Shown one piece after another: positions 1 to 64,000 of a stretch of 64,000 bases of DNA; positions within the stretch are counted from its first letter, which is position 1, and the number at the start of each line of letters is the position of its first letter. The stretch is from Patescibacteria group bacterium (GTDB taxonomy: Bacteria > Patescibacteriota > Minisyncoccia > Phycocordibacterales > PALSA-1337). The notes under the pieces were generated by a model. The model saw nothing but the letters and a program-made list of their open reading frames with translations, ran no database searches and was not told where the DNA came from. The stretch covers positions 47,244 to 111,243 of the forward strand of contig JAGWLA010000001.1 of assembly GCA_028865095.1 (NCBI GenBank), written 5' to 3'. The translations under genes were made by a program, and so were the position numbers.

Positions 1-2
1 AC

Positions 3-1094
3 GAGGTCGCGTTCCAAGGGAAGCTCTCCGAGCCGTTCAACTTCTCCGGCGGCTCGGGGCGGTCATTCGACTACCGCGGCTATCTGGCGAAAGACGACAT
101 CTATTATGAGATGAAGAGCGCCGTCGTCTCGTCGGATGGCTCGCGCGCGTCGCTGACATCCATCCTCTATGGCCTGAAGCGCTCCTTCGTCGCCCATCTC
201 GAGTCGGCTCTCGGCGAGCCGCATGCAGCCCTCGCGGCTGGGCTGGTGGTAGGGGAGAAGGCTGCTCTCGGCAAGGACTTGCTCGCTGATTTCAGGACGG
301 TCGGGCTCATCCACATCGTCGTGCTCTCGGGCTTCAATATCACCGTCGTCGCGGTGGCCATGCGGCGCATCCTGTCGTTCCTGCCCCGGGTCTGGGGCAT
401 CGTCATCGGCGGAGCGGGCATCGCCCTTTTCGGGATCCTGGTCGGCGGCGGAGCCACCGTAATCCGCTCATGCTTCATGGGGATCGTCGCTCTGGTCGCC
501 GACCTCATCCGGCGGGATTACAGCGTCCATAGAGCGTTGGGGTTCGCCGCGCTGGTGATGCTCATCGAGAGCCCGCTCGTCCTGCTCCATGACCCGTCCT
601 TCCAGCTGTCGTTCTTGGCGACAGTCGGGCTTGTCCTTCTCGCGGGCCCGATCGGCGCCAGGCTCGGCTGGGTCCCGGAGCGTTTCGGCATACGGGAGAC
701 CGTGGCGGCCACCCTCGCCACCCAGGTCTTCGTGTCCCCCTACATCCTCTATATGATGGGGCAGATATCGCTCATAGGCGCAGCCGTCAATATCCTGGTC
801 TTGCCGTTCATCCCCGCTACCATGCTGGCGGTCTTCCTGACCGGAGCAGCCGGCTTCGTCTCGGCCGCCCTGTCGCAGGTCGCCGGCTGGGCGGCGCACC
901 TCCTGCTCTCGTACGAGCTCTTCATGGTCTGGCATTTCGCCCGAGTGCCGTTCGCTGCGGCGTATGTCCCGCCGTTCCCGTTCTGGTGGGTGGCCGTGTT
1001 CTATGCGGCGCTCGCCGGCGGATACCTCGCCATCAAAGCGCGCGCCAAAAAGGGCGGAGACAGGCTTCCGCTTCCGTCTCCGCCCCGCGCGTGA
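3..1094 (+). CDS. comEC: ComEC/Rec2 competence membrane-channel domain, 5'-partial (open frame continues upstream of window)
   Basis: Frame is open from position 3 with no stop before the listed Met. Multi-TM protein with a GLIHIVVLSGFNIT segment typical of the ComEC competence domain. Confidence 0.65.
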   Translation, partial: EVAFQGKLSEPFNFSGGSGRSFDYRGYLAKDDIYYEMKSAVVSSDGSRASLTSILYGLKRSFVAHLESALGEPHAALAAGLVVGEKAALGKDLLADFRTVGLIHIVVLSGFNITVVAVAMRRILSFLPRVWGIVIGGAGIALFGILVGGGATVIRSCFMGIVALVADLIRRDYSVHRALGFAALVMLIESPLVLLHDPSFQLSFLATVGLVLLAGPIGARLGWVPERFGIRETVAATLATQVFVSPYILYMMGQISLIGAAVNILVLPFIPATMLAVFLTGAAGFVSAALSQVAGWAAHLLLSYELFMVWHFARVPFAAAYVPPFPFWWVAVFYAALAGGYLAIKARAKKGGDRLPLPSPPRA

Positions 1095-1109
1095 CGCGCC
1101 TCCCCCGCG

Positions 1110-1718
1110 CTATCCTTGCGCCCGCTTGAAGTTGTCTTCGATGGCTGCCCAGTTCAGGTTGGCGAAGAAGTCGTCTATATAGCGCTTCTTGCCGGACGGC
1201 TGATAGTCGGCCACGTAGGAATGCTCCCACATGTCCAAGCCGAGGATCATCGCGCAGCCGTTGAAGTGGCCGAGATGCTGCTCGTCGACCCAAGAAGTCA
1301 TCAGGCGCCGGTCGGTGCGGTCATACCAAAGGACAGCCCAGCCGATGCCGCGAACGGAAGCGGCCATAGCCTTGAAGCCGGCGATGAATTCATCGAACGG
1401 GGCGCAATCGGCTTCGATGGCCGCGCGGAGGGGGCTCCCTTCGGCGAGGGGAGCCGGCCCTCCTTCGAGCGAGGAGAAATAGACTTCATGATTGCGCATG
1501 CCGTCGTATTCGAAGCTCAGGCGGCGCCGCAGCTCGCCGATGACGTACGCGTTCGCTTCGCGGTCCTTCCGATATTCCACGATCTTGTCTTGGATGGCGT
1601 TAGCGTTCTTGACGTAGCCTTGATAGAGCTTGATGTGCTCTTCGACGGTCGTGGCCGATATGCCGGTGAGGGCGGGGATCTTGAATTCTCGCGGAGTGAA
1701 TTGTCTCATGGTGTTCAT
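1110..1718 (-). CDS. sod: Fe/Mn-family superoxide dismutase
   Basis: C-terminal DMWEHSY motif, GWAVLWYD and NHEVYF segments match Fe/Mn SOD. Start chosen at MNTMRQFT (ATG 1718); the ORF upstream of that looks spurious. Confidence 0.85.
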   Translation of the reverse strand: MNTMRQFTPREFKIPALTGISATTVEEHIKLYQGYVKNANAIQDKIVEYRKDREANAYVIGELRRRLSFEYDGMRNHEVYFSSLEGGPAPLAEGSPLRAAIEADCAPFDEFIAGFKAMAASVRGIGWAVLWYDRTDRRLMTSWVDEQHLGHFNGCAMILGLDMWEHSYVADYQPSGKKRYIDDFFANLNWAAIEDNFKRAQG

Positions 1719-1824
1719 GTGTGATGTTAGCTGTCGATTAATGAGCCGATGGCATAGGTTGATTTTACCTTTTTTTGATGGAGATTTGAAAGCGGCTTGA
1801 GCGTTCCTTGAGGAGCGCCGGCAT

Positions 1825-2748
1825 ATGCTGTCATCGTGCATGGAGAAAGGCGCATCGAATAAAGTGATCGCCATCGCGACGTGCGCGGCTGCGCTCGCCT
1901 CGATCGGCGGCTATGTCTGGCATGCCTCCATACGCCCGCCTGTGCTCGAGATATACGTCTTCGATACGCCGGGCGCCCCATCCGTGCTGGTCAGGACGCC
2001 CGACGATAGGCGCATCCTCATAGACGGCGGTTCGAACGGCTCCGTGGTCAGGGGGCTGACGGAAGCTCTGCCGTTCTATTCCCGGCGGATAGACGCCGTC
2101 GTGCTCACGAGCGCCGACGCGGCGCATGCCGCCGGCCTCGTCGGGGTGACGGAGCGGTATGCGGTCGGCGCGGCGCTCGTGCCATCGCTCGACCCCGTCT
2201 CTCTCGGCCTGGCGAGCTCGACCGACCCCGCCTGTCAGGCGCTCTTCAGCGCGCTCGCCGCGAAGGGAACGCCGGTCAAGCCGGTCTCGGCAGGGCAGAC
2301 GATCGATCTCGGCGGCTCCGTCGCCATGGACGCGCTCTTCCCGGCGCCCGCGGAGAGCTTCGCTTATTCCCGTGCCAGCCCGCCGATGATGCTCGTCGCC
2401 ATACGCTATGGCCGGACCAGCGCCATCCTGGGCGGTTCGGCGAGCGTCAAAATCCAGAAGAGCGTCGCATCACGTCTCGCCCCCGCCGACGTCCTGATCG
2501 TCTCGACGAGCGCTCTGGCGTCGAATCTGGCGCGCGAATTCCTTTCCGCCGCCGCGCCCCGCTTCCTCGTCTACGCGCGCCCCGTCGGGAAGAACGGCGG
2601 GAAAGCCGGAGCTGCGGGCGAGAAGCATGAAGCCGACCCTTTGGCCGGCTTCATGGAAGATCATCGGTTCGATATCAGGGAAGGGGGAACGGTCAGGATC
2701 GTCTCCGACGGGTCCTCCGTCAGGGCCGAAAAAATCGGGCCTATATGA
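1825..2748 (+). CDS. Stand-alone ComEC-type metallo-beta-lactamase-fold domain protein with a degenerate metal-binding motif
   Basis: ILIDGG...IDAVVLTSADAAHAAG aligns to the ComEC MBL domain motif (ILIDAG...LTHPDADHIGG) but HxHxDH is degraded to SADAAH. A GAGGAG Shine-Dalgarno-like sequence lies 8 nt upstream of ATG 1825. Confidence 0.55.
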   Translation: MLSSCMEKGASNKVIAIATCAAALASIGGYVWHASIRPPVLEIYVFDTPGAPSVLVRTPDDRRILIDGGSNGSVVRGLTEALPFYSRRIDAVVLTSADAAHAAGLVGVTERYAVGAALVPSLDPVSLGLASSTDPACQALFSALAAKGTPVKPVSAGQTIDLGGSVAMDALFPAPAESFAYSRASPPMMLVAIRYGRTSAILGGSASVKIQKSVASRLAPADVLIVSTSALASNLAREFLSAAAPRFLVYARPVGKNGGKAGAAGEKHEADPLAGFMEDHRFDIREGGTVRIVSDGSSVRAEKIGPI

Positions 2749-2983
2749 TGCCGGCGTCGCGGAGAGCGCGGAACGCGCCCTTCTTGGCGATGGTGCGGAG
2801 GCCGCGCGCCGAGACCGTGAGGCGGACCGACTTCTTGAGCTCGGGCACGAAGACCGTCTTCTTCTGGAGATTGGGATAGCGGCGCACCGTCCCGCACGGA
2901 TTGAATTGCGTGGCGCGGGTGCGGTTAGAATACCTGCCGCCCGTCATCGAGCCCCTCTTGGTGATGTCGCATATCTTTGCCAT
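2741..2983 (-). CDS. rpmB: 50S ribosomal protein L28
   Basis: MAKICDITKRG...RVSARGLRTIAKKG matches the L28 family. The ORF upstream of this Met is spurious. Confidence 0.85.
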   Translation of the reverse strand: MAKICDITKRGSMTGGRYSNRTRATQFNPCGTVRRYPNLQKKTVFVPELKKSVRLTVSARGLRTIAKKGAFRALRDAGII

Positions 2984-3001
2984 AGTGGGCCATATGCTAT
3001 C

Positions 3002-3658
3002 ATGGGCTGCACGGAATGTAAATACAACCGCATGATAGCCCTCATATACATCGTCATCCTCATATTCTCGGTCATCATCCATGAAGTCTCGCATGGCTAT
3101 ATGGCCGACCGTCTCGGCGACCCGACCGCCCGCCTCTCGGGAAGGCTGACCCTCGACCCGCTCAAGCATATCGACCCCATCGGCTCCGTCATCGTGCCGC
3201 TCGCCACCTATCTTCTCGGAGGATTCGCGTTCGGCTGGGCTAAGCCGGTGCCTTACAATCCTTATAATCTCAAGAACAAGCGCTTGGGCGAGTTCCTGAT
3301 CGCCGCGGCGGGCCCGGCCTCGAATCTCGTCCTGGCGCTGATCTTCGGCCTGGTCATACGGCTCGTCGCGAGCGGGGCCGTCTCTGTGGACGCGGCCGTC
3401 GCGGCTCCTTTCCTGACGGTCGTATCGTACGTGGTCGTCATCAACATAATCTTGGCGATATTCAACCTCATACCGCTGCCGCCTCTCGACGGGTCGAAGC
3501 TCCTATTCTCGATCCTGCCCGCTCAATACGGGCGTGCGCGCTATATCCTGGAAGCGTATGCGCCTTTCTGGGTCCTCATCGTGGTCTTCTTCCTTTGGCA
3601 GCTCGTCAGCCCGGTCATACCTTTCATCTTCAATCTATTCACCGGCATCGGCTCCTGA
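3002..3658 (+). CDS. M50 family (site-2 protease-like) membrane zinc metalloprotease
   Basis: HEVSHG (HExxH) motif inside a TM helix, multi-TM, about 210 aa. Start could be ATG 3002 or 3032. Confidence 0.75.
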   Translation: MGCTECKYNRMIALIYIVILIFSVIIHEVSHGYMADRLGDPTARLSGRLTLDPLKHIDPIGSVIVPLATYLLGGFAFGWAKPVPYNPYNLKNKRLGEFLIAAAGPASNLVLALIFGLVIRLVASGAVSVDAAVAAPFLTVVSYVVVINIILAIFNLIPLPPLDGSKLLFSILPAQYGRARYILEAYAPFWVLIVVFFLWQLVSPVIPFIFNLFTGIGS

Positions 3659-3850
3659 AAGAAGCTCCCTCAGCCTTTCGCTTGCGCAGCTCCTTCTTCC
3701 GTGATATCGTGCTCCCACTGCCGGAAGCGCACGGAGATATCCGTGGACGGCACGAAAACGCAATTACCAGCCCCGTTTGAGTAATCGTCCAGGCCGTCTC
3801 GGCCGACGACGGTGAACCATCAGGCGGGAAGATCGAAAAACGCATTTATC

Positions 3851-4270
3851 ATGCCTACTATAAATCAGCTCACCAAGTCCCATCGCGCTCGTTTCAAGCG
3901 GAAGTCGAAGTCCGTCGCTCTGACGCGCACTTTCAATTCGATCGAGAACCGCCCGAGCTTCTTCCCGGCTCCCTTCAAGCGCGGCGTCTGCGTGAAGGTC
4001 ACCACTAAGACCCCTAAGAAGCCGAACTCCGCCATCCGAAAGATCGCCCGCGTCCGTCTGTCGAACGGCATGGAAGTGACGGCCTATGTCCCGGGCATGG
4101 GGCATAACCTCCAGGAGCACTCCGTCGTCCTGCTCCGCGGCGGCCGCGTCAAAGACGTCGGCCTCCGTTACTCGGTCGTGCGCGGCGTCCTGGACTGCGC
4201 CGGCGTCGAGGCCCGCAGGAAGGGCCGCAGCCAGTACGGCAACAAGAAGCCTAAAGCCGCTAAAGCCTAA
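3851..4270 (+). CDS. rpsL: 30S ribosomal protein S12
   Basis: MPTINQLTK...PKKPNSA...LRGGRVKD is near-identical to the S12 consensus, with a short N-terminal insertion. Confidence 0.96.
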
Positions 4271-4279
4271 TACACCACC

Positions 4280-4750
4280 ATGCGACGCAAACTCAACATC
4301 AAGCGCGAGCTGAAGCCGGACATGACCTATCAGTCGCTCAAGCTCGCCAAATTCACCAACTACGTCATGGAATCGGGCAAGAAGACGGTCGCCCGCGACA
4401 TCGTCGCCGACTGCATGGCCGCCATCAAGGAGCAGGCCAAGGTCGAGAATCCTCTCGAGCTCTTCGAGGAAGCCCTTCGCAACACGGCTCCGGCCATGGA
4501 GGTCCGTTCCCGCCGCGTCGGAGGCGCCAACTACCAGGTCCCTCGCGAGGTCAGGCCCGAGCGCAAGCAGGCGCTTTCCATGAAATGGATCATCGAGGCC
4601 GCCCGTTCCAAGAAGGGCAAGCCTATCGCCTTGAAGCTCGCCGACGAGATCATCGCCGCTTCCAAGAACGAAGGCGAAGCCGTCAAGAAGCGCGAGAACG
4701 TCCACAAGATGGCCGAGGCCAACAAGGCATTCGCCCACTTCGCCTGGTAA
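4280..4750 (+). CDS. rpsG: 30S ribosomal protein S7
   Basis: S7 family sequence directly downstream of rpsL. Confidence 0.95.
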   Translation: MRRKLNIKRELKPDMTYQSLKLAKFTNYVMESGKKTVARDIVADCMAAIKEQAKVENPLELFEEALRNTAPAMEVRSRRVGGANYQVPREVRPERKQALSMKWIIEAARSKKGKPIALKLADEIIAASKNEGEAVKKRENVHKMAEANKAFAHFAW

Positions 4751-4777
4751 TAAGGAGCCGAGAGCAGCGCTCTCCGC

Positions 4778-4807
4778 GGCCCCGCCGACAGATCGATCGG
4801 CGGGGCC
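4778..4807. terminator. GC-rich hairpin (10-bp stem) after rpsG, candidate bidirectional terminator
   Basis: GGCCCCGCCG / CGGCGGGGCC inverted repeat 28 nt after the rpsG stop. No clear U-tract. Confidence 0.4.
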
Positions 4808-4892
4808 GTTGTCGCATCCGATGGCCATAAAGCGCCGCGCCGCGCGATAAAAAAGCTCCTATGAAGGAGCTGGGGTCATCAGGCTGTCTCAT

Positions 4893-5288
4893 TCAGCGCC
4901 TTGTCAGCGCCGTCATGGCGATCGGTCCAGGGCCGCCCATGAGGGTGCCGCCGTCCGACCGCCTGAATTGCTTCCGAGGCAGGCGTATCCACCGGTTTGA
5001 GAGCGGAAGGAATAGCGCCTCGGATGGCACTGATCGCGACACTGCCAACCCTTCGTACTCGAGCTTCTCGAGCGAGCTCTCGACATCGGCGGCTTTCAGC
5101 CGCCCGCGGATGTGGACCTCCATATCTTGCTTGATCGTCCCGATGTCCTCCCATTCCGGACGCAGCACCTCCATGAAGTCGTAGTGGCCTACTTTGACGA
5201 AGCGCTGCGCGTGGAGATATGCGATCAAGCCGACGGCCGATGCCGCGAAGATGGCTAGGTATACGTCAGACGGGTCTATAGCGCTCAT
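4893..5288 (-). CDS. Hypothetical small membrane protein
   Basis: N-terminal TM helix and high GC3 in this frame. No recognisable family. Confidence 0.35.
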   Translation of the reverse strand: MSAIDPSDVYLAIFAASAVGLIAYLHAQRFVKVGHYDFMEVLRPEWEDIGTIKQDMEVHIRGRLKAADVESSLEKLEYEGLAVSRSVPSEALFLPLSNRWIRLPRKQFRRSDGGTLMGGPGPIAMTALTRR

Positions 5289-5424
5289 AGCAATGTTCTC
5301 TGTGCTTATTTGCGGGAAGGGTAGCCCGGAGGCCGGGCTCTGTCAATGCTCAGAGACGCAGTCGACGGCTCGCCCGAAGGCTGCTATGATTGCTGCATAA
5401 CAACGTACGAGCTAATCCAATAAC

Positions 5425-5868
5425 ATGAGCGCGATCAAAAACTATGCGGCAGGCTTCTTCATCCTCGCGGTGGTGGTCTTGGCAGCCATATCCATCCTCG
5501 GCGTCTGGGATATCCTCAAAGGCGATGTCATCACCAAATCATTCCAGACCCTCGGCCTCTTGGCCTTCGTCGCCGCGATCGTCATGATCGCCGGCCGGGC
5601 CATGGATTCGAGGTCGGAGGCGGTCTATGTTCCCAGCCCTGTCTGGGCGAGCCTGCGCAAGGGCACGCTCGGCCTCCTGATCGCGGCAGTATCCATACTC
5701 GCGCTTCTCGGCATACTCTCCATCTGGGACATCATATCCGACCAGAACGTGCTCTTCAGGTCGATCGGTTCCGTCGCTATCCTGGCTTTCTCCGCCCTGA
5801 TCATCGTCGGCACATGCAAGACCATGGAAGGGGACAAGAAAGCCTCGATGCCGCCGGCTTCACAGTGA
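5425..5868 (+). CDS. Hypothetical 4-TM membrane protein with an internal duplication
   Basis: Two repeated halves (ILGVWDILKGD... and ILSIWDIISDQ...), each with two TM helices. Confidence 0.5.
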   Translation: MSAIKNYAAGFFILAVVVLAAISILGVWDILKGDVITKSFQTLGLLAFVAAIVMIAGRAMDSRSEAVYVPSPVWASLRKGTLGLLIAAVSILALLGILSIWDIISDQNVLFRSIGSVAILAFSALIIVGTCKTMEGDKKASMPPASQ

Positions 5869-5882
5869 ACCTTCGTTCACCT

Positions 5883-5888
5883 ATACTG
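5883..5888 (+). promoter_or_regulatory. TATACT -10 box 5 nt upstream of the dinB ATG (leaderless pattern)
   Basis: CCTATACTGTCTGGATG. Confidence 0.4.
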
Positions 5889-5893
5889 TCTGG

Positions 5894-7153
5894 ATGCGCA
5901 GGCATGACCCAGACTTCCCGAAAGCCATAGTGCATATCGACGGAGATTCGTTCTTCGTCTCGTGCGAGCTGACTCGCCGGCCGGAGCTGAAAGGCCGGCC
6001 ATGCGTGACGGGAATGGAGCGGGGGATCGCCACAGCGGCTAACCCGGAGGCCAAAGCCCTCGGCGTCATCAGGGGCATGCGAGTCAGCGACATCCGGCGC
6101 CTCTATCCGGGAACAGTCATCCTCGAGTCCGACTACGGGCTCTATCGCGATATCGCCGGCAAGATGTACGAGATCGTCCGGCGCTACGCTGACGACGTGG
6201 AAGAATACTCGATCGACGAATGCTTCGCTGATCTGACCGGCCTCGACCGCCCGTCCCATACGACTTACGAAGCCATGGCCCGGGCCATCCAGGCCGACCT
6301 TCACCGGGAGCTCGGAGTGACATTCGGCGCCGGCCTCGGGGTCAATAAGGTCACCGCCAAGATCGCCTCTAAATGGCGCAAGCCGGCAGGCTTCACGGTC
6401 ATCCGTCGCGGGGATATCCCGCGCTTCCTCGAGGCTCTGCCTATCGGCAAAGTCTGGGGCATCGGAGGCCGCACGACGGTCTCTCTCCGCAGCCTCGGCA
6501 TCGTCACCGCTCTCGACCTGGCCCGCAAGGACCGGGCCTGGGTGGACGAGCGGTGCGACAAGCCTTTGCGCGAGATATGGGAAGAATTCCAGGGCGCGTG
6601 CGTCAAGCCGGTGGTCGGAGGCTCCGAGCAGCACGGGTTCGCGTCCGTCCAGCGCACCCGCACTTTCTGGCCCGCCACTGCCGACCCGGCGTTCCTTTGG
6701 TCCCAGGTCTCATCGCACGCGGAAGACGCATGCGAGAAGCTGCGCGCCGGCGGCCGGCTCGCGCGCCGCGCTTCGATCATGCTGAAGACCCGAGATTTCT
6801 CGTATCTCAGGAGCGAAGCGGAGCTCCCCGATCCGACGGCCGCTCCCGAAGAGGTCCTTCGGGCCCTTCGGCCGCGCTTCGAGGCGCTCTTCCGCCCTGG
6901 CTTGGCCTATCGGGCGAGCGGCATCTCGCTTCATGGCCTTGCCGTCGAAGAAGCCATGACCGGGAGCTTGTTCGCTCCGCCGGAGCGCCTCAGCAAGTCT
7001 CGCGCCGTCCATGCCGCCGCCGACCGCTTGGCGGCCCGCTTCGGCAAGGGCATCGTTTTCCTCGGATCCAGCTGGCAAGCGGTCAAAGAGGGCAGGAAGA
7101 GCGGGCGGCCGCGGGAGAAGCCGTCGCGGGGAGGGATCAGGTTCCTGGAGTGA
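5894..7153 (+). CDS. dinB: DNA polymerase IV (Y-family translesion polymerase)
   Basis: IVHIDGDSFFVSCE and SIDECFADLTG catalytic motifs of the DinB/UmuC family. Confidence 0.85.
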   Translation: MRRHDPDFPKAIVHIDGDSFFVSCELTRRPELKGRPCVTGMERGIATAANPEAKALGVIRGMRVSDIRRLYPGTVILESDYGLYRDIAGKMYEIVRRYADDVEEYSIDECFADLTGLDRPSHTTYEAMARAIQADLHRELGVTFGAGLGVNKVTAKIASKWRKPAGFTVIRRGDIPRFLEALPIGKVWGIGGRTTVSLRSLGIVTALDLARKDRAWVDERCDKPLREIWEEFQGACVKPVVGGSEQHGFASVQRTRTFWPATADPAFLWSQVSSHAEDACEKLRAGGRLARRASIMLKTRDFSYLRSEAELPDPTAAPEEVLRALRPRFEALFRPGLAYRASGISLHGLAVEEAMTGSLFAPPERLSKSRAVHAAADRLAARFGKGIVFLGSSWQAVKEGRKSGRPREKPSRGGIRFLE

Positions 7154-7174
7154 CCTCCGGCTCTGTCGGCGTGC

Positions 7175-7180
7175 TATACT
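7175..7180 (+). promoter_or_regulatory. TATACT -10 box 6 nt upstream of ATG 7187
   Basis: GCTATACTTTTCCCATG. Confidence 0.35.
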
Positions 7181-7186
7181 TTTCCC

Positions 7187-7459
7187 ATGTCAGACCACCC
7201 GTCTCTCGATGCGATCCGGGAAGAAGAGCGCAAAGTCCGCGCCGCGGTCAAGGAGAGGCTCGTCGGCTATATCCTTGCGGCGTTCGGCTTTGTGGCCGGC
7301 TTGGCCTGGAACAACGCCATCACCGGAGCCATCGACCATTTCTTCCCGAAGGCCGGCAGCGGCGTCATCGCCCAATTCATATATGCCATCGTCCTGACGG
7401 TGGCGGTAGCCGTCGTCGCTTACTACATCTCCCGTCTCTTCGTCGAAGAGAAAAAATAA
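7187..7459 (+). CDS. Hypothetical small 2-TM membrane protein
   Basis: 90 aa with two hydrophobic helices. Confidence 0.5.
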   Translation: MSDHPSLDAIREEERKVRAAVKERLVGYILAAFGFVAGLAWNNAITGAIDHFFPKAGSGVIAQFIYAIVLTVAVAVVAYYISRLFVEEKK

Positions 7460-7508
7460 AAAACCCATCTTTCGATGGGCTGCTGAGCTCACTGGCAGGG
7501 CCGGGCTT

Positions 7509-7916
7509 TTAGGCGGAGCGGGCGTGGTACAGTATGCCGGCGACGACCCATTCCATGGCTCGTGCCCGCTTCTCGGGGGACAGAGCCTCTTCTCCGCTCT
7601 CGCGCTCCTCCTCGATCCCCATCGTGACTTTGATGACGCCGTCGACGATGAGCCGGTAGCGATCAATCCCGAATTCTCGAGCGGTATGGGCGTTCTCGTC
7701 CAAGTGCTTGGTCAGAGCTTTAGCGTCGAGAGTGCTGAAGAACATCGATCCGTCGCTCACTTGAAACCCCCGATAATGTCCCAGGCTCGAATATATGAAG
7801 GCGAGGAATTCGTCGCCAGCGATCCCGTTAAGGTCGATGCTGGTGATGACGAATCCGTGCCCGCAGTCCTTGGACACCTTATCGGTGAGAGTCGGCGCCG
7901 CTGTAGCAGTGCTCAT
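7509..7916 (-). CDS. Hypothetical protein (about 135 aa)
   Basis: Start taken at MSTATAAP. No family recognised. Confidence 0.45.
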   Translation of the reverse strand: MSTATAAPTLTDKVSKDCGHGFVITSIDLNGIAGDEFLAFIYSSLGHYRGFQVSDGSMFFSTLDAKALTKHLDENAHTAREFGIDRYRLIVDGVIKVTMGIEEERESGEEALSPEKRARAMEWVVAGILYHARSA

Positions 7917-8079
7917 AGGAATCTCTTTCTCTTTTATTGGTTGTGAATATGTCGGTTCGCACTGATTTATGACACATTTCTTTTTGTTTTGCAACTGTGG
8001 TCTATGCTTTGCCGATATCGCCTGATATCCTCTGCAGGAGGGAAAAAGATCATGCATGATTGAATTCCGGGCGACGGTA

Positions 8080-8087
8080 TGTATAAT
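8080..8087 (+). promoter_or_regulatory. Extended -10 (TGTATAAT) upstream of the surface-protein gene P1
   Basis: TGTATAAT lies 35 nt upstream of ATG 8123. Confidence 0.35.
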
Positions 8088-8122
8088 GCCGCCATTAATA
8101 CGAATACAAAAACAGAGAATCC

Positions 8123-10393
8123 ATGTCGCAAGATATATCAGTCACGGGAAGAACGGTTGGCAAGAAGGGAAAGGATGGCGGCAGACGCTACGGATCGCTA
8201 TGGACGGCCTATCTGGCAGTCGCGGCTGCCGTCGCAGGGTTCTTAGGGTCGGTGCCGACCGCTGACGCTGCGGTCGCATATGTCCAATCAGCGAGCGGCT
8301 CGGCTTGGGGCGCGTCCGCTTCGGCGACGTTCCCGTCGGCCGTGACCGCCGGCGATATCATCGCCGTGGCGGTCGGCAGGAACTATAGCCCGACCTCGTC
8401 GACCATCGCCGACGACTGCGGCGCGGGCGGAGCGAGCGATGCCTATACCGTCGTCGACGCCCAGGACGGCGTGGCTACGGCCTATGCCGTCGCCGGACGG
8501 ACGGGGGCATGCACGGTGACCTACGCATGGGCGAGCTCGGGCACGTCCGAGACGAACATCGCCGCCCACGAGATCAGCGGCGTCGACGCGACGAATCCTG
8601 TCGATGCCCACGCCAGCTACTGGCAAAGCGGCTATGGCGACTACACGGCGGCCGACTCGATCAGCAGCGGCGCGGTCTCTACGTCGCATGATGGCGACTA
8701 CCTGTTCGGTGCGACTCAGAACGTCAGCCTCCAGAGCGCCTCGGTCGACGCAGGCGCGGGATACGTCCTTCGCCAACGGGTCATGAACTCGCTGACCACC
8801 GCGACCGAGGATCGGGTCCAGCCAGCGGCGGGAAGCGCGGCGGCGACTTTCACCAACGGCGCGTCGTGCAACGGCGGCTGCACCTTCGTCACGTCTCTCA
8901 TAGCCTTTGCCCCGGCGATCTCCGGTCAAGGCCAGAGCCTCCAGATGCCTCCGTCCGTCGCCTCGTTCTCCGCATCTCCCTCGTCCATCGGCCCCGGTTC
9001 GTCCGCGACCCTTTCCTGGGACGTGTCGTCCGCAGACGCGGTGACGATCAGCGGCATCGGGCCGGTGGCGACCTCGACCGGTTCGGTTCAGGTCTCGCCC
9101 GCCACGACGACCGGATATGTCTTGACGGCGACGAACGCGGCCGGCACCACGACGGCGACGGCGTCTGTCGCGGTCGTCAGCGGCGGATCCATCGGCCCGG
9201 TCGACACGTACCTCGACCTTTCGACCAGCACTTCAGGCGCGCATCTGACGGCCGCTCTCCTGAACGCGGGAACCCAGGGCGTCCAGGCGTGGGGCCCCCT
9301 CACGGATTACGGCGTCGCGACGTCGTCGACCGCCGGCATGACCGTCGCCACCAGCCAGCACGGTCTTTTGGCGCCGGTCAAGGTGGGCCCGACCGTCTTT
9401 CCGGCCAGTCACCAGACCCAGAGCATCGCCCTGGACAACGGCTACTACTACGAGAAGGCCGAGCAATACGTCCCCAGCGGCCACCGTTCGACCACGATCG
9501 CCGGCTGGGTGACGCTCGGTCCGCCGGACGCGGGCGTGAACGGCAGCACTTACGATTTGGCCTTCATCTATGGCGCGCCGGCCGGCGACTTCGCCGGGCT
9601 CCAATTGCGGACGGGCGCGCCGACCTACCATCTCTGGATCGAGACCGGCACGCCGACCGTCCATAGCAACCAGATCCTGGTCACGCCTGGCGCCACCTAC
9701 TGGTTCGCTCTCAATGCCGACTATGCTGCCGGCCTCGCCAAGCTGGCGGTCTTCGACGTCTCGGGCAACCAGGTCGGTTCGACCGTCACGGCGCCGCTCC
9801 CCGTCGGGGATACGGTCAGCTCGTTCCTCATCGGCAACGACGAGATAGGCGTCGCCTCCAGCACGACCTATTTCGAGGATATCATGGCTGATTACACGAA
9901 CGCGTCGTTCCCGTTAGGCCCATTGCCGTATGCTGCGCCGACGGTCTCGTCGGTCATGTCGACGCCTGCCACGACTACGGCACAGATCGCTTGGACTACC
10001 AGCTCGGCCGCCTCGTCCCAAGTCGCCTTTGGGACGACGACTGCGTACGGATCGACCACGGCGCAGACGGATCTGTCGCCCCTGGTTACGTCGCACGCGG
10101 TGGCGCTCGGAGGCCTTTCGGCCTGCACGACGTACCACTATCAGGTCGGCTCGGTCGACGCGTTCCTTAACGGCGCCACCAGCACCGATCAGACGTTCAC
10201 GACTGCCGGCTGCTCGTCGGGATCGACTTCGACGACGACCGGCATGTGCAGCCTCGCGAACGGCAACGGCACGGTCTCGGAATCGTCCCTCGATGCCGTC
10301 CTGCTCCCCGCTGTCCTGCCGCCGTCGTGCCCTGCAGGCTATATCTGCATACCGATGTCGTCTCTCTTCCGGATGTCGTCATCGACCCCGTAG
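8123..10393 (+). CDS. Large secreted Ala/Ser/Thr-rich surface protein (P1) with Ig/PKD-like, LamG-like and FN3-like modules
   Basis: Signal-peptide-like N-terminus (AVAAAVAGFLGSVPTADA). Segments LSWDVSSADAVTISG... (Ig-like) and TTAQIAWTT...TTYHYQV (FN3). C-terminal CPAGYIC motif. Confidence 0.7.
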   Translation: MSQDISVTGRTVGKKGKDGGRRYGSLWTAYLAVAAAVAGFLGSVPTADAAVAYVQSASGSAWGASASATFPSAVTAGDIIAVAVGRNYSPTSSTIADDCGAGGASDAYTVVDAQDGVATAYAVAGRTGACTVTYAWASSGTSETNIAAHEISGVDATNPVDAHASYWQSGYGDYTAADSISSGAVSTSHDGDYLFGATQNVSLQSASVDAGAGYVLRQRVMNSLTTATEDRVQPAAGSAAATFTNGASCNGGCTFVTSLIAFAPAISGQGQSLQMPPSVASFSASPSSIGPGSSATLSWDVSSADAVTISGIGPVATSTGSVQVSPATTTGYVLTATNAAGTTTATASVAVVSGGSIGPVDTYLDLSTSTSGAHLTAALLNAGTQGVQAWGPLTDYGVATSSTAGMTVATSQHGLLAPVKVGPTVFPASHQTQSIALDNGYYYEKAEQYVPSGHRSTTIAGWVTLGPPDAGVNGSTYDLAFIYGAPAGDFAGLQLRTGAPTYHLWIETGTPTVHSNQILVTPGATYWFALNADYAAGLAKLAVFDVSGNQVGSTVTAPLPVGDTVSSFLIGNDEIGVASSTTYFEDIMADYTNASFPLGPLPYAAPTVSSVMSTPATTTAQIAWTTSSAASSQVAFGTTTAYGSTTAQTDLSPLVTSHAVALGGLSACTTYHYQVGSVDAFLNGATSTDQTFTTAGCSSGSTSTTTGMCSLANGNGTVSESSLDAVLLPAVLPPSCPAGYICIPMSSLFRMSSSTP

Positions 10394-10480
10394 ATATTTG
10401 ATTATTCCGCTGATTTCTTGTATCCTACGCGTACCAAAGCCGCCGCGCTTTTTTAATTTAATAACCGCTCCCATCATCAT

Positions 10481-12646
10481 ATGAACCGCGATTACCCCCT
10501 GGATCGAGTGCGCAACTTCGGCATCATCGCCCACATCGACGCCGGCAAGACGACCACGTCCGAGCGCATCCTCTATTACACCGGCATGATCCACAAGATC
10601 GGCGAGGTGCACGAAGGCGAGACCACCACCGACTGGATGGAGCAAGAGCGCGAGCGCGGCATCACCATCACCGCGGCCGCCATCACGTGCTTCTGGAATC
10701 CCACGTATCTCCGAGGCGTCAAAGGCCCCGACGGCAAGGACGACGTCTCCAAGAAGGTCCGCTTCAACATCATCGATACGCCGGGCCACATCGACTTCAC
10801 GGTCGAGGTCAAGCGCTCTCTGCGCGTCCTCGACGGGGCCGTGGTCGTCTTCGACGGCGTGGCCGGCGTCGAGCCCCAGTCCGAGACCAACTGGCGCTAT
10901 GCCGACGAGGGCAACGTGCCGCGCCTCTGCTTCATCAACAAGATGGACCGCATGGGCGCCTCTTTCGAGCGCTCCTATCAGTCCATCCTCGAGCGCCTCA
11001 ACAAGCGCGCCGTGCGCTTCCAGCTCCCCATCGGCCTCGAAGCCGCCCATGAAGGCGTCGTCGACCTGATGCGCATGAAAGCCTATACCTTCACGGGGGA
11101 AAAGGGCATCGACGTCGTCGAGAGCGAGATCCCTGCCGACATGCTCGAAGACGCCAAGAAGTATCGCGCCGAGATGATCGAGAAGATCGTCGAGACCGAC
11201 GACGCCGCCATGAGCAAGTTCCTGGAAGGGGGAGAGTTCTCTCTCGACGAGCTCAAGGCGCTGACCCGCAAGGCCGTCATCGCCAACAAGCTCTTCCCGG
11301 TCTTTACCGGGTCGGCCCTCAAGAACGTCGGCGTCCAGCTCGTCCTCGACGCCGTCGTCGACTATCTGCCGTCGCCGCTCGATATCCCTCCGGTGCATGG
11401 CATCAACCCGAACACCGGCGAAGAGGTCATCCGCCATGCCAGCGACAGCGAGCCGTTCTGCGCCCTCGCCTTCAAGCTCCAGAACGACCCGTTCGTCGGC
11501 GCCCTGACCTTCTTCCGCGTCTATTCCGGATCGATCGAAGCGGGCACCTATATATATAATTCCTCCACCGGCAAGAAAGAGCGCCTTGGCCGCATCGTCC
11601 GCCTCCAAGCCGACAAGCGCGAGGAGGTCAAGAAGGTCTATGCCGGCGAGATCGCCGCCGCGGTCGGCCTCAAAGACGCCCTGACGTCGCACACGTTCTG
11701 CGATGAAGCCAACCCCATCGTCCTCGAGCAGATCAAGTTCATGGATCCCGTCATATCGCTCCGCGTGGAGCCCAAGACCAAGGCCGACCAGGAGAAGATG
11801 GGCATGGCCCTCCGCAAGCTCTCCATCGAAGACCCGACCTTCCGCATCAGCACCAATGCCGAGACGGGGGAGACCCTCATCTCGGGCATGGGCGAGCTCC
11901 ATCTCGAGATCATGGTGGACCGCATGAAGCGCGAATTCGGCGTCGAGACCACCGTCGGCGCGCCGCAGGTCGCATATCGCGAGACCATCCTCGGAGAGGC
12001 CGAAGCCGAGAACAAATACATCAAGCAGACCGGCGGCAAGGGCCAATACGGCCACGTCCGCCTGACTCTCCGCCCCATGAAGCCGCTCGTCGAAGGCGAG
12101 AAAGTCCCCAAGAACGTCAAGCGGTATGACGACTTCGAATTCGTCGACTCCATCAAGGGAGGCGTCATCCCCCAGGAATTCATCCCCGCCGTCGAGAAGG
12201 GCGTGCACGAAGCCATGGATCGCGGCATCGTGGCCGGCTATCCCATGGTCAATGTCTCTTGCGAGCTGACGTTCGGCTCGTACCATGACGTCGACTCGTC
12301 CGAGATCGCCTACAAGATCGCCGCGTCGCAGGCGTTCCAGGACGCCGCCAAGCGCGCCAAGCCCGTCATCCTCGAGCCCATCATGAAGCTCGAAGTCGTC
12401 TGCCCGGAGAAATACATCGGCGACGTCAACGGCTCCATCGCTTCCAAGCGCGGCCTCATCGAAGGCCAGAACCAGAAAGGCCAGAACGTCTCCATCATCG
12501 CCAAAGTGCCTCTTTCGGAGATGTTCGGCTATACCACGTCGCTCCGTTCGATGACGTCAGGCCAGGGCTCGGCCCAGCTCGAATTCGACCATTACGACGT
12601 CGTGCCCGCCAACGTCGCCCAGGAGATAGCGGAGAAGAGGAAATAA
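10481..12646 (+). CDS. fusA: Elongation factor G
   Basis: AHIDAGKTTTSERIL, NIIDTPGH and the full EF-G domain order. Confidence 0.96.
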   Translation: MNRDYPLDRVRNFGIIAHIDAGKTTTSERILYYTGMIHKIGEVHEGETTTDWMEQERERGITITAAAITCFWNPTYLRGVKGPDGKDDVSKKVRFNIIDTPGHIDFTVEVKRSLRVLDGAVVVFDGVAGVEPQSETNWRYADEGNVPRLCFINKMDRMGASFERSYQSILERLNKRAVRFQLPIGLEAAHEGVVDLMRMKAYTFTGEKGIDVVESEIPADMLEDAKKYRAEMIEKIVETDDAAMSKFLEGGEFSLDELKALTRKAVIANKLFPVFTGSALKNVGVQLVLDAVVDYLPSPLDIPPVHGINPNTGEEVIRHASDSEPFCALAFKLQNDPFVGALTFFRVYSGSIEAGTYIYNSSTGKKERLGRIVRLQADKREEVKKVYAGEIAAAVGLKDALTSHTFCDEANPIVLEQIKFMDPVISLRVEPKTKADQEKMGMALRKLSIEDPTFRISTNAETGETLISGMGELHLEIMVDRMKREFGVETTVGAPQVAYRETILGEAEAENKYIKQTGGKGQYGHVRLTLRPMKPLVEGEKVPKNVKRYDDFEFVDSIKGGVIPQEFIPAVEKGVHEAMDRGIVAGYPMVNVSCELTFGSYHDVDSSEIAYKIAASQAFQDAAKRAKPVILEPIMKLEVVCPEKYIGDVNGSIASKRGLIEGQNQKGQNVSIIAKVPLSEMFGYTTSLRSMTSGQGSAQLEFDHYDVVPANVAQEIAEKRK

Positions 12647-12707
12647 AGGATGTGGATAAGTCCTCTTGCGCCGATCCGTGCAAGAGCTACAATGTCACCA
12701 CTACCCA

Positions 12708-12738
12708 GGCAGCCGGCGTCCATCGGCTGCCTTTCTCC
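12708..12738 (+). terminator. Intrinsic terminator after fusA
   Basis: GGCAGCCG-loop-CGGCTGCC hairpin followed by TTTCTCC. Confidence 0.5.
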
Positions 12739-12742
12739 GTGG

Positions 12743-12751
12743 TGGTATGAT
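12743..12751 (+). promoter_or_regulatory. Extended -10 (TGgTATGAT) for the surface-protein gene P2
   Basis: Directly downstream of the fusA terminator, about 50 nt upstream of ATG 12805. Confidence 0.35.
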
Positions 12752-12804
12752 ATAGGAGATATAGACAGCATTTATTAAAGTACGCTCGTAGCAAGTTCAT
12801 CATA

Positions 12805-15800
12805 ATGAAAAAATCGACCATATCGTTTATCTCGGCATTCGGCATCATCGCCTCTGCGTTCTTTTTGAGTCTTCCTAGCGCGGTTCAGACTGTGAATGCG
12901 CAAAGCGCCGCTTCGACAAGCCCTGTGCTAGCGATCAGACAGGTGCCCGTGACGCACCCTTTGCTTATCGGCGAAAAACAAGCCCTTTTCGCCTCTTTCA
13001 ATCTGAGCGCAGCCTCTTCCTCTAAGGATGCGATGATATTCCTCTTCAAGATGACCATACCGATGTCGTGGAGCTTTGGCGACAAGAACGGTCATGTCAC
13101 ATTGGCAGATGAGATAAGCAGGCTGTCTAACTGCGGCCTCTATTCTGGGGCTACCAAGCTGGCTTCCGGGCCCAATGGGATCGGTACCCCCGATACGGAG
13201 CAGCTTTTCCTCCTCAATTCTGGATCGGGCTTGACCGTGAAAGCCGGTACGCAGACCCAGATAGATTTCCGCTGCGATTTCTCGTCAGCCGCCATACCAT
13301 CTGGAACGACGTACAAATATGAGTGGACTCTGGATCCGAACTACACGGAAGTATGGTCGCCAGTGAACGGGGCACTTGCAGATTTCGGCCGTCCCATATA
13401 CGCGACCACGCAGACACCGACGATATCGACGGCCGAAGGCGCCTCGTCATATCCGGTCGTCGTCAATATCTATCCGCCAAGCAGCAGCAATTCCTATCAG
13501 GTCGGAAACACCGTCAATTTCGTGGCGCAGGCATCGACAATGACCGCCCCGGTCGCTTTCTCTTGGGATTTCGGTGACGGTCAAAGCGCTACTGCGCAGC
13601 AGATAGGACATACCTATTACAAAGCGGGGGCTTACAAGGCGACGGTCACCGCTACGGATAGCGCTGGCCATATCTCCGCGCCGGTAGTTACCGAAGTCAA
13701 TATAACGCAGGCCGATCAGAGCGGATGTTATTCGTTCACTCGCAATCTCGGCCTCGGGTCGACTGGCTATGACGTCGTCCTTCTCCAGAACTGGCTCATC
13801 GCTCACGGGTTCGACATCCAGGCCATATCGAGCGGTCAGCAGCAAAAAGGATATTTCGGTTATGAGACTTCAGCTGCTCTTCAGAGATACCAGGCTAGCA
13901 TAGGGCTCCCTGCCACGGGATTCTTCGGTTCCATGACCATTTCGGCGATCGGCTCTAGCTGCGTCTCGAACCCGACGGCCCAGTCTTCGGGGTCGGCATC
14001 TGGGGCACAGCTGAGCGCCTCGCTCGATTCCTCATCGCCTCTGTCGAGCACGATCCTGATATCCACGGGCAGCCAGACTCAGGATGTGCCTCTCGAGGTC
14101 TTCGACCTCAGATCGAATGGGGCCACCTCGACTCTTCAGGCATTGAAGATCGACATCAACACGACCGGCCAGCCTTTCCCATCCATATTCAGCAATATAA
14201 CCATCAAGATCGGCGGCCGCACCTACACACCCTCTTCCATGGTCTCAGCGCCAGGCGGGACATACGCTTACGCAGCATTCGAGAACCTCGGAGCCTATCT
14301 TCCGACGAACGAATATGTCCCTGTGACCGTCTATGGGACCGTCGCTCAAGATACGAACGGCTTCCTCGACGGGTCGACCGCGACAGCGAGCCTTTTCACT
14401 GCCAGCACGACGGCAGTAGGCGCGAACGCGGCCCCTGTCCCCGTGGCGAGCTACCTCCCGGTCGTCGGCAACCAGATGACGTTCACCTCGAGCGGCCTCA
14501 TGGTGACCAATACAGCGGTCTCTCTCGGATCCCAGTCGCCCTCATGCGGATCGGGGGCCAGCAACGTCCCGTGCACTCAGCCGGTCACGCTCTCCTTCTC
14601 TCTCACCGCGGGGAACTATCCGATGTATATCGCTGCGAGCGCAATGGGCGCGAGCAGCTGCCCCGTAGGATATACATGCTCCTCTGCGAGCCCCTTCGTC
14701 TTCGCTGGTAAGGCAGTGAATGTCGCCCCAGTCTTCGCTGGCTCTGTCGCTAGCCCGGCCCAATTGCCTGGCGATGGGCCCGGCAGCTATCTGATCCCTG
14801 CCGGCTCGACCCGTTCGTTCACATATTACGGCTCTGTGAGCAATGCTAATTTGGCGGGCGGTTCGTATCTGATCGCCGTCACTGGGATCAAGTTCGGGAC
14901 CTCGACATCGAACCTGTTCGTCGGCACGATCACGTCCGGTCTCGGCAACCTCGCTACCATGATCAATCTCCCGGCCGGCAATAATAACGGCGGAGGGAGC
15001 CCGATCTCCACTTCATCGCTGTCTATCGGCCCGAACGACCAGGTCCGCACCTTCACCAAATCCTTCATGGCGACCCCGTCGTCCGGCTCGGTGCTTCTGG
15101 CCATCGCTGGCGATAACAAATATCTGGCCATGATCAACGGCGTCCCTGTCGCCGTCACCAGCGGCGAGACGGGATTCTACAATCCGAGGATCGTCGACGT
15201 CACTTCCCATATCGTCCAGGGGAACAACACCATCCAGGTCATCGCCGATAACATGCCTGACGGCAATGGGGCATTCCCGTGGAGCACCAACCCGGGCGGC
15301 GTCATCTTCAAAGTCGCCGGCGGCTCTTGCACCTCGAGCGTCTATTGCCTGAACGGCACTGTGTACGCGGTCAGCAACGGGACCGAGGGCATCGACAGGG
15401 GCTCGTCTGCCGTCATACCGTCTAACCAGCTCTATCCTGCCTGGACTTCGATTCCTGGCGCAAGCTGGGTCTGGGATTCCAACCTGATGGGTTCGAGCTC
15501 GAGCCTGCAACCGACGATCAGCCTTACGATGGATTCCGGGAGCGTCATACAGGCGGGCCAGCATATCGACTTCACGTACACAGTCTCGCCCGCAGGGAGA
15601 TACGACGTGGTGTACATACTCGTCCCCAGCGCTACTACTCCGAGGAAATCGACCGGTGTCGGTTCGAATTACGACGCTTCGTGGGGCGGATATAACATAG
15701 GCGGCTTTTCGCCGAATTATTCGATCAGTAGTTTTACACCCTATGGCGGAATATATATTCCGAGCGATATCCCTAACGGCACGTACTCTCTGACGGTGTA

Positions 15801-16290
15801 CTTGGCCGCATCCGGAAGCACCACCGGAGGCAGCGAAAAGGTGCCGACTCTTGCAGCTGCTAATTCAGGGATGTTCACTGTCACATCTGGCACGACAGTC
15901 AACCAGGCTTCTGTCACCTGTCCCGGCGGCTATATCTGCGTCGTCAATGGCCAGACGCTGTCATGCCCGTCAGGATACGCCTGCTCCTACGCATCGTATA
16001 ACTGTCCTTCCGGTTACGTCTGCTATACCTATAACAAGCCGTATTCTTCGCCTGCGCCGGCTCCGACCCCGTCGCCTTCGCCTGCGAAGACGGTGACCAC
16101 GGTCACGAACCCGTCTCCGACGCCAACGCCAACGCCTACGCCGACCACGACGACAACTTCGACGAAACCTTCGCCGACGTCGAGCCCGTCAGGCAGCCCG
16201 TATCCGTCGTCGTCCTCGCAATCGCTCGGGAATGCGGCTACCCAGCCGGCATCGGCATGGCAAGCTTTCCTCCAGCTGTTCGGATTCTGA
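12805..16290 (+). CDS. Giant secreted surface protein (P2) with PKD domain, peptidoglycan-binding domain, Thr/Pro/Ser linker and repeated CPxGYxC motifs
   Basis: Signal peptide MKKSTISFISAFGIIASAFFLSLPSAVQTVNA. PKD-like FSWDFGDGQSA...TATDSAGH. PG_binding_1-like LGLGSTGYDVVLLQNWL...GYFGYETSAALQRYQ. TPSPSPAKT...PTPTPTPTPTTTTT linker. Confidence 0.75.
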   Translation: MKKSTISFISAFGIIASAFFLSLPSAVQTVNAQSAASTSPVLAIRQVPVTHPLLIGEKQALFASFNLSAASSSKDAMIFLFKMTIPMSWSFGDKNGHVTLADEISRLSNCGLYSGATKLASGPNGIGTPDTEQLFLLNSGSGLTVKAGTQTQIDFRCDFSSAAIPSGTTYKYEWTLDPNYTEVWSPVNGALADFGRPIYATTQTPTISTAEGASSYPVVVNIYPPSSSNSYQVGNTVNFVAQASTMTAPVAFSWDFGDGQSATAQQIGHTYYKAGAYKATVTATDSAGHISAPVVTEVNITQADQSGCYSFTRNLGLGSTGYDVVLLQNWLIAHGFDIQAISSGQQQKGYFGYETSAALQRYQASIGLPATGFFGSMTISAIGSSCVSNPTAQSSGSASGAQLSASLDSSSPLSSTILISTGSQTQDVPLEVFDLRSNGATSTLQALKIDINTTGQPFPSIFSNITIKIGGRTYTPSSMVSAPGGTYAYAAFENLGAYLPTNEYVPVTVYGTVAQDTNGFLDGSTATASLFTASTTAVGANAAPVPVASYLPVVGNQMTFTSSGLMVTNTAVSLGSQSPSCGSGASNVPCTQPVTLSFSLTAGNYPMYIAASAMGASSCPVGYTCSSASPFVFAGKAVNVAPVFAGSVASPAQLPGDGPGSYLIPAGSTRSFTYYGSVSNANLAGGSYLIAVTGIKFGTSTSNLFVGTITSGLGNLATMINLPAGNNNGGGSPISTSSLSIGPNDQVRTFTKSFMATPSSGSVLLAIAGDNKYLAMINGVPVAVTSGETGFYNPRIVDVTSHIVQGNNTIQVIADNMPDGNGAFPWSTNPGGVIFKVAGGSCTSSVYCLNGTVYAVSNGTEGIDRGSSAVIPSNQLYPAWTSIPGASWVWDSNLMGSSSSLQPTISLTMDSGSVIQAGQHIDFTYTVSPAGRYDVVYILVPSATTPRKSTGVGSNYDASWGGYNIGGFSPNYSISSFTPYGGIYIPSDIPNGTYSLTVYLAASGSTTGGSEKVPTLAAANSGMFTVTSGTTVNQASVTCPGGYICVVNGQTLSCPSGYACSYASYNCPSGYVCYTYNKPYSSPAPAPTPSPSPAKTVTTVTNPSPTPTPTPTPTTTTTSTKPSPTSSPSGSPYPSSSSQSLGNAATQPASAWQAFLQLFGF

Positions 16291-16319
16291 GATCTCGCGC
16301 GCTTGAAGCATGAAGGCAG

Positions 16320-16346
16320 AAACCCCCGTCCATCGGGGGTTTCTCG
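16320..16346 (+). terminator. Intrinsic terminator of P2, lying inside the 5' end of the track ORF 16310
   Basis: AAACCCCCG-TCCAT-CGGGGGTTT hairpin followed by CTCG. Confidence 0.45.
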
Positions 16347-16351
16347 CATGC

Positions 16352-16357
16352 TATAAT
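16352..16357 (+). promoter_or_regulatory. TATAAT -10 box 6 nt upstream of ATG 16364 (leaderless start of the glycosyltransferase operon)
   Basis: GCTATAATCCGGCCATG. Confidence 0.45.
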
Positions 16358-16363
16358 CCGGCC

Positions 16364-17731
16364 ATGAAACGATTCCTGCCGCCGGCGCTGGTGGCGCTGG
16401 CGAGCGCCGTGACCCATCTCCTCTATTTCGGATATCCGGCGCAAGTGGTGTTCGACGAGACGTACTCAGGCCGGTTCCTCGGCGACATCTCCCGAGGGAC
16501 GTTCTTCTTCGACGTCCATCCGCCCCTCGCCAAGCTCATCGTCTACGCGTTCGGCCTCTTGACGGGGGCTTCATACGGGGCCGACGTCGGCTCCATCGGG
16601 GACGCTTTGCCGCATTCCCTCGTCCTCCTGCGGATCGTGCCGCTGGCGTGCGGCATCCTTCTGCCGCTCGCCGTCTACGGCATCGCCCGGAATATCGGCT
16701 TGTCGCGGGTCGCGGCGTCGCTCGCAGGATTTGCGGCGGCGTTCGAGAGCTCGCTCATCGTGCAATCGAGATTCATCCTCTTCGACAGCATGCTCCTCAT
16801 CTTCGGCTTCGGCGCCATCCTTTGCTGGCAGGAATATCGCAAGCGACGGGCAGGGAAGCGGCTGTCAGGAGCCGGAGCTTCTTTCTTGGCGATGTCGGCG
16901 ATCCTCGCCGCGGGCGCGTTCTCCGTCAAATGGACGGGGCTGGCCTTCCCGGCCCTCATCCTGCTCTTCGAGGGGCGCGAGGCTCTCCGCCTTCCCGCGG
17001 GCACGGCCATGAAGCGCGTCCGAGACCGGGTCGCGGCCGCGGCCCGCTCCATCGCGCCGTTCGTCGCCGCATTCGCCGTCGCCGGGGCGGCGGTGTATGC
17101 CGGCTCATTCGCCGCCGAGCTCGCCCTTGCCTCCGGCCCCGGTACAGGGGACCAGTTCGTCAGCAGGAGCTTCCATCAGGAAAGCTTTCCGGCGCAGCTC
17201 GTCGATCTGAACGTCGCCATGTATCAAGAGAACGCCCACGGCATGTCTTCCCATCCGTATCAAAGCCCGTGGTGGAGCTGGCCGCTCATGCTCCGGCCGA
17301 TATTCTACTGGGTCGGCTCGGGCGCATACATATATCTGTTCGGGGACCCGTTCACGTATTGGATGAGCGCGGCCGCCCTTCTGGCCGTCTTCGGGCATTG
17401 CTTGTCGGCGAAGCGCCGGGCGCAGGGCGCGGACGCTGAGCGCAGGGAAGCGGGGATATTCATCGCCATCGGATTCCTGGCGAACTATGCGCCTTTCGTG
17501 CTCATCACCCGCCCGATGTTCCTCTACCATTATCAGGCGGCGCTCGTCTTCGGCATCCTGGCTTTGGCCTGGGCGGCCGACCTCGTCCCGGCGCGCAAGA
17601 AGCTGGCCGTCGCCGCGACGATCGCGGCAGCCTGCCTCGCGGGCTATATCTATTGGAGCCCGCTCATCTACGGGACGCATCTCGATCAGGCCCAGCTCCA
17701 AGCGCGGATGTGGCTGCCGAGCTGGCGATGA
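16364..17731 (+). CDS. pmt: Protein O-mannosyltransferase (GT39 / PMT family)
   Basis: VVFDETYSGRF matches the PMT loop-1 DE motif (VFDEVHFG). Multi-TM. Start moved to ATG 16364 downstream of the terminator and -10 box. Confidence 0.7.
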   Translation: MKRFLPPALVALASAVTHLLYFGYPAQVVFDETYSGRFLGDISRGTFFFDVHPPLAKLIVYAFGLLTGASYGADVGSIGDALPHSLVLLRIVPLACGILLPLAVYGIARNIGLSRVAASLAGFAAAFESSLIVQSRFILFDSMLLIFGFGAILCWQEYRKRRAGKRLSGAGASFLAMSAILAAGAFSVKWTGLAFPALILLFEGREALRLPAGTAMKRVRDRVAAAARSIAPFVAAFAVAGAAVYAGSFAAELALASGPGTGDQFVSRSFHQESFPAQLVDLNVAMYQENAHGMSSHPYQSPWWSWPLMLRPIFYWVGSGAYIYLFGDPFTYWMSAAALLAVFGHCLSAKRRAQGADAERREAGIFIAIGFLANYAPFVLITRPMFLYHYQAALVFGILALAWAADLVPARKKLAVAATIAAACLAGYIYWSPLIYGTHLDQAQLQARMWLPSWR

Positions 17732-18900
17732 CCATGAAGGAGCGCGACGGGCTACAAGTGGCGGCAGTGATCATCCCGACCTATAACGAGGCCGGGGCCA
17801 TCGGCGCCCTCCTCGAAGAGGTCGCCGGGATCGCCTCCTCGGGCAGCCGGTGGCGGATAGAGGTAATCGTCGTCGACGGATGCTCCGAAGACGGGACGGC
17901 CGGCATCGTCGAGGCCGCTGCCGCGCGCGGCGCGCTCCGCATCCATCTGCTGCGCGAGCCGGAGCGCCAGGGCATCGGCGCGGCGTATTGCCGCGGCTTC
18001 CGATATGCCATCGAAGAGGTCGGCGCCGACGCCGTCATCGAGTTCGACGGCGATCTCCAGCATCCCCCGTCGCATATACCGCAGCTCTTGCAGGCTCTCG
18101 ACGACGGAGCCGATTATGTGGCCGCTTCGCGGCGCATGGAAGGGGGCTCCGAGCCTGCAGGCCGCAGCGCATTCCGAAAGGCTCTCACTTCGCTCGGCGG
18201 CGGGGCGGCGCGCTTCATCCTGTTCTTCCCGCATGCCGCGTTCCGGCAGGTGACCGACCCGACCACCGGCCTCAAAGCGACCCGGGTCGCCGGCTTCGCC
18301 GACTCGCTCTGCCTCGACCCGTCGAGGCTCGTCAGCCGCGGCTTCGGCTATAAGCTCCAGTGGCTGTCCGAGACGCTGCGCCTCGGCGCGCGCTATCGGG
18401 AGATACCGCTCCGCTTCCAGGACCGCCGGGCCGGCCGCTCGAAGTTCGCCCCTCCCGTCATCGCCGATATCCTCTGGACGTGCGCCGTCGTCCGGGCTTC
18501 CGACCCGCGGACGAAGCGCTTCATCAGGTATGCCGCAGCGGGGTCGGCCGGCTATATCGTGAATGCCGCCGCTCTCGCCCTCCTGTATCGCCTTACCGGC
18601 ATCGAAGCCCTGTCCTGGGCCCTTTCCGCCGAGGCGGCCATCATCTGCAATTACGCTCTCAACAACGTCTGGGCATTCGGCGACCGCCGCAAGACGGGCT
18701 TTTCCAGCTGGTTCGGCGGGTTCCTGGCCTTCAATCTCGCCTCTCTCGGAGCCATCGCCATCGAAGGCGTGTTCGGGCCCCTTCTGACGTCGCTTGTCGG
18801 CCCGTCCTATCGCCAGCTCGTCTTGGCTGCGGTCGTCCTCTTCATGGTCGTGCCGTATAACTGGCTCATGTATAGCCGCTTGATATGGAAACAGCGATGA
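17728..18900 (+). CDS. Polyprenol-phosphate mannose synthase (GT2, Ppm1/Dpm1-like) fused to a C-terminal GtrA-like membrane domain
   Basis: IIPTYNE, VIEFDGDLQHPP (compare Dpm1 DADLSHHP) and a C-terminal GtrA-like 4-TM segment (YAAAGSAGYIVNAAALALLY...ICNYALNNVWAF). ATGA overlap with the pmt stop. Confidence 0.8.
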   Translation: MTMKERDGLQVAAVIIPTYNEAGAIGALLEEVAGIASSGSRWRIEVIVVDGCSEDGTAGIVEAAAARGALRIHLLREPERQGIGAAYCRGFRYAIEEVGADAVIEFDGDLQHPPSHIPQLLQALDDGADYVAASRRMEGGSEPAGRSAFRKALTSLGGGAARFILFFPHAAFRQVTDPTTGLKATRVAGFADSLCLDPSRLVSRGFGYKLQWLSETLRLGARYREIPLRFQDRRAGRSKFAPPVIADILWTCAVVRASDPRTKRFIRYAAAGSAGYIVNAAALALLYRLTGIEALSWALSAEAAIICNYALNNVWAFGDRRKTGFSSWFGGFLAFNLASLGAIAIEGVFGPLLTSLVGPSYRQLVLAAVVLFMVVPYNWLMYSRLIWKQR

Positions 18901-20105
18901 ACAAGGCTCGGAAGAGCGCGCCGCTCCTTCTCGCTCTGGCGGGGACTGTCGCCGCTCTCGTCCCGCAATGCCTGATGCGCGGGAGCCAGGCCGCATATAT
19001 GTTCTTCTATGACAAGCTGACGACGTATCCCGGCGACCTCTGGAATTTCTTCGCCAACTACCTGGCCCACGGCCTGCGCTACCCGCCAGAATATCCGGCC
19101 GGCTTGCGCTTCGTCTACGAAGCCGCCGGCTTGTATCGGATCCACAGCTATGAGGCCTTCTTCGCTTTGAATGCAGCCGTCATCGGCGCTTTCGCGGTTG
19201 CGACGACATGGCTCCTCTATCTGATCTTGCGCGAGAGGGCAAGAAGGGAGGGCGGCCGGATCGAGGCTTCGCGCCTGTGGCTTTTCTGGATCCTGGCGCC
19301 GTCGTTCCTGTTCTATGCCGTCTATAACTACGACATCCCGGTCGTCTTCCTCGCGGTCTTAGGCGTCTTCTTTGCTCTGAAGGGGCGTCCGTATGGGGCC
19401 GTGACGGCTCTCGCGGCAGGGACGGTGGTCAAAGTCTTCCCGATCTTCATCCTTCCCGCGCTCATTTGGATGTCGCCGCGCCATCGCCGGCTGCCGCTCG
19501 CGGCGCTCTTCATCGCCATCGTCGTGGCCCTGAATCTCCCGTATGCCCTGACGGACTTCCATTCATGGATATATCCGTATGTCTGGCAGATATCGTCGAA
19601 TCTCACGACCAGCCCGGCGCAGGGGACTTATTGGTGGATCCTCTACCCGCTGACGGGGAAGCTCACCGGCTGGGTCAGCTTAGGGGCTCTCGGCGCGCTC
19701 TATCTCGCCGCTCTTTGGGGCATGTCGGGGCGGCGCTGGCCGGCGGAAGGGGGGTCGGACCGGGCATTCCTGGGCGCCGCTCTCATCGGGATCTCGCTCT
19801 TCCTGCTCACCGACCGCATATATTCGCCGCAGTATGACCTGTATCTGCTCCCGTTCCTGGTCCTGTCTCCTTTCGTCGTCGACAAGAGGCTCTTCTATGC
19901 CGTAGAGATCCCCAATCTGCTGCTGGTGCTTCTCTTGTTCTATCTGCGCGAGCACTATGTCGCGCTGCAGATGCTCTCTTTTATACGCTACGCAGCGCTG
20001 GCGGGCTTGTCTGTCAAGATGTACCGCGATACAAAGGGCAACCTCTGTCAACGGGAATATGGCTCGAGCGGGCCTGCCTTAGAGGGGACACGGTCTCGCC
20101 TGTAA
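18885..20105 (+). CDS. GT-C fold membrane glycosyl (mannosyl) transferase, DUF2029/GT87-like
   Basis: About 10 TM helices and a YSPQYDLYLLPFL motif. Overlaps the preceding gene by 16 nt. Confidence 0.5.
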   Translation: METAMNKARKSAPLLLALAGTVAALVPQCLMRGSQAAYMFFYDKLTTYPGDLWNFFANYLAHGLRYPPEYPAGLRFVYEAAGLYRIHSYEAFFALNAAVIGAFAVATTWLLYLILRERARREGGRIEASRLWLFWILAPSFLFYAVYNYDIPVVFLAVLGVFFALKGRPYGAVTALAAGTVVKVFPIFILPALIWMSPRHRRLPLAALFIAIVVALNLPYALTDFHSWIYPYVWQISSNLTTSPAQGTYWWILYPLTGKLTGWVSLGALGALYLAALWGMSGRRWPAEGGSDRAFLGAALIGISLFLLTDRIYSPQYDLYLLPFLVLSPFVVDKRLFYAVEIPNLLLVLLLFYLREHYVALQMLSFIRYAALAGLSVKMYRDTKGNLCQREYGSSGPALEGTRSRL

Positions 20106-20135
20106 AGGCCTCTTTACATGCAGAGGGCTAACTAC

Positions 20136-20156
20136 AGGGCTATTTGCCCTATTTTA
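20136..20156 (+). terminator. Hairpin plus T-rich tract after the GT-C gene
   Basis: AGGGC-TATTT-GCCCT followed by ATTTTATG...TTTTGCTTTTGTTTTTTT. Confidence 0.4.
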
Positions 20157-20211
20157 TGCACCCATCATTTTGCTTTTGTTTTTTTAGGCTAGCTATATAC
20201 TTTGTGGCGTA

Positions 20212-23200
20212 TCATGATCCTCTTGGCACAAAATCATCGGAGCATGAGCCTCATGCGTTTGGCGTATGTATCAGTGGCGGCGGTGCTCCTGTTTTTTGTT
20301 TCGGCGCAGATGGCTCGCGCCGACACGTCTTCCGGCCTCATAGGATGGTGGCAGTTCGATGAAGGGTCGGGCAGCACCACCGCCGATTCCAGCGGCTTCG
20401 GCAACGACCTGACGGTCTCCGGCCCTGCATGGGTCTCGGGCCAATCGGGGCAGGCGCTCTCGTTCAACGGCACAAGCGATGTCCTCGATCTCGGGAAGCC
20501 GATCCTTCCCGCGCTGCCGTTGGCGAGCTCGACGACGTTCTCGGCGTGGGTCAAGACCGTCGACCCTGTGCATTGGGCTGGCATCGTGTCGCAGTATAAG
20601 ACTCTCGGCGGCGCATATATCATCCTCCGGGTCAGGCTCGATAACGGCGCCGCCGATTTCACCTTCAAGGATGTCAACGCGAACGAGGTCGAAGCGGTCG
20701 GCACGACCGACCTGCGGGACGGTTCCTGGCATCTCGTCACGGGCGTGATCGACCGTTCGAACAGGCTGGCGCATGTCTACGTGGATGGCGCCGAAGAGGG
20801 GACGCCCGCGCCCGACACGACCAACATCGACATGTCGTTCCCATCGCCGAACAGGGACCTCCAGATCGGCGCCAACCAGACGGGTTTCTTCTCCGGGTCG
20901 ATCGACGATGTCAGGGTGTACGATCGCGCCCTGTCGGCCACGGATGTCGCCGAGCTCCATGCCAATGCCGGCCCTCCTATGCTCACGCTGCAGTCCGCCT
21001 CGCCGGTCAGCTCGACCACGGCGACCCTCAACGCCACGATCATCTCGACCGGCAGCAGCACGGTGACGGTCCGCGGCTTCGAATATGGGGCGACGACGAC
21101 ATATGGAAGCCTCCTCTCGGAGACCGGGAGCTACGGGACCGGGTCGTTCGCTCTGGGCGCGTCGGCGCTGGCGTGCGGCACGACCTATTACACCCGCGCC
21201 TTCGCGACGAACCAGTACGGCACCGCTTCGAGCACGGGCGGCAGCTTCACGACCTCCGCGTGCCCGATGACGCTGCCGGCTGTCGAGAGCTCGTCGACCG
21301 TCTCTGACATCACCCAGTCGTCGGCCACCCTCAACGGCGCCATCGTCTCGAGCGGGAACGGCACGATCACTCAGCACGGGTTCGTATATGGCACGGCTTC
21401 GAACCTCTCGGGCACGGTCGCCACGACGACGGGCGGCCAGTTCGTCGGCACGGGCCCCTTCATATCGTCCTCGGCTCGGCAGATCGCCGGCCTCTCATGC
21501 AACACGACGTACTATTTCGAGGCGTATGCCACTAATGCCATGGGCACGAGCTACGGCTCGATCCTGTCGTTCCAGACCGGGGCATGCTCATCCGGGGGCT
21601 ATTCCGTGTATTACGTCGACCAGGCGTCCGGCAATGACGCGAACGCATGCTCGATAACGTCGAAATGCGCCACCATCGGAGAGGGCATATCGAAGCTTCA
21701 TGCGGGCGACACGCTCGTCATAAGCTCGGGCACGTATCATGAATATATCAACAATTCCATCCCGTCCGGCATCAATTGGGATTCGCCGACGACCGTCGAG
21801 GCCGCTCCGGGCGCGACGGTCGTGCTGGCGCCGACCCTCGCGCAGAACCCGTACCGCGCTCTCTATTTCAGCGGGGCCGGGGTATCGTATATCGTCGTCA
21901 GCGGGCTTACGCTCGATGCGACGAACGTGCAATATGAAGCCGTGAAGGTGACGACGGGGGCCAACCATGTGCGCCTTTCCAATATGGAGATAAAGAATGC
22001 CCCGACTATGGGCATCCTCATGACCGATGACGGTACCTCGTACAACGAGGTCATCGATTCGTATATCCATGACAACGGGAATGATCCGGGCGGCAACGGC
22101 CTCCTGCACGAGATCTATCTTTCGACCAATGCGAATATCATCGACGGCAACACCCTCGATTGCGGGGCGCTCAATCCGGGAGGGAAGGGCATACAGCTCT
22201 ATGGTTCGACGGGCATGAATGACAATATATTCCGCAACAATGTCATCAGAGACTGCTCGACGGGCATAGGCGTATTCGGAGGCACCGGCAACCTTGTCTA
22301 TAACAACATCCTCTACCACCTTCTGATCGGGGTCCAGCTCCAGGGATACGAGGCGCTCGATGGTGCCGGGGTGTATAACAATACGATCTATGACATGTAC
22401 CAGACGGTGGATGGCGGCGGCGTCGGCATCAATGCGGTGAATTCAGGCCTCGGCACGAGCCATGTCAACATCGAGAACAATATCGTGTACCTTTCGTCTT
22501 CGACGCCGGTCATCAATAACAGCGTCGGAGGGGTCACTTCCAACAATCTGACCTCTAACCCCGGCTTCACCGATCCGGCCGCCCATGATTTCAGCATCTC
22601 TTCGACCAGCCCCGCCGTCGATGCGGGCGTGCCGGTGAACGGCGTCGCCGTCGACATCCTTGGCGTGAACCGTCCGCAAGGCTCCGCATACGACATCGGC
22701 GCATATGAATATTTCAGCTCCTCGAACGTGACGGCTCCTACCGTCGGCCAGTCGACGATAACGAGCATCACTGAGTCGTCGGCGTATCTGACGTCCTCTA
22801 TATCGTCGATCGGGGGCAGCGCTGCCACGGCGAGAGGGTTCGTGTTCGGCAGCACGACCGTGTATGAGGCCGGCACAAGCACGGAAGCGGGAAGCTTCCA
22901 GGCCGGCGGGTTCTCTGTCGCATTGAACGGCCTTGCATGCGGCGCTTCGTATCATGTGCGCGCATACGCGGCGAATGTCGCCGGCGTTTCATATGGCTCT
23001 GACGCGACATTCACGACGAGCCAGTGCGCTTCTCCCGATTCCTCGACGACTGACCAGACAGGCGGCGGCTCGACAGGCGGCGGCGGAGGAGGAGGCGGAG
23101 GAGGCGGCGGCTCGACAGGCGGCGGAGGCGGAGGAGGCGCTGCGTACAACGCGCCTACGGCGACGGTCCTTTCCCCTACGTCGGCGCTCGTCTCCTGGAA

Positions 23201-23984
23201 TACGTACATGCCTTCTTACGGCAAAGTCTATTACGGACGATCTGCGGGGTCATACACGGCCGCAACTTCATCCGCAGAGATCGTCACTGCCCATTCCTTC
23301 ATCTTGTCCGGCCTCGTCCCGAATACGCTGTACCACTACTACATATCCTCTACCGTTCCGGGCGGCGCTATAAGCGCTTCGCCCGACCATGCTTTCACGA
23401 CGGCGACCGGTACAGCGGCCGGGGCGGCGCTCCCCGCGCCCGTACCCGGCTGTCCTGCCGGAATGGTCTGTACGCCTATACCGGGATATTCCGCAGCGTC
23501 AGAGCAGAATTTCACCCGCGATCTCACGATCGGTTCCCGGGGAAGCGACGTGAGCGCTCTTCAGGATATCCTCATCTCGGCGGGCCATCTGGCGCAGAAC
23601 CTCAAGACCGGCTACTTCGGGCCTCTTACGCAGTCGGCCCTGGCAAAATATCAGTCCGCGAACGGCATCGTGCCGGCATCGGGGTACTTCGGGCCGATCA
23701 CCCGAGGCTTCTTGGGAGGGGCATCGGCAGCTTCGCCCGCTCCGGCGCGGTCGGCATCGCCGTCTTTCTCGAGAGATCTCACTGTCGGTTCGAGAGGCTC
23801 AGACGTCACCATTCTCCAGGCCATCCTTATAGGACAAGGGTTCTTGGAATCCCGTTATGCTACCGGCTACTTTGGGCCTCTTACGCAGTCGGCCCTGGCA
23901 AAATATCAGTCCGCGAACGGCATCGTGCCGGCATCGGGGTACTTCGGGCCGATCACCAGGAATCGGCTGACATCGTCGCATTGA
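20212..23984 (+). CDS. Giant secreted surface protein (P3): LamG-like lectin domain, FN3 repeats, right-handed beta-helix, poly-Gly linker, two tandem peptidoglycan-binding domains
   Basis: Signal peptide MRLAYVSVAAVLLFFVSAQMARA. LamG-like GLIGWWQFDEGSG...DDVRVYDRALS. Beta-helix repeats (NNVIRDCSTGIGVFGG...). GGGSTGGGGGGGGGGGGSTGGGGGGG linker. Two PG-binding repeats at the C-terminus. Start could be 20202 (GTG), 20212 or 20241. Confidence 0.75.
23611..23955 (+). repeat. Two copies of a 93-bp near-identical direct repeat (1 mismatch) about 250 bp apart, duplicating the PG-binding domain
   Basis: GGCTACTTCGGGCCTCTTACGCAGTCGGCCCTGGCAAAATATCAGTCCGCGAACGGCATCGTGCCGGCATCGGGGTACTTCGGGCCGATCACC occurs at 23611-23703 and 23863-23955. 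Confidence 0.8.
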
Positions 23985-24159
23985 GTCCTCTCTGAAGAGG
24001 CCGTTGCTTGCGCAAGCATAGCCTCTATGCTATCCTCTACCTCGCGCGCCTCACGGCGTTTTATAAGTCGCTATTAACAGATTCATCTTTGGCTCTCGCC
24101 GTACGGCTATCACGCCCGGACGATGCGGGCCAAAGCTCTGAAGCAATAATACAAATAAC

Positions 24160-25347
24160 ATGGCAGCAGAATTCAATCGCACCAAGCCCCACGTCAACGT
24201 GGGCACCATCGGCCACATCGACCACGGCAAGTCCACTTTGACCGCCGCGCTCGTAGCCGTCCAGTCCAAGAAGGGCATGGCCAAGGAGAAGGCCTATGCC
24301 GAGATCACCAAGGGAGGCACCGTCCGCGACGCCACCAAGACCGTCACCATCTCTCTGTCACACGTCGAGTACGAGTCCGATAAGAGGCACTATGCCCACA
24401 TCGACGCTCCTGGCCACGCCGACTACATAAAGAACATGATCACCGGCGCCGCCCAGATGGACGGAGCCATCCTCGTCGTGTCCGCTACCGACGGCGTCAT
24501 GCCCCAGACCCGCGAGCACGTCCTCCTGGCCTACCAGGTCGGCGTCCCCAAGATCGTCGTCTTCCTCAACAAGTGCGACCTCGTTCCGGAGAAGGACCTT
24601 ATCGACCTGGTCGAGGAGGAAGTGCGTGAGCTCCTCACCAAGAACCACTATGACGGCAAAGGCGCCCCGGTCATCCGCGGCTCCGCTACCGGCGCTATCG
24701 AAGGCAAGGCCGAGTGGGTCGCCAAGATCGACGAGCTCATGAACGCCCTCGACACCTATATCCCCGACCCGGTCCGCGAGACCGACAAGCCGTTCCTGAT
24801 GCCGATCGAGGACATCTTCTCGATCGAAGGCCGCGGCACCGTCGTCACCGGCCGCATCGAGCGCGGCCAGGTCAAGGTCGGCGAGGAAGTCGAGATCGTC
24901 GGCTTCAAGGACACGACCAAGACCACCATCACCGGCATCGAGATGTTCAATAAGTCCCTGAAAGAGGGCATCGCGGGCGACAACGCCGGCTTGCTCCTTC
25001 GCGGCACCGCCAAGGACGACGTGTCCCGCGGCCAGGTCCTGGCCAAGCCGGGCTCCGTCAAGCCGCACACCGAGTTCGAGGCCGAGGTCTACATCCTCAA
25101 GAAGGAGGAGGGAGGCCGCCACACCCCGTTCTTCACCGGCTATAAGCCCCAGTTCTATATCCGCACGACCGACGTCACCGGCGAGGTGACCCTCCCCGAG
25201 AAGGTGGAGATGGTCATGCCGGGAGACACGGTGACCTTCAAGGTCAAGCTCGTCGCCCCGGTCGCCCTTGAAGACAAGCAGCGCTTCGCCGTCCGCGAAG
25301 GAGGCAAGACCGTCGGCGCCGGCGTCGTCACCAAGGTCGTCGCATAG
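24160..25347 (+). CDS. tuf: Elongation factor Tu
   Basis: [25 protein letters not shown]. Confidence 0.97.
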
Positions 25348-25379
25348 CCCGAACGATAGAGAACGATCATCCACTACCG

Positions 25380-25766
25380 ATGGCAACTCCCAAAGACACA
25401 GCTAAGAAAGAGGCCGCAACGAAGGCGCCCCGCGCCCGCAAGGCCAAGGAAGCGGGAGAGGCTCCTCACCTCCGGATCCGCGTCCGCGCGTACGAGCATA
25501 AGATCCTCGATGCGTCGCTCCGCCAGATCATGGACACCGCCGCCCGGTATGACGCCGAAGTCAACGGCCCCGTGCCTCTGCCGACCGAGATCAAGAAGTA
25601 CACGGTCAACCGCTCCTCGTTCATAGACAAGAATTCCCGCGAGCAGTTCGAGATGCGCGTCCATAAGCGCTTGATCGACATCGTCAACCCCAATCCGAAA
25701 GTGATCGAAGCCCTGACCAACCTCAGCTTGCCGTCCGGCGTGAACATAGACGTCAAGATGATGTAA
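25380..25766 (+). CDS. rpsJ: 30S ribosomal protein S10 (with a Lys/Ala-rich N-terminal extension)
   Basis: LRIRVRAYEHKILDAS...GPVPLPTE matches S10. Confidence 0.93.
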   Translation: MATPKDTAKKEAATKAPRARKAKEAGEAPHLRIRVRAYEHKILDASLRQIMDTAARYDAEVNGPVPLPTEIKKYTVNRSSFIDKNSREQFEMRVHKRLIDIVNPNPKVIEALTNLSLPSGVNIDVKMM

Positions 25767-25799
25767 TACCGACGGCGCCGCCGTGCCGACCATAATCCC

Positions 25800-26411
25800 A
25801 TGAAATTCATCCTCGGAAGAAAGCTGAATATGACGCAGATATACGGCCAGGACGGCTCCGCCACTCCTGTCACCGCGGTCGCCGTGCGCGGCAACGTCGT
25901 CACCCAGGTCCGCACCAAGGACAAGGACGGCTATGAAGCCGTCCAGATAGGCGAGGGAAGCCGCGCCGCCGGCCGCATCGCCAAAGCCCAGATCGGCCAA
26001 TGGAAGGACCTCGGCTCGTTCGCCGTGGTCAAGGAGTTCCGCGCCGCCGCGCCGTCCCTCAAAGCGGGCGACAAAGTCGACGCGTCTCTGTTCAAGGCCG
26101 GCGATACCGTCGCCGTCTCTGCGATCTCCAAGGGCAAGGGCTTCCAGGGCGTGGTCAAGCGCCACGGCTTCGGCGGCGGCCCTCGCTCGCACGGCCAGAA
26201 GCATTCCGAGCGCGAGCCGGGATCGATCGGCGGCGGCCTCCGCACCCGCGTGCCGGTAGGGACCCGCATGGCCGGCCGCATGGGCTCCGACCGCATCACG
26301 GTCAAGAACCTCACCGTCGTCCATGTTGACCTCGACGACAGCATCCTGTATGTTTCCGGAGCAGTGCCCGGCCGCCGCGGCACCCTCGTCGAGATCGTCT
26401 CGGAAGAATAA
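25800..26411 (+). CDS. rplC: 50S ribosomal protein L3
   Basis: MKFILGRKLNMTQIY matches the L3 N-terminus. Confidence 0.93.
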   Translation: MKFILGRKLNMTQIYGQDGSATPVTAVAVRGNVVTQVRTKDKDGYEAVQIGEGSRAAGRIAKAQIGQWKDLGSFAVVKEFRAAAPSLKAGDKVDASLFKAGDTVAVSAISKGKGFQGVVKRHGFGGGPRSHGQKHSEREPGSIGGGLRTRVPVGTRMAGRMGSDRITVKNLTVVHVDLDDSILYVSGAVPGRRGTLVEIVSEE

Positions 26412-26436
26412 GCTAAGCGGCCGCATATATACACAC

Positions 26437-27087
26437 ATGGAAGCCCCCGTATACAACCAATCAGGAAAGAAGACCGGCATGGTCGCGCTGCCGGAGAGCG
26501 TCTTCGGCGTCCCGTGGAACGCCGACCTCGTCCATGAGGTCGTGCGCCTCATGAACGCCAATTCCCGCTCGTCCGTCGCCAATGCCAAGACCCGCGGGGA
26601 AGTGCGCGGCGGCGGCAAGAAGCCATGGAGGCAGAAGGGCACCGGCCGGGCCCGCCACGGGTCGAGGCGCTCCCCGATATGGGTGGGCGGCGGCGTGACC
26701 CATGGCCCCCGCGCGGAGAAGGAATACGGGCGCAAGATCAACCGCAAGGCCCGCCAAGCGGCCCTTCGCGCGGTCCTGTCCCGCAAGCTCAAGGACGGCG
26801 AGATCATATTCCTCGATTCCATCAGCTTCTCCTCTCCCAAGTCGAAGGACGCCAAAGCCGTCTTGGCCGCCCTCGCAGGGATCAAGGGCTACGAGAAGCT
26901 CGCCGTCAAGAAGACGAACGCGGCCCTGATCGCCCTGCCTGCCAAGACCGAGGCCGTCATCAAGAGCTTCCGCAATTTCGGCAACGTCTCCGTCGAAGAG
27001 TTCCGCACTATCAACCCCGTCTCCGTCCTCGGCCACTCTTTCCTGGTCATCGCCGATCCGGAGGCGTCCTTGAAGCCCCTCTCTTAA
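26437..27087 (+). CDS. rplD: 50S ribosomal protein L4
   Basis: L4 family. Start at MEAPVYNQ; the extended ORF from 26323 overlaps rplC and is unlikely. Confidence 0.9.
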   Translation: MEAPVYNQSGKKTGMVALPESVFGVPWNADLVHEVVRLMNANSRSSVANAKTRGEVRGGGKKPWRQKGTGRARHGSRRSPIWVGGGVTHGPRAEKEYGRKINRKARQAALRAVLSRKLKDGEIIFLDSISFSSPKSKDAKAVLAALAGIKGYEKLAVKKTNAALIALPAKTEAVIKSFRNFGNVSVEEFRTINPVSVLGHSFLVIADPEASLKPLS

Positions 27088-27091
27088 TACC

Positions 27092-27574
27092 ATGCCTCTC
27101 TTCGGATTCAGAAAAGACAAGAAGCACGAGCAGAGCCACATCCAGGCGCAGGCCGAGCTCTCCAAGAAGTCCCTCTCGGGAGGGAAGAGGAAGCCTCGCG
27201 CCGCCCGCTCCGTCGCGGCCCCCGCCACAGTATCCTCGAAAGTCGTCACCAAGGACCCCGGCGCCGCCAAGATCGGCCCGGCCGCTCCCGTCGGAGGCTT
27301 TTCCGGCGCGGCTGCCATCGTCCGCCCGCGCATCACCGAGAAGTCCGGCATATTGAGCCAGGGCGGAGTCTATACCTTCGAGATATCGGCATCCGCCACC
27401 AAGGGCACCGTCGCTGCGGCTGTCGCCTCCCTTTATAAGGTCTCTCCCGTCAAGGTCGCTATCATCAACGGCCCGGCCAAGAAAGTGTTCATCCGCGGCC
27501 ATAGGGGCGTCGTGCCGGGCATCCGCAAGGCCGTCGTCACCGTCAAGAAGGGAGAAAAGATCGATTTCATATAA
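27092..27574 (+). CDS. rplW: 50S ribosomal protein L23 (with a long N-terminal extension)
   Basis: C-terminal ~95 aa match L23 (RPRITEKS...VKKGEKIDF). N-terminal ~65 aa are low-complexity and the start is uncertain. Confidence 0.85.
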   Translation: MPLFGFRKDKKHEQSHIQAQAELSKKSLSGGKRKPRAARSVAAPATVSSKVVTKDPGAAKIGPAAPVGGFSGAAAIVRPRITEKSGILSQGGVYTFEISASATKGTVAAAVASLYKVSPVKVAIINGPAKKVFIRGHRGVVPGIRKAVVTVKKGEKIDFI

Positions 27575-27578
27575 ACCA

Positions 27579-28433
27579 ATGAAGACCTACCGCCCCACCA
27601 CAAAGTCCCGCCGGCACATGACCACCCTGCCGTTCAAGCAGTATCTCACCGCGTCCGAGCCGTATAAGCCGCTCACTTCGGGCTTCAAGCGCGATGTCGG
27701 CAGGAACGCCCATGGCCGCATCACCGTCCGCCACAAGGGCGCAGGGCATAAGAAGCTCTACCGCGCCGTCGACTTCTTGTACGACAAGCGGGACATCCCG
27801 GCGACGGTCCAGACCGTCGAATATGATCCTTTCCGCACAGGCTATATCGGCCTCGTCGCCTATCGCGACGGCGCCAAGCGCTATATCCTCCTGCCCAAGT
27901 CCATGAAGGTCGGCAGCACCTTCATCGTCTCCGAGAAGGCCCCTATCGAGACCGGCAACCGCTTGCCGCTCAAGAACATCCCGGTGGGCACATTCGTGTA
28001 CAACATCGAGATCAAGCCGGGCTCCGGAGCCAAGATGGTCCGTTCCGCAGGCTCGTTCGGCCAGGTCGTCGCCAATGACGCCGGCTACACCCATATCAAG
28101 ATGCCGTCGACCGAGGTCCGCAAGGTCCACGAAGACGCCTGGGCCTCCATCGGCGCCGTCTCCAACGAAGAGAATCGCCTCGTCCATATCGGCAAGGCCG
28201 GCCGCTCGCGCTGGATGGGCATCCGCCCGACCGTCCGCGGCACCGCCCAGAACCCTGTCGACCATCCGTACGGCGGAGGCGAGCAGCGCCAGGGCCGCGG
28301 CTTGCGCCGCCTGAAGACCGCGTGGGGCAAGCCCGCCGGCAAGGGCCAGAAGACGCGCACCCCGAAGAAGTATTCGAACGTATTCATCGTATCCCGCAGG
28401 CAGCCGGGAAGGTTGATGCGCAAGAACAGCTAG
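27579..28433 (+). CDS. rplB: 50S ribosomal protein L2
   Basis: L2 family signature, including GRNAHGRITVRHKGGGHK-like and PVDHPYGGGE segments. Confidence 0.96.
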   Translation: MKTYRPTTKSRRHMTTLPFKQYLTASEPYKPLTSGFKRDVGRNAHGRITVRHKGAGHKKLYRAVDFLYDKRDIPATVQTVEYDPFRTGYIGLVAYRDGAKRYILLPKSMKVGSTFIVSEKAPIETGNRLPLKNIPVGTFVYNIEIKPGSGAKMVRSAGSFGQVVANDAGYTHIKMPSTEVRKVHEDAWASIGAVSNEENRLVHIGKAGRSRWMGIRPTVRGTAQNPVDHPYGGGEQRQGRGLRRLKTAWGKPAGKGQKTRTPKKYSNVFIVSRRQPGRLMRKNS

Positions 28434-28590
28434 CCATCCTCGATGACAGCCGCCGCCGACAGCTCCTCCAAGGGGCATCACCCCACATTCTCGTTCATCG
28501 CCAGGAACCTCAAAAGCCTGGTCGAGATGTTCATAGAGATGATCGTCGGCACCAAATAACGGGGCGCGGGAGGTTATCCGCACTGCGAAG

Positions 28591-28611
28591 GGGCGGCTAT
28601 GCCGCCTTTTT
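28591..28611 (+). terminator. Intrinsic terminator after rplB
   Basis: GGCGGC-TAT-GCCGCC followed by TTTTT. Confidence 0.55.
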
Positions 28612-28613
28612 GA

Positions 28614-28619
28614 TATACT
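28614..28619 (+). promoter_or_regulatory. TATACT -10 box 7 nt upstream of ATG 28627 (HlyD gene)
   Basis: GATATACTTGAGGGCATG. Confidence 0.4.
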
Positions 28620-28626
28620 TGAGGGC

Positions 28627-38794: not shown

Positions 38795-39432
38795 CTTTTT
38801 TCGTCGAGCCGGGCGGTGACGACCAGCCTCTGGTCGTATGTCCTCTTGTCGGGCACCCATGCGCCGCCGCAGGTGATGAGCTCGATATATGAGCCTACGG
38901 CGCCGGCGGGGCCGGAGAGGACGTATGAAGGGAGGCCGCCGTATCCGTAGGAAGCCACATCCGTGACCGTGAAGGAGAGCTTCGCGCCGGACCGGGTCAC
39001 GACCTCTATGGCGTCGCCGCGCCGCGCCCCGCTCAGCTTCTTGAAGACGCCGGCGAGGCCGAGGCCGTTGTCCACGTGCCCGTCGATGATCGCCGTCCCT
39101 TCTTTGCCGGGGATCGCGGAATGGTCATACCATGCGACGCTGGTGAAATCGTCGGGCGTCCCTATGCTCCCCGAAGCCGTGGTCCCGACGTCTTCGAAGG
39201 GGGCGTCGATGCCGAGCGAGGGGATGATCAGCCTCGAAGGGTATGCCTCGAGCGTCGCCGCCGGCACTTTCTTCTCTGCAGCCGTCGCGGAGAGGACGTC
39301 CTGGGCCGCTGACCCGTCTAACGACCCGTCAGGCCGGTATATCGCCGCATACGAGAGGGTGCGCGCGAACACGACCGCCGCAGCGATCGTGAGCGCGCCG
39401 ACCGCGTATGTCGTTTTTCGCATCCGAGCCAT
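38791..39432 (-). CDS. srt: Sortase (class E/F-like cysteine transpeptidase)
   Basis: N-terminal TM anchor, catalytic His in TAIIDGHVD, TLxTC-like ELITCGG, conserved Arg in RLVVTARL. Confidence 0.8.
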   Translation of the reverse strand: MARMRKTTYAVGALTIAAAVVFARTLSYAAIYRPDGSLDGSAAQDVLSATAAEKKVPAATLEAYPSRLIIPSLGIDAPFEDVGTTASGSIGTPDDFTSVAWYDHSAIPGKEGTAIIDGHVDNGLGLAGVFKKLSGARRGDAIEVVTRSGAKLSFTVTDVASYGYGGLPSYVLSGPAGAVGSYIELITCGGAWVPDKRTYDQRLVVTARLDEKR

Positions 39433-39435
39433 GCT

Positions 39436-39903
39436 TTATGCCCGCTGCCGCCAGCTCTCGCGGGCGAGCGCGCCTACCACATATGAGGCTCCGGCCGCCA
39501 TCACCAATCCCGAGACGAGAAGGATGAGCCATTGCCTCGATGCGTCGCCGCCGGCGCCGGTATTGGGAGCGCTCGCGGGGATGAGGACCGAAGCGGCATA
39601 CCCGAGCGCGACGCCGGCGGTGCCGTTCGGGTCATGCACCGCGCTCCCGCCGTACAGGCCGATAGCGGGATCGTAGTAGACGCCGTTCCCGTAGTAATAG
39701 ATCTTCGATGCGGCAGCCGCATCCGACTGGAGGTAGTACCACCCGGCCGGAAGCGCGGAGGAATTCGACGCATTGACCTCCTGCCCGCTCGCATTATAGA
39801 GGGCCGGCATGAGGGCTTGGACTTGCGCGTCGGCGGCTGCGGCTCCCGCGAGCGCCGTCACTGCGAGGAGCCCGTTCACGATGAAGTAATAGGGTGTTCT
39901 CAT
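39436..39903 (-). CDS. Small secreted Tyr/Gly/Ala-rich protein with a C-terminal sorting-signal-like tail (candidate sortase substrate)
   Basis: Signal peptide MRTPYYFIVNGLLAVTALAGAAAADA. C-terminus SAPNTGAGGDASRQ, then the hydrophobic WLILLVSGLVMAAGASYVVGAL, then the basic ARESWRQRA. Immediately upstream of the sortase gene. Confidence 0.5.
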   Translation of the reverse strand: MRTPYYFIVNGLLAVTALAGAAAADAQVQALMPALYNASGQEVNASNSSALPAGWYYLQSDAAAASKIYYYGNGVYYDPAIGLYGGSAVHDPNGTAGVALGYAASVLIPASAPNTGAGGDASRQWLILLVSGLVMAAGASYVVGALARESWRQRA

Positions 39904-40020
39904 GGTGTTGTTCGTGCGATTAGGCGGATAATCCTATGTGCTGGCTTCTTTAGAGGCTGACGGGGCTGCGGCCGATTTCTTACATCGGCGGGCGCGCGGA
40001 TGCGGGCGCCGTGCCCGGCG

Positions 40021-41841
40021 TCAGATCACCGGCGCAGTGGTGAGGCCGAATTCTCCGGTCTCCTGGCTGTTCCCGTTCGCGTCGACCGACTTTATGATGA
40101 AGCGATAGGACGTGCCTGCGGAAAGCCCGGAGACGGTCACTTCATGGCTAGCGGCCAGCGACGGATCGACGACCGCTTGGGTGGAGCTCGCTCCGATGAC
40201 GACCGGAGAGGACGTCGAGTAGTAGACCTCGGAATCCGCGTCATCGGCGGTATCCCACGTGAGCTTGACCGAGCCGGTCCCTACGAGAGCCATGGCGTTC
40301 GATATCGTCGGGCTGGTCGAAGCGGTCGTAGTGGCCGCTGCCGCCGTCGAGAAGCTTATCTCGGAAGACGTGGCGGCTCCGGCGGCATCAGACGATCGCA
40401 CCGCGACATAGTACAGCGTCGAAGGGGAGAGGCCGGTCAGGACGATCGAATGGTTGGTGATCGAGGAAGGGTCGCTCGCAGAGAGCGTCCCCGCGCCTCC
40501 GATGACCGGCGACGAGGTCGAATAATAGGCCGTCGAATCGGAGCTCTGGTCGGTGCTCCAGCCGATGGCCGCGGTCGAGGTGCCGATGGCCGAAGCGTTG
40601 AGGCCGCTGATGACCGGAACGGATGCGGTGCTCGAAGCGGCCGTCACTTCGATGGCCGTGCTCGACGACGTCGTCAGGCCGGAAGCGTCCTTAGCGGTGA
40701 AGGTCACGGTGTAAGTCCCGGTCGCGGCGTATTCATGAGAGAACGTCGACGTCTGGAGATACACGGGCTGTCGGGCTACGAGAGCCATGAATCGCATGGC
40801 CGGCTGGTCGCCCCAGTCGACGCTGTATGACAGCGGCTGGTCCTGCGGGTCATACGCGTCGACCGACCATGTGCCTTGTTCGCCTGCAGTCAGGGAGCCT
40901 GGTCCGGCGACCGATGTTATGACCGGAGGCTTGGCGTTAGCCGGCGTAGGCGTGACGAACGATATCTCCGATGACGTGCTCATGGCGCCGTTCGGGCCTT
41001 TCGAGCCGACGACCGCGAAGTAGGTCGTGGCGCTCTGCAGGCCGGTCAAGCGGACGGCGTGGTAGAAGACATCGCCGACATGCTCGATCTGCGGCGCGCC
41101 GGACGTGTCGACAGGCGAGGAGGTCCCGTACCAGACCTCGCTATCCGAGCGCTCGTTCGTCTTCCATGCGATGGTCGCCGAAGAGGGACGCGTAGACGTG
41201 GCGCTCAAGCCCGATATGACGGGTCCCGAAGAAGAGGACGCTATGTTCACGGTCACCGACGACGTCGTGGTCAGGCCGGCGCTGTCCTTGACCGTGAAGG
41301 TCACGGTGTAGACGCCGGGCGACGAGTATTCATGGGAGAAGGAGGCGGTCTGGACGAAGACCGGCTGCGCGGCCAGGAACGCCATCCAGCGTGGGCTCTC
41401 GCCCCAGTCGACCGAGTAGCTAAGGGTCCCATTCTGCGGATCAGAAGCGCTCACCGTCCAGGTGCCGGTCTGGCCTGGCTGAAGGACGGTCGGCGACGAT
41501 ATCCCGCTGATGACCGGCGGAAGGGCTGATGTCGGCGTGGTAGGCCCGGGCGTCTGGCTGCCGTCATCGCTTCCGGCGCTGTCATCGTCCCCGTCGGCTT
41601 TTTGGCCGTCGGCCGACAGCGGCTGACCGTTCGATGCGGCTATGGAGAAAGAAGGGTGGTTCTTATTCCACCCCGGCGCGATGGCGTGCCCGAGAGCGCG
41701 GCCGTTATCTTCGCCCTTAGTCGCCGCGAAGGCGGCGAGCGAAGGCGATGCCAGCGCGAGGACGGATGCTATGGCTCCTGCGATGGCGAGGCCCTTTGCG
41801 GTCACTGATCGGTGCTTATCTCGATGTGATTGATTCATCAT
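40021..41841 (-). CDS. Large secreted surface protein (P4) with three FN3 and two PKD-like repeat modules
   Basis: Signal peptide. Repeated ISGLSA...WKTN/WSTD...YFAV/YYVAV FN3 modules and two YSVDWG...FSHEY...YTVTFT PKD-like modules. Confidence 0.7.
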   Translation of the reverse strand: MMNQSHRDKHRSVTAKGLAIAGAIASVLALASPSLAAFAATKGEDNGRALGHAIAPGWNKNHPSFSIAASNGQPLSADGQKADGDDDSAGSDDGSQTPGPTTPTSALPPVISGISSPTVLQPGQTGTWTVSASDPQNGTLSYSVDWGESPRWMAFLAAQPVFVQTASFSHEYSSPGVYTVTFTVKDSAGLTTTSSVTVNIASSSSGPVISGLSATSTRPSSATIAWKTNERSDSEVWYGTSSPVDTSGAPQIEHVGDVFYHAVRLTGLQSATTYFAVVGSKGPNGAMSTSSEISFVTPTPANAKPPVITSVAGPGSLTAGEQGTWSVDAYDPQDQPLSYSVDWGDQPAMRFMALVARQPVYLQTSTFSHEYAATGTYTVTFTAKDASGLTTSSSTAIEVTAASSTASVPVISGLNASAIGTSTAAIGWSTDQSSDSTAYYSTSSPVIGGAGTLSASDPSSITNHSIVLTGLSPSTLYYVAVRSSDAAGAATSSEISFSTAAAATTTASTSPTISNAMALVGTGSVKLTWDTADDADSEVYYSTSSPVVIGASSTQAVVDPSLAASHEVTVSGLSAGTSYRFIIKSVDANGNSQETGEFGLTTAPVI

Positions 41842-42137
41842 GTTATGTTATTGGTATCTGGTTTAACGTTGGTAATTGATAATGCTCCTATGAAGGTCTT
41901 TCCTATGCGGCTCTTTTCCCTATGCGCGCGCCGCCCCTATGCGGCACCGCGCGCAGCTCCGGCGGTTCGCGGCCGTGCGTATCGGGAGACGGGCCTCTCG
42001 ATCGTTTCTTACAGCGCGGACATGTCCCTTGCCGCGTGGACAAGCTCGGAAGGCCGTTGTATGTTTAAGGGACGGAAGCACTCGCTCGCGGTCGCATTGA
42101 CAAGAGCTGTAAGAGATATCCTCGTTATCCGTCTTCA

Positions 42138-42674
42138 ATGATGAACCACTCTCATATGAGCTCGCGCTTCACTGCCCGTTACGAGGCCGACGCGGATTCG
42201 GTGTTCCGTTTCTGCTTCTTGAGGGTGTCCGACCGCGAGCTGGCGCTGGACATCACCCAAGAGACCTTCGGGCGGTTTTGGAGGAGCTTGAGCGGGGGAG
42301 AGGATATCGCGAACGAAAGGGCTTTCTTGTTCACCGTGGCCCATCGGCTGGTGATAGATTGGTATCGCCGCAAGAAGGCGGCCCGGCTCGAAGACCTGAC
42401 GGGCGCGGACGGCGAGCCGTATGACCCGCCCGACGAGAAGACGCTCGACAGCCTCGGCCTCGAGGCGGAGGGCAGGTTCCTCGCCGATGCGATATCCAAG
42501 ATCGACGGCTCCAATCGGCACGCCGTCTATCTCCGCTTCATCGAAGGGCTGTCGCCCCCGGAGATCGGGGAGGTGCTCGGCATATCGACGGGCGCAGCAT
42601 CGGTCAGGGTGAGCAGGGGATTGGCAGAGCTTAAGAAGATAACGGGATACGACGACATCGACGAACATGAATAA
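42138..42674 (+). CDS. ECF (sigma-70 family group IV) sigma factor
   Basis: Region 2 (AFLFTVAHRLVIDWYRRKK) and region 4 HTH (LSPPEIGEVLGISTGAASVRVSRG). Confidence 0.8.
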   Translation: MMNHSHMSSRFTARYEADADSVFRFCFLRVSDRELALDITQETFGRFWRSLSGGEDIANERAFLFTVAHRLVIDWYRRKKAARLEDLTGADGEPYDPPDEKTLDSLGLEAEGRFLADAISKIDGSNRHAVYLRFIEGLSPPEIGEVLGISTGAASVRVSRGLAELKKITGYDDIDEHE

Positions 42675-43773
42675 CACACGGATGAAAGGGAAAAGCTTCG
42701 AGAAGGCCTTGCGGCAATTCAAGAAGGTTGGCATGACCGATGCCGAGAAGGCCGCCGTCCTGCGCCGCTCGACGGCGGGGGGCGACGGTTTCTTGCCGCC
42801 TGCGCATCCGGCCGCGCCGCGCCGGAAGCCGATCCGGAGCCCGTGGACGGTATACTCCGTGGCTCTCTGGATGAGAGAGCGGCGCGAATGGTCGTACGCT
42901 CTCGCGGCAGTCGCCGTCGTCAGCCTCTCGACGGGAGGGGTGGCATTCGCGGCCCAAGGCGCTCTGCCGGGGGACGCGCTCTATCCAGTGAAAGTCGACG
43001 TCACGGAGCCTCTGCAGACGGCCCTGACGTTCTCGGCCGAAGGCAAGGCCCAGCTCGCCGCCGATCTCGCCGTCGAGCGCATGAAGGAGGCCCAGGCGCT
43101 GGCCTCCAAAGGACAGCTCGACGCCTCGAAGCAGCAGGAGATACAAGCCCTTTTCGATGCCCATACAGCCGCCCTCTCGATGAGCCTGGCGACGATCAAG
43201 GCGTCGGATCCTTCCGCGGCCAAGAGCATCGCTGCCCGGTTCCAATCCGATATGCTCGACCAGGCGCAGGAGCTCGACAGGATATCCGGGGCGACATCGA
43301 GCCTCCCCGTCCTTGCTCGTGTCCCGACCGAAGCCCGCCCCGAATCTCCTTCTCGCGCCGCCCCGTCAGCCTCTCCGGCGCCGTCGCCAATCGAGGCCGC
43401 AGAGCAGGAGGAGCGGCTCCCGTCGCCGGCCGTCCGCGTGCTCTACGTGGCCCCCTCGCCCTCGCCTTTCTCTTCTCCGACGCCTCTCCCTTCTCCGGCT
43501 CTTCAGCCCGCCGTCGCACCTTCTCCTTCGCCGACCCCGTCTCCTTCGCCGACCCCGTCTCCGAGCCCGCGAGGCAAAGAAGGAGCCGACCAAGGCGACC
43601 AGGCATCCGCTCAAGCCCTGTCGGAGGCGGCGAAGCGCGCCGCCGCGGCTTTCGGAGAAGGGGATGCCCTGATCAGCGGCGACCATCATGCGGATGACCA
43701 TGCGGGTGACGGCGCGGATAACGGCGGCCATCGCTGGCCGGGGCATGTCGATCTCCGCGAAAGAGGCGATTGA
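42667..43773 (+). CDS. Anti-sigma factor-like membrane protein (single TM, periplasmic DUF5667-like domain, Pro/Ser-rich tail)
   Basis: 8-nt overlap with the sigma factor gene. TM helix WSYALAAVAVVSLSTGGVAFA. Low-complexity tail SPSPTPSPSPTPSPSP. Confidence 0.6.
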   Translation: MNNTRMKGKSFEKALRQFKKVGMTDAEKAAVLRRSTAGGDGFLPPAHPAAPRRKPIRSPWTVYSVALWMRERREWSYALAAVAVVSLSTGGVAFAAQGALPGDALYPVKVDVTEPLQTALTFSAEGKAQLAADLAVERMKEAQALASKGQLDASKQQEIQALFDAHTAALSMSLATIKASDPSAAKSIAARFQSDMLDQAQELDRISGATSSLPVLARVPTEARPESPSRAAPSASPAPSPIEAAEQEERLPSPAVRVLYVAPSPSPFSSPTPLPSPALQPAVAPSPSPTPSPSPTPSPSPRGKEGADQGDQASAQALSEAAKRAAAAFGEGDALISGDHHADDHAGDGADNGGHRWPGHVDLRERGD

Positions 43774-43854
43774 TCGGCCTTTGCACCAATTGTCTTTCCC
43801 GTTCGTACTCAATGGATATAAGGTCGCATTATCAGCCTTTACCATGCTTATTTC

Positions 43855-44226
43855 ATGCACATGAAAGCCTCTATCAAGATATACATGGCGATCGGCGCCA
43901 TAGCGGCATCCGCCGCGGCCCTCGCCCCGGCTCTCGCCGATGCGGCGACAGCCCCGTATGTGAATACGTACCAGATCCCCGGCGGGGGAGTGAGAGTGGA
44001 TATGAGCCTTCCTTCGGATTATGCCGGCCAGGTATCCACGGTCTATAGCGGCGGGAAGTGGGAGACGTTCTCCACGACCACTCCGCTCACCGCCGCCGAT
44101 CAGGCCGCTCTAGAGAAGCAGGCCCAAGCCCGCTTCCAGGTGCTGCAGCAGCTTTTCGCCGACCAGCAGAAGCTGTTCGACCAGCAACAGCAGCTCATGC
44201 AGAGCATGTTCAACGCTTCCTGGTAG
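43855..44226 (+). CDS. Small secreted Gln-rich hypothetical protein
   Basis: Signal peptide AIGAIAASAAALAPALADA and a C-terminal Q-rich coiled segment. Confidence 0.45.
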   Translation: MHMKASIKIYMAIGAIAASAAALAPALADAATAPYVNTYQIPGGGVRVDMSLPSDYAGQVSTVYSGGKWETFSTTTPLTAADQAALEKQAQARFQVLQQLFADQQKLFDQQQQLMQSMFNASW

Positions 44227-44244
44227 GCGTGCTAGGATGGGGCC

Positions 44245-44634
44245 ATGGATGCCCATGAATTCGAAGCGCTCGTGGCCGACGCCGGGTTCGGATCGGTGCC
44301 GGAGCGATACCGCGGCCTGATCTCCAATGCCGCTCTGACCATCGAGGACGACGTCTCCGAGGAGATGCGCCGAGACATGGGATTGCGGGAGGACGAGACG
44401 CTTCTCGGTCTCTATCAGGGCGTGCCGCTCACGGCTCGCGGGGACGGCTACGGCATCGGCGGCAGCCTTCCCGACAAGATCACGCTTTTCAGGCTGCCTA
44501 TCCTCGAGGCGGCCCGTCAGGACGGCGTGCCCGTGCGCCGCGTCATCGACGAGACCGTCTGGCATGAGGTGGCGCATCATTTCGGCTTGGATGAGGATGC
44601 CGTGAGGCGCAGGGAAGCGGAAAGAGGCCGATAA
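44245..44634 (+). CDS. Zincin-like metallopeptidase-fold protein (DUF1025-like)
   Basis: C-terminal ETVWHEVAHHFGLDE (HExxH). Confidence 0.55.
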   Translation: MDAHEFEALVADAGFGSVPERYRGLISNAALTIEDDVSEEMRRDMGLREDETLLGLYQGVPLTARGDGYGIGGSLPDKITLFRLPILEAARQDGVPVRRVIDETVWHEVAHHFGLDEDAVRRREAERGR

Positions 44635-44654
44635 GCCCGCCGTCGCTCGCGATG

Positions 44655-44683
44655 TTGACTCCCAGACAGCGGTCTGCTAGTAT
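44655..44683 (+). promoter_or_regulatory. Sigma-70-type promoter TTGACT-N17-TAGTAT driving the rpsZ-...-map segment
   Basis: TTGACTCCCAGACAGCGGTCTGCTAGTAT, followed by a ~110-nt leader containing the hairpin TCCGCCGGATGGCGGA. Confidence 0.45.
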
Positions 44684-44797
44684 CCAGATACCTCATATAT
44701 ACCCTGTATTGCGAGGCGAAGCGATTGGAAGCATGTCCGCCGGATGGCGGAAAGCTGACCGATCCCATTTTCATTGCCGAAAGGCGCACGAAGCCAC

Positions 44798-44983
44798 ATG
44801 GCCAAGACATCAGTCATCGTCAGATCCCAGAAGAAGCCGAAATTCAAGTCGCGCGTGGTGCGCCGCTGCTTCCGTTGCGGCCGCAAGCATGGCTACATGA
44901 GGGATTTCGACCTCTGCCGCATCTGCTTCAGGGAATTCGCGAACGAGGGAGCCATCCCCGGCATCAAGAAGTCTTCCTGGTAG
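44798..44983 (+). CDS. rpsZ: 30S ribosomal protein S14 type Z (zinc-binding)
   Basis: 61 aa with CxxC...CxxC (RCFRCGR...CRIC). Start at MAKTSVIVR. Confidence 0.9.
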   Translation: MAKTSVIVRSQKKPKFKSRVVRRCFRCGRKHGYMRDFDLCRICFREFANEGAIPGIKKSSW

Positions 44984-45002
44984 CCGCCTTATCGATACCA
45001 TC

Positions 45003-45395
45003 ATGATCTCCGACCCCATATCAGACCTCATCATCCGCATCAAGAACGCTTCCAGCGCCAAGCTGGCTGCTATCGAAGTCCCTTATACGAAGTTCGTCGA
45101 GAACGTCGCTCAAGCCCTCAAGAAGGCCGGCTATCTCGCCGCCGTCGAGAAGAAGGGCAAGGACGTCCAGAAGAGCCTCGAGCTCGGCCTCGTCTACCTT
45201 TCCGGCGACGCCCGGGTCCATGACGTCGAGCGCCTGTCCAAGCCGTCCCGCCGCATGTATTGGAAATCGTCGGACATCCGTTCGTACAAGAGCGGCTACG
45301 GCAACGCCTTCTTGTCCACTCCCAAGGGCGTGCTGGCCGATGTCGAGGCCAAGAAGCTCAAAGTCGGGGGAGAGGTCCTGTTCCGCATCTGGTAA
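45003..45395 (+). CDS. rpsH: 30S ribosomal protein S8
   Basis: MISDPISDLIIRIKNA matches the S8 N-terminus. Confidence 0.95.
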   Translation: MISDPISDLIIRIKNASSAKLAAIEVPYTKFVENVAQALKKAGYLAAVEKKGKDVQKSLELGLVYLSGDARVHDVERLSKPSRRMYWKSSDIRSYKSGYGNAFLSTPKGVLADVEAKKLKVGGEVLFRIW

Positions 45396-45404
45396 TACAC
45401 ACAC

Positions 45405-45938
45405 ATGTCTCGCCTCGCAAAAAAGCCCATCATGATCCCGTCCAAGACCGAAGCTTCTTACTCCGGGGGAACTTTCACCGTGAAGGGCCCGCTCGGCTCT
45501 CTGACCAAGGAATTCCGCCCGCATGTCGGCGTGACCGTCGCCGACGGCGCCATCGCCCTGTCTTTGCTCCGCGATTCGCTCGAGGCCAAAGCCCTTATCG
45601 GCACGTATGCCGCCCATATCAGGAACATGCTCGCCGGCGTCAATAAGGCCTACGAGAAGAAGCTCATCGTCGAAGGCATCGGGTATAAGGCCGACGTCAA
45701 AGGCGCGGAGCTCGTCCTGGCGGTCGGCTTCTCGCATCCGGTCGCTCTCGCCATCCCGGAGGGGATCAAGGTCACTTCCGAGAAGAGCACCCTGACGGTC
45801 TCCGGGATCGACAAAGAGCGCGTCGGCAAGTTCGCCGCCGAGATCCGGGCGGTCAAGAAGCCCGAGCCGTATCTCGGCAAGGGCATCAGATATGCCGACG
45901 AGGTCATCCGCAGGAAGCAGGGCAAGAAAGCCGCATAA
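45405..45938 (+). CDS. rplF: 50S ribosomal protein L6
   Basis: L6 family. Confidence 0.93.
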   Translation: MSRLAKKPIMIPSKTEASYSGGTFTVKGPLGSLTKEFRPHVGVTVADGAIALSLLRDSLEAKALIGTYAAHIRNMLAGVNKAYEKKLIVEGIGYKADVKGAELVLAVGFSHPVALAIPEGIKVTSEKSTLTVSGIDKERVGKFAAEIRAVKKPEPYLGKGIRYADEVIRRKQGKKAA

Positions 45939-45944
45939 CATACG

Positions 45945-46292
45945 ATGAATACCATAGAAACAAAGCAAGCAATATTCGCGCGCCGCAAGGCCAGGGTCCG
46001 CGCCAAGCTCCACGGCACCGCCGAGCGCCCCCGCTTGGCCGTCTTCAAGTCCCACCGCTACATATACGCCCAGCTCATCGACGACGATAAGGGGACGACG
46101 CTCGCGGCTGCCGATACCCGCTCCTACAAGGGCAAGCCGGTCGAGAAGGCCAAGGCGCTCGGCGTCGATATCGCCAAGAAGGCGAAAGCCGCCAAGATCG
46201 GCAAAGCGGTGTTCGACCGCTCGGGCTACCTCTACGCCGGCAAGGTCAAGATCGTAGCCGATGCGGCCAGGGAAGGAGGCCTTGAATTTTAA
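45945..46292 (+). CDS. rplR: 50S ribosomal protein L18
   Basis: L18 family. Confidence 0.9.
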
Positions 46293-47005
46293 TGACCATA
46301 TCACACATGCCACACGACGACACACAGAAGAATAACGTGACGACGGCGCCGGCCTCCGCGCCTGTCGCGGCTGCAGCCGCCGCCGCTCCTACTGCTCCGG
46401 CGCATGTCGGAAAGATCACTCCCGGTCGCCGTCTCCGCGATTCGGCGCGCCCTGGAGCTCGCGGTCCGGCTGGCCGCAATTCCCGCGGAGGGCGCCCGGG
46501 AAGCCAGTCCCGCGACCGGATCAAGCCGGAGTTCGACTCCAAGATCATCGATATTCGCCGCGTCACCCGCGTCACCGCCGGCGGCCGCCGCATGAACTTC
46601 AGCGTGGCGGTCGTGGCAGGAGACAGGAAGGGCAGGGTCGGCGTCGGCCTCGGCAAGGGCAATGACACCGCCGGCGCCGTCGAGAAGGCCACCCGCGAGG
46701 CCAAGAAGCACATGATCAAGGTGCCTCTGACCGCCGCCATGACCATCCCGCACGCCGTCGAAGCCAAGTATTCCAGCGCCCGCGTCATGATATTCCCGGC
46801 CCGCGGCCGCGGCGTGGTGGCAGGAAGCTCCGCCCGCTCTGTCATCGAGCTCGCCGGCATCAAGGACGTCTGCGCCAAATTCATGTCCGGCAGCAAGAAC
46901 GGCCTCAATAACGCCAAAGCCACCGTCGAAGCCCTCTCCCGCCTCATCAAGTCATCGCGCGCCGAGCTCCGCGGCACGGCAGCTCCGAAAGCGCCCCGCT
47001 CATAA
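46292..47005 (+). CDS. rpsE: 30S ribosomal protein S5 (with a ~70-aa Ala/Pro/Arg-rich N-terminal extension)
   Basis: S5 dsRBD and C-terminal domain (RVTRVTAGGRRMNF...). TAATG overlap with the rplR stop. Confidence 0.92.
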   Translation: MTISHMPHDDTQKNNVTTAPASAPVAAAAAAAPTAPAHVGKITPGRRLRDSARPGARGPAGRNSRGGRPGSQSRDRIKPEFDSKIIDIRRVTRVTAGGRRMNFSVAVVAGDRKGRVGVGLGKGNDTAGAVEKATREAKKHMIKVPLTAAMTIPHAVEAKYSSARVMIFPARGRGVVAGSSARSVIELAGIKDVCAKFMSGSKNGLNNAKATVEALSRLIKSSRAELRGTAAPKAPRS

Positions 47006-47012
47006 TACCGCC

Positions 47013-47453
47013 ATGCAGACCAATCATCTCAAAAGGATCCACCCCAACAAGAAGCGCATGACCGTCGCTCGCGGCGGCAAGCGCGGCAAGACTTCCGGCC
47101 GCGGAGGCAAAGGCCAGTCCGCTCGCGCGGGCAACAAGCGCCGCCCGGAATGGCGCGATATCATCAAGAAGCTCCCCAAGCTGCGCGGCCGCGGCGTCAA
47201 CCCGCACAAGCCCATCAGCGATAAGCCCGCCATCGTCGATCTGGCCATGCTCGAGTCGTCCTTCGAGAAAGGGCATGAGGTCACCCCGGCCATCCTTCTC
47301 GAGAAGGGGATCGTCGTCACCGCTTCCGGCCGCACCCCGGCCGTCAAGATACTCGGCGACGGCGAGATAACGAAGGCCTTGAAGATATCCGGCTGCGCCG
47401 CCTCGGCTTCGGCCAAGGCCAAGATCGAGAAGGCCGGCGGATCGTTGTCCTAG
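47013..47453 (+). CDS. rplO: 50S ribosomal protein L15
   Basis: L15 family. Directly follows rpsE with no L30 gene between. Confidence 0.92.
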   Translation: MQTNHLKRIHPNKKRMTVARGGKRGKTSGRGGKGQSARAGNKRRPEWRDIIKKLPKLRGRGVNPHKPISDKPAIVDLAMLESSFEKGHEVTPAILLEKGIVVTASGRTPAVKILGDGEITKALKISGCAASASAKAKIEKAGGSLS

Positions 47454-47464
47454 CGCGCACCCCG

Positions 47465-48760
47465 ATGCTCCAGAATTTCCTTACAAAACTGGCGGTCGCA
47501 TTCAAAGACCAGACGCTGCGCCGCCGGATCGGTTTCACCGTCGGCGCCCTCGTCGTCTTCCGCGTCTTGGCGGCCATCCCCATACCGAGCGTCAATCCCG
47601 CCACCCTCAACAGCCTCCTCAACTCGAGCCAGTTCTTCGGCTTCCTGAACATCTTCTCGGGCGGCGGCCTTTCCAACCTTTCCATCGTCATGCTCGGCGT
47701 CGGCCCGTTCATCACGGCGTCGATCATCGTCCAGGTCCTGACCATGGTCTTCCCGAGCTGGAAGTCGCTCATGCATGAAGAAGGGGATGCTGGCAGGGCC
47801 AAGCTCTCCCAGTATTCGCGCCTTCTGGCGGTGCCGCTGGCTCTCGTCCAGGCCGTCGGGTTCCTCATCCTCTTCCAGTCCGAGGGCGTCCTTCCGCACC
47901 TCCCGGCTTTCGCGTTCATCGTCAATGCCATCATCGTGGCGGCGGGCTCCATCCTCCTCACTTGGATCGGCGAGCTGGTGTCGGAATTCGGCATCGGCAA
48001 CGGCGTGTCGCTCATCATCTTCGCCGGCATCGTCTCCCGCTTGCCGGTGGCGTTCAGCCAGAATTACCAGAAGCTCATCTCTTCGGGGATGGCCAATCTG
48101 CCGTTCTATGTCATCGTCCTGGCCATCGCCGTCGCCGCAGTGGCGGGCGTCATATACGTGACCGAGGCCGAGCGCTCGGTGCCGGTCACCTACGCCAAGC
48201 AGGTCCGCGGCAACAAGGTCTACGGCGGCGCCTCGACCTATCTCCCGCTCCGCCTCAACCAGTCGGGCGTCATCCCCATCATATTCGCCCTTTCCATACT
48301 GCTCTTCCCGCAGGTCATATTCGGGGCGCTCGCCAAGTGGACGGCCCATCCGCTCATCGCTTCCTGGTCGCACTCGCTGGCCCTCTTGCTCACGCCCCCG
48401 TCCTGGCCGTACGGCATCCTCTATTTCTTCATGGTGGTCCTCTTCACCTATTTCTACACGGCAGTGACCTTCGACCCTGTGCTCATATCCGAGAATCTCC
48501 AGCGCTCGGGGGCTTTCATCCCCGGCGTGCGCCCGGGCGAGCACACCCGCGACTACCTCGGAGCGATCGTCACCAGGATCACCCTCGTCGGAGCGGTCTT
48601 CCTCGGCTCGGTGGCGGTATTGCCCCTCATCATCCAGGCATTCTCCCCGGATAGCACCCAATCTTTCGCCGTCGGCGGCACAGCCCTCCTCATCGTGGTG
48701 GCCGTGGTCCTCGACCTCCTCAAGAAGATCGACGCCCAAGTGGCGATGAGGGAATATTAG
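47465..48760 (+). CDS. secY: Preprotein translocase subunit SecY
   Basis: 10 TM helices with SecY family motifs. Confidence 0.95.
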   Translation: MLQNFLTKLAVAFKDQTLRRRIGFTVGALVVFRVLAAIPIPSVNPATLNSLLNSSQFFGFLNIFSGGGLSNLSIVMLGVGPFITASIIVQVLTMVFPSWKSLMHEEGDAGRAKLSQYSRLLAVPLALVQAVGFLILFQSEGVLPHLPAFAFIVNAIIVAAGSILLTWIGELVSEFGIGNGVSLIIFAGIVSRLPVAFSQNYQKLISSGMANLPFYVIVLAIAVAAVAGVIYVTEAERSVPVTYAKQVRGNKVYGGASTYLPLRLNQSGVIPIIFALSILLFPQVIFGALAKWTAHPLIASWSHSLALLLTPPSWPYGILYFFMVVLFTYFYTAVTFDPVLISENLQRSGAFIPGVRPGEHTRDYLGAIVTRITLVGAVFLGSVAVLPLIIQAFSPDSTQSFAVGGTALLIVVAVVLDLLKKIDAQVAMREY

Positions 48761-48768
48761 CCGCAGAG

Positions 48769-48793
48769 AGCCGCGCGCCGCGCGGCTTTTTTT
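48769..48793 (+). terminator. Intrinsic terminator after secY
   Basis: GCCGCGCG-CCG-CGCGCGGC hairpin followed by TTTTTTT. Confidence 0.6.
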
Positions 48794-48795
48794 GT

Positions 48796-48801
48796 TATAA
48801 T
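48796..48801 (+). promoter_or_regulatory. TATAAT -10 box 9 nt upstream of the adk ATG
   Basis: TTGTTATAATCGCCGCATCATG. Confidence 0.45.
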
Positions 48802-48810
48802 CGCCGCATC

Positions 48811-49419
48811 ATGACGAAACCGCAATCATATATATTCATAGGAAGGGCAGGATCGGGGAAAGGGACGCAGGGGAAGCTTTTGGTAGAGGCTCTGAAAAAG
48901 GCCGACCCCGGGCGCTCCGACCTCTACATCGAGACGGGAGCAGAGTTCCGGAAATTCATGCAGGGGGAGCAATACACGGCCAAGCTGAGCAAGCGGCTGG
49001 TGGAATCGGGAGGGCTCATGCCCGAATTCATGCCCGTGTATCTGTGGGGCAAGCTCCTCGTCGAGGCATATACGGGAGAGCAGCATATCGTCTTCGACGG
49101 CACGCCGCGCAAGCTGCTCGAAGCGCAGGTGCTGGACCAGATGTTCCCGTTCTACGGCCTCGAGATGCCATGGGTCATATATCTCGACGTCGAGCATGAA
49201 GAGTCGGCCAAGCGCCTCTCGCTCCGGGCGCAGAAAGGCGGCCGGAAGGACGACGGGCCGGAAGCCATCGAGAAAAGGCGCGTCGCATACGAGCGCGACG
49301 TCAAGCCGACGGTCGACTGGTACCGCGCCAATCCCAACGTCCGCTTCTTGGACATCGACGGAGAGCGCTCGATAGAGGAGATACACGCCGATATTGTGAA
49401 AAAAGTGGGATTGGCGTAA
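48811..49419 (+). CDS. adk: Adenylate kinase
   Basis: P-loop GRAGSGKGTQ and AMP-binding/LID segments. Confidence 0.9.
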   Translation: MTKPQSYIFIGRAGSGKGTQGKLLVEALKKADPGRSDLYIETGAEFRKFMQGEQYTAKLSKRLVESGGLMPEFMPVYLWGKLLVEAYTGEQHIVFDGTPRKLLEAQVLDQMFPFYGLEMPWVIYLDVEHEESAKRLSLRAQKGGRKDDGPEAIEKRRVAYERDVKPTVDWYRANPNVRFLDIDGERSIEEIHADIVKKVGLA

Positions 49420-49428
49420 TGTAACGCC

Positions 49429-50196
49429 ATGATCCGGCTCAAGACAAAGGAAGATATCGCCCTCCTCCGCGAGGGCGGGGCGCGGCATGCCGCCATCATG
49501 CGAGAGCTCGCTGCCATGGTGAAGCCGGGGCTTCGCGCCGACGAGCTCGAAGCCAAGGCCGAAGCGCTCATCGCGGCCGGCGGCGACCAATCGGCTTTCA
49601 AAGGCTATCGGCCGGAAGGGGCGGAGCGCCCGTTCCCGGCGTCCCTCTGCGTCTCGGTCAACGAAGAGGTCGTCCATGGCATACCGAACGAGAGCGACAA
49701 GACGCTCAAGGAGGGCGACATAGTCACCCTCGACCTCGGCCTCGTGCATAAGGGCATGATCACCGACATGGCCGTGACCGTGCCGGTGGGGAAGATCGCG
49801 CCGGAGCTCGCCGCGCTGCTCGATTGCACCCGCCGGGCCCTGAACGCGGGCATCAAAGCCGCCCGGGGCGGCAAGCGGGTCGGCGACGTGAGCGCGGCCA
49901 TCGAGAGGGTCGGCGTCGCGGGCGGGTTCGGCATCGTGGAAGAGCTCGCGGGCCACGGCGTCGGCTACCATGTCCATGAGGACCCGTTCGTGCCCAATTA
50001 CGGCGAGCCGGGCAAAGGGCCGGTCCTGAAGCCCGGCTTGGTCATCGCCATCGAGCCCATATTCAATCTCGGCGAGCGCTTCGTGGAGCTCGGCCCGGAC
50101 GGCTATACGTACGTCGCGACGGACGGGAAGCCGAGCGCCCACTTCGAGCACACCGTCCTCATCACCAAAGGGGGAGCCGAGGTGCTGACCGCTTGA
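49429..50196 (+). CDS. map: Methionine aminopeptidase type I
   Basis: Pita-bread fold, metal ligands in the D..D..H..E..E pattern. Confidence 0.92.
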   Translation: MIRLKTKEDIALLREGGARHAAIMRELAAMVKPGLRADELEAKAEALIAAGGDQSAFKGYRPEGAERPFPASLCVSVNEEVVHGIPNESDKTLKEGDIVTLDLGLVHKGMITDMAVTVPVGKIAPELAALLDCTRRALNAGIKAARGGKRVGDVSAAIERVGVAGGFGIVEELAGHGVGYHVHEDPFVPNYGEPGKGPVLKPGLVIAIEPIFNLGERFVELGPDGYTYVATDGKPSAHFEHTVLITKGGAEVLTA

Positions 50197-50202
50197 TCTG
50201 CT

Positions 50203-50208
50203 ATAATC
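50203..50208 (+). promoter_or_regulatory. TATAAT -10 box 12 nt upstream of the ndk ATG
   Basis: GCTATAATCAACCTCACTACCATG. Confidence 0.4.
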
Positions 50209-50220
50209 AACCTCACTACC

Positions 50221-50838
50221 ATGACCCACCGGACGAAGCACCCCAAGCACGAGCGCACGCTCGTCGTCATAAAGCCCGACGGCATCCAGCGCTCCCTTAT
50301 CGGCGAGATCATCAAGCGCTATGAGCGGATCGGCCTGAAGCTCGTCGGCGTGAAGATGCTCGTGCCCAGCGCCGAATTCGTGGAGAAACACTATACGCTC
50401 GACCCCGAATGGCGCATGAAGACCGGCTTGAAGACCCTCAAAGGCTATGCCGACAAGGGCTTGAAGCCGCCCATCGACGACCCGCTGGAGATCACCCGCA
50501 TATTGCTCAAGCGCCTCTCCGACTATCTGACCAAAGGCCCCGTTATCGCCATGGTCTGGCAGGGCGCCCATGCCGTGGAGATCGTCCGCAAGGTCACCGG
50601 CGGCACGGAGCCGTTGGCATCGGCCGATATCGGCACCATCCGCGGCGATTTCGCCCTCGATTCCTATCAGATGAGCGACGGGGACAGCCGTTCGGTGCGC
50701 AACCTCGTCCACGCCTCGGGCTCCGCCAAGGAAGCGGAAGACGAGATCGCCCATTGGTTCTCGGAAGCGGAGCTCTTCGACTATCATCTGCTCGTCGAGC
50801 AGATGATATACGGCCCTTCGCTTGACGGCATCCTTTGA
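50221..50838 (+). CDS. ndk: Nucleoside diphosphate kinase (long form with an insertion)
   Basis: ERTLVVIKPDG and NLVHASGSAKEAEDEIAHWF active-site region. Confidence 0.88.
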   Translation: MTHRTKHPKHERTLVVIKPDGIQRSLIGEIIKRYERIGLKLVGVKMLVPSAEFVEKHYTLDPEWRMKTGLKTLKGYADKGLKPPIDDPLEITRILLKRLSDYLTKGPVIAMVWQGAHAVEIVRKVTGGTEPLASADIGTIRGDFALDSYQMSDGDSRSVRNLVHASGSAKEAEDEIAHWFSEAELFDYHLLVEQMIYGPSLDGIL

Positions 50839-50851
50839 GGAGGACTACAAT
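50822..50851 (+). promoter_or_regulatory. Sigma-70-type promoter TTGACG-N18-TACAAT inside the 3' end of ndk, driving the candidate sRNA
   Basis: CTTGACGGCATCCTTTGAGGAGGACTACAAT. Confidence 0.45.
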
Positions 50852-50858
50852 ATACCCA

Positions 50859-51009
50859 GGGTGCGGGAGTAAACCCTATAAAATCTTTTACGGGAGACCG
50901 CATTCATCGGCATCTTGGTGCCGGCGAGAGGTCACCCACCTGGTATAACCAGGTTGACTCCCGCACACCTACGAAGGACGCCTGCATCCGAACGGACGCA
51001 GGCGCTTTT
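50859..51009 (+). ncRNA. Candidate structured small RNA (~150 nt): multi-hairpin fold closed by a 10-11 bp stem, then an intrinsic terminator
   Basis: GGGUGCGGGAGU (50859-50870) pairs with ACUCCCGCAC within 50957-50969, enclosing three hairpins (including CGGCA-UCUUGG-UGCCG and CCUGG-UAUAA-CCAGG). Terminator CGCCUGC-loop-GCAGGCG + CUUUU at 50979-51009. No matching known RNA family identified. Confidence 0.4.
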
Positions 51010-51055
51010 CGCGCCTCATCGGGCGTCCTGATGGCTTTCTGCGCCGCCTCTCGGG

Positions 51056-51061
51056 TATAAT
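51056..51061 (+). promoter_or_regulatory. TATAAT -10 box 6 nt upstream of ATG 51068 (leaderless)
   Basis: GGGTATAATGGGCCGATG. Confidence 0.45.
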
Positions 51062-51067
51062 GGGCCG

Positions 51068-52447
51068 ATGAGCGGCGATCGAGCATCGAGGCTGACGTTC
51101 GTGACGGGCGTAGGAACCGTGACCGGCGCCAATTTCCTGCTCGAAACGCCTGCAGGCTCGAAGGTCCTCGTCGACTGCGGCATGGTCCAAGGAGAGAAGG
51201 TGGCTCAAAAGGAGAATGCGGAAGCGTTCCCGTACGACCTCGCTTCCGTCTCCGCCCTGGTCGTCACCCATGCCCATCTCGACCACGTCGGCCGCATCCC
51301 CAAGCTCGTCAAGGATGGGTACCGAGGGCCGATATATTCGACGCCCCAGACGCTCGAGCTGGGGCGGCTCGTCCTCGAAGATGCCGTCGGCATCATCGCC
51401 GACGAAGCCCGCCGGAACGGGACCGAGCCTCTCTATTCCGCCGAAGACGTGGCCCGGATATTCCCTCAATGGAAGACGGTCGGCTACCATGAGAAGCTTT
51501 CCGTCGCGGCCGACGTATCCGTCTATCTCAAAGACGCCGGCCACATACTCGGATCGGCGATGGTCGAGGCTACGGTGGCCGGCGGCCCGAAGGTCCTCTT
51601 CACCGGGGACCTTGGGAACTCCCCGCACCCGCTCCTCCGCGACACCGAGCCCGTCGGAGACGTCGATTATATGGTCATGGAGAGTGTCTATGGGGACCGC
51701 AACCATGAATCGCGCGACGACAGGACGTCCAAGCTCCGCTCGGCGATCGACGAGACCATGAAGAAAGGAGGGACTCTCGTCATACCGTCGTTCGCCCTCG
51801 ACCGCAGCCAAGTGCTGCTCTACGAGCTCAACATGCTCGTCAGGGAAGGGAAAGCGCCGTCGGTGCCGGTCTTCTTCGATTCGCCTATGGCGGAGAAAGC
51901 CACGGCGGTATATGCCGCCAGCACGGGCCTCTTCAACGACGCCGCCAAAGCGAAGATCGCGGCGGGCGACAAGCTGTTCTCATTCCCGCATTTGAAGTTC
52001 GTCGAAGACCAGAGGGAGTCGCGGGCCATCGACGGCCTGAAGCAGGCCAAGATCATCATGGCCGGGGCGGGCATGTCGGTAGGCGGCAGGGTCATCAACC
52101 ATGAGCTCCACTATCTCTCCGACCCTAAGAGCACCATCCTTCTGGTCGGCTACCAGTCGCCCGGGTCGCTCGGCAGGGAATTGGCCGACGGGGCCAAGAA
52201 GGTCCGCATCCATGGCGAGGAGGTCGAGGTCAAAGCGGCGGTCGAGACGCTCTACGGTTTCTCCGCCCACAAGGACAGCGACCACCTGGTGGAGTTCGTC
52301 TCCACTGCGACGGACCGGCTGAAGCAGGTCTTCGTGGCTATGGGAGAGCCGGGCGCGTCCATGCACCTCGCTCAGCGCTTGAACGACGAGCTGGGCGCGC
52401 ATGCGGTCGTTCCGGAGCGGGGGACCGCGTATACGCTGGAAGCGTAG
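51068..52447 (+). CDS. RNA-metabolising metallo-beta-lactamase / beta-CASP family ribonuclease (RNase J-like)
   Basis: VTHAHLDHVGRIP (HxHxDH), beta-CASP motifs, C-terminal His. Confidence 0.75.
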   Translation: MSGDRASRLTFVTGVGTVTGANFLLETPAGSKVLVDCGMVQGEKVAQKENAEAFPYDLASVSALVVTHAHLDHVGRIPKLVKDGYRGPIYSTPQTLELGRLVLEDAVGIIADEARRNGTEPLYSAEDVARIFPQWKTVGYHEKLSVAADVSVYLKDAGHILGSAMVEATVAGGPKVLFTGDLGNSPHPLLRDTEPVGDVDYMVMESVYGDRNHESRDDRTSKLRSAIDETMKKGGTLVIPSFALDRSQVLLYELNMLVREGKAPSVPVFFDSPMAEKATAVYAASTGLFNDAAKAKIAAGDKLFSFPHLKFVEDQRESRAIDGLKQAKIIMAGAGMSVGGRVINHELHYLSDPKSTILLVGYQSPGSLGRELADGAKKVRIHGEEVEVKAAVETLYGFSAHKDSDHLVEFVSTATDRLKQVFVAMGEPGASMHLAQRLNDELGAHAVVPERGTAYTLEA

Positions 52448-52596
52448 GAAGGCTGCAAGAAGGCGCGAGGAAAAGCGTTCGAGGAAACTTTCGGAGGCCG
52501 ATGCCAGCAGGCAGAGGCCGAGAACGAGACGCGGGCCCCTGCAGGGGCCCGACGTCGTTTTCCGAGAACGTTATTTCCTCGCGCCTTCCCGCGCCT

Positions 52597-52950
52597 TTAC
52601 GCTTTCACCGAGGCGACGATCTTCTTGAAGGCTTCCGGCTTGGAAGCGGCGAGCTCGGCCAATATCTTGCGGTCGATGGCGATGCCCTGCTTCTTGGCGG
52701 CGCCGATCCACTTGCTGTAGGAGAGCTTCGGGTCGATGGCGCGCAAGCCGGCATTGATCCTGACGTTCCAGAGGCGGCGGAAGTCGCCCTTCTTGTCCCT
52801 GCGATGGGCGAAGGAATAGGCGCCCGCATGGGCGAGGGCTTCGTTGGCGGCGCGCTCGGTGTTCGAGCGGCGGAAGCGGAAGCCTTTGGCCTGGCGGAGG
52901 ACGCTGCGGCGGTTCTTAAGGGCGTTGACTGCTTTCTTGACGCGGGTCAT
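52597..52950 (-). CDS. rplT: 50S ribosomal protein L20
   Basis: MTRVKKAVNALKNRRSVLRQAKGFR matches the L20 N-terminus. Confidence 0.93.
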   Translation of the reverse strand: MTRVKKAVNALKNRRSVLRQAKGFRFRRSNTERAANEALAHAGAYSFAHRRDKKGDFRRLWNVRINAGLRAIDPKLSYSKWIGAAKKQGIAIDRKILAELAASKPEAFKKIVASVKA

Positions 52951-52980
52951 GGGAGTGAGATGAGAGGATTAGGCGCGGTA

Positions 52981-53172
52981 TTAAACGGTGGCGAGGAAAC
53001 GGCTCTTGGCTTTGTTGGCCATATGGACGGTAGCCAGCCGGCGCTTCGATCCGGAGACGCGGGTGCGCTCCTTGGCGTTGAAATGGTTCTGGCCGGGCTT
53101 GCGCGACAGGATCTTGCCGTTCTTGGTGACCTTGAAGCGCTTCAGATATGATTTTGTTGATTTGATGGACAT
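52981..53172 (-). CDS. rpmI: 50S ribosomal protein L35
   Basis: 63 aa basic protein (MSIKSTKSYLKRFKVTKNGK) matching the L35 family. Confidence 0.88.
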   Translation of the reverse strand: MSIKSTKSYLKRFKVTKNGKILSRKPGQNHFNAKERTRVSGSKRRLATVHMANKAKSRFLATV

Positions 53173-53184
53173 GGTATGTGTCTG

Positions 53185-53694
53185 TTATTTCTTCTCGACG
53201 TATATCGTCAGCCCCTTCGGTCCTTTGACGGCGTCCTGGGCCACCCTATATTCGACGGTGATGAGCTTCAGGATGCGCTCCAGGCGCTCTTTCAGGAAAT
53301 TGATGTCCATATACTTGGAGCGGCCGACGAGGAAGAGGTCGATCTTGACCCGGTTGCCTTCGGAGAGCCATTCGGACACCTTCTTGGCTTTCAGGGTGAG
53401 GTCGTGCTCGCCGGTGCCGATCTTGATCTGGATGCTCTTGACCTCGGTGGTCTGGGTCTTGGCCCGGGCGGATTTGACCTTCTTCTTCTCGTCGTAAAGG
53501 AACTTGCCGTAATCCATGATCTTGGCCACGGGAGGGACGGCGGTCGGCGATATCTCTATCAGGTCGAGGCCGCGGGTGCGGGCTTCTTCGAGGGCCTTGC
53601 TAAGAGGCAGGACGCCGAGGTTCTCCCCTTCGGCGGCGATGACCCGGAGCTCGGGGGCCTTGATCTGATGGTTGATTTTGACGCGGATAGCCAA
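53185..53694 (-). CDS. infC: Translation initiation factor IF-3
   Basis: INHQIKAPELRVIAAEGENLGV matches the IF-3 N-domain, with an IF-3 C-domain. Start codon uncertain (IF-3 often uses a non-ATG start). Confidence 0.9.
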   Translation of the reverse strand: MAIRVKINHQIKAPELRVIAAEGENLGVLPLSKALEEARTRGLDLIEISPTAVPPVAKIMDYGKFLYDEKKKVKSARAKTQTTEVKSIQIKIGTGEHDLTLKAKKVSEWLSEGNRVKIDLFLVGRSKYMDINFLKERLERILKLITVEYRVAQDAVKGPKGLTIYVEKK

Positions 53695-53771
53695 TGTGGA
53701 CGATATATGGGTTACAGGGGGTATTTATAGCACGAGAGACGGCCATAGCGCAAGGGGAAGGGCCTGCGCGC

Positions 53772-54872
53772 TCACAGGAACTTCCGGACGAGCTTGATGG
53801 CGTATTCGGGGAGCTTTTCGATGAAGAAGCGGGCTTTCCATTCATGCGGAAGGACCTCTTTGGACACGCTCATATCCCTGACGAAATGGGCGGCGAGCTC
53901 TTCGGCGAAGCGCGAGCTCGTGGAGACCATGTTGGCCTCGAAGTTATACAGCAGGCTGACGTTGTCGAGGTTGAGGGAGCCGACCGCTGCCCATTCGTCG
54001 TCGATGACGACGGTCTTGCCGTGGATGATGTCGCGCCCGTTGCCGTGGTGGCCCGGATAGAGGAATATGCGGGCGCCCGATTCGAGCAGGGACGAGAAGA
54101 AAGAGCGGGCGGCGATGTCCAGGGCGGGGTAATGGTCGGAGCGCTCGGGGATGATGATGCGCACGTCCACGCCGCGGTGGGCGGCCAGCTTGATGACGCG
54201 GAGCAGGCGATGGGTGGGCACGAAGTAGGGGGTGGTGACGTACAGATAGCGCTCGGCTCCGCGGATGGCCTCGACCAGCTCGCGGTATATGCGCCGCTTG
54301 CCGGGGGCGGGATAGTTGGTGACGTAGCGGAATTCGAGGTCGCGCGCGGGGCGGTCCTTGGGCAAGGGGCGGGTCTTGGCCGCCCGGGCCCACATCCGGT
54401 CGAAGGCGCTCTGCATGGAGCGGACCACCGGCCCTTCGAAGCGGGCGTTCGTGTCGCGCCAGTTCTTCATGCTGTCGCGCACGCATATGCTCCCGGTGTA
54501 GCCGACCGCGCCGTCGATGACCATGGTGCGCCGGTGGTTGCGCAGGAACCATGAGCGGATGTCCGGCACTTTGAAGTAGCCGGGGATGAGGGTGCGCCAG
54601 AAGAGGAGCTCGATGCCCTTGCGGCGCAGGTCTTCGGCGATGCTCGACCCCCAGAAAGTGAAGCTGCCGGCCGCATCCCAGAGGAAGCGCACTTTGACGC
54701 CGGCGGCGGCGCGCTCGGCGCAGACGTCGATGAGCTTGTTGCCGAAGTCGTCGGCATAGAAGATGAACTGCTCGAGGACGATGGACTTCTTGGCGGCGGC
54801 GCAATCGGCGAGCATGGCCGCCCAGGCGTCTTCGTTGGAGGCATAGAGCTCCCAGGCGGTTCTTTGTTCCAT
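53772..54872 (-). CDS. cls: Phospholipase D family protein (cardiolipin synthase-like), two HKD-type motifs
   Basis: HGKTVVIDDEWAAVGSLNLDNVS (HKD) and HRRTMVIDGAVGYTGSICV (first motif, with K replaced by R). Start at MEQRTAW. Confidence 0.65.
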   Translation of the reverse strand: MEQRTAWELYASNEDAWAAMLADCAAAKKSIVLEQFIFYADDFGNKLIDVCAERAAAGVKVRFLWDAAGSFTFWGSSIAEDLRRKGIELLFWRTLIPGYFKVPDIRSWFLRNHRRTMVIDGAVGYTGSICVRDSMKNWRDTNARFEGPVVRSMQSAFDRMWARAAKTRPLPKDRPARDLEFRYVTNYPAPGKRRIYRELVEAIRGAERYLYVTTPYFVPTHRLLRVIKLAAHRGVDVRIIIPERSDHYPALDIAARSFFSSLLESGARIFLYPGHHGNGRDIIHGKTVVIDDEWAAVGSLNLDNVSLLYNFEANMVSTSSRFAEELAAHFVRDMSVSKEVLPHEWKARFFIEKLPEYAIKLVRKFL

Positions 54873-54953
54873 GGGGGCAAGTATATAGCATCGCCCGGCA
54901 AATAAAAGCCCCGATCCATTGGAGGATCGGGGTGAGGGGAGGCGGCGCAAGAA

Positions 54954-55163
54954 TCAATAGAGCGCCGGCGAACCGAACCCATCGGCCAGAACGATGCTGG
55001 ACCAGATGAGAGCGGCGATGGCTACGGCAATGACGGGAACGGCCAGGACTAACAGCGCGGTGACAGCTTCCCGCTTCTTCCAGAAAGGAATGCGGGGAAC
55101 GGCAGGAGCGCGGCGCCCAGGCGTTGCCACGTGATGCGGCAGGAAAAGAGCGATAGTTTTCAT
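54954..55163 (-). CDS. Hypothetical small membrane protein
   Basis: 69 aa with a C-terminal TM helix. Weak support. Confidence 0.3.
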   Translation of the reverse strand: MKTIALFLPHHVATPGRRAPAVPRIPFWKKREAVTALLVLAVPVIAVAIAALIWSSIVLADGFGSPALY

Positions 55164-55249
55164 AGGACTGGTATAATACTGACACAGTAGGTTATTTTGT
55201 CAATGCTCTTTTCCGGATTACCTGTGGACAAATATGCTACGATATCGCC

Positions 55250-55696
55250 ATGCCCGCCCTCATCGATCATAAGAAAGCCCGCTTCAACTACGAGATCCTC
55301 GAGACATTCGATGCCGGGGTGGAGCTTTCGGGCACGGAGGTCAAATCATTGAAGAAAGGGCAGGGCGCGCTCGACGGCGCCCATGTCATCGTCAGAGGGG
55401 GAGAGGCCTATGCCGTAGGGATGTTCGTCCCGCCGTACCAGGAGAAGAACGCGCCCGCCGGCTATGACCCGCGGCGGAACCGGCGGCTCCTGCTTTCCCG
55501 TAAGGAGATCGCGCGGCTCGCGTCTCTGGAGGGTGGCAGAGGTTTGACAATAGTGCCAATTTCAGTGTACACTAAGGGACCTCTGGTCAAGATCTCGGTA
55601 GCGGTGGTGCGCGGCAAGAAGGCTCATGACAAGCGCGAGTCCATCAAGCGCCGCGAATCGGACCGCGAGATCTCCAGAGCGATGAAGGATCGTTGA
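55250..55696 (+). CDS. smpB: SsrA-binding protein SmpB
   Basis: NYEILETFDAGVELSGTEVKSL...NRRLLL matches SmpB. Confidence 0.92.
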   Translation: MPALIDHKKARFNYEILETFDAGVELSGTEVKSLKKGQGALDGAHVIVRGGEAYAVGMFVPPYQEKNAPAGYDPRRNRRLLLSRKEIARLASLEGGRGLTIVPISVYTKGPLVKISVAVVRGKKAHDKRESIKRRESDREISRAMKDR

Positions 55697-55705
55697 AAGA
55701 CCAAT

Positions 55706-56068
55706 GGGGATGATCGGCATAGACAATCGCCGGCGTCCGTTCGTGCGGCTCGAGCTCCGATGACTCGTAAATCCGTCGGAAACTCCGAAATGCCAACGTC
55801 AAATCGCCGTATTTCTCGGCACGCGACTTCGCATTCGCCCTCGCTTAAGTAGGGCGCGTCTCCTCGAGGGGATCCATACCTTGAGGCTGATGTCATAACC
55901 CGGATGTAGGGCAGGGCGCCTTCTCACCGCCCGGCCCGAAACAATGAGATCGCGGCCATGCGTTCTGCTCGATCTTCGAGCATGTCCGTCAGACTTAAGA
56001 TCGCGCTACAGCCGTAGAGTCGTCCGGTTCGCCTCGATTGCACGCGGGTTCGATTCCCGCCATCTCCA
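55706..56068 (+). ncRNA. ssrA: tmRNA (SsrA), immediately downstream of smpB
   Basis: 5' GGGGAUG acceptor pairs with 3' CAUCUCC + A. tRNA-like T-arm GGGUUCGAUUCCC. Resume region AAAUGCC AAC GUC... gives the predicted tag ANVKSPYFSARDFAFALA ending at UAA. CCA is not encoded. Confidence 0.8.
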
Positions 56069-56079
56069 CAACGACAAAA

Positions 56080-56109
56080 ATGACCCGCACTGCCGTGGGT
56101 CATTTTTTG
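56080..56109 (+). terminator. Intrinsic terminator after tmRNA
   Basis: ATGACCCGC-ACTGC-CGTGGGTCAT hairpin followed by TTTTTT. Confidence 0.6.
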
Positions 56110-56224
56110 GCGTCTGTGTGTACAGATGGCGGGATGAAGAAGGCCGGAGCGATGCCGAGCCAGCAGGCGAGGCCGCGAGGCGGGGTCGCGGCCGAGCGAG
56201 GCTGGCCGAGCGAGAGCCGTGACC

Positions 56225-56246
56225 GATTCCCGCCATCTCCACAACA
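56225..56246 (+). repeat. Second direct copy of the tmRNA 3'-terminal 22 bp (CGATTCCCGCCATCTCCACAAC), plus an inverted partial copy at 56125-56135
   Basis: Exact 22-bp match to 56051-56072. AGATGGCGGGA at 56125-56135 is the reverse complement of TCCCGCCATCT. Confidence 0.75.
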
Positions 56247-56324
56247 CAAAAAAAACGCACGAACAGTGCTATACTAGGGAAGTCCTCGCGGACTTTTAAT
56301 ATAGGCAGATAACAATATATCCAT

Positions 56325-56546
56325 ATGAACCCGAACGAAGGATCCAATAACACCAACGGCTCGAATACGTGCTCGTGCAAGTGCGGCCATCACAAGCTCA
56401 TGCCGATCGCGGTCATGCTCATCGCCCTCGACATCCTCCTGGCCAATTTCGGCGTCTACAGCTGGTACGTGGCCACCATCATCTGGCCGATCCTGCTCAT
56501 CGTCGCCGCTTCAGGCAAGCTCTGCAAGTGCTGCGGGTGCAAATAA
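56325..56546 (+). CDS. Small Cys-rich membrane protein (CSCKCGHH ... 2 TM ... CKCCGCK)
   Basis: 73 aa with two hydrophobic helices flanked by Cys clusters. TATACT-like box upstream at 56268-56275. Confidence 0.45.
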   Translation: MNPNEGSNNTNGSNTCSCKCGHHKLMPIAVMLIALDILLANFGVYSWYVATIIWPILLIVAASGKLCKCCGCK

Positions 56547-56567
56547 GCGCTGCAAGGTAGACCTCTC

Positions 56568-57839
56568 ATGACCACGCCAGAGCTCGTCGCATTCATCAAG
56601 GAACAGAAAGCCAAGGGCGTGCCGCGCGAAGCGATATCGGCCATGCTCTCGGGGCAAGGCTGGACGGTCGCCGACATCGAAGAGGGGATGGCGACCGCCG
56701 AGCCGGCGCCAGCCCCGTCATCGTTGCCGCCTGTCCCGCCCGCTCCGGCGGCCCCTGCCATGCGGCCGGCTATGCCGAGCGCTCGGGCTCTCTCGCCGCT
56801 CTCGTCGAGGCATGCCCACGGCGCGAAGCTCTTCGCGGCGATCATCGCCGCCATCGTCGTCTGCCTCGGCGGAGCGGGCGCGTATGCGTACTATCAGCTG
56901 GTGGTCGCGCCGACGCCCTCGGCATCGGAGCTCATAAGCCAGGGCATGGCGAACACATTGGGCAATATAAGCTCGGCCCGCTTCGAGGCGACCACCACGG
57001 GGACGGTCTCGGGCGCGTCCATCGCGGGGAATCCGCCGTTCTCGTCCTCGTTCTCTTTCGAGGCGGCGGGATCCTTCAGCGGCTCCGTCGTCGACGGCGC
57101 CCCTTACAACAAGCTGTCGTCCGACATCAAGGCACATGCGACGTTCGATGTAGGGACGAGCACCGGCTCTCTGGCCGTCGATGCCAAGGCCATCGTCATC
57201 GGGAAAGACTCGTATCTCTATATCAACGACGCTTCGGTCTCGTACCGTTCGTCCGACCCGAAGCAGGCGTTCGTCCAGGGGATGGTCGGAGCGGTGAACG
57301 GCTTCCTGCCCTCGTTCGAAGGGAAGTGGATACTGGCTCCGGCCGCCTCTTCGACGGTCGCCCAGCCGGCATTCGATGCGGCTGATGTGGCGGCGATGCA
57401 GAGCTATATCAAAAGCTTGGGCTATGTGCGCTCGGCTTCCGTCGTCGGGAGCGATTCGATCGGCGGAGTCCCGTCATATCATGTCGCGGCCTCTCTTCAG
57501 GATGACGGAGGGTTCGCTTCTCTCGTGCGCTCGCTCATGGTGAAGCGCGAGCCGTCGCTCGCCACCACCCCGGCATTCGAGAAGGGCATGGCGAGCTTCA
57601 AAGCGGCGTCGGAACAGCCGATCAGCCTCGATCTGTGGGTAGGGAAGGCTGACGGGCGCATCCATCGGATATCGCTGTCGGGGATCTCCTATGCGGACGC
57701 TTCTACGGGAGCGGCCGTATCGTTCGATACCGACATCGAGCTCGATCAGCAGGGCCAGCCGGTGGACATAGCCGCTCCTCAAGGCGCAGTGACCATGCAG
57801 GCGCTCATCCAGAGCATGTTCGGCGGCCGGCCTCTATGA
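56568..57839 (+). CDS. Hypothetical membrane-anchored protein (N-terminal soluble domain, Pro-rich linker, TM, large extracytoplasmic domain)
   Basis: TM helix AAIIAAIVVCLGGAGAYAYYQLVV. No family recognised. Confidence 0.5.
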   Translation: MTTPELVAFIKEQKAKGVPREAISAMLSGQGWTVADIEEGMATAEPAPAPSSLPPVPPAPAAPAMRPAMPSARALSPLSSRHAHGAKLFAAIIAAIVVCLGGAGAYAYYQLVVAPTPSASELISQGMANTLGNISSARFEATTTGTVSGASIAGNPPFSSSFSFEAAGSFSGSVVDGAPYNKLSSDIKAHATFDVGTSTGSLAVDAKAIVIGKDSYLYINDASVSYRSSDPKQAFVQGMVGAVNGFLPSFEGKWILAPAASSTVAQPAFDAADVAAMQSYIKSLGYVRSASVVGSDSIGGVPSYHVAASLQDDGGFASLVRSLMVKREPSLATTPAFEKGMASFKAASEQPISLDLWVGKADGRIHRISLSGISYADASTGAAVSFDTDIELDQQGQPVDIAAPQGAVTMQALIQSMFGGRPL

Positions 57840-58450
57840 GCGGCTTCTTGCACATGCTGACCGATCCGCGGGCCCTCATCGCGGCCCTCGGCATGACGGG
57901 CGTCATCATAGCGGTCTTCGCGGAGACGGGCCTGTTCGTCGGATTCTTCCTGCCTGGCGACTCGCTGCTCTTCACCGCCGGCTTCTTGGCGTCGCAGGGA
58001 TATATGCCCGTCGGCTGGCTCTTCATCGGGGCTTTTGCGGCCGCGGTCGCGGGCGATGCCCTCGGCTATGCCTTCGGCGCCAAAGCGGGGCCGGCCCTCT
58101 TCGTCAAAGACGATTCGCTCTTCTTCGACCGGAAGCATATCGCTCGGGCGGAGCATTTCTATGAGAGATACGGGAAGAAAGCCGTCATATTGGCCCGGTT
58201 CGTGCCGATCGTCAGGACATTCGCGCCTATCGTGGCGGGCATCGGTTCCATGCGCTATCGGACCTTTCTGACATTCAATGTCATCGGGGGGCTCGCCTGG
58301 ACGGCGCTGATGGTCTTCTCGGGATACGGGCTCGGCTCGGTCATCCCTGACCCGGACCGCTATGTCATGCCGGCGGTGGCCCTCATCGTCATCGTCTCCG
58401 TCATCCCGGTGATCAGGGAAGCTTTGCTCCGGAGGAGAGGCGACCGGTAG
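57836..58450 (+). CDS. dedA: DedA family membrane protein
   Basis: GLFVGFFLPGDSLLFTAGF and ARFVPIVRTFAPIVAG motifs. 4-nt overlap with the preceding gene. Confidence 0.8.
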   Translation: MSGFLHMLTDPRALIAALGMTGVIIAVFAETGLFVGFFLPGDSLLFTAGFLASQGYMPVGWLFIGAFAAAVAGDALGYAFGAKAGPALFVKDDSLFFDRKHIARAEHFYERYGKKAVILARFVPIVRTFAPIVAGIGSMRYRTFLTFNVIGGLAWTALMVFSGYGLGSVIPDPDRYVMPAVALIVIVSVIPVIREALLRRRGDR

Positions 58451-58519
58451 GGCATCGTCGTTTGACTTGAGTTTGGCGGCGTTGTACATTTATCGCGAAC
58501 GAAAGCGAATCATTGAAAT

Positions 58520-59077
58520 ATGAATGCATATATCGTCGGTATGGCGCTCGGCGCCGCGGCGATGGCCGCGCTCTTCCGGGTCGGCCATCAATTCAGAAAA
58601 GCGCTCACGCGCCCTTGCCCGACATGCGGGAGGCTCATATTCAAGGCTGCGCTGCATTACCTTTCGGTCAGCGCCGAGTCTCATATCCCTCGCAGGTGGT
58701 GGATCTATTGCGATACCGTCACCATCCGCCTCTGCGCGATGAGGCATATCAACATCAAGACCGACACGCGGTGGATCTCTGTCTGGGCATGGTATTGGCG
58801 CAAGCTATTCCATCCTGACCATTTCATCATGACTCCGTATAAGGCGGACTGTCTGAAAGCCAAGGATGGATATGGCCGGTCGATGCCCCCGGCGAGCCGG
58901 CTGAAGATCCGCATCAAGACCCTCGGCATCCCCGGATCTGACGGCTTCGGCCAGGCGCTGAAGCCCGTCCGCCATGCGGATAGCCTGAGCGTCTCGCCGA
59001 GGATGGCGTTCTTCCGCGAGCAGCTCCGTCGTCGCGAAGGGACCCATCGCCTCGGCGATCATGGCGATCCGCGATGA
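58520..59077 (+). CDS. Hypothetical protein with N-terminal TM and a CPTCGR zinc-ribbon-like motif (weak)
   Basis: Moderate GC3 bias. Competes with a minus-strand ORF 58805-59464. Low confidence that it is coding. Confidence 0.25.
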   Translation: MNAYIVGMALGAAAMAALFRVGHQFRKALTRPCPTCGRLIFKAALHYLSVSAESHIPRRWWIYCDTVTIRLCAMRHINIKTDTRWISVWAWYWRKLFHPDHFIMTPYKADCLKAKDGYGRSMPPASRLKIRIKTLGIPGSDGFGQALKPVRHADSLSVSPRMAFFREQLRRREGTHRLGDHGDPR

Positions 59078-59181
59078 ACGCGCCCCTCCGATCTTTTGTC
59101 TTTTGCGCTTACGCGGCCGGCTCGGCCGCTTTTTTGTTGCCTGCCCGCCGTGCCCGGCGGCTTTCAATTCCGGCCGGATTC

Positions 59182-59189
59182 TGTATAAT
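59182..59189 (+). promoter_or_regulatory. Extended -10 (TGTATAAT) 6 nt upstream of the ftsH ATG (leaderless)
   Basis: CTGTATAATCCATCCATG. Confidence 0.5.
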
Positions 59190-59195
59190 CCATCC

Positions 59196-61136
59196 ATGCC
59201 TCCTCTATCCTCGAACGGCCGTTCCGGCCGCCCGCAGCGCTCGGGCGGGAAGGACAGCCGTCCTCCCAATCGCTTTTTCCGGCCTCGCTGGGGCTTCCTC
59301 AACATCGTGGCCACGGTGGTGCTCATATTCCTGCTCATATCGGGCATATATGCCGAATACGCGGGCCAGTCGCAGGCGGTGCCGACCGTGCCGCTTTCGA
59401 CCATCGCCCAAGGCGTCAAAGACGGGTCGGTCTCTGCGCTCGTCATCCAGGACACGACCGTCACCGCTACCTACGCCGACAAGTCGCAGAAGAACGCCCA
59501 GATAGAGCCGAACTCGTCCCTGACCGGCTCGCTCGAGCGCTTCGGGGTGACCGCGGCCGAGCTGGCTTCGACCACGGTCTCCGCGTCCCAGCCCAGCGGG
59601 CTCTTGTACTGGACCGAGCAGCTGGCGCCGTTCATCATCCCGCTGGTCGGCTTGATCCTCTTCGTGTGGCTCATATCGCGCCAGATGCGGGGAGCGGGCA
59701 TGGCCGCGCTGTCGTTCGGGCAGTCGAAGGCGCGCGTCACCCTTCCCGAGGACCAGAAGCAGCGGGTCACGTTCAAAGACGTGGCGGGAGCCAAGGAAGC
59801 CAAGCAGGAGCTGTCGGAGATCGTCGACTTCCTGAAGAACCCGAAGAAATTCCTCGACATCGGCGCCGTCATCCCGAAGGGCGTCCTGCTCATGGGCGCT
59901 CCGGGCACGGGCAAGACCTTGCTCGCCCGGGCGGTCGCCGGCGAGGCGGGCGTGGCTTTCTTCTCGATATCGGGCTCCGAATTCGTGGAGATGTTCGTCG
60001 GCGTGGGAGCGAGCCGGGTGCGCGACCTCTTCAAGATGGCCAAGGAAGTGGCGCCGGCCATCGTCTTCGTGGACGAGATCGACGCCGTGGGCCGCGCCCG
60101 CGGGGGAGGCTTCGGCGGCTCGAACGACGAGCGCGAGCAGACCCTGAACCAGATCCTGGTGGAGATGGACGGCTTCGAGCCGAACGAGAAGGTCATCGTC
60201 ATGGCGGCCACCAACCGGCCCGACGTCCTCGATCCGGCCCTCCTGCGGCCGGGGCGCTTCGACCGCCGGGTAGTCATCGACCTGCCCGACCGGAGCGACC
60301 GCGAGGAGATCATGAAGATCCACGTCTCCAAGAAGCAGCTGGCCGAGGACGTCAACCTCAAGGTCTTGGCCGAGCGCACGCCCGGCTTCTCCGGCGCCGA
60401 CCTCGCCTCTCTCACCAACGAGGCGGCCATCCTGGCGGCCCGCGAAGGGCGGACGTCCATCGGCCAGTTCGATTTCATACGCTCGATAGAAAAGGTCATG
60501 CTCGGCCCGGAGCGCAAGAGCCATGTCCTGTCTCCCCATGAGAAGGAGATCACCGCTTACCATGAGGCGGGCCACGCGATCATCGCCTCGGTCCTGCCGA
60601 ACGCCGACCCGGTCCATAAGATATCCATCATCTCCCGCGGCCGGGCGGCGGGTTACACCCTCAAGCTGCCGTTCGAAGACCGCAAGCTCCAGTCCCGCAA
60701 GGAGTTCCTGGACGACATCGCCGTGTCGCTCGGCGGCTACGTCGCGGAGATGGCCATGTTCGACGACTTGACGACGGGCGCATCGAACGACCTCCAAGTG
60801 TCGACGGCCCTCGCCCGCAGCATGGTGACCCAATACGGCATGTCCGACAAGATCGGGCCGGTGGCTCTCGAGAGCTCGCAGGGAAGGGCGATGTTCGGCA
60901 TGGGCGTCGGCGACAAGGAATATTCGGAGAAGATGGCGGCGGAGATCGACAGCGAGGTCAACCGCATCATGACGGAAGCCCGCGCCACTGCGGAGAAAGC
61001 CTTGAAAGGGCATACGAAAGCCTTCGAAGCGGTGGCCAAGCGCCTGATCGAGGCGGAGACGATCGAGCGGGAAGAGTACGAGGCCCTTCTCGCCGCCAAC
61101 GGCATCATGGTCAGGAAAGAGGCGAAAGCGGCGTGA
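59196..61136 (+). CDS. ftsH: ATP-dependent zinc metalloprotease FtsH
   Basis: AAA Walker [14 protein letters not shown], second region of homology, HEAGHA zinc site. Start at MPPLSSNG; the track ORF upstream from 59061 is not coding. Confidence 0.93.
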
Positions 61137-61182
61137 GCCGGGCGCTTCCTTTCGCCGCCGTTTTGGTCTAAGCTATCAGCGA

Positions 61183-61256
61183 CCGCCCCTAGCTCAGTTG
61201 GTTAGAGCATCGAGCTTATACCTCGAGGGTCCTTGGTTCGAATCCAAGGGGGCGGA
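61183..61256 (+). tRNA. tRNA-Ile with anticodon UAU (reads AUA)
   Basis: Cloverleaf: acceptor CCGCCCC/GGGGCGG, U8, D-arm GCUC-AGUUGGUUA-GAGC, anticodon stem UCGAG/CUCGA, loop CUUAUAC (U33, anticodon UAU, A37), variable loop GGGUC, T-arm CUUGG-UUCGAAU-CCAAG, discriminator A. CCA not encoded. Confidence 0.8.
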
Positions 61257-61266
61257 CAGCATAGAG

Positions 61267-63579
61267 CTACTCGAAATGGATGGTATCGCCGTATGATGCG
61301 GCGCCGGCCGCCAGGGAAGGGTAGCGGGAAAGGGACCGGTCCTCGTCGACGAGGCGGGCCGCTTCGGCGCGGGCGGCTTCGACGAGCCGGAGGTTCTTCA
61401 AGGCGTCCATGGCCAGGTCCGACACGCCCCACTGGCGCGCTCCGGAGAGCTGGCCGGGGCCGCGCTGCTGCATGTCCGCTTCGGCCAGCTCGAAGCCGTT
61501 CTTGGCGGTCTTGAGCGCTTTCAGGCGCTCGACGGACTTCTCGCTGGTGGCCTCGGCGAAGCAGTAGCAATACGCCTGGTGCGAGCTGCGCATGACCCGG
61601 CCGCGGAGCTGATGGAGCTGGGCCAGGCCGAAGCGCTCGGCTCCTTCGATGACGATGACGGTGGCGTTGGGCACGTTGACGCCGACCTCGACGACCGAGG
61701 TCGAGCAGAGGATGCGGATGCGCCCGTCGGCGAACTCCTTCATGGCCCGGTCCTTCTCCGCCGGCTTCATCTTGCCGTGGAGGATGCCGATCACATATTC
61801 GGGGAAGACGCTCTCTTTGAGGCGGGCGGCCTCTTCCTTGACCGACCGGGCCACCACGGCGGCTTCCTTGTCGGGGTCGGGCTCGTCGATGCGGGGGCAT
61901 ATGACGTACGCTTGCCGGCCTTCCCGCAATTCCTGCCGGATCCTCTCATATGTCTCGTCGCGCTTGGACGGATAGACGATCTCGGTGACGATCGGCTTCC
62001 TGCCGGCGGGCGATTCGTCGAGGAGGGTGAGGTCGAGGTCGCCGTACAAGGTGAGCGCCAGAGTGCGGGGGATGGGGGTGGCGGTCATGGAGAGGAGGTG
62101 GGGGACCGGAGGGCGGAAAGGCTCCTCAGGGAACGGGTGTCGCGCCTGCTGGCGCGCACCCTCGTTCTCGGACGCCTTCGCGTCCTCCGAAAGTCCCTTC
62201 GAAGCCTTTCCGCCCCCTGGTCCCTCGTCCCCCTTCTTGACCAGCTTCGCCCGCTGCTTCGTGCCGAAGCGGTGCTGCTCGTCGATGACGACGAACGCAA
62301 GGTGCTTGAACCGGACGGCTTTCTGGATGAGGGCATGGGTGCCCACGACCGCCGCGATCTCGCCATTCTCGATCCACGACAGGAGCTGGCTCCGCGATAT
62401 GTCGGTCCATCCTTTCGGGTTGACCTTCGACGGGAAGATCCGGCAGCCGGACGAGGTGATGAGGGCGATGCGGATGGGCAGGTAGGAGAAATACCGGATG
62501 AACGACTCGAATTGCTGGGCGGCCAGGATCTCGGTAGGGCACATGTACGCCATCTGGAGCGAGCCGAACTTCTGGCGGGCCCGCGCCCCGTTCGCGCCGA
62601 CGACGCTCGGCGGGGTGGTGATCGCCGCGAAGGCCGCCGCCGCGGCCACGGCTGTCTTGCCGGAGCCGACGTCGCCTTCGAGCAGGCGGGCCATGGCTTC
62701 GCCGCGGCCGAAATCCTTGAGGATGGCGTCCACGGCGCGCCGCTGGGCGGCTGTCATCTCGAACGGGAAGCGCCGGACGAATTCGTCGACCTGGCGGCGC
62801 TCCGGCTCGATGACGAACGCCGGGTCGGCGCGATAGGCGGCCCGCGCCCTCTGGCGGGCGAGCTGGATCAGGAATATCTCCTCGAACGCGAAGCGCTTGC
62901 GCGCCGCCTCGGCGTCCTCTTTCTTCATGGGCATATGGATCCAGATGAGGGCGGTGCGGAGGCTCGGCAGCTTGTAGCGGACGAGGATGTGGCCGGGCAG
63001 CGGGTCGTCGATGCCGTCGAGGATGCCGCTCTTGAAGAGCTTGTCGACGGCGTGATATATCCAGGCCGAGCTCACGCCGCGCGATTCGGGATAGACGGGG
63101 TAGAGGCTGTGGGCGGCCCCTTCGTCCCCGAAGAGGGAATCGCCGACGCCGGTCGGCAGCTTGTTCACGACCTCGATCTTGGGATTGGAGAGATAGAGCT
63201 CGCCGGTGCCGCGCCGCTCGGAGACCTTGCCCTCGATGCGCACGGCGGCGCCCTCGGGGGTCATCGAGGCGAGGTACGGCTGGTTGAACCAGACGCAATG
63301 GATGCGGCCGGTCTCGTCCTCGACCGTGCCGTCGGCCATGGCCACTTTGGTCTTGAAGCCCTTGGAAGCCTTGAGACCGGTGATCTTGCCGAAGATGACG
63401 GCGGTGTCGCCTTTGCCGAGGCTGTCGATGCTGCGCGACGCCACGGCATCGCCGTAGCGGGACGGGAAATGGTAGAGGAGGTCGCGGACCGAGGCTATGC
63501 CGAGGCGGGCCAGGGCGTCGCGCTGGGGCGGGGTGAGGCGGAAGCGGTCGGTGACGGGGGTGTCGAGAGTGAGCGCCAT
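61267..63579 (-). CDS. recG: ATP-dependent DNA helicase RecG
   Basis: Wedge/OB N-terminal domain and SF2 helicase motifs (GDVGSGKT, VIDEQHRFG, MTATPIPRTL). About 40-aa low-complexity insertion between motifs II and III. Confidence 0.9.
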   Translation of the reverse strand: MALTLDTPVTDRFRLTPPQRDALARLGIASVRDLLYHFPSRYGDAVASRSIDSLGKGDTAVIFGKITGLKASKGFKTKVAMADGTVEDETGRIHCVWFNQPYLASMTPEGAAVRIEGKVSERRGTGELYLSNPKIEVVNKLPTGVGDSLFGDEGAAHSLYPVYPESRGVSSAWIYHAVDKLFKSGILDGIDDPLPGHILVRYKLPSLRTALIWIHMPMKKEDAEAARKRFAFEEIFLIQLARQRARAAYRADPAFVIEPERRQVDEFVRRFPFEMTAAQRRAVDAILKDFGRGEAMARLLEGDVGSGKTAVAAAAAFAAITTPPSVVGANGARARQKFGSLQMAYMCPTEILAAQQFESFIRYFSYLPIRIALITSSGCRIFPSKVNPKGWTDISRSQLLSWIENGEIAAVVGTHALIQKAVRFKHLAFVVIDEQHRFGTKQRAKLVKKGDEGPGGGKASKGLSEDAKASENEGARQQARHPFPEEPFRPPVPHLLSMTATPIPRTLALTLYGDLDLTLLDESPAGRKPIVTEIVYPSKRDETYERIRQELREGRQAYVICPRIDEPDPDKEAAVVARSVKEEAARLKESVFPEYVIGILHGKMKPAEKDRAMKEFADGRIRILCSTSVVEVGVNVPNATVIVIEGAERFGLAQLHQLRGRVMRSSHQAYCYCFAEATSEKSVERLKALKTAKNGFELAEADMQQRGPGQLSGARQWGVSDLAMDALKNLRLVEAARAEAARLVDEDRSLSRYPSLAAGAASYGDTIHFE

Positions 63580-63588
63580 GCGGACATT

Positions 63589-64000
63589 CTACACGATTCG
63601 GAAGATATTGCCTCCGCGGCCGGGCGCGCCGCGGAGGGCGATGAAGCCTTCGCGCTCGAGGGCGCCGAGGGCCTTGCGGACGGCGCCGGCCGGCCACCGT
63701 CCCGCGAACGCCCGCGCCAAGGCGCTCTCTGCGGCGGGCCCGGCGAGGAGCCGCTTCAGGAGGGCGGCGCGGAGCTGGCGGTTCGACCCTTCGAAAGCGC
63801 CCTGCTTCTTGTGGTGGGCGCTCCGGCGGGAAGGGTTGGGCATGGCGCCCTTCAGGTGCGAGCCGTAGTCCATGAGGGCCCAGTACCATTCCCGGGCGTT
63901 ATCCTTGAACGGCCCGCGGCGGACCGCATCCTTCAAGGTCCGCTCGATGATCGGCATGAGGGCGGCGTCGGGCACCGCCCGCCGCGCTCTGGGGAAGAAA
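63589..64000 (-). CDS. HhH-GPD superfamily DNA glycosylase-like protein, 3' portion (gene continues beyond window end)
   Basis: Frame is open to the window edge. NAREWYWALMDYGSHL resembles the helix after the HhH-GPD motif in Nth/MutY-like proteins. No Fe-S cysteine cluster is seen. Confidence 0.35.
   Translation of the reverse strand, partial: FFPRARRAVPDAALMPIIERTLKDAVRRGPFKDNAREWYWALMDYGSHLKGAMPNPSRRSAHHKKQGAFEGSNRQLRAALLKRLLAGPAAESALARAFAGRWPAGAVRKALGALEREGFIALRGAPGRGGNIFRIV

Follow-up and report, generated by a model that had tools for sequence, protein, structure and literature searches.

A split ComEC of Patescibacteria with a conserved metallo-beta-lactamase-like subunit that is probably a pseudo-nuclease

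Natural transformation universally uses the ComEC channel for DNA import; in Patescibacteria, gene exchange and perhaps also the supply of nucleotides are believed to rely on DNA uptake. In B. subtilis, L. pneumophila and Moorella, the three-domain ComEC/Rec2 is one polypeptide (PDB 30bt, full length; 9ic4, beta-lactamase-like domain) that combines an OB fold and the competence channel with a ComEC-subtype metallo-beta-lactamase (MBL) module, which is preceded by a transmembrane helix. The activity of the M. glycerini protein is abolished by each of the single changes H598A, D602A, H603A and D700A (PMC12455585). In L. pneumophila the pin loop is indispensable. S. pneumoniae ComEC has an inactive MBL domain with two of the seven metal ligands and relies on the nuclease EndA (PMC5031224). 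H. pylori ComEC is a channel without a fused nuclease domain, and no close ComEC-type MBL protein is encoded elsewhere in that genome (PMC5031224). In Patescibacteria, a split comEC is the standard arrangement (Meheust 2019, PMC6744442). Split genes are not mentioned by Pimentel & Zhang 2018, and no relevant description of a split ComEC or of a ComEC pseudo-enzyme was found among the papers searched.

The locus studied here lies at the beginning of a 64-kb stretch of patescibacterial DNA (the window). The 3′ part of comEC occupies positions 1..1097 of the plus strand, where frame 3 is open from the window edge to the codon at 1092-1094 (coding 3-1094) and is closed by a TGA stop at 1095-1097. 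It encodes the end of the OB/DUF4131 region and the Competence transmembrane domain (Pfam PF03772, E = 3.6e-45, 268 of 270 profile positions covered). Only the end of DUF4131 falls within the window. The full channel protein, P0191, from the same 236,652-bp contig, has 457 aa, comprises DUF4131 (PF13567) and Competence, and is 65-76% identical to its relatives. In its AlphaFold2 (AF2) model, residues 38-138 form a beta-rich region; a Foldseek search of structures without the full-length 30bt and 9vc6 matched the model weakly to SSB and to the OB domain of ComEC (9iew). The gene that ends at 1094 encodes a channel subunit made up of an OB fold and the competence transmembrane domain. At its C-terminus, a transmembrane helix is followed by a basic, presumably cytoplasmic tail (KARAKKGGDR...), and such tails are net positive in 40 of 42 relatives. 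It reaches 78 bits against the three-domain ComEC equivalog TIGR00361 (cut-off 190), and the stop codon precludes a C-terminally fused MBL domain. Three ComEC proteins of 602-621 aa (P0282, P0285 and P0295) were considered as MBL fusions and rejected, as their extensions are not MBL domains.

From the end of the channel ORF onwards, all gene coordinates of the original prediction hold. An Fe/Mn superoxide dismutase gene (sod; 1110..1718, minus strand) is convergent with comEC; both of its domains lie above the Pfam cut-offs (Sod_Fe_N, 30.3 bits, E = 5.8e-7; Sod_Fe_C, 74.8 bits, E = 6.3e-21), and NCBIfam equivalog cut-offs were not reached. On its other side, sod is divergent from the gene of a stand-alone, catalytically degenerate ComEC-type MBL-fold protein (1825..2748, plus strand; 307 aa), for which NCBI uses the in-frame ATG at 1840 as start (P0001, 302 aa). 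Both divergent promoters are presumably located in the spacer between the two genes (1719..1824), which contains a promoter-like site at 1790-1762 on the minus strand and the predicted Shine-Dalgarno-like GAGGAG at 1810-1815, 9 nt ahead of ATG 1825. The end of the MBL-like gene overlaps by 8 nt with the convergent rpmB (ribosomal protein L28; 2741..2983, minus strand; Ribosomal_L28, E = 4.6e-13), which is a conserved downstream neighbour.

As proposed, this ORF is translated separately and is homologous to the C-terminal domain of ComEC. Pfam detects it by a narrow margin (Lactamase_B_2, 28.7 bits, cut-off 27) and misses most members of its family. In the PDB, however, ComEC was the sole match to a profile of the family (E = 2.5e-17 and 1.7e-15). 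The AF2 model (pLDDT 91, low in residues 252-270) shows an N-terminal helix (residues 10-35) and an alpha-beta/beta-alpha MBL fold, for which ComEC is the closest among solved structures, rather than an unrelated MBL family. The nearest non-ComEC fold is the phosphorylcholine esterase Pce/CbpE, which has 10-11% identity, no sequence-level match and, unlike the protein studied here, a metal centre. When the channel protein and the MBL-like protein are joined, they align collinearly with full-length ComEC in one continuous stretch (30bt_A residues 142-754, E = 8e-27). The junction corresponds to a basic loop between two hydrophobic helices, and the N-terminal helix of the MBL-like protein aligns with the linker helix LGLLAILTLATLLIFLY. 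This helix contains the only hydrophobic segment of the protein (residues 14-32; 1864..1920), which matches the final membrane-spanning helix ahead of the MBL domain of fused ComEC; the N-termini are net positive in 33 of 42 relatives. Judging from these alignments, the break in ComEC appears to lie in a short basic cytoplasmic loop ahead of the last transmembrane helix, so that the MBL subunit would retain its own membrane anchor. As the anchor corresponds to the helix ahead of that domain in the fused protein, the globular part probably faces outward (N-in, C-out). A possible lipoprotein signal (IATC) in the N-terminus was dismissed, because its -1 residue is non-canonical and the cysteine is not conserved across the family.

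A comparison with M. glycerini ComEC revealed the loss of the metal ligands. In every motif-covering alignment, TSADAAHAAG (T95 to G104; 2107..2136) corresponds to THPDADHIGG. The observation as a whole lies far beyond chance. H598 is replaced by S96 and D602 by A100, while D600 and H603 are kept as D98 and H101; the H-x-D-x-D-H motif is therefore missing, and across the family the H603 position is mostly Asn. The motif-3 histidine (H667) is replaced by F172 (2338..2340), as it is by Phe in 163 of 190 family members. In the region of the former motifs 4 and 5 (2437..2517), D700 has become S205, and H725, H726 and S728 of H-H-G-S have become T228, S229 and L231. In total, two of seven ligand positions are kept, compared with zero to three in 52 relatives. 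Since the di-metal centre is lost, the protein is predicted to be incapable of two-metal DNA cutting and to lack Mn2+-dependent DNase activity. It is conceivable that the protein still acts as a hydrolase or nuclease through other residues, e.g. by a one-metal or metal-free mechanism involving D98, H101 or the Lys100 found in the family. The cleft is still conserved, and Asp/Glu at the D98 position (125/190) and His at the 725 position (75/190) are fairly common. Yet no invariant position could replace the ligands, the general base D602 has been exchanged for Lys in 100 of 190 members and for Ala in this protein, the motif-3 histidine is usually Phe, none of the seven positions is kept in 16 of the 52 relatives, and single alanine changes at ligand sites suffice to kill the M. 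glycerini enzyme. We thus consider residual catalysis very unlikely.

The degeneration is not confined to the metal site. The aromatic pin loop 2 (N-x-Y/F-G-H/F-P) is absent, and the place that the pin loop, G-x-D-N-(K/R)-(F/Y)-G-H-P, has in ComEC is taken by a variable Lys/Ser-rich loop (residues 252-270; 2578..2634), which in the family is 0-49 aa long with 23% Lys and 0.5% aromatic residues. Therefore, a picture in which everything but catalysis has been kept would be wrong. An R-F-N motif near the C-terminus was examined as a counterpart of the pin loop and rejected, as relatives that keep the motifs align their pin loop to the Lys-rich linker. An analogous case is S. pneumoniae ComEC, whose inactive MBL domain also preserves the full-length MBL fold with most metal ligands replaced. 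Such fold retention with two of seven metal positions would imply a non-catalytic role and an outside nuclease. However, the pneumococcal domain is fused to its channel and has a known partner nuclease, whereas here it is a separate membrane-anchored protein that has in addition lost the pin loop.

The gene order recJ-rnhA-comEC-[sod]-MBL-rpmB-M50 is common to 55 species-level Patescibacteria genomes, with sod at the same position in about 50 of them. The comEC channel gene is found upstream on every contig that reaches far enough, and ComEC is unfused in all 55; an intact fused ComEC was thus not encountered in these relatives. Three of three contigs retrieved via ComEC contain an ORF of about 300-315 aa without Pfam match between sod and rpmB. 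The MBL-like family comprises 209 clusters at 50% identity (E<=1e-30) and is stand-alone in all 150 listed. The split is hence not a local event. Although the source is a metagenome-assembled genome, the chance that a frameshift, a misassembly or a chimeric contig simulates the split is practically negligible: the same split, again with an opposite-strand gene between the two parts, is present in 55 independent assemblies that come from many projects, and both ORFs have proper ends. The comEC ORF stops after a transmembrane helix followed by a basic tail, and the MBL gene has a start codon behind a Shine-Dalgarno-like sequence and encodes a transmembrane helix of its own. The locus also differs from H. 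pylori in that a ComEC-type MBL protein is encoded about 0.7 kb downstream of the channel gene.

The sister group of this family consists of stand-alone patescibacterial MBL proteins that keep the motifs (e.g. P0166, P0185, P0187 and P0190; 7983 matches; 273-320 aa among the 120 listed). They are often named 'ComEC/Rec2 family competence protein' by NCBI, or else 'MBL fold metallo-hydrolase', and share the size of about 290 aa and the N-terminal transmembrane helix with the window's protein. They retain T-H-P-x-x-D-H, G-D-A, H-H-G-S, N-x-Y-G-H-P and R-T-D-x-x-G, all of which are lost in the window's clade. Four of them were looked up; three are encoded just downstream of a comEC channel gene and the fourth contig is too short to show its context. 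At two loci (L060 and L064) the motif-keeping gene directly follows comEC without sod, whereas at a third (L063) sod lies in between. The original prediction had regarded an insertion of sod as a possible cause of gene fission. Since motif-keeping MBL genes adjoin comEC without sod, sod is not the cause of the split. In a neighbour-joining tree the degenerate clade forms a single branch with the sod-less members nested inside. The likely order of events is therefore the split, then the insertion of sod, and then the loss of ligands. The split itself may have arisen by fission from a fused ancestor, or the unfused state may be the ancestral one. In most genomes sod separates comEC from the MBL-like gene by a distance of up to 3.9 kb. 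There, comEC and the MBL-like gene are no longer transcribed together, and the latter has its own spacer shared with sod, which is short in the relatives (median 131 nt).

The degenerate clade evolves faster than its neighbours, yet it is under purifying selection. Values of dN/dS are about 0.07-0.19, which is a rough estimate because dS is near saturation (1.3-2.3 even in the closest pairs); pN is 0.14-0.28 and pS 0.62-0.70. Across 44 MBL-like sequences, 15 columns are invariant. The ORF is intact (~290-356 aa) in 51 of the 55 genomes and C-terminally shortened in four; from these, the gene may be dispensable in some lineages. The shortened versions, the fastest evolution among seven syntenic genes (median identity 0.42 versus 0.58-0.76) and the failure of Pfam to detect most members would fit a pseudogene-like remnant of the ComEC nuclease domain that is en route to loss. 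Nevertheless, we regard such decay as highly improbable, because the ORF remains intact in nearly all genomes despite saturated synonymous sites, pS greatly exceeds pN, some residues are invariant, the fold is predicted with confidence, and the family is as diverse as its 209 clusters indicate. Of the two fates originally envisaged, a decaying remnant and a pseudo-enzyme retained for a structural role, the latter is thus the better one.

We favour, as the probable explanation, a two-subunit ComEC whose MBL subunit is a conserved pseudo-nuclease, maintained by selection at the outer face of the channel. The two-gene layout is the norm in Patescibacteria. One sub-lineage probably acquired sod between both genes, and within it the clade of this genome has lost the di-metal centre and the aromatic pin loop of the MBL subunit. 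The MBL-fold module is kept under purifying selection; anchored by its transmembrane helix and presumably facing outward, it most probably still sits on the outer channel face, beside the OB fold, where the conserved patches P-F-Y-S-R-R-I-D and R-T-P-x-D-x-R might lie at the interface. As the metal site is lost but the gene is kept by selection, the role is probably non-catalytic; the subunit could shape the entrance of the channel, or hold DNA by means of its basic residues and Lys-rich loop. The strand that is not imported might be removed by another nuclease, if any, in the way that EndA acts in S. pneumoniae; none of the EndA type was found among 30 large ORFs scanned in the window.

With the nuclease centre gone and transcription uncoupled from comEC, the protein could also have been neofunctionalised for a job unrelated to DNA uptake, e.g. 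binding or processing an extracellular ligand in a remodelled cleft, or a function co-regulated with sod. The loss of the pin loop would agree with this, as would clade-specific, strongly conserved motifs around the former active site (LFP, F-x-Y-S-K-A-S-x-P-E, K-x-Q-K and R-F-N) and the conserved, short divergent spacer, which stands next to a loose comEC-sod link. But in all genomes examined the MBL-like gene is no more than a few kb away from comEC, a ComEC-type transmembrane anchor is retained, and neither a new catalytic constellation nor a match to another family is evident. Moreover, synteny is general in the small genomes of this group, so that the sod linkage may be meaningless. A new function outside DNA uptake is therefore unlikely.

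The pseudo-nuclease subunit is an incremental point on a known machine and not a new system. In most cases, the 'missing' MBL domain of patescibacterial ComEC is encoded by a neighbouring gene as a membrane-anchored protein, and proteins of the degenerate clade should be annotated neither as 'hypothetical' nor as active 'metallo-hydrolases'. Since one large clade keeps the MBL subunit despite a dead nuclease centre, catalysis seems separable in nature from the other functions of the domain, and the clade offers natural material on roles of the MBL domain besides DNA cutting. A more far-reaching idea, possible but doubtful, is that the whole clade of Patescibacteria (Paceibacteria/Parcubacteria-type) imports DNA via ComEC without a ComEC-borne nuclease. 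The dead MBL subunit would then be a DNA-capture or entrance-shaping module with the flexible Lys-rich loop in place of the pin loop. Strand disposal could be taken over by a novel nuclease; alternatively, there might be no disposal, and the imported strand might be consumed in the cytoplasm by RecJ and RNase H, both of which are encoded directly upstream of comEC.

The features on which the original prediction was built proved accurate on ORF reading and Pfam comparison. The 3′ part of the comEC channel gene runs from the window edge to 1094 on the forward strand (frame 3, stop codon at 1095–1097; PF03772 'Competence', E 3.6e-45), and the reverse strand carries a Fe/Mn SOD gene at 1110–1718 (Sod_Fe_C 6e-21, Sod_Fe_N 6e-7) that converges with comEC and diverges from the gene that follows. 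The spacer beyond sod measures 106 nt and includes GAGGAG at 1810–1815; it is followed by a forward-strand ORF at 1825–2748 that encodes a metallo-β-lactamase (MBL)-like protein of 307 aa with the degenerate motif TSADAAHAAG (residues 95–104, nt 2107–2136, forward strand); the NCBI version (P0001, 302 aa) starts at the in-frame ATG 1840. The 3′ end of this gene overlaps that of the convergent rpmB (L28) by 8 nt (2741–2748). The SOD is divergent, scoring under the NCBIfam equivalog cut-offs, and reads H-I-K-L-Y-Q-G-Y after the first presumed metal-binding His, a stretch that is H-H-x-K-H-H in typical Fe/Mn SODs. By comparison with E. coli SodB, all four ligand positions are presumably present.

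The complete channel protein (P0191), encoded on the same 236,652-bp Patescibacteria MAG contig, comprises 457 aa with DUF4131 and Competence domains and lacks an MBL domain. It is an ordinary ComEC family member, and with 65–76% identity to its relatives this highly conserved subunit looks functional. The assignment of the MBL-like ORF is less obvious from Pfam, where it passes Lactamase_B_2 only narrowly (28.7 bits; cut-off 27). Yet a family profile built from 44 members retrieved only two distinct sequences from the PDB at E ≤ 1, and both are ComEC: the full-length structure 30bt_A (residues 530–747, E 2.5e-17) and the β-lactamase-like domain of M. glycerini, 9ic4 (E 1.7e-15). An AF2 model of the protein is confident (pLDDT 91.4). 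Since methods finer than Pfam all lead to ComEC, assignment to some other MBL family is not upheld, and the protein belongs by descent and fold to the ComEC β-lactamase-like domain family, as had been predicted. Concatenated and compared with the PDB, P0191 and the 307-aa protein gave one unbroken alignment to 30bt_A (142–754, E 8e-27). The junction maps to a short basic loop of fused ComEC, between a hydrophobic helix on the channel side (AVAGYYLALILW in the fused protein, paired with FYAALAGGYLAI in the window) and the helix leading into the MBL domain (LGLLAILTLATLLIFLY, paired with VIAIATCAAALASIGGYVW). The 307-aa protein has a single hydrophobic segment (residues 14–32; AF2 helix 10–35). 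Among relatives, net positive charge marks 40/42 of the ComEC C-terminal tails and 33/42 of the MBL N-termini; the positive-inside rule would then place both newly created ends in the cytoplasm and the MBL module on the outside, as in fused ComEC.

The split extends beyond this genome. All 47 close homologues of the MBL-like protein, from Patescibacteria, are stand-alone (241–343 aa), and an exhaustive profile search yielded 209 clusters (50% identity) at E ≤ 1e-30, with 150/150 stand-alone among the matches listed. Scanning a single genome for each species gave 55 loci that share, where contigs reach far enough, the order recJ, RNase H, comEC, variable insert, sod (reverse), MBL-like gene (forward), rpmB (reverse) and M50 peptidase. 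Throughout these loci, wherever the contig extends enough, comEC encodes DUF4131 and Competence (about 430–490 aa) without an MBL domain. Three more contigs, reached via ComEC rather than via the MBL protein, have the same order; the ORF between sod and rpmB is Pfam-less there (301–315 aa), and one of the three, compared by DNA, is a clear family member. Such recurrence excludes a frameshift or assembly error as the explanation of the split. The MBL domain is commonly encoded next door to comEC rather than missing (cf. Meheust et al.). This two-gene layout is common and implicit in public annotation; among the papers searched, none describes either the layout or the degenerate clade.

The comEC–sod junction (window 1095–1109; other loci include L006, L008, L029 and L053) is an insertion hot spot, with a gap of 0 to 3.9 kb that exceeds 500 nt in 20/51 genomes and holds NADAR, DUF218, PBECR3-like and small ORFs. 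In three relatives the channel protein itself is longer (P0282, P0285 and P0295; 602–621 aa), extended at the C-terminus by about 150 aa ending ...KYLKNFEILWRTAA; this stretch is unrelated to MBL and may reflect fusion of a small gene or a read-through. Immediately upstream of comEC and on the same strand, beyond the window's left edge, lie recJ (5′–3′ ssDNA exonuclease) and an RNase H gene (e.g. 421–4403 in relative locus L001; loci L001–L059), in about 50/55 genomes and 3/3 ComEC-found contigs. A cytoplasmic ssDNA exonuclease adjoining an import channel would fit imported DNA as a nucleotide source.

Insertion of sod had been suggested as a possible cause of the split. This is contradicted by relatives with preserved motifs. 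The weaker matches of the exhaustive search (P0166–P0190, 279–306 aa) share the N-terminal hydrophobic helix and retain T-H-P-x-x-D-H, G-D-A, H-H-G-S, N-x-Y-G-H-P and R-T-D-x-x-G. Gene context was looked up for four such proteins. In L060 the MBL gene follows comEC after 188 nt, and in L064 the order is comEA, comEC, 18 nt, MBL gene, mreB, both without sod; L063 has comEC, sod (reverse), MBL gene and rpmB (reverse), and in L062 the contig ends before the upstream neighbours. Searching with a profile of these proteins yields 7983 proteins, and the best 120 of them are all 273–320 aa; several of the matches listed carry the name 'ComEC/Rec2 family competence protein' or 'MBL fold metallo-hydrolase' (Patescibacteria, Falkowbacteria, Portnoybacteria). 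A neighbour-joining tree unites the degenerate proteins in a single clade, with the preserved-motif group as its sister, and the three degenerate loci that lack sod (L017, L021, L034) fall within the sod-bearing ones. From these contexts and the tree, the most economical order starts with a two-gene ComEC, followed by the arrival of sod in between, loss of the metal centre in one event, and occasional secondary loss of sod.

In M. glycerini ComEC, H598, D600, D602, H603 and D700 coordinate two Mn2+, each of the substitutions H598A, D602A, H603A and D700A eliminates activity, and DNA contacts are proposed for H725 and S728 (PMC12455585). The window protein has S96, D98, A100, H101, F172 (motif-3 His) and S205 (D700) at the ligand sites and T228/S229/L231 at H725/H726/S728. 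The predicted loss of metal ligands is thereby borne out, with 2/7 positions kept (D98 and H101 of H-x-D-x-D-H). Of 52 species-level relatives, 16 have lost all seven, while one survives in 23, two in 11 and three in two; in the family of 190, the general base D602 is replaced by Lys in 100 members and the motif-3 His by Phe in 163. Because the protein lacks the defining catalytic motifs of its family, annotation as a nuclease would be inappropriate, and judging from these residues the subunit presumably cannot perform two-metal hydrolysis. Five sister proteins keep 5–6/7 positions; because their motif-3 residue is Tyr, Trp, Phe or Ser, their nuclease activity is presumed only. The pin loop G-x-D-N-(K/R)-(F/Y)-G-H-P, whose aromatic residues L. 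pneumophila requires for transformation, is replaced in the degenerate clade by a loop of 0–49 residues (median about 20; 23% Lys, 20% Ser, 0.5% aromatic), which carries a net positive charge in 47/50 and has low pLDDT in the AF2 model. The clade has conserved motifs of its own: R-T-P-x-D-x-R, L-P-F-Y-S-R-R-I-D, L-F-P, F-x-Y-S-K-A-S-x-P-E, K-x-Q-K and R-F-N. Other types of MBL enzyme persist in this genome, as a separate β-CASP MBL ribonuclease at 51068–52447 (forward; Beta-Casp 1.5e-30, Lactamase_B, RMMBL) indicates.

A decaying remnant, the other fate considered originally, does not agree with the reading frame, which is intact (283–356 aa) in 51/55 species-level genomes, nor with pN below pS (0.14–0.28 vs 0.62–0.70 in the closest pairs; dN/dS 0.07–0.19, channel 0.07–0.12, both rough with dS near saturation). 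Yet the gene is the fastest-evolving of seven syntenic genes, with a median pairwise identity of 0.42 (ComEC 0.61, SOD 0.65, L28 0.76, M50 0.69, RecJ 0.64, RNase H 0.58), and the constraint on it is thus relaxed, though real. Shortening to 133–265 aa, C-terminally or via internal deletions, in 4/55 species (L052, L053, L056, L057) suggests that some lineages may do without the gene.

We propose that the MBL-like subunit most likely remains an outward-facing partner of the ComEC channel, with a non-catalytic part to play where DNA enters. The nearest parallel is S. pneumoniae ComEC, which likewise retains a full MBL domain with 2/7 metal positions, EndA degrading the non-imported strand (PMC5031224). 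The pin-loop loss counts against a simple version of this partner model, as does the transcriptional uncoupling of the MBL-like gene from comEC in most genomes; the divergent sod–MBL spacer remains short (median 131 nt), in contrast to the comEC–sod gap. Neofunctionalisation, with a role outside DNA uptake, is the principal alternative.

Elsewhere in the window, the ribosomal-protein/EF-G/EF-Tu region is broken up by very large predicted surface proteins with PKD, PG_binding_1, Laminin_G_3, purple-acid-phosphatase-N-like and fn3 repeat domains and by a PMT/GT2-GtrA/GT87 glycosyltransferase trio (interruptions at 12805–16290, 20202–23984 (forward), 40021–41841 (reverse) and 16310–20105 (forward)). 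Ordinary genes include a DinB-type Y-family polymerase (5894–7153, forward), FtsH (59061–61136, forward) and RecG (61267–63579, reverse).

Follow-up and report, generated by a model that had tools for sequence, protein, structure and literature searches.

A str-S10-spc ribosomal gene cluster of a 'Taylorbacteria'-like Parcubacterium, probably re-partitioned long ago into five units with accessory genes at their borders

Ribosomal gene order and cargo of the window

The window, i.e. the whole stretch of 64,000 nucleotides analysed here, belongs to a high-GC member of the Patescibacteria (Parcubacteria, 'Taylorbacteria'-like), an uncultured and ultra-small CPR bacterium. Ribosomal genes and their order were identified with NCBIfam equivalog models, while the assignment of rplF, rplR, rpsE, rplO, secY, adk and map relies on gene order and on tblastn matches at corresponding positions in relatives. 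The conserved gene order with four breaks of the original prediction was borne out by this analysis. All five resulting units lie on the forward strand. The first, at 3812-4750, consists of rpsL (3812-4270) and rpsG (4280-4750), with equivalog matches to TIGR00981 and TIGR01029, and the second is fusA alone (10481-12646; TIGR00484, 1029 bits). The third, tuf-rpsJ-rplC-rplD-rplW-rplB (24160-28433, NCBIfam), starts with tuf at 24160-25347 and is followed by rpsS-rplV-rpsC-rplP-rpmC-rpsQ-rplN-rplX-rplE (34875-38446, NCBIfam). The fifth unit, rpsZ-rpsH-rplF-rplR-rpsE-rplO-secY and then adk-map (44798-50196), rests on the translation of rpsZ (44798-44983), on NCBIfam for rpsH and on tblastn for rplF to map. 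In the window, rpmD was not found between rpsE and rplO, nor the alpha operon downstream of map, where ndk and an RNase J-like gene come next. Upstream of the first unit, the synteny comEC-sod(-)-MBL-M50-rpsL is kept in relatives.

Non-ribosomal genes occupy the four gaps (5.7, 11.5, 6.4 and 6.4 kb); with approximately 30 kb of such cargo, the window is an extreme case. Cargo families were assigned with Pfam and in some cases with NCBIfam. Block 1, in the rpsG/fusA gap (4751-10480, mixed strands), was described by Pfam, hydrophobic segments and composition. It encodes a hypothetical protein of 131 aa on the minus strand, a 5-TM protein of 147 aa, DinB (5894-7153) and DUF5654 (7187-7459) proteins found by Pfam, a minus-strand ORF (7509-8057) and a secreted Ser/Thr-rich protein of 756 aa (8123-10393). 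Block 2, in the fusA/tuf gap (12647-24159), lies entirely on the plus strand, and its Pfam assignments are a PKD and PG_binding protein of 1161 aa (12805-16290), a PMT (approximately 16364-17731), a Ppm1-like GT2 and GtrA protein (17653-18900), a GT87 (18885-20105) and a LamG and PG_binding protein of 1260 aa (20202-23984). Giant Ser/Thr-rich wall-binding proteins thus adjoin an O-mannosylation module of the Pmt/Ppm1 type.

Block 3, in the rplB/rpsS gap (mixed strands; Pfam, NCBIfam and scans), covers 28434-34874, one nucleotide less than originally given, since the ATG of rpsS is at 34875. Pfam assigned HlyD (28627-30153), ABC (30164-30904) and MacB/FtsX (30906-32144) proteins, together a MacAB-like exporter, and a membrane histidine kinase on the minus strand (33968-34798). 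Between them lie a minus-strand ORF of 79 aa (32204-32443) and a lysA-like decarboxylase (32582-33898), for which the NCBIfam lysA match is below the cut-off. In the case of block 4, in the rplE/rpsZ gap, the cargo (38447-44654, both strands; Pfam and NCBIfam) begins on the minus strand with a hypothetical protein of 131 aa, a class F-like sortase (38791-39432), its putative substrate of 155 aa (39436-39903) and a PKD/FN3 protein of 606 aa (40021-41841). On the plus strand follow an ECF sigma factor (42138-42674), a DUF5667 anti-sigma factor (42667-43773), a secreted protein of 123 aa and a Zincin_1 protein (44245-44634). A C-terminal 'APNTGAGG' with a TM segment and a basic tail was recorded for this sortase and substrate block. 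All four large proteins of the window have a hydrophobic segment at the N-terminus, and Ser+Thr make up 22-29% of their residues.

Junctions and cargo in related genomes

To compare synteny, we used a first set of 80 related species genomes, in which a junction was called broken when its gap exceeded 600 bp; both sets together comprised 160 related loci from independent assemblies, including 80 fusA-centred loci. In the first set, rplB/rpsS was broken in 46/54 relatives and rplE/rpsZ in 33/43, and in 8 more species rpsZ was absent within 7.4 kb past rplE. The fusA/tuf gap was above 600 bp in 29/46 loci. At rpsG/fusA this was the case in 12/58 relatives, and the gap was above 500 bp in every relative with both genes and a fusA identity of at least 75%. 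Further breaks in the first set were found at rplC/rplD (7/36), at rpsJ/rplC (1/33) and at rplP/rpmC (6/73), the only internal junction of the fourth unit broken in relatives. None of the other junctions from rpsL to secY was broken in this set. These include tuf/rpsJ (0/32, and 0/66 in both sets) and rpsQ/rplN (0/72), two junctions at which E. coli has operon borders. In more distant Parcubacteria (fusA 58-62% identical), the ribosomal cluster is contiguous, with gaps of 0-94 nt at rplB/rpsS and rplE/rpsZ. As the same breaks occur in most of the 160 loci, one of them a complete chromosome, the suggestion of a lineage-specific architecture is strongly supported.

Homologous cargo was often found at the same junction. 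The nearest relative carries blocks 2, 3 and 4 where the window does, with PMT-GT2/GtrA-GT87 immediately upstream of tuf (L161) and the genes for the 131-aa protein, the sortase, the 155-aa substrate and the 606-aa protein straight after rplE (L001). At rplB/rpsS, relatives hold 29 histidine kinase ORFs, 7 decarboxylases and 6 MacAB genes, and the sigma/anti-sigma pair recurs at rplE/rpsZ in L015, L017, L018, L021, L029, L045 and L072. Some cargo is resident at one junction, namely the histidine kinase at rplB/rpsS and the sigma/anti-sigma pair and the PKD/FN3 protein at rplE/rpsZ. As a whole, the cargo differs widely across the clade, with 50-61 Pfam families in each junction set; among many others, there are Pif1 helicases, toxin-antitoxin genes, reverse transcriptases and pyrimidine-synthesis genes. 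Hence the coherent surface toolkit that had been proposed exists in the window, but clade-wide the gaps also hold many unrelated functions.

Predicted terminators, promoters and leader RNAs

Promoters, terminators and unit borders were predicted from sequence. A stable hairpin closes every ribosomal run on the plus strand. The one after rpsG (4776-4809) is GC-rich (-30.1 kcal/mol, z -4.0), has no U tract and escaped the terminator scan; after fusA (12708-12732), the hairpin is followed by UUUCUCC (-22 kcal/mol, z -3.4). At 157 nt past rplB lies a terminator-like hairpin with UUUUUG (28591-28611; -18.5 kcal/mol, z -3.9). A bidirectional terminator with a 12-bp stem and U tracts on both strands (38455-38482) lies between rplE on the plus strand and the first gene of block 4 on the minus strand, and the terminator after secY (48765-48791, terminator scan) lies inside the fifth unit. 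Within block 2, the hairpin at 16319-16345 is stable; together with those after rpsG, fusA and rplB, four of the hairpins originally noted are thus present, at -18 to -30 kcal/mol. Block 2 also holds a weak hairpin at 20136-20150. Among the hairpins originally noted, only this one and 48765-48791 were called as terminators by the rule of the tool. Block 3, described before as having no terminator of its own, bears a strong hairpin directly past macB (32155-32182).

Cargo genes have -10 elements of their own. Two promoters previously ascribed to cargo have to be reassigned. The site at 32471-32443 (11/12 matches and a TG) lies on the minus strand and faces the 79-aa ORF and not the decarboxylase gene, and the site at 44655-44683 (TTGACT-17-TGcTAGTAT, plus strand, scan match) belongs to rpsZ and is conserved in relatives. 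A closely similar site precedes rpsS (34813-34841, plus strand; TTGACT-17-TGcTACTAT, scan match). Counted at a score of at least 10 (within 200 nt in the case of rpsS; background 5%), promoter-like sites with the consensus TTGACT-17-TGnTAnnAT were found before rpsS in 51/52 broken relatives and in all 7 with short gaps (100-600 nt), and before rpsZ in 29/33 broken relatives. Promoter-like sites of this score also occurred before rplD (7/7) and rpmC (5/6) when these were broken. Approximately 59% of relatives conserve the tuf promoter, whose window copy is weak. For fusA, a strong conserved promoter was not found in relatives; in the window, direct reading gave a weak promoter-like site (10398-10426, plus strand; TTGATT-17-TATCCT) below the scan threshold.

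In addition, tuf, rpsS and rpsZ each have a conserved 5' RNA element. The rpsS transcript would begin with a hairpin and U-rich tail (34849-34862, plus strand); taken by itself, the copy of the window has little stability (-7.2 kcal/mol), and the hairpin (core GCUC/GAGC), which starts about 7 nt past the -10 element, was present in 72/76 promoter-bearing relatives against a background of 13%. The tuf leader (24037-24159, plus strand) pairs 24087-24095 with 24127-24135. A CUUU…AAAG helix of at least 8 bp upstream of tuf was found in 23/72 loci (background 0.9%); it shows several compensatory changes of its pairs, and the leader gave no relevant Rfam match. The rpsZ leader (44684-44797, plus strand; core 44723-44764) reads GAUUGG-A-AGC-[loop]-variable stem-GCU-GA-CCGAUC in the window, with the clade consensus GCU-AA-CCAAUC on the 3' side. 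In 40 relatives and the window, its covariance model gave a single match per locus, immediately before rpsZ in every case, and it gave none in the 80 fusA-centred loci. In its alignment, 96% of cells are paired, and covariation is seen in 4/4 pairs of the distal stem; 0/500 shuffles reached the observed score, and all 32 copies share the same fold (median z -3.7). No Rfam match was found for it. These leaders are presumably autoregulatory.

An old partition with accretion at its borders

Altogether, the explanation we consider probable is that the ancestral str-S10-spc supercluster was re-partitioned long ago in the 'Taylorbacteria'-like clade and that the new borders accumulate accessory genes. 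The predicted signals suggest five separately transcribed units (rpsL-rpsG, fusA, tuf…rplB, rpsS…rplE and rpsZ…secY), which would end in stable hairpins, with rpsS and rpsZ restarted by putative sigma-70-type promoters with an extended -10. Since read-through would no longer be needed, genes could land and persist at the borders without upsetting ribosomal-protein stoichiometry; the borders may thus have become sites at which accessory genes are gained and lost over long times. In genomes as small as these, such genes have largely envelope and surface functions. We infer that the border came first and the cargo later, because cargo-free borders exist: loci with gaps of 100-600 nt keep the rpsS promoter, and 8/11 keep the rpsZ leader. 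Of the loci with a gap below 100 nt, 0/7 had an rpsZ promoter or leader.

An adaptive placement, in which envelope and host-interaction genes are kept in the cluster so that their expression tracks ribosome synthesis (by read-through, shared local supercoiling, gene dosage or shared regulators), appears unlikely to us. It would fit that most cargo of blocks 1-3 shares the orientation of the ribosomal genes, that the hairpin after rpsG has no U tract and that at 20136-20150 little stability, and that certain cargo (histidine kinase, MacAB, sigma/anti-sigma pair, giant PKD proteins before tuf) turns up repeatedly at given junctions in many species. MacAB alternates between rplB/rpsS and rplC/rplD, always within the S10 genes. 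Such stable residence could mean selection for location and not mere tolerance. However, the closing hairpins, the conserved rpsS and rpsZ promoters, the -10 elements of the cargo and eight cargo ORFs on the opposite strand all speak against it, as do the unrelated functions in the gaps of the clade. Moreover, in more distant relatives (L162/L163), PMT and GT2/GtrA come after giant PKD proteins and adjoin type IV pilus genes, far from ribosomal genes. Growth-rate co-regulation by read-through, as proposed originally, is therefore not supported by the sequence.

Recent horizontally acquired islands or mobile-element remnants in this genome are a distinctly improbable origin. Block 1 contains dinB, the gene of the 1161-aa protein has the lowest GC3 among well-supported genes (0.69), and reverse transcriptases, toxin-antitoxin genes, an ORF6N protein and holins occur in the same gaps of relatives. 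However, the mean GC3 of the cargo is 0.79 vs 0.83 in ribosomal genes, i.e. the genome's own usage, and newly acquired cargo from typical relatives would stand out, because these have 31-58% GC compared to 62% in this genome. No integrase or transposase was found among the Pfam-scanned cargo of the four blocks, no tRNA at any of the junctions in the window and no direct or inverted flanking repeats around the blocks. Blocks 2-4 are shared with the nearest relative although its PMT is only 59% identical, and calling them insertions into this genome is not supported. Chimeric assembly or binning, conceivable for a metagenome-assembled contig, can practically be dismissed, as dozens of assemblies made independently in different studies show the same breaks, the complete 876-kb chromosome of L018 (OY969557.1) among them, the restarts coincide exactly with conserved promoters and leaders, and composition is uniform across the joins.

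Gaps also occur outside the ribosomal cluster, at M50/rpsL (5/34) and MBL/M50 (6/10), and for this reason the broken junctions may be ordinary operon borders and not special hot spots.

Interruptions of the ribosomal supercluster

The genes of the window were assigned by a GC3-guided ORF map together with NCBIfam equivalog models, and the gene order named in the original prediction was borne out. The equivalog models identified rpsL-rpsG (3812-4750), fusA (10481-12646), tuf-rpsJ-rplC-rplD-rplW-rplB (24160-28433), rpsS-rplV-rpsC-rplP-rpmC-rpsQ-rplN-rplX-rplE (34875-38446) and rpsZ-rpsH (44798-45395). For rplF to map (ending at 50196), assignment was by gene order and by synteny with relatives in tblastn. 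Content and order of the canonical str-S10-spc supercluster (rpsL...rpsQ-rplN...secY-adk-map) are thus present, with rpmD absent. Its contiguity is not: gaps of 5730, 11513, 6441 and 6351 bp separate rpsG/fusA, fusA/tuf, rplB/rpsS and rplE/rpsZ, respectively. In the following these gaps are referred to as blocks 1 to 4, and the non-ribosomal genes within them as cargo. The predicted end of block 3 had to be moved by 1 nt, as rpsS starts at 34875 and not at 34876. Downstream of map (50221-61136) follow, in order, ndk, an RNase J-like gene, infC and a PLD-family gene (both on the minus strand), smpB, tmRNA (55706-56071) and ftsH. The alpha operon (infA-rpmJ-rpsM-rpsK-rpsD-rpoA-rplQ) is not linked 3' of map within the window, and the spc-alpha link is also lost.

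Conservation of the breaks among relatives

A scan with ribosomal protein S3, using one genome per GTDB species, gave 80 loci with S3 70-92% identical to that of the window. All of them were Patescibacteria, labelled Parcubacteria, Paceibacterota, 'Candidatus Taylorbacteria' or Minisyncoccia. All window proteins were compared to these loci by tblastn, and a junction was called broken when its gap exceeded 600 bp. By this measure rplB/rpsS was broken in 46 of 54 species (median 1768, maximum 8772 bp) and rplE/rpsZ in 33 of 43 (median 2155, maximum 7613 bp). Less frequent breaks could be detected at rplC/rplD (7/36), rplP/rpmC (6/73) and rpsJ/rplC (1/33). All other junctions from rpsL to secY were unbroken in the 80-locus set, including tuf/rpsJ (0/32) and rpsQ/rplN (0/72), which are the str/S10 and S10/spc operon borders in E. 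coli. In eight further species rpsZ was absent within 7.4 kb after rplE, and in five species rplB was absent within 8 kb upstream of rpsS.

The first two junctions were followed in another 80 loci, taken from metagenomes and centred on fusA. Here fusA/tuf exceeded 600 bp in 29 of 46 loci, reaching 5 kb, and rpsG/fusA did so in 12 of 58. The rpsG/fusA gap was larger than 500 bp in all relatives with fusA at least 75% identical and both genes included. A contiguous canonical cluster was found in eight distant Parcubacteria (fusA 58-62% identical), in which the rplB/rpsS and rplE/rpsZ gaps measure 0-94 nt. Matches of 2.7-3.2 kb to fusA in some relatives were considered as an intein or insert and rejected: their length comes from the EF-G match being merged with one to the GTPase domain of neighbouring tuf, which is weakly similar.

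A misjoin in the assembly was also considered. Because the same breaks occur in many independent assemblies, including one complete 876-kb chromosome (locus L018), misassembly is excluded as a general cause. The synteny comparison, with the same junctions broken in most relatives, supports the lineage-specific architecture that had been offered as one reading of the window.

Inheritance and variability of the cargo

The nearest relative is the MAG REEB144 (GCA_028865615.1). One of its contigs (L001) reads histidine kinase (minus strand), rpsS to rplE, and then, all on the minus strand, a 131-aa hypothetical protein, sortase, a 155-aa hypothetical protein and the large 606-aa protein. A second contig (L161) carries PMT-GT2/GtrA-GT87 followed by tuf to rplB, HlyD and, further on, ABC. 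Blocks 2, 3 and 4 thus stand at the same junctions in REEB144, which indicates that they were inherited, even though the PMT proteins of the window and of REEB144 are only 59% identical.

Several cargo genes also recur in more relatives. In the rplB/rpsS gap these are homologues of the histidine kinase (minus strand), the lysA-like decarboxylase and HlyD-ABC-MacB, and in the rplE/rpsZ gap of seven loci, among them the complete chromosome, the PKD/FN3 protein, ECF sigma factor and anti-sigma factor. A giant PKD protein lies upstream of tuf in three loci and others. In the case of HlyD-ABC-MacB, the genes lie between rplC and rplD instead in three loci and also in five more; the module has thus moved and yet stayed inside the S10 genes. 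In more distant relatives (loci L162 and L163) a module of giant PKD proteins with PMT and GT2/GtrA behind them neighbours type IV pilus genes and not ribosomal ones. This adjacency supports a functional link of the giant proteins to the glycosylation genes, and the position beside pilus genes shows that the module entered the fusA/tuf gap at some point.

To describe the gap content more broadly, a Pfam census was carried out on 328 ORFs out of the relatives' gaps. At rplB/rpsS it returned histidine kinase (29 ORFs), decarboxylase (7), MacAB (6) and aminotransferase (5), and also DEAD helicases, reverse transcriptases, a PBP, VanY and others. The histidine kinase is thus the most conserved resident of this gap. 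At rplE/rpsZ it returned Pif1 helicase (9), ECF sigma (6), DUF5667 (5), FN3 proteins (4) and MazF toxins (4), and also holin, deformylase and thioredoxin. The remaining junctions held MacAB, response regulators, pyrimidine-synthesis genes, ORF6N, DUF3800, MazF and reverse transcriptase. The original prediction had described the cargo as a coherent surface toolkit. Given this heterogeneous content, that coherence holds for the window and partly for the resident genes, but not for the gaps in general.

Could the blocks be genomic islands or integrative mobile elements? The window has 62% GC (GC3 about 0.8), and the 160 related loci range from 31 to 60% GC (genome-set median 45%); the genome is unusually GC-rich for CPR. 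The proposed comparison of composition was carried out and revealed no marked departure of the inserts: mean GC3 was 0.787 in the 25 cargo genes, compared to 0.830 in those encoding ribosomal proteins and elongation factors and 0.824 in the rest of the window genes. The lowest value among well-supported genes was 0.69, for the gene of a 1161-aa protein, and a doubtful 182-aa ORF had 0.64. No tRNA lies at any junction, the sole tRNA of the window being at 61183, and no integrase or transposase domain was detected in the cargo by Pfam. At the block edges, the search for flanking direct or inverted repeats gave chance matches and internal domain repeats only. Integrase or transposase, tRNA, repeats and deviant composition, which would mark an island or integrative element, are therefore all lacking, and blocks 2-4 are shared with the nearest relative at the same junctions. 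Judged by sequence and synteny, the cargo is not recent foreign DNA. GC skew was rejected as a guide to the distance from the replication origin: it follows gene orientation (C-rich coding strand) and therefore says nothing on this distance.

Predicted promoters at the new borders

A stable hairpin follows each ribosomal run, that is after rpsG, fusA, rplB, rplE (bidirectional) and secY. The hairpins listed in the original prediction are present and stable, with energies between -18 and -30 kcal/mol, although a U tract is missing after rpsG and the hairpin at 20136 is weak. Some other signals required correction. Block 3, described as having no terminator of its own, has a 12-bp terminator-like hairpin (32155-32182) directly after macB. 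The promoter at 32443-32471 is on the minus strand and faces a 79-aa ORF (32204-32443, minus strand), which ends at this same hairpin. The promoter at 44655-44683, attributed to block 4, is that of rpsZ.

A scan placed plus-strand promoter-like sites before both restart genes, i.e. the first ribosomal genes after a gap: TTGACT-17-TGcTACTAT before rpsS (34813-34841) and TTGACT-17-TGcTAGTAT before rpsZ (44655-44683). In relatives, sites of this TTGACT-17-TGnTAnnAT type scoring at least 10 were counted within 200 nt of the restart gene. They were found at rpsS in 51 of 52 broken loci and at rpsZ in 29 of 33. The less frequent breaks behaved similarly, with a site at rplD in 7/7 loci where rplC/rplD is broken and at rpmC in 5/6 where rplP/rpmC is broken. 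As background, random 205-nt windows gave 5% and unbroken internal junctions 0-9%. In the case of tuf, 59% of loci had a site whether broken or not, and fusA showed a weak site only, which is not conserved.

Some borders carry no cargo. With a gap of 100-600 nt, where no cargo is present, the rpsS promoter was found in 7/7 loci and the rpsZ leader described below in 8/11. With gaps under 100 nt the rpsS promoter was found in 2/12 loci, and rpsZ promoter or leader in 0/7. From these cargo-free borders with promoters and leaders we infer that a transcriptional border would arise first, that the site would then become permissive and that accessory genes would accrete there. The proposal that the insertions co-regulate envelope proteins with growth rate found no support in the sequence, and some of the evidence speaks against it.

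Candidate leader RNAs

Between the rpsZ promoter and the start codon lies a stretch of about 110 nt (44684-44797 in the window) that is conserved in relatives. Its core reads GAUUGG-A-AGC-(3-nt loop)-variable stem-loop-(2-3-nt loop)-GCU-AA-CCAAUC. When folded one by one, each of the 32 copies examined adopted this shape (median z-score -3.7). Alignment with MAFFT/RNAalifold recovered the invariant helix only and misaligned the variable stem; a covariance model was built on 12 equal-length copies, complemented by per-sequence folding. This model gave exactly one match per locus, on the coding strand and immediately before rpsZ. The matches number 41, from 40 relatives and from the window itself (44723-44764, 28.4 bits), and the 80 fusA-centred loci gave none. 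Of the alignment cells, 96.4% are paired. The outer helices are invariant or show wobble-only changes, and the distal stem has compensatory double changes in all four modelled pairs; the observed covariation score was reached by 0 of 500 shuffles. The element is thus a conserved, covarying structure in the 5' UTR of a ribosomal-protein operon, and a candidate autoregulatory leader of the operon beginning rpsZ-rpsH.

In E. coli, S8 autoregulates the spc operon by means of an mRNA structure that mimics helix 21 of 16S rRNA (Fu et al. 2013, PMC3616713). This structure, restricted to Gammaproteobacteria, overlaps the start codon of rplE (PMC3616713). The rpsZ leader is similar in adjoining the S8-encoding part of spc, in its highly conserved internal loop, where adenosines stand next to each other, and in the variability of its distal stem. 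It differs in being a true 5' UTR before rpsZ and in its loop layout, A/AA plus a 3x3 loop. Its AAG/CU core partly resembles A595-A596-G597/C643-U644 of E. coli helix 21. As the loop geometry differs, and the comparison was made with the E. coli sequence, S8 is put forward as partner by analogy and as a hypothesis only.

Two further elements could be identified. Upstream of the tuf start (leader 24037-24159), 24087-24095 pairs with 24127-24135, and the CUUU…AAAG helix occurs with compensatory changes in 23 of 72 related loci, compared to a background of 0.9%. This helix lies 13-33 nt before the start codon and has a conserved UCACGCC loop; a small hairpin with a U tract is located near the tuf transcript start. 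The rpsS 5' element (34849-34873) forms the extreme 5' end of the predicted rpsS transcript, beginning some 7 nt past the -10 box. It consists of a GCUC/GAGC hairpin and a U-rich tail and was found in 72 of 76 relatives with the promoter, as against a background of 13%. It could act as an attenuator or as a 5' stabiliser.

Rfam 15 applied to the window returned only tmRNA and one tRNA above the gathering threshold, and permissive Rfam scans of the rpsZ, tuf and rpsS leaders gave chance-level matches only. The 20 leader candidates reported by Eckert and Weinberg (2020) do not include the rpsZ leader either. Altogether, promoter-like sites are conserved at the rpsS and rpsZ restarts, and predicted leader RNAs stand at the tuf, rpsS and rpsZ restarts.

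Surface modules in the cargo

The cargo identities of the original prediction were confirmed by Pfam. Block 1 carries DinB, DUF5654 and a 756-aa secreted protein. Block 2 carries a 1161-aa protein with PKD and PG_binding domains, PMT, GT2+GtrA, GT87 and a 1260-aa protein with LamG and PG_binding domains. Block 3 carries HlyD, ABC, MacB/FtsX, a lysA-like decarboxylase and, on the minus strand, a membrane histidine kinase; block 4 carries sortase, a 606-aa PKD/FN3 protein, ECF sigma factor, DUF5667 anti-sigma factor and Zincin_1. A hydrophobic N-terminal segment and 22-29% Ser+Thr characterise all four large proteins. They were considered as full-length paralogues and rejected as such, FN3-like and PG_binding_1 domains being all that they have in common.

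The PMT module (PMT, GT2/GtrA and also GT87, 16364-20105) lies between two giant proteins (12805-16290 and 20202-23984). PMT clearly contains PF02366 and PF16192, i.e. a GT-C enzyme with a C-terminal 4-TM region, and adjoins the gene with GT2 and GtrA_DPMS_TM domains; none of the NCBIfam equivalogs reaches its cut-off. The secreted proteins beside it contain 22-29% Ser+Thr and a PTPTPT…TTTTST tract. This arrangement next to giant Ser/Thr-rich PKD/PG_binding proteins, which recurs in L162 and L163, suggests a putative O-mannosylation of surface proteins in Patescibacteria, for which our literature searches found no reported protein O-mannosylation system. The closest parallel is the actinobacterial Ppm1/Pmt protein O-mannosylation of Streptomyces coelicolor (PMC5882110). 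In both cases a PMT-family GT-C enzyme is next to a GT2 enzyme, here a predicted polyprenol-phosphate-sugar synthase, beside secreted Ser/Thr-rich proteins. Unlike that of S. coelicolor, the present module belongs to a CPR bacterium, has a GtrA-type membrane domain on its GT2 enzyme and includes GT87; its activity, sugar and substrates are putative.

Three adjacent genes in block 3 (28627-32144) carry PF12704+PF02687, PF00005 and PF13437/PF16576, respectively. By domain content, HlyD-ABC-MacB is a MacAB-type ABC exporter, as in Gram-positive YknXYZ-like systems, with export being putative. The block 4 sortase matches PF04203 at 2.6e-15 and the class F model NF033748 with 109.8 bits against a cut-off of 166; it is best described as class F-like, below the NCBIfam cut-off. 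Its 155-aa neighbour has a hydrophobic N-terminal segment and a C-terminus of the form …APNTGAGG-[TM 124-148]-RESWRQRA, a non-canonical motif without model match. With APNTGAGG, hydrophobic segment and basic tail combined, this protein is a plausible sortase substrate. The ECF sigma factor comprises sigma-70 regions 2 and 4 only (PF04542, PF08281 and TIGR02937), and its gene overlaps by 8 nt that of the anti-sigma factor, which has one TM segment and DUF5667; the two form an ECF sigma/anti-sigma pair.

Comparison to known interruptions and significance

Integration hot spots with core genes on either side are known from bacterial chromosomes. Here, too, variable accessory genes are concentrated in a few of the intervals that separate conserved genes, and they differ in related genomes. 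In contrast to such hot spots, the flanks are ribosomal-protein genes, no integrase, tRNA or att-like repeat is found, and some of the content is old, having been inherited vertically.

Lineage-wide interruption of the supercluster by unrelated genes is also seen in mycobacteria, which are monoderm and have Pmt/Ppm1-type glycosylation. In M. tuberculosis non-ribosomal genes separate rpsQ from rplN and rplO from secY, and S10, spc and alpha are split. The breakpoints differ from ours, the mycobacterial ones coinciding with classical operon ends.

In Gammaproteobacteria and Bacilli, small unrelated gene sets (tusDCB, bfd-bfr, ilv-leu, nrdHEF) entered the ribosomal cluster in an ancestor and were then inherited, and synteny subsequently decayed towards full disconnection (Brandis 2021). 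These insertions are usually small and mostly between classical operons (rpoBC/str, str/S10) (Brandis 2021). The present loci show a comparable series of cargo-free border, border with cargo and partner gene more than 7 kb away. However, the classical borders tuf/rpsJ and rpsQ/rplN are never broken here. The cuts fall within str, S10 and spc as these operons are defined in E. coli; they affect about 80% of species throughout a clade and reach 11.5 kb. Interruption of the ribosomal supercluster as such is already known. Literature searches found no prior description of this architecture or of the leaders in CPR bacteria.

The contiguity of str-S10-spc is among the most conserved bacterial gene orders. 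That it can be stably re-partitioned at E. coli intra-operonic positions while the classical borders stay closed indicates that the set of genes requiring co-transcription is a lineage-specific solution and not a universal constraint. The results also provide three candidate cis-regulatory RNAs in CPR bacteria, where gene regulation is almost unknown, the rpsZ leader having strong comparative support. They point to where variable surface and host-interaction genes are located in reduced genomes, and to a probable protein O-mannosylation system in Patescibacteria. On the practical side, phylogenomic pipelines that expect 16 syntenic ribosomal proteins on one scaffold will meet a block spread over at least 40 kb or split across contigs in this clade.

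A more speculative proposal, which we consider possible but rather doubtful, is that the clade rebuilt the control of its ribosomal-protein genes around the new borders, each with an undescribed leader (tuf, the rpsS 5'-terminal hairpin and rpsZ). The rpsZ leader would then have evolved independently as an autoregulatory target, bound by S8 or by some other protein encoded in spc, and selection would keep host-interaction surface modules (giant glycosylated wall-binding proteins, sortase substrate, MacAB and ECF switch) docked at the borders. If true, the ribosomal cluster would be the main platform for surface variation in these episymbionts.

Additional observations

Between rpmC and rpsQ, at 36948-36976, lies a promoter-like site TCGACA-17-TACTAT, and a site scoring at least 9 was found upstream of rpsQ in 84% of relatives. 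The rpmC/rpsQ gap (median 72 nt) is wider than its neighbours, and the site may be an internal promoter. In block 3 the minus-strand unit (32155-32471) has a near-consensus promoter, TTGACT-17-TATAAT with TG; its 79-aa ORF starts about 9 nt after the -10 box and encodes one hydrophobic segment and a basic tail. The histidine kinase (33968-34798, minus strand) is a short membrane protein of 276 aa with HisKA and HATPase_c, divergent from the rpsS promoter and without an adjoining response regulator in the window.

The 1260-aa gene contains a 96-nt repeat, 99% identical, at 23607-23702 and 23862-23957, which corresponds to its two C-terminal PG_binding_1 domains and points to a recent internal duplication or gene conversion. 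Several ribosomal proteins have features shared with relatives: L24 (37648-37866) has only about 72 aa compared to a 104-position model, S19 (34875-35225) has 116 aa with an Ala/Lys-rich C-terminal extension, S5 (46292-47005) has about 230 aa, and the missing rpmD (L30) would lie between rpsE and rplO (47005-47013). Finally, the tRNA-Ile at 61183-61257 has a UAU anticodon, a rare way of reading AUA codons.

What the first reader, a model, noticed from the sequence alone, without database searches (positions are those of the whole stretch)
8123..41841. Four giant secreted Ser/Thr/Ala-rich proteins with a modular architecture; three share a recurring CP-x-GY-x-C micro-motif
P1 (8123-10393), P2 (12805-16290), P3 (20212-23984) and P4 (40021-41841, minus strand) all have signal peptides and Ig/PKD/FN3 modules. 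P2 and P3 also carry peptidoglycan-binding (PG_binding_1-like) domains, with two tandem copies at the P3 C-terminus. This suggests non-covalent wall anchoring. P3 additionally has a LamG lectin domain and a right-handed beta-helix, giving an adhesin or glycan-binding look. The short Cys motif CPAGYIC (P1), CPVGYTC / CPGGYIC / CPSGYAC / CPSGYVC (P2) and CPAGMVC (P3) recurs across the three plus-strand proteins and is not a named domain to my knowledge. It could be a small disulfide-stapled module or a recognition motif.
Basis: seen in the sequence. Interest (0 to 1): 0.6.

Follow-up and report, generated by a model that had tools for sequence, protein, structure and literature searches.

The report
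Cysteine-hairpin modules in Patescibacteria wall proteins
The short CP-x-G-Y-x-C motif is a real, reusable two-cysteine mini-module found in large wall-associated surface proteins of ultrasmall Patescibacteria, whose genes sit with protein-mannosylation genes between the elongation factor genes fusA and tuf; no domain database names it and its function is untested.

Summary
All four ORFs exist and have signal-peptide-like N-termini. They have 22-29% Ser+Thr, against 10-12% in cytoplasmic neighbours. The PKD, PG_binding_1, LamG and FN3-like domains are confirmed. The six CPxG[YM]xC heptads are exact and lie only in P1-P3 (6 observed, 0.00025 expected).

The motif is not chance. A profile of the tandem copies finds 97 representative proteins, about 80 of them Patescibacteria-type, carrying about 420 units. 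The units come in three forms: a doublet just after the signal peptide, a 6-Cys triplet with fixed 15/13 spacing (P2 aa 1039-1073 is canonical), and single units in loops or linkers. Pfam and NCBIfam have no model for it. The nearest sequence matches are partial hits to granulin and lustrin hairpins.

In this genome scan, convincing tandem copies occur almost only in Parcubacteria, Paceibacterota or Saccharibacteria-labelled MAGs. There the gene usually lies between fusA and tuf, sometimes with the glycosyltransferase genes GT39 PMT, GT2-GtrA and GT87, as in this window.

The most likely role is a disulfide-braced structural spacer in abundant, O-mannosylated, peptidoglycan-bound envelope proteins. 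Disulfide connectivity, glycosylation and expression remain untested.

I rate this a new variant of a known kind, of moderate interest.

The parts
8123..10393 (+). P1: secreted Ser/Thr/Ala-rich protein (NCBI MDE2037654.1), inserted between rpsG/dinB and fusA. Most of it has no Pfam match. It has an Ig-like stretch at about aa 275-350 and an FN3-like stretch at aa 616-694.
10328..10348 (+). P1 single unit CPAGYIC (aa 736-742), 14 residues from the C-terminus.
   Evidence: Conservation could not be tested because the only close homologue, P0170, is truncated.
10481..12646 (+). fusA (EF-G), the left border of the surface-protein island.
12805..16290 (+). P2: a member of a Patescibacteria family of wall-associated surface proteins (NCBI MDE2037656.1). 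Homologous over aa ~300-900 to P0082 (E 2.5e-131) and many others.
13480..13695 (+). P2 PKD domain (aa 226-297).
13765..13950 (+). P2 PG_binding_1 domain (aa 321-382), bracketed by Cys308 and Cys386.
14659..14679 (+). P2 single unit CPVGYTC (aa 619-625), a loop insertion in a conserved beta-rich domain. The whole unit is present in 8 of 25 aligned homologues besides P2 and absent, both Cys together, in the others.
15919..16023 (+). P2 triple module CPGGYIC-x8-CPSGYAC-x6-CPSGYVC (aa 1039-1073). A canonical copy of the 6-Cys module with 15/13 spacing.
16024..16239 (+). P2 Pro/Ser/Thr-rich linker (aa ~1074-1145), the candidate O-mannosylation substrate.
   Evidence: at least 60% S/T/P over aa 1074-1152
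16240..16287 (+). P2 extreme C-terminal tail ...TQPASAWQAFLQLFGF, a family-wide amphipathic tail.
16310..17731 (+). GT39-type protein O-mannosyltransferase homologue (PMT + PMT_4TMC) with the loop-1 motif VVFDE...FFDVHPP. It starts 19 nt after the P2 stop.
17653..18900 (+). GT2 + GtrA/DPMS-TM protein, polyprenyl-phosphate-sugar synthase-like. The start codon is uncertain.
18885..20105 (+). GT87-family membrane glycosyltransferase homologue.
20214..23984 (+). P3: signal peptide, LamG (aa 99-246), FN3-like modules, a probable parallel beta-helix with choice_anch_Q (aa ~465-835), an FN3-like stretch (aa 986-1063), one Cys unit, and two PG_binding_1 copies (aa ~1098-1252).
23451..23471 (+). P3 single unit CPAGMVC (aa 1080-1086), in the linker between the FN3-like domain and the first PG_binding_1 copy.
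24160..25347 (+). tuf (EF-Tu), the right border of the island.
40021..41841 (-). P4: secreted protein with two PKD and three FN3-like domains, no cysteine and no motif. Its PKD type is the one that usually precedes the triple module in family members.

Best explanation
The window comes from a Patescibacteria (CPR) MAG. P1-P4 are Sec-exported, low-charge, Ser/Thr-rich multidomain envelope proteins.

The module. CPxG[YF]xC is a lineage-enriched, portable mini-module. It is a short turn or hairpin carrying a cysteine pair, and it is used in three ways:
- as a doublet directly after the signal peptide;
- as a roughly 45-aa triplet with fixed 15/13 spacing, of which P2 aa 1039-1073 is a canonical copy;
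- as single units spliced into loops or inter-domain linkers (P2 aa 619, P3 aa 1080, P1 aa 736).

Most likely role (inferred). After export the cysteine pairs oxidise. The units then act as rigid, protease-resistant braces or spacers between Ig-like, PKD and PG_binding_1 domains of exposed wall-associated proteins.

The island. P2 and P3 lie in an interval between fusA and tuf that in many Patescibacteria holds PG_binding_1 proteins. In this window the island also encodes a GT39 PMT, a GT2-GtrA sugar-carrier synthase and a GT87 enzyme. From this I infer that the Pro/Ser/Thr linkers are O-mannosylated. I also infer that the proteins are made abundantly, because they share a strand and short gaps with EF-G and EF-Tu. 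They would be held at the wall by PG_binding_1, and in P2 perhaps also by a C-terminal amphipathic tail.

Shown: the genes, the domains, motif enrichment and conservation, the stereotyped spacing, the taxonomic bias, and the synteny.
Inferred: disulfide formation and its connectivity, glycosylation, high expression, and the anchoring topology.
For: Enrichment. Six units against 0.00025 expected, and none in coding frames elsewhere in the window.

Family size. A profile search of 1.84 billion representatives gives 97 hits at E<=0.001. Of these, 51 have the 15-16/13-14 triplet, 34 have an N-terminal doublet and 53 have the C-terminal tail.

Conservation. In 50 triplets, eleven columns are invariant (all six Cys, three Gly and two Pro); the third Pro and two Tyr are at least 90% conserved.

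Cysteine pairing.
- There are 422 full units against 40 half units, and most half units are in unrelated proteins. Non-motif Cys counts are even in 89 of 100 proteins.
- The single unit at P2 aa 619 is gained or lost as a whole.
- In P2 all 16 Cys fall into local pairs, and all 12 do in P3.

Partner domains. PG_binding_1 is in 32 of 50 triple-module proteins and PKD in 27. None carries an enzyme domain.

Taxonomy. The genome scan gave 28 hits, of which I judged 17 to be true motif hits by reading frame, ORF and peptide. Most of these come from MAGs labelled Parcubacteria, Paceibacterota, Patescibacteria or Saccharibacteria; four are labelled only 'bacterium'/'uncultured bacterium' and one (L006) is labelled Bacteroidota but matches a Paceibacteria locus (L015). 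Apart from three unrelated Cys-repeat proteins (L001, L003, L010), the remaining hits in other phyla are out of frame or low-complexity. There were no viral hits.

Synteny.
- 14 of those 17 genome loci have fusA or tuf within 8 kb.
- The metagenome loci L037 and L053 show the complete fusA-[PG_binding_1 proteins]-tuf arrangement.
- P0082 lies upstream of tuf and P0141 downstream of fusA.

Glycosylation genes. PMT lies directly downstream of the P2-like gene in L005/L043 and L016. L016 also has GT2-GtrA and GT87 at 59-62% identity to the window enzymes. The window PMT scores 108.7 and 151.9 bits on the two GT39 Pfam domains and has the VVFDE loop motif.

Expression and disulfides in relatives.
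- Signal-peptide proteins with PG-binding, Ig-like and PKD domains are among the most highly expressed genes in cultured Ca. Paceibacteria (PMC10936435).
- Paired cysteines were also noted in extracellular CPR pilins and proposed to form disulfides (bioRxiv 10.64898/2026.03.03.709456).
Against: - To my recollection of the published structure (not checked here), in the centipede toxin RhTx (2mva, a sequence hit) the two cysteines of its CPSGYRC stretch bond to other cysteines. Intra-unit pairing is therefore not guaranteed.
- P1 has 9 Cys, an odd number.
- No Dsb or VKOR gene lies in the window.
- The island is not universal. Ca. Yanofskyibacterium has rpsG-fusA-tuf contiguous. Close P2 homologues also sit next to pilM or rpsS.
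- Co-transcription is inferred only from shared strand and short gaps. The promoter and terminator scan is at chance level.
- PMT scores far below the NCBIfam equivalog cut-off for actinobacterial Pmt (44 against 800 bits), so its substrate and sugar are unknown.
Confidence: 0.6

Rival explanations
1. The units are binding elements rather than passive braces. Like granulin or EGF-like hairpin modules, they would be displayed to recognise a host-cell or matrix ligand, making P2-type proteins host-attachment adhesins of an epibiont.
For: The best sequence resemblances are to granulin (2jye, E 0.018) and the lustrin Cys repeat. The family proteins carry adhesin-type domains and no enzymes. Two close P2 homologues sit at the head of type IV pilus clusters. 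PMC10936435 proposes host attachment for the PG-binding proteins of Paceibacteria.
Against: Variable positions within the unit are small and bland (A/V/S/T at position 3, T/I/V at position 6). Units sit at linker positions, next to PT-rich spacers or directly after the signal peptide. The resemblance to granulin is below significance and covers only hairpin turns.
Confidence: 0.17
2. The cysteines bind a metal (Zn, Fe or Cu) or act in redox chemistry. Tandem units would supply Cys4 or Cys6 sites.
For: Tandem doublets and triplets give 4 or 6 closely spaced Cys. CPxG resembles the knuckle of zinc ribbons (my own knowledge).
Against: The proteins are Sec-exported and extracellular. Single units with only two Cys are common (P1, P3, P2 aa 619). 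The C-x5-C spacing is not a known metal knuckle. No His or Asp co-ligands are conserved.
Confidence: 0.06
3. The heptad is a recognition site for a modification or sorting enzyme, for example a glycosylation sequon around the following Thr-Pro or a processing site, rather than a fold element.
For: The unit is typically followed by T-P (T 42%, P 36%). It abuts PT-rich linkers. A PMT gene is adjacent in three genomes. Doublets sit directly after the signal-peptide cleavage site.
Against: Most motif loci show no PMT nearby. The fixed 15/13 spacing and invariant Cys, Pro and Gly argue for a folded unit. Units also occur inside loops of folded domains.
Confidence: 0.12
4. Chance recurrence in low-complexity Ser/Thr/Gly-rich sequence.
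For: The proteins are compositionally biased.
Against: Expected 0.00025, observed 6. There are hundreds of conserved copies in homologues with fixed spacing.
Confidence: 0.01

Closest known systems
Granulin/epithelin module (Pfam PF00396; PDB 2JYE granulin A)
   Same: It contains CPxG[YF]TC hairpin turns (SCPDGYTCC, HCCPAGFTC) in an extracellular stack of disulfide-linked beta-hairpins. It is the best PDB sequence hit of the triple-module profile. The only papers holding 'CPAGYTC' concern human granulin peptides.
   Different: Granulin has 12 Cys with doubled CC pairs that form an inter-hairpin ladder (my own knowledge). The triplet here has 6 single Cys. Scores are below threshold (E 0.018; Pfam 18.9-19 bits against a cut-off of 20.9). 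No structural match was found. Granulin is eukaryotic.
Lustrin cysteine-rich repeat (Pfam PF14625)
   Same: The central part of the profile (positions 17-37 of 46) matches each CPxGYxC unit. Multi-copy proteins sum to above the cut-off (P0005 segment 28.2 bits; 4 of 50 family proteins at E<=1e-3).
   Different: Only about 20 of 46 profile positions and two of the domain's cysteines are matched. The P2 segments score 23.7 and 14.8 bits, below the cut-off of 27. That family is known from animal proteins (my own knowledge).
EGF-like domain C5-C6 hairpin (C-P-x-G-[YF]-x-G-x-x-C)
   Same: The same CPxG[YF] turn closed by a cysteine pair, in extracellular modular proteins (established knowledge of the EGF signature).
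   Different: The loop here is shorter (C-x5-C against C-x8-C), the other four EGF cysteines are absent, and no EGF model hits at E<=1 apart from EGF_Hmr-1 at E 0.94.
NCBIfam TIGR04201 Myxo_Cys_RPT (bacterial Cys-rich repeat)
   Same: A bacterial short Cys repeat whose profile weakly aligns to the unit (14.1 and 7.3 bits).
   Different: Both scores are below the cut-off of 25. A Myxococcota protein with DCPTGYVCE repeats found in the scan did not hit this model either. It is a different lineage with different spacing.
Actinobacterial protein O-mannosylation (Pmt GT39 with polyprenyl-phosphate-mannose synthase Ppm1; GT87 mannosyltransferases)
   Same: The same three enzyme families are encoded side by side, next to Sec-exported proteins with Pro/Thr/Ser-rich linkers. 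The PMT has both GT39 Pfam domains and the loop-1 DE motif.
   Different: The lineage is different (Patescibacteria). The NCBIfam Pmt equivalog score is 44 against 800 bits. The sugar, the lipid carrier and the acceptor are all untested.
Highly expressed PG-binding/Ig-like/PKD extracellular proteins of Ca. Paceibacteria (PMC10936435)
   Same: The same phylum-level lineage and the same domain vocabulary with a signal peptide. Those proteins are reported among the five most highly expressed signal-peptide genes.
   Different: That paper describes no cysteine motif, no fusA-tuf location and no PMT linkage. Sequence identity to P2 could not be checked. In its Yanofskyibacterium genome fusA and tuf are adjacent.

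Membership tests
PG_binding_1 (PF01471) | Profile match above the gathering score | tested here: met
   P2 scores 39.8 bits (cut-off 23), aa 321-382. P3 scores 78 bits in two stretches at the C-terminus. P1 and P4 have none.
PKD (PF00801 / PF18911) | Profile match above the gathering score | tested here: met
   P2 scores 56.3 and 47.6 bits. P4 scores 69.9 and 45.2 bits, two copies. P1 and P3 have none.
Laminin_G_3 / concanavalin-like lectin (PF13385) | Profile match above the gathering score | tested here: met
   P3 scores 83.5 bits (cut-off 27.6), aa 99-246.
FN3-like (PF16656 Pur_ac_phosph_N / PF00041) | Profile match above the gathering score | tested here: inconclusive
   P4 scores 83.3 bits (met). 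P1 scores 28 and P3 27.5 bits against a cut-off of 30. NCBI nevertheless names P1 an FN3 domain protein.
Right-handed parallel beta-helix (pectate-lyase-like), P3 aa ~465-835 | Beta_helix/PbH1 profile match, or a confident beta-helix model | tested here: inconclusive
   There is no Pfam Beta_helix hit. choice_anch_Q scores 48.9 bits, above its cut-off of 25. GH120 xylosidase 3vst hits at E 6.9e-6. The AF2 single-sequence model has pLDDT 40.6. The Foldseek top hits are all beta-helix enzymes, but with E>=0.048.
Granulin (PF00396) | A 12-Cys module and a profile score above 20.9 bits | tested here: not met
   Scores are 18.9-19 bits. The triplet has only 6 Cys. The PDB profile hit to 2jye has E 0.018.
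Lustrin_cystein (PF14625) | A full-length match to the 46-position Cys-rich profile above 27 bits | tested here: not met
   P2 segments score 23.7 and 14.8 bits. The matches cover only profile positions ~17-39.
TIGR04201 Myxo_Cys_RPT | Score above 25 bits | tested here: not met
   7.3 bits for the P2 triplet and 14.1 bits for a consensus-like triplet.
GT39 protein O-mannosyltransferase (ORF 16310-17731) | PMT (PF02366) plus the C-terminal 4-TM domain (PF16192) | tested here: met
   108.7 and 151.9 bits.
GT39 protein O-mannosyltransferase (ORF 16310-17731) | Conserved acidic DE motif in the first extracytoplasmic loop | tested here: met
   The sequence reads ...AQVVFDETYSGRFLGD...FFFDVHPPLAKL. 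The comparison with the fungal and actinobacterial consensus is from my own knowledge.
GT39 protein O-mannosyltransferase (ORF 16310-17731) | Mannosyl transfer from polyprenyl-phosphate-mannose to Ser/Thr of exported proteins | not testable with these tools
   Only context is available: the adjacent GT2-GtrA and GT87 genes and the PT-rich substrates. The NCBIfam Pmt equivalog scores 44 against 800 bits.
Sortase-anchored (LPXTG) surface proteins | C-terminal LPXTG followed by a hydrophobic stretch and a basic tail | tested here: not met
   The only LPxTG-like match is P2 aa 368, inside PG_binding_1. No protein has a C-terminal signal of this type.
CPR pilus protein PamR (NF058578) | Equivalog score of at least 300 bits | tested here: not met
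   P2 scores 29.1 and P4 36 bits, over Ig-like stretches only.
Patescibacterial 'triple CPxGYxC' module (defined here) | Three CPxG[YF]xC units with unit starts 15-16 and 13-14 residues apart | tested here: met
   P2 units start at aa 1039, 1054 and 1067 (spacing 15/13). They align with 49 other triplets with the Cys and Gly columns invariant and the Pro columns invariant or at least 90% conserved. P1 and P3 have single units only.

The most novel reading that the evidence does not exclude
P2-family proteins are the major envelope glycoprotein, possibly an S-layer-like protein, of many Paceibacteria-type Patescibacteria. They would be transcribed from within the str operon together with EF-G and EF-Tu, and O-mannosylated by a GT39 system previously characterised only in Actinobacteria and eukaryotes. 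They would be positioned by a so far undescribed combination of three elements: PG_binding_1, the disulfide-braced CPxGYxC hairpin stack, and a conserved C-terminal amphipathic tail (...ASIWDAIxxYF / ...WQSFLNLLGF) acting as a lineage-specific anchoring or sorting signal.
Probability: 0.2. Interest if true: 0.75.

Novelty: new variant of a known kind. Interest (0 to 1): 0.5.

Why it matters
Patescibacteria make up a large share of bacterial diversity and live attached to other cells, yet the composition of their envelope is almost unknown. This analysis provides several handles on it:
- a sequence-defined marker, the 6-Cys triplet profile, for one family of their large wall-associated proteins;
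- evidence that these genes occupy a privileged place inside the ribosomal/elongation-factor operon;
- a link to a complete-looking protein O-mannosylation gene set;
- a candidate C-terminal anchoring signal.

Each point can be tested directly by proteomics, glycoproteomics or cryo-ET in the few cultivated lineages. The module is also a compact, repeatable disulfide scaffold that protein engineers might find useful. If the units turn out to be only generic braces, the finding is a modest addition to domain catalogues.

Tried and rejected
- Word-indexed homologue search with the 68-aa tandem segment of P0005. It collected only 4 candidates and no useful hit. The index does not cope with this short repetitive query, so one search was wasted.
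- Homologues of P1. The only close one (P0170, 54% identity) is a truncated contig-end protein lacking the C-terminus. Conservation of the P1 unit could not be tested.
- AF2 of the triple module with a 50-sequence alignment. pLDDT was 63, with three short strands on the Y-x-C-x-x segments. No coordinates are returned, so Cys-Cys distances could not be measured.
- AF2 of the P3 beta-helix region without an alignment. pLDDT was 40.6, and the Foldseek hits are suggestive but not significant.
- Relaxed Pfam scans of the unannotated parts of P1 and P2. Nothing credible.
- NCBIfam scan of the C-terminal tails. No model.
- TIGR04201 as a possible home for the unit. Below cut-off, and the Myxococcota repeat protein from the scan does not hit it either.
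- Viral contigs. No tandem units.
- Literature searches for the motif string and for PMT in Patescibacteria. Nothing beyond human granulin peptides.
- Promoter and terminator scan of 7400-25500. Counts are at chance level, so there is no operon evidence beyond shared strand and spacing.
- Rejected readings: chance low-complexity recurrence, LPXTG sortase anchoring, and membership of PamR, granulin or lustrin.

Full report
**Checking the observation**

The four ORFs are present. P1 is 8123-10393 (+, 756 aa), P2 is 12805-16290 (+, 1161 aa) and P4 is 40021-41841 (-, 606 aa). The frame opens at TTG 20202, the first ATG is at 20214, and the stop is at 23984.

Each N-terminus has a basic stretch, a hydrophobic stretch and an AxA-type site. 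I judged this by eye, because no signal-peptide predictor was available.

Composition is distinctive. S+T is 22-29% against 10-12% in fusA, tuf, ftsH, recG and dinB of the same window. Charged residues are 7-11% against 24-29%.

Pfam and NCBIfam confirm most of the stated domains:
- P2 has PKD and PG_binding_1.
- P3 has Laminin_G_3, two C-terminal PG_binding_1 copies and choice_anch_Q.
- P4 has two PKD and three FN3-like domains.
- P1 has only a sub-threshold FN3-like hit. Most of P1, and about 700 residues of P2, match no Pfam family even at E<=1.

The P3 beta-helix is plausible but not proven. Support comes from choice_anch_Q and a phmmer hit to the GH120 xylosidase 3vst at E 6.9e-6. The single-sequence AF2 model has pLDDT 40.6. 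Its Foldseek top hits are all beta-helix enzymes, but none is significant.

The six heptads are exactly as quoted. They are the only in-frame CPxGxxC occurrences in the window. Six are observed against about 0.00025 expected. P4 has no cysteine at all.

**What the motif is**

Two P2 homologues carry the same heptad at different places:
- P0005 has four tandem copies right after the signal peptide.
- P0020 has two copies after an N-terminal PG_binding_1.

A profile of the tandem segments was searched exhaustively against 1.84 billion representative proteins. It found 97 proteins at E<=0.001, carrying about 420 units. The unit consensus is C-P-[AVST]-G-[YF]-[TIV]-C, usually followed by T/S then P.

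The units occur in three arrangements:
- A triplet with unit starts 15-16 and then 13-14 residues apart, seen in 51 proteins. Its consensus is vCPaGYICtPpGxxxxCPaGYTCTxvTxNCPSGYTCyT. Eleven columns are invariant across 50 sequences: all six Cys, three Gly and two Pro. The third Pro and two Tyr are at least 90% conserved. P2 aa 1039-1073 is a canonical member.
- A doublet at about residues 35 and 50, immediately after the signal peptide, seen in 34 proteins.
- Single units. The P2 unit at aa 619 lies in a loop of a conserved beta-rich domain. Eight of the 25 aligned homologues have it at the same position, and the others lack the whole unit, both cysteines together.

About 16 of the 97 hits are unrelated short repeat proteins, such as those with CPPGYWC or CPVGFWC. 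They show that the turn itself recurs elsewhere.

**Is it a named domain?**

No model covers it at normal thresholds. At relaxed thresholds the units partially match several families:
- Lustrin_cystein, profile positions 17-37 of 46. P2 scores 23.7 bits against a cut-off of 27.
- Granulin, at about 19 bits against a cut-off of 20.9, and CBM_1, at 17-21 bits against 20.6, reaching that cut-off only for the P0005 segment.
- TIGR04201, at no more than 14.1 bits against a cut-off of 25.

The best PDB sequence hit of the triplet profile is granulin A (2jye, E 0.018), aligned on its SCPDGYTCC and HCCPAGFTC hairpins.

Full-text literature search finds the heptad string only in papers on human granulin peptides.

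The module therefore works like the Cys-braced hairpins of granulin, EGF and lustrin. It is not a member of any of those families.

**Do the cysteines pair?**

The evidence is indirect.
- Full units outnumber half units by 422 to 40, and most half units are in unrelated proteins.
- Non-motif cysteines are even in number in 89 of 100 proteins.
- In P2 all 16 cysteines fall into local pairs. In P3 all 12 do.
- Single units exist on their own and are gained or lost whole.
- Other C-x5-C loops are present: CTSSVYC in P2 and CSITSKC in P3.

These facts favour a self-contained intra-unit disulfide. Three points argue for caution.
- To my recollection (not checked here), in the centipede toxin RhTx (2mva, a sequence hit) a CPSGYRC stretch uses its two cysteines for other partners.
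- P1 has an odd cysteine count.
- No coordinates could be inspected.

**Where it occurs**

I scanned 185,579 species-representative genomes for a degenerate DNA pattern encoding two units 13 residues apart. This gave 28 loci. Translation shows 17 true motif proteins. Twelve come from MAGs labelled Parcubacteria, Paceibacterota, Paceibacteria, Patescibacteria, Taylorbacteria or Saccharibacteria. Four are labelled only 'bacterium' or 'uncultured bacterium'. One is labelled Bacteroidota but matches a Paceibacteria locus.

Eight hits, in Streptomyces, Nocardia, Nitrospira, Clostridia, Gammaproteobacteria, Acidobacteriaceae and Obscuribacterales, are out of frame or low-complexity. The other three (L001, L003 Acidobacteriaceae and L010 Myxococcota) are in-frame but unrelated Cys-repeat proteins. 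Viral contigs gave nothing.

P2 itself is NCBI MDE2037656.1, 'PKD domain-containing protein [Patescibacteria group bacterium]', on a 236,652-bp contig.

**Genomic context**

The window is the str-S10-spc ribosomal superoperon. The gene order is:

rpsG (4280) ... dinB ... P1 - fusA - P2 - PMT - GT2/GtrA - GT87 - P3 - tuf - ... rplW - rplB - [HlyD/ABC/MacB, decarboxylase] - rpsS - rplV - rpsC ... rplN - rplE - [P4 on the minus strand, ECF sigma, DUF5667].

The DNA scan did not use synteny. Even so, 14 of the 17 true genome loci have fusA or tuf within the 8-kb locus. The metagenome scan repeats this result in L037, L040, L044, L045, L046, L053 and L055.

Two loci show the complete arrangement:
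- L037 has four PG_binding_1 ORFs between fusA and tuf. The last one carries the triplet.
- L053 has a 1058-aa triplet protein and a PG_binding_1 + PKD protein between fusA and tuf.

The best P2 homologue, P0082, lies just upstream of tuf, and P0141 lies downstream of fusA. The fusA-tuf interval is therefore a conserved island for PG_binding_1 surface proteins in many Patescibacteria.

It is not universal:
- Ca. Yanofskyibacterium has rpsG-fusA-tuf contiguous.
- P0005 lies directly upstream of rpsS.
- P0072 and P0108 lie upstream of pilM and other type IV pilus genes.
- P0020 is near ftsK.

**Glycosylation genes**

ORF 16310-17731 starts 19 nt after the P2 stop. It has both GT39 domains (PMT 108.7 bits, PMT_4TMC 151.9 bits) and the loop-1 VVFDE...FFDVHPP motif.

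It is followed by a GT2 + GtrA/DPMS-TM protein, which resembles a polyprenyl-phosphate-sugar synthase, and by a GT87 homologue.

The same PMT lies downstream of the P2-like gene in L005/L043. In L016 the whole set of PMT, GT2-GtrA and GT87 is present at 58-62% identity, followed by tuf. In all three genomes the P2-like protein ends with a long Pro/Ser/Thr linker.

By analogy with actinobacterial Pmt and Ppm1 (established knowledge), I infer O-mannosylation of these linkers. The low NCBIfam equivalog score (44 against 800 bits) means the enzyme is divergent, and its sugar and acceptor are unknown.

**Mechanism proposed**

Shown: exported-type, low-charge, Ser/Thr-rich modular proteins; PG_binding_1 in P2 and P3; a conserved, portable two-Cys unit with stereotyped arrangements; restriction to Patescibacteria; an island between fusA and tuf; adjacent GT39, GT2-GtrA and GT87 genes.

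Inferred:
- After Sec export the Cys pairs oxidise and brace short hairpins. These stiffen and protect linkers between Ig-like, PKD and PG-binding domains.
- The PT linkers are O-glycosylated.
- Their position within the elongation-factor operon gives high expression. This is consistent with the report that PG-binding/Ig-like/PKD signal-peptide proteins are among the most highly expressed genes in cultured Ca. Paceibacteria (PMC10936435).
- PG_binding_1 holds the proteins on peptidoglycan, either the cell's own or a host's.

The rivals are a ligand-binding role for the units, metal binding, and a modification or sorting site. None is excluded, but each fits the data less well. Chance is excluded.

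**C-terminal tail (seen in passing)**

About half of the family members end in a conserved tail after the PT linker. This includes P2 (...TQPASAWQAFLQLFGF). Other examples are ...TASIWDAINQYYASGGN and ...SASVWQSFLNLLGF. The tail is seen in 46 of 100 family proteins against 1 of 108 controls with a simple pattern. It has no NCBIfam or Pfam model.

It reads as a three-turn amphipathic helix. By analogy with the C-terminal amphipathic membrane anchors of low-molecular-weight PBPs (my own knowledge), it may be a membrane-surface anchor or a docking or sorting signal. This is untested.

**Novelty and verdict**

The proteins are already deposited, with generic names. Abundant PG-binding surface proteins in Paceibacteria have been reported before. 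The following could not be found in the databases or literature searched:
- the definition of the CPxGYxC unit and its 6-Cys triplet as a Patescibacteria-enriched module;
- its linkage to the fusA-tuf island and to a GT39 gene set;
- the C-terminal tail.

I rate this a new variant of a known kind, namely small disulfide-braced modules of extracellular proteins. Interest is 0.5.

Noticed in passing
window 16240-16287 (P2 C-terminus); also the family proteins P0005 and P0073-P0166: A conserved extreme C-terminal tail, roughly [ST]-A-S-[IV]-W-[DQN]-[AS]-[IVF]-x-x-[YFL]-[FLY] plus 2-5 residues. A second flavour reads ...FY[AS][IVM]GD[LF][LV]D.... It follows a PT-rich linker and looks like an amphipathic helix. 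It is found in 46/100 family proteins against 1/108 controls, and no Pfam or NCBIfam model covers it. It may be a lineage-specific anchoring or sorting signal.
   Followed up: partly
window 4280-44000: The ribosomal str-S10-spc superoperon is interrupted at several junctions by non-ribosomal genes: rpsG|fusA (dinB, unknown ORFs, P1); fusA|tuf (P2, three glycosyltransferases, P3); rplB|rpsS (HlyD, ABC ATPase, MacB/FtsX, Orn/DAP decarboxylase, 28627-33898); and after rplE (unknown ORFs, P4, ECF sigma, DUF5667).
   Followed up: partly
window 34188-35225 (+): The ORF holding ribosomal protein S19 is 345 aa, with the S19 domain only at aa 232-311. It is either a long N-terminal extension or a mis-called start with an unannotated upstream element.
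   Followed up: no
L033 8001-18919 and L034 8001-12771: Two close P2 homologues (P0072, P0108) sit directly upstream of pilM and, in L033, a full type IV pilus assembly cluster (PilM, PilO, two T2SSE ATPases, T2SSF). This suggests a possible link between this protein family and pili.
   Followed up: no
window 40021-43773; PMC10936435 supplement: P4 lies next to an ECF-type sigma factor (42138-42674) and a DUF5667 protein (42667-43773). In Ca. Yanofskyibacterium the most highly expressed signal-peptide protein (PMX_810_sub_00350) also lies next to a DUF5667 gene.
   Followed up: no
window P2 aa 842-848 (nt 15328-15348) and P3 aa 479-485 (nt 21648-21668): Other C-x5-C loops lack the P-x-G-Y core (CTSSVYC, CSITSKC). 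P2 also has a C-x8-C loop (CGSGASNVPC, aa 581-590). Short-range Cys loops seem to be a general habit of these proteins.
   Followed up: no
P0100, P0101, P0105, P0112, P0113 (C-terminal regions): A longer variant of the unit, Y-S-C-P-S-G-Y-T-[LM]-N-S-...-C, with the second Cys about 12 residues further on. It recurs in pairs near the C-terminus of some family members.
   Followed up: no
L037 1340-7362: Three PG_binding_1 + FN3-like proteins in the fusA-tuf island of another Patescibacteria contig lack the Cys unit. They end in a different hydrophobic or amphipathic tail (...GIISIISAHIGSLINSFIKFISNIF...IGFYIQNLIHFLSNIF).
   Followed up: no
L036, L042, L051; L003; L047, L052, L060; L010: Unrelated proteins reuse the same heptad. 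These include small 183-aa secreted proteins with NCPPGYQCLPIAPSCPPGYQC (GC 0.57-0.58), an Acidobacteriaceae protein with a poly-Pro tail, low-GC proteins with 17-27 units, and a very acidic Myxococcota protein with DCPTGYVCE repeats.
   Followed up: no
window 25374-26885 (-): A 503-aa minus-strand ORF with no Pfam hit overlaps the place where rpsJ, rplC and rplD are expected, between tuf and rplW. It is probably spurious. The plus-strand ORFs there were not checked.
   Followed up: no
window 8060-8087 (+): A sigma-70-like promoter match (TTGAAT-16-TATAAT, 10/12) lies 36 nt upstream of the P1 start codon. Overall promoter counts in the region are at chance level.
   Followed up: no
window 1110-1874 (-): An Fe/Mn superoxide dismutase homologue has about 70 extra N-terminal residues. 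This hints at an oxygen-exposed lifestyle, which would be compatible with extracellular disulfide formation.
   Followed up: no

Follow-up and report, generated by a model that had tools for sequence, protein, structure and literature searches.

A predicted protein O-mannosylation operon beside giant surface proteins in the fusA-tuf gap of a Patescibacteria genome

Among the closest described systems is the actinobacterial pathway (Rv1002c in M. tuberculosis, SCO3154 in S. coelicolor and Cg1014 in C. glutamicum), in which mannose is passed from a lipid-linked donor to Ser/Thr residues of Sec substrates, followed by a short elongation. Its members are the GT2 synthase Ppm1, the GT39 enzyme Pmt, and PimE or another elongating GT87 enzyme, and the genes encoding them are, as far as is known, dispersed. 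A review of the actinobacterial set lists a GT2 Ppm, a hypothesised flippase, a GT39 PMT and a GT87 PimE for elongation, and describes the mannosylation of Pro/Thr/Ser-type linkers by the PMTs (PMC12757957). A non-actinobacterial GT39 (Cbes_1864) is found in Caldicellulosiruptor bescii next to celA, likewise beside a large multidomain secreted protein. This enzyme glycosylates the Pro/Thr linkers of CelA and protects them from cleavage, and the consulted part of the paper mentions neither a synthase nor a GT87 gene in the celA cluster (PMC6151902).

The same three enzyme classes have been found in the MAG of an uncultivated, ultrasmall member of the Patescibacteria (CPR), in the window (the whole 64-kb stretch of DNA that was analysed). 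The predicted PMT of the window shares 100% identity with an NCBI protein assigned to a Patescibacteria group bacterium MAG. Judging from sequence, this is the actinobacterial Ppm/Pmt/PimE pathway compacted into a single operon. Whereas the actinobacterial genes are dispersed, the three genes of the window overlap one another, and candidate substrates are encoded next door. The synthase differs from actinobacterial Ppm1 in belonging to the archaeal type III, with a GtrA-like membrane domain fused to it. The operon also differs from the C. bescii cluster, as far as that cluster has been described in the source cited above, in including a synthase and a GT87-like gene and in having wall-associated surface proteins as candidate substrates instead of cellulases.

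Layout of the fusA-tuf gap

The locus contains the following features.

8123 to 10393, + strand: secreted or membrane-anchored S/T-rich protein, 756 aa, directly upstream of fusA
10481 to 12646, + strand: fusA (EF-G), left border of the island; Pfam GTP_EFTU, EFG_III, EFG_IV and EFG_C
12805 to 16290, + strand: giant surface protein 1, 1161 aa, with signal peptide, PKD and PG_binding_1; main candidate acceptor
16318 to 16344, + strand: GC-rich hairpin of 11 bp between the giant 1 and PMT genes
16364 to 17731, + strand: GT39 protein O-mannosyltransferase (PMT), 455 aa, bacterial type without MIR domain; DE motif D31-E32
17728 to 18900, + strand: predicted polyprenyl-phosphate mannose synthase, 390 aa, type-III-DPMS-like
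18897 to 20105, + strand: GT-C membrane glycosyltransferase, 402 aa, marginal GT87/DUF2029; alternative start 18885
20202 to 23984, + strand: giant surface protein 2, about 1243-1260 aa; start probably 20244 or 20253
24160 to 25347, + strand: tuf (EF-Tu), right border of the island, by Pfam

The ORF listing and translations confirmed the five open reading frames that the preliminary description had placed between fusA and tuf, all on the plus strand, and Pfam matches confirmed both borders. The S10 operon comes after tuf. By their predicted families, the three central genes should form an operon for lipid-linked mannose synthesis and Ser/Thr mannosylation of secreted proteins. The ATGA overlap of the PMT and synthase genes at 17728-17731 is real. 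A 16-nt overlap between the synthase and third genes, also described earlier, exists only if ATG 18885 is used; the in-frame ATG 18897, which overlaps the synthase stop codon (18898-18900) as another ATGA, is the more likely start. As read from the DNA, the ATGA overlaps at 17728 and 18897 show translational coupling of the three genes.

The segment 16291-16366, which includes the hairpin, has a folding dG of -30.5 kcal/mol (z -3.4). A TATAAT sequence follows the hairpin at 16352-16357, 6 nt upstream of ATG 16364, so transcription of the operon may start from a promoter of its own and give a leaderless mRNA. A longer frame for the PMT gene (16310-17731) was ruled out; the NCBI model of 455 aa and the hairpin favour the start at 16364.

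The three predicted enzymes

The first protein carries the motif VVFDETYSGRF and matches the Pfam families PF02366 (PMT, 4.5e-31) and PF16192 (PMT_4TMC, 2.1e-44). Yeast Pmt1 was found at 6e-42 in a single-sequence search, and a profile of 30 relatives matched only fungal Pmt1, Pmt2 and Pmt4 in the PDB (2.9e-94 to 7.7e-68), with no match to ArnT even at E<=10. The preliminary description had proposed a PMT-type enzyme and named ArnT/GT83 as the competing assignment; these searches support GT39 and not ArnT/GT83. Residues D31-E32, H52-P53-P54, R90, R136 and D141 are invariant in the 30 relatives and align with D77-E78, H98-P99-P100, R138, R184 and D189 of Pmt1, respectively. Position 129 is Ser in the window, whereas Asn is present in at least 90% of the relatives and in Pmt1. 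Like other bacterial PMTs, the enzyme has no MIR domain, but it differs from actinobacterial Pmt in scoring 44.7 bits against the NCBIfam equivalog cutoff of 800, so that an orthology-level transfer of function is unjustified.

The synthase consists of a GT2 catalytic domain (PF00535, 3e-24) and a fused four-helix GtrA-like membrane domain (PF04138, GtrA/DPMS_TM, 3.2e-13), and the motif DGDLQHPP noted earlier is present. Pyrococcus furiosus dolichyl-phosphate mannose synthase (DPMS), a type-III enzyme (5mlz, 5mm1, 9ep0), is matched over its full length including the membrane domain, at 4e-27 with the single sequence and 1.4e-56 with the family profile. ArnC (4e-17) and GtrB (7.5e-14) match this profile over the N-terminal ~130-150 residues only. 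The AF2 model (pLDDT 91.1) can be superposed on 5mlz at TM 0.70/0.76, whereas ArnC and GtrB give about 0.5/0.6. The GtrB alternative named in the preliminary description was thus checked by profile and by superposition, and both favour DPMS. Residues D107-G-D109-L-Q111-H112-P-P, S134-R135, R150, S155, K209, N279 and N308 are present and conserved; these positions define type-III DPMS (PMC12992685). Equivalents of the P. furiosus DxDxQHPP motif, of the Dol-P phosphate ligands Arg117, Arg131, Ser135 and Lys178, and of Asn248 and Asn277 in the polar pocket are conserved. Differences are an identity of about 23%, DGD in place of DAD, and Met373 (with Phe372 adjacent) at the position of the gating Phe338. 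In addition, the host is a bacterium not known to be thermophilic, and a bacterial polyprenyl phosphate presumably takes the place of dolichyl phosphate as the carrier. The synthase reaches none of the NCBIfam equivalog cutoffs, with weak matches that include glucosyl, GalNAc and Ara4FN transferases, and for GT2 polyprenyl-P glycosyltransferases sugar specificity cannot be read securely from sequence.

The fusion with GtrA, which the preliminary description had called notable, is real but not unusual, because type-III DPMS is a known architecture from which the Pfam domain takes its name, and the fusion occurs in at least 120 Patescibacteria clusters at E<1e-99. In 2026, type III DPMS was described as a trait of hyperthermophilic archaea only (PMC12992685); in contrast, the sequences indicate that this architecture is widespread in CPR.

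The third protein contains the motif YSPQYDLYLLPFL. Its GT-C assignment was upheld by a confident structural model (pLDDT 91.7), while membership of GT87 (PF09594, formerly DUF2029) is marginal at 1.8e-6 and 28.3 bits (cutoff 25); GT87 is also matched by 30 of 32 homologues (best 3.7e-13). The nearest folds are ALG3, GPI-mannosyltransferase I, PimE and ALG6. Lipid-P-mannose-dependent mannosyltransferases make up most of the best fold matches, which use lipid-linked glycan acceptors, not glycoproteins. PimE, a polyprenyl-P-mannose-dependent alpha-1,2-mannosyltransferase (9dm5), shares with the third enzyme the GT-C fold and the Pfam GT87 match, as well as acidic residues that are invariant in the first extracytoplasmic loop. 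The third gene occurs in some PMT loci only (L001, L007 and the P0007 contig) and is absent from others.

The surface proteins and their conservation

Both giants have predicted Sec-type signal peptides and are S/T-rich, as described before, with S+T at 25.2% in giant 1 and 22.5% in giant 2, while fusA, tuf and the three enzymes have 9-12%. In giant 1, PKD (aa 226-297) and PG_binding_1 (aa 321-382) are followed by a C-terminal module:

15919 to 16023, + strand: three CPxGYxC mini-repeats, at spacings of 45 and 39 nt
16030 to 16224, + strand: Pro/Thr/Ser-rich stalk, with up to 35 of 40 residues P, T or S
16252 to 16287, + strand: conserved C-terminal tail SAWQAFLQLFGF, recognised by comparison with relatives

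Giant 2, for which ATG 20244 or 20253 is a more likely start than TTG 20202, carries, besides its signal peptide, a LamG-like domain, fn3-like repeats, a choice-of-anchor Q beta-helix and a linker rich in Gly; it also has a single CPAGMVC motif and, at the C-terminal end, two PG_binding_1 domains. The 756-aa protein upstream of fusA (S+T 25.5%, one CPAGYIC motif at its C-terminal end) is a third secreted S/T-rich protein at the locus, beyond the two described earlier, and a possible additional glycosylation substrate. Neither giant 2 nor the 756-aa protein has a Pro/Thr/Ser stalk, and giant 2 also has no tail.

A PMT lies in the fusA-tuf gap of 12 other Patescibacteria genomes, almost always adjoining secreted S/T-rich proteins of 600-1500 aa, and 11 of the 13 fusA-tuf PMTs group in a single clade by neighbour joining. 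The folded domains of the PMT-adjacent giants vary by genome, whereas the stalk and the short conserved tail recur in most. Three CPxGYxC repeats with identical spacing precede the stalk in L001, L007, L013 and L026, as in giant 1. The tails are of two types, SAWQAFLQLFGF-like or ..VFYxxGDxxDxxF; their count is descriptive only, because the regexes were built from the same sequences. The repeat region has no significant match in Pfam or NCBIfam, and the module as a whole is absent from both. P/T/S-rich ORFs, defined by at least one 40-residue stretch with at least 28 P, T or S residues, are over-represented at distances of up to 5 kb from a PMT (23/588 against 2/403, Fisher p=6e-4). In L002 the PMT is outside the fusA-tuf gap and still beside two giant proteins; no giant is encoded beside many of the more distantly related Patescibacteria PMTs.

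The earlier proposal of the giants as targets gains independent support because the synteny is conserved and Pro/Thr/Ser stalks are present. At the flanks of the operon, a stalk-type candidate acceptor region is seen by sequence in giant 1 only. The stalk of giant 1 is proposed as the O-mannosylation acceptor region. Linkers of similar composition are glycosylated by the C. bescii GT39 (PMC6151902).

Proposed pathway and alternatives

The reviewed actinobacterial set has matching classes and a matching logic (PMC12757957), and the gene set described earlier for polyprenol-P-mannose synthesis and Ser/Thr transfer is supported by the profile and structure checks of family. The cytoplasmic GT2 domain (DxD...QHPP) would transfer mannose from GDP-mannose to polyprenyl phosphate, and the GtrA-like domain may aid transit of the lipid-linked sugar to the external side of the membrane. 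The PMT would then move mannose to Ser/Thr of proteins leaving the Sec translocon, and the GT-C/GT87-like enzyme, proposed to elongate the glycan, would add further mannose from the same donor, as PimE does in mycobacteria. Preferred acceptors would be the adjacent giants, foremost the stalk of giant 1, which glycosylation could stiffen and protect from proteases. It is considered probable that 16364-20105 is one operon for lipid-linked protein O-mannosylation with the adjacent giants as preferred acceptors.

The operon could instead serve many Sec-exported proteins, with the giants nearby only through the clade's insertion of surface genes into the ribosomal-protein region. Actinobacterial PMT substrates are many and dispersed (PMC12757957), the S10/spc cluster of the window is also broken up by unrelated genes and a further secreted PKD/fn3 protein (40021-41841), a Pro/Ser linker is present in a separate membrane protein (42667-43773), and a giant neighbour is missing at most more distant PMT loci. 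This general role is nevertheless rather unlikely, given the pairing of PMT and stalk ORF in 12 genomes despite changing folded domains, the enrichment near PMTs, and the two giants in L002. A stronger contender concerns the third enzyme, which might mannosylate a lipid or cell-wall glycopolymer, much as PimE acts on phosphatidylinositol mannosides, and share only the lipid donor with the PMT. Its close folds all have lipid-linked acceptors and its gene is patchy among PMT loci, but it is coupled to the synthase, and elongation of protein O-mannose is reported for mycobacterial PimE itself and thought to be carried out by GT87 members in other actinobacteria (PMC12757957). De novo lipid synthesis is also generally thought missing in Patescibacteria, which are reported to have no fatty-acid and isoprenoid pathways (PMC5220378). 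A lipid or polymer acceptor is considered less likely than elongation of protein-bound mannose.

A sugar other than mannose, carried for example as polyprenyl-P-glucose or polyprenyl-P-galactose and moved to protein by the PMT-family enzyme, would fit the sub-cutoff NCBIfam scores of the synthase and the absence of GDP-mannose synthesis genes from the 64-kb window. It is improbable, as only a mannose synthase comes close to the synthase of the window among solved structures, ArnC and GtrB being ~40 orders of magnitude weaker, the type-III motif residues are conserved, and most top folds for the third enzyme use Dol-P-Man. To our knowledge, all characterised GT39 enzymes also use a polyprenyl-P-mannose or dolichyl-P-mannose donor. 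Action of the PMT-like enzyme on an acceptor that is not a protein but a lipid, a teichoic-acid-like polymer or peptidoglycan, in the manner of ArnT/GT83 or YfhO-type GT-C enzymes in GtrA/GtrB-type systems, is very improbable. The combination of GT2, GtrA-like domain and GT-C formally resembles three-component glycosylation systems, and PF02366 alone is not known to tell GT39 from GT83; against this stand the PMT_4TMC match, the silence of ArnT in the profile search, the conserved DE motif and R138 equivalent, and the far weaker GtrB and ArnC matches of the synthase.

The enzymes of the O-mannosylation operon belong to a known pathway. The arrangement of operon and candidate targets is conserved among relatives and had no earlier study in CPR; new here is the PMT in the fusA-tuf gap of 12 other Patescibacteria genomes, almost always beside S/T-rich proteins, most of them with the stalk and tail.

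Layout of the island between fusA and tuf

The genes for the protein O-mannosyltransferase (PMT), the synthase and the third enzyme are located between fusA and tuf, both of which were identified by Pfam. As had been claimed in the preliminary description, this gap contains five open reading frames (ORFs). All are on the forward strand. The G+C content of the window is ~62%.

Features of the island and its borders, in window coordinates
8123-10393, +, third secreted or membrane-anchored Ser/Thr-rich protein, 756 aa, 25.5% Ser+Thr, directly upstream of fusA
10481-12646, fusA (Pfam), one border of the island
12805-23984, +, five co-directional ORFs, from the translations
12805-16290, +, giant 1, 1161 aa
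15892-16287 (aa 1030-1161), C-terminal module of giant 1: three CPxGYxC repeats, a Pro/Thr/Ser-rich stalk and a short tail
16364-17731, +, PMT, 455 aa
17728-18900, +, synthase, 390 aa
18897-20105, +, third enzyme, 402 aa
20202-23984, +, giant 2
24160-25347, tuf (Pfam), other border of the island

The three sequence motifs that had been quoted for the enzymes are all found in the translations, and the ATGA overlap between the PMT and synthase genes is present in the sequence. The 16-nt overlap described for the third gene, with a start at 18885, is less plausible; the in-frame ATG at 18897, which overlaps the synthase stop in another ATGA, is the more plausible start. For the PMT gene, a start at 16310 was rejected, because reading from there would cross a stable hairpin and because the NCBI model is 455 aa long. 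This 11-bp GC-rich hairpin lies between giant 1 and the PMT gene (16318-16344; dG -30.5 kcal/mol, z -3.4, for 16291-16366) and is followed by TATAAT at 16352-16357, 6 nt before the PMT ATG. The presence of both elements just before the PMT start suggests that transcription of the enzyme operon may start at a promoter of its own and give a leaderless mRNA. The promoter scan called no sigma-70 -35 element before the PMT gene, and a simple promoter/terminator scan gave no enrichment over shuffles and is uninformative.

Both proteins flanking the enzymes are, as described, secreted and Ser/Thr-rich: they carry Sec-type signal peptides and consist of 25.2% and 22.5% Ser+Thr, compared with 9-12% in the products of fusA, tuf and the three enzyme genes. 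The 756-aa protein contains an fn3/Pur_ac_phosph_N-like domain and a C-terminal CPAGYIC. The genes rpsL and rpsG, which usually precede fusA, are absent upstream of fusA in the window and present in the related locus L004. Beyond tuf, the S10/spc ribosomal-protein cluster (25380-48760) is interrupted repeatedly: a HlyD-ABC-MacB set (28627-32144) and an Orn/DAP decarboxylase gene (32582-33898) lie between L2 and S19, and a 606-aa secreted PKD/fn3 protein (40021-41841, minus strand, 28.7% Ser+Thr) is encoded between L5 and SecY. The window also contains a tmRNA gene (55706-56071, +; Rfam RF00023, 106 bits), for which ARAGORN gave no call in the same window, and a tRNA-Ile with anticodon TAT (UAU; 61183-61257, +). 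This tRNA is uncommon in bacteria and would decode AUA directly, without a lysidine-modified CAU tRNA.

Families and folds of the three enzymes

The PMT matches the Pfam families PMT (PF02366; 4.5e-31, 108.7 bits vs a cutoff of 22.7) and PMT_4TMC (PF16192; 2.1e-44, 151.9 bits vs a cutoff of 32.4), and one or both domains are present in all 120 of its homologues among the matches listed. A single-sequence search of the PDB returned solely protein O-mannosyltransferases, with yeast Pmt1 as the best match (6.3e-42) and with the alignment divided into two stretches, one on each side of the missing MIR domain. A profile built from 30 relatives matched Pmt4, Pmt1 and Pmt2 at 2.9e-94 to 7.7e-68. The residues D31-E32 in the first extracytoplasmic loop align with D77-E78 of Pmt1, H52-P53-P54 with H98-P99-P100 and R90 with R138, and all are invariant in the 30 relatives; residue 129 is Ser, where the relatives and Pmt1 have Asn. 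An ArnT/GT83 identity had been the alternative for this protein. ArnT matched neither the single sequence nor, even at E<=10, the profile in the PDB, and ArnC is only a weak and N-terminal match of the partner synthase; the ArnT reading was therefore rejected. Based on the PMT-only PDB matches and the invariant catalytic residues, the sequence places the enzyme in GT39 and not in GT83, as originally proposed.

No Pfam match to the MIR domain (PF02815) is present in the PMT, which at 455 aa is shorter than the ~760-820 aa of fungal PMTs. The MIR domain in loop 5 marks the eukaryotic PMT1/2/4 subfamilies only and its absence is normal for bacterial PMTs, so that its lack excludes only the eukaryotic subfamilies. 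With 44.7 bits (cutoff 800), the score for the NCBIfam equivalog of actinobacterial Pmt (NF058602) corresponds by sequence to membership of the same family and not to an orthologue-level match. The residues studied by mutagenesis in the Streptomyces coelicolor PMT (D113, H159, D233 and R510) have, by their spacings, no unambiguous counterpart in the window PMT. The 80 best relatives among species-representative genomes all belong to Patescibacteria or unclassified MAGs, and none to another phylum.

The synthase combines Glycos_transf_2 (GT2; 3e-24) with GtrA_DPMS_TM (3.2e-13). Its best PDB match is the dolichyl-phosphate mannose synthase of Pyrococcus furiosus (PfDPMS, 5mlz), aligned over residues 12-375 with the membrane domain included (4.4e-27 by single sequence, 1.4e-56 by family profile). 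A GtrB-type glucosyltransferase acting on O-antigen, as in the three-component Gtr system, was the alternative to be weighed. GtrB (5ekp; 2e-4 by single sequence, 7.5e-14 by profile) and ArnC (~4e-17 by profile) match the N-terminal GT2 core only. The AF2 model (pLDDT 91.1) has a four-helix membrane domain as in the PfDPMS fold; Foldseek aligns it with 5mlz at E 3.9e-21 and TM 0.70/0.76 over 384 columns, and with ArnC and GtrB at TM ~0.5/0.6 (GtrB 0.42-0.49 against 0.70 for 5mlz). The GtrB identity was rejected, being far weaker by sequence, profile and TM, and the Dpm1-type assignment of the preliminary description holds.

Type-III DPMS enzymes have recently been defined by specific residues (2026; PMC12992685), among them the motif 89-DADxQHPP-96, in which x is L, F or Y (PMC12992685). 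Through the HMMER alignment with PfDPMS, this motif corresponds to D107-G-D-L-Q-H-P-P114 of the synthase, with Gly replacing Ala; the family consensus is DGDFQHPP. The two Asp residues, the Gln and the His do not vary among 39 Patescibacteria homologues, and at least 90% conserve the Pro-Pro. The phosphate of Dol-P is bound in PfDPMS by Arg117 (SRY), Arg131, Ser135 and Lys178 (PMC12992685).

Counterparts of PfDPMS residues in the synthase, from the same alignment, with conservation in the family
Arg117: R135 (S134-R135), invariant
Arg131: R150, invariant
Ser135: S155, majority residue
Lys178: K209, at least 90%
Asn248, polar pocket: N279 (membrane domain), invariant
Asn277, polar pocket: N308 (membrane domain), invariant
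Phe338, gating: M373, adjacent F372 being the majority residue; alignment uncertain at the end of the match

The membrane domain of PfDPMS is dispensable for catalysis and able to hold flipped Dol-P-Man, and the enzyme has been proposed to moonlight as a translocator (PMC12992685). The fusion of the synthase with a GtrA-like domain, previously considered notable, is not: following the type-III definition in PMC12992685, it is a described architecture. The Pfam domain name reflects it, and at E<1e-99 at least 120 Patescibacteria clusters with a source name were found, all with both domains. Type III was concluded to be a trait of hyperthermophilic archaea (PMC12992685); the distribution of these predicted type-III enzymes in Patescibacteria contradicts that conclusion, which is mildly new.

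The third enzyme has a marginal Pfam match to GT87 (PF09594, formerly DUF2029; 1.8e-6, 28.3 bits vs a cutoff of 25), and 30 of its 32 homologues match the same family (best 3.7e-13). Single-sequence and family-profile searches of the PDB gave no match, and related structures were reached by fold search. The confident AF2 model (pLDDT 91.7, pTM 0.90) clearly has a predicted GT-C fold similar to that of PimE, in agreement with the GT-C-like transferase first suggested. D47 and E65, located in the first extracytoplasmic loop, are invariant in the homologues; GT-C enzymes carry a catalytic acid in the first loop.

Fold matches of the third enzyme, with match scores
ALG3 (Dol-P-Man): 27.6
GPI mannosyltransferase I (Dol-P-Man): 26.6
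PIG-U / Gab1: 26.5
ALG6 (Dol-P-Glc): 23.5
PimE: 19.9
ALG12, ArnT, Pmt4: 14-15

All three enzymes are 100% identical to NCBI proteins of a Patescibacteria MAG. Each enzyme belongs to a known family and has already been named by automated annotation (in NCBI 'phospholipid carrier-dependent glycosyltransferase', 'glycosyltransferase' and 'DUF2029 domain-containing protein', respectively), and the enzymology is expected. The parts worth pursuing are the conserved island and the module of stalk and tail.

Conserved neighbourhoods and the C-terminal module of the giant proteins

The neighbourhoods of PMT genes in relatives were studied by exact-protein look-ups, a scan of 80 species-representative loci and tblastn mapping; the survey covers these 80 loci and a few metagenome contigs, many of them short. 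The PMT gene is present in the fusA-tuf gap of 12 further genomes (L001, L004, L005, L007, L010, L011, L013, L019, L020, L026, L031 and L086), with 35-59% identity to the window PMT; in L020 and L086 its orientation is opposite to that of fusA and tuf. In a quick neighbour-joining distance tree of 84 PMTs, without support values, 11 of the 13 gap-located PMTs fall in one clade. Two further members of this clade lie outside the gap: in L006 a GT2 gene is the sole enzyme partner beside the PMT gene, and in L002 the PMT-synthase pair comes after two giant proteins and before type IV pilus genes. The latter locus (12566-21344) continues immediately after the pair with PilM, PilB/MshE, PilT, PilC and a prepilin, and pilins are therefore another possible substrate class there. 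Neither an integrase nor a transposase gene was seen around the island, whose location is clade-conserved; a mobile-element origin is disfavoured.

A GtrA fusion of the synthase occurs in L001, L002, L027, L028 and the P0007 contig, and the synthase is unfused in L006, L011 and L018. The loci with a GT87-like gene are L001, L007 and the P0007 contig. The constant neighbour of the PMT gene is one or more Ser/Thr-rich ORFs (20-28%) of 600-1500 aa. These mostly contain a Pro/Thr/Ser stretch just before the C-terminus, with 24-38 of 40 residues of this kind. ORFs with at least 28 of 40 Pro/Thr/Ser residues are enriched within 5 kb of the PMT gene (23/588 vs 2/403, Fisher p=6e-4), in a count of which some members are spurious because the ORFs, of at least 200 aa, were taken from stop to stop. 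Most of the stalk-bearing ORFs end in a conserved tail of 12-20 aa, which comes in two flavours, ..(A/S)(I/V)W(Q/N)(A/S)(I/F)...(L/F)G(F/L), with giant 1 ending in SAWQAFLQLFGF, and ..VFY(A/S)(I/L)GD(L/F)(L/V)D(S/A)(V/L)F; both patterns were derived from the same sequences on which they were counted. Ahead of the stalk, giant 1 and proteins of four relatives contain CPxGYxC three times, at the same intervals of 45 and 39 nt.

The same C-terminal module in relatives
L001, 1-813
L007, 1413-5849
L013, 1611-3641
L026, 12048-14480

In all six reading frames of the window, CPxGYxC occurs six times, always within the three big secreted ORFs. Searches of Pfam and NCBIfam gave no significant match for the C-terminal module of giant 1. 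At E<=10, mucin, Thr-rich regions of S-layer glycoproteins and granulin/lustrin Cys repeats appeared; since these matches are only compositional and sub-threshold, known sorting signals and domains were rejected and the C-terminus was left without assignment. Used as a single-sequence query against 1.84 billion representatives, the module retrieved 27 proteins at E<=1e-3, of which ~20 have the same layout. It may be a sorting or anchoring signal specific to surface proteins of Patescibacteria.

The folded domains of the PMT-adjacent giants vary by genome (PKD, TIG, LamG, beta-helix and PG_binding_1) and the stalk and tail persist in most. Bacterial GT39 enzymes are known to glycosylate stretches rich in Pro, Thr and Ser, such as the linkers of Cellulomonas cellulases (PMC12757957). 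These points indicate the stalk as the probable acceptor. The preliminary description had named both giants as candidate targets. This holds best for giant 1, based on its stalk, its conserved neighbourhood and the Pro/Thr/Ser enrichment near the PMT gene; giant 2 ends instead in two PG_binding_1 domains (Pfam). Giant 2 and the 756-aa protein are Ser/Thr-rich without stalk and tail and are weaker acceptor candidates. Away from the operon, a predicted membrane protein of 368 aa (42667-43773, +) contains a Pro/Ser-rich linker, ..SPSPTPSPSPTPSPSP.., with 31 of 40 Pro/Thr/Ser residues, and is a possible further acceptor of O-glycosylation.

Proposed pathway and meaning for the patescibacterial envelope

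In Actinobacteria, the donor comes from a GT2 polyprenyl-P-mannose synthase and is translocated by a hypothesised flippase (PMC12757957). A GT39 PMT puts the first mannose on Sec or Tat substrates (PMC12757957), and PimE, a GT87 enzyme, or other members of GT87 then extend the chains to 1-3 mannoses (PMC12757957). The window operon has the same enzyme set (GT2, GT39 and GT87-like). It differs from the actinobacterial pathway in that one translationally coupled operon encodes all three enzymes, with a synthase that belongs to the archaeal type-III kind; in addition, the operon adjoins candidate substrates with an undescribed C-terminal module, and the island holds a clade-conserved position in the fusA-tuf gap. 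In Caldicellulosiruptor bescii a GT39 gene also adjoins celA, and its deletion abolishes glycosylation and raises CelA cleavage (PMC6151902).

From its family and motifs, the synthase would convert GDP-mannose and polyprenyl-P to polyprenyl-P-mannose at the cytoplasmic face, sugar and carrier both being presumed. The donor would then reach the outer leaflet, with the fused membrane domain of the synthase as a possible translocator, an idea borrowed from PfDPMS. The PMT, with its family and catalytic residues, would transfer mannose to Ser/Thr of the emerging stalk, an acceptor suggested by synteny and composition. By the precedent of PimE and the gene coupling, the third enzyme would lengthen the mannose chain; that it acts instead on a lipid or wall acceptor is a less likely but serious alternative. 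The likely outcome is a rigid, protease-resistant and wall-spanning glycosylated stalk on peptidoglycan-associated surface proteins. As a whole, this reading of the island, with donor synthesis, flipping, stalk mannosylation and extension, is probable. Genes for GDP-mannose synthesis were not found among the ORFs scanned in the window; a stretch of 64 kb is too small a part of a genome for this to be informative. A stronger joint claim is doubtful: that the clade has fixed a dedicated surface-glycoprotein system between fusA and tuf, in which the C-terminal module, with its tail being amphipathic, serves as a novel signal for sorting or anchoring and needs the PMT to O-mannosylate the stalk for its maturation, the synthase is its own flippase, and the giants are possibly S-layer-like or host-contact components of the envelope of these episymbionts.

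In the open-access literature, no paper linking PMT or GT39 to Patescibacteria/CPR was found, which is weak evidence of novelty. A Parcubacteria genome paper merely speculates on a 'glycosylated S-layer' (PMC5220378), and the formation and structure of the patescibacterial envelope "remain unclear" (PMC5220378). Surface proteins matter in these organisms because they live attached to host cells, and the locus provides a testable envelope hypothesis with a defined enzyme set, candidate substrates and an acceptor region. Should the arrangement simply be a generic glycosylation system, it would be one more, ordinary instance of a known pathway. The archaeal type-III synthase, with its possible built-in flippase, appears widespread in bacteria not known as thermophilic, which bears on the idea that it is an adaptation to hyperthermophily, and the module of stalk and tail is a possible new signal of surface proteins. 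If true, the proposal would bring a large uncultivated radiation into the range of protein O-mannosylation, which among bacteria has been studied almost exclusively in Actinobacteria.
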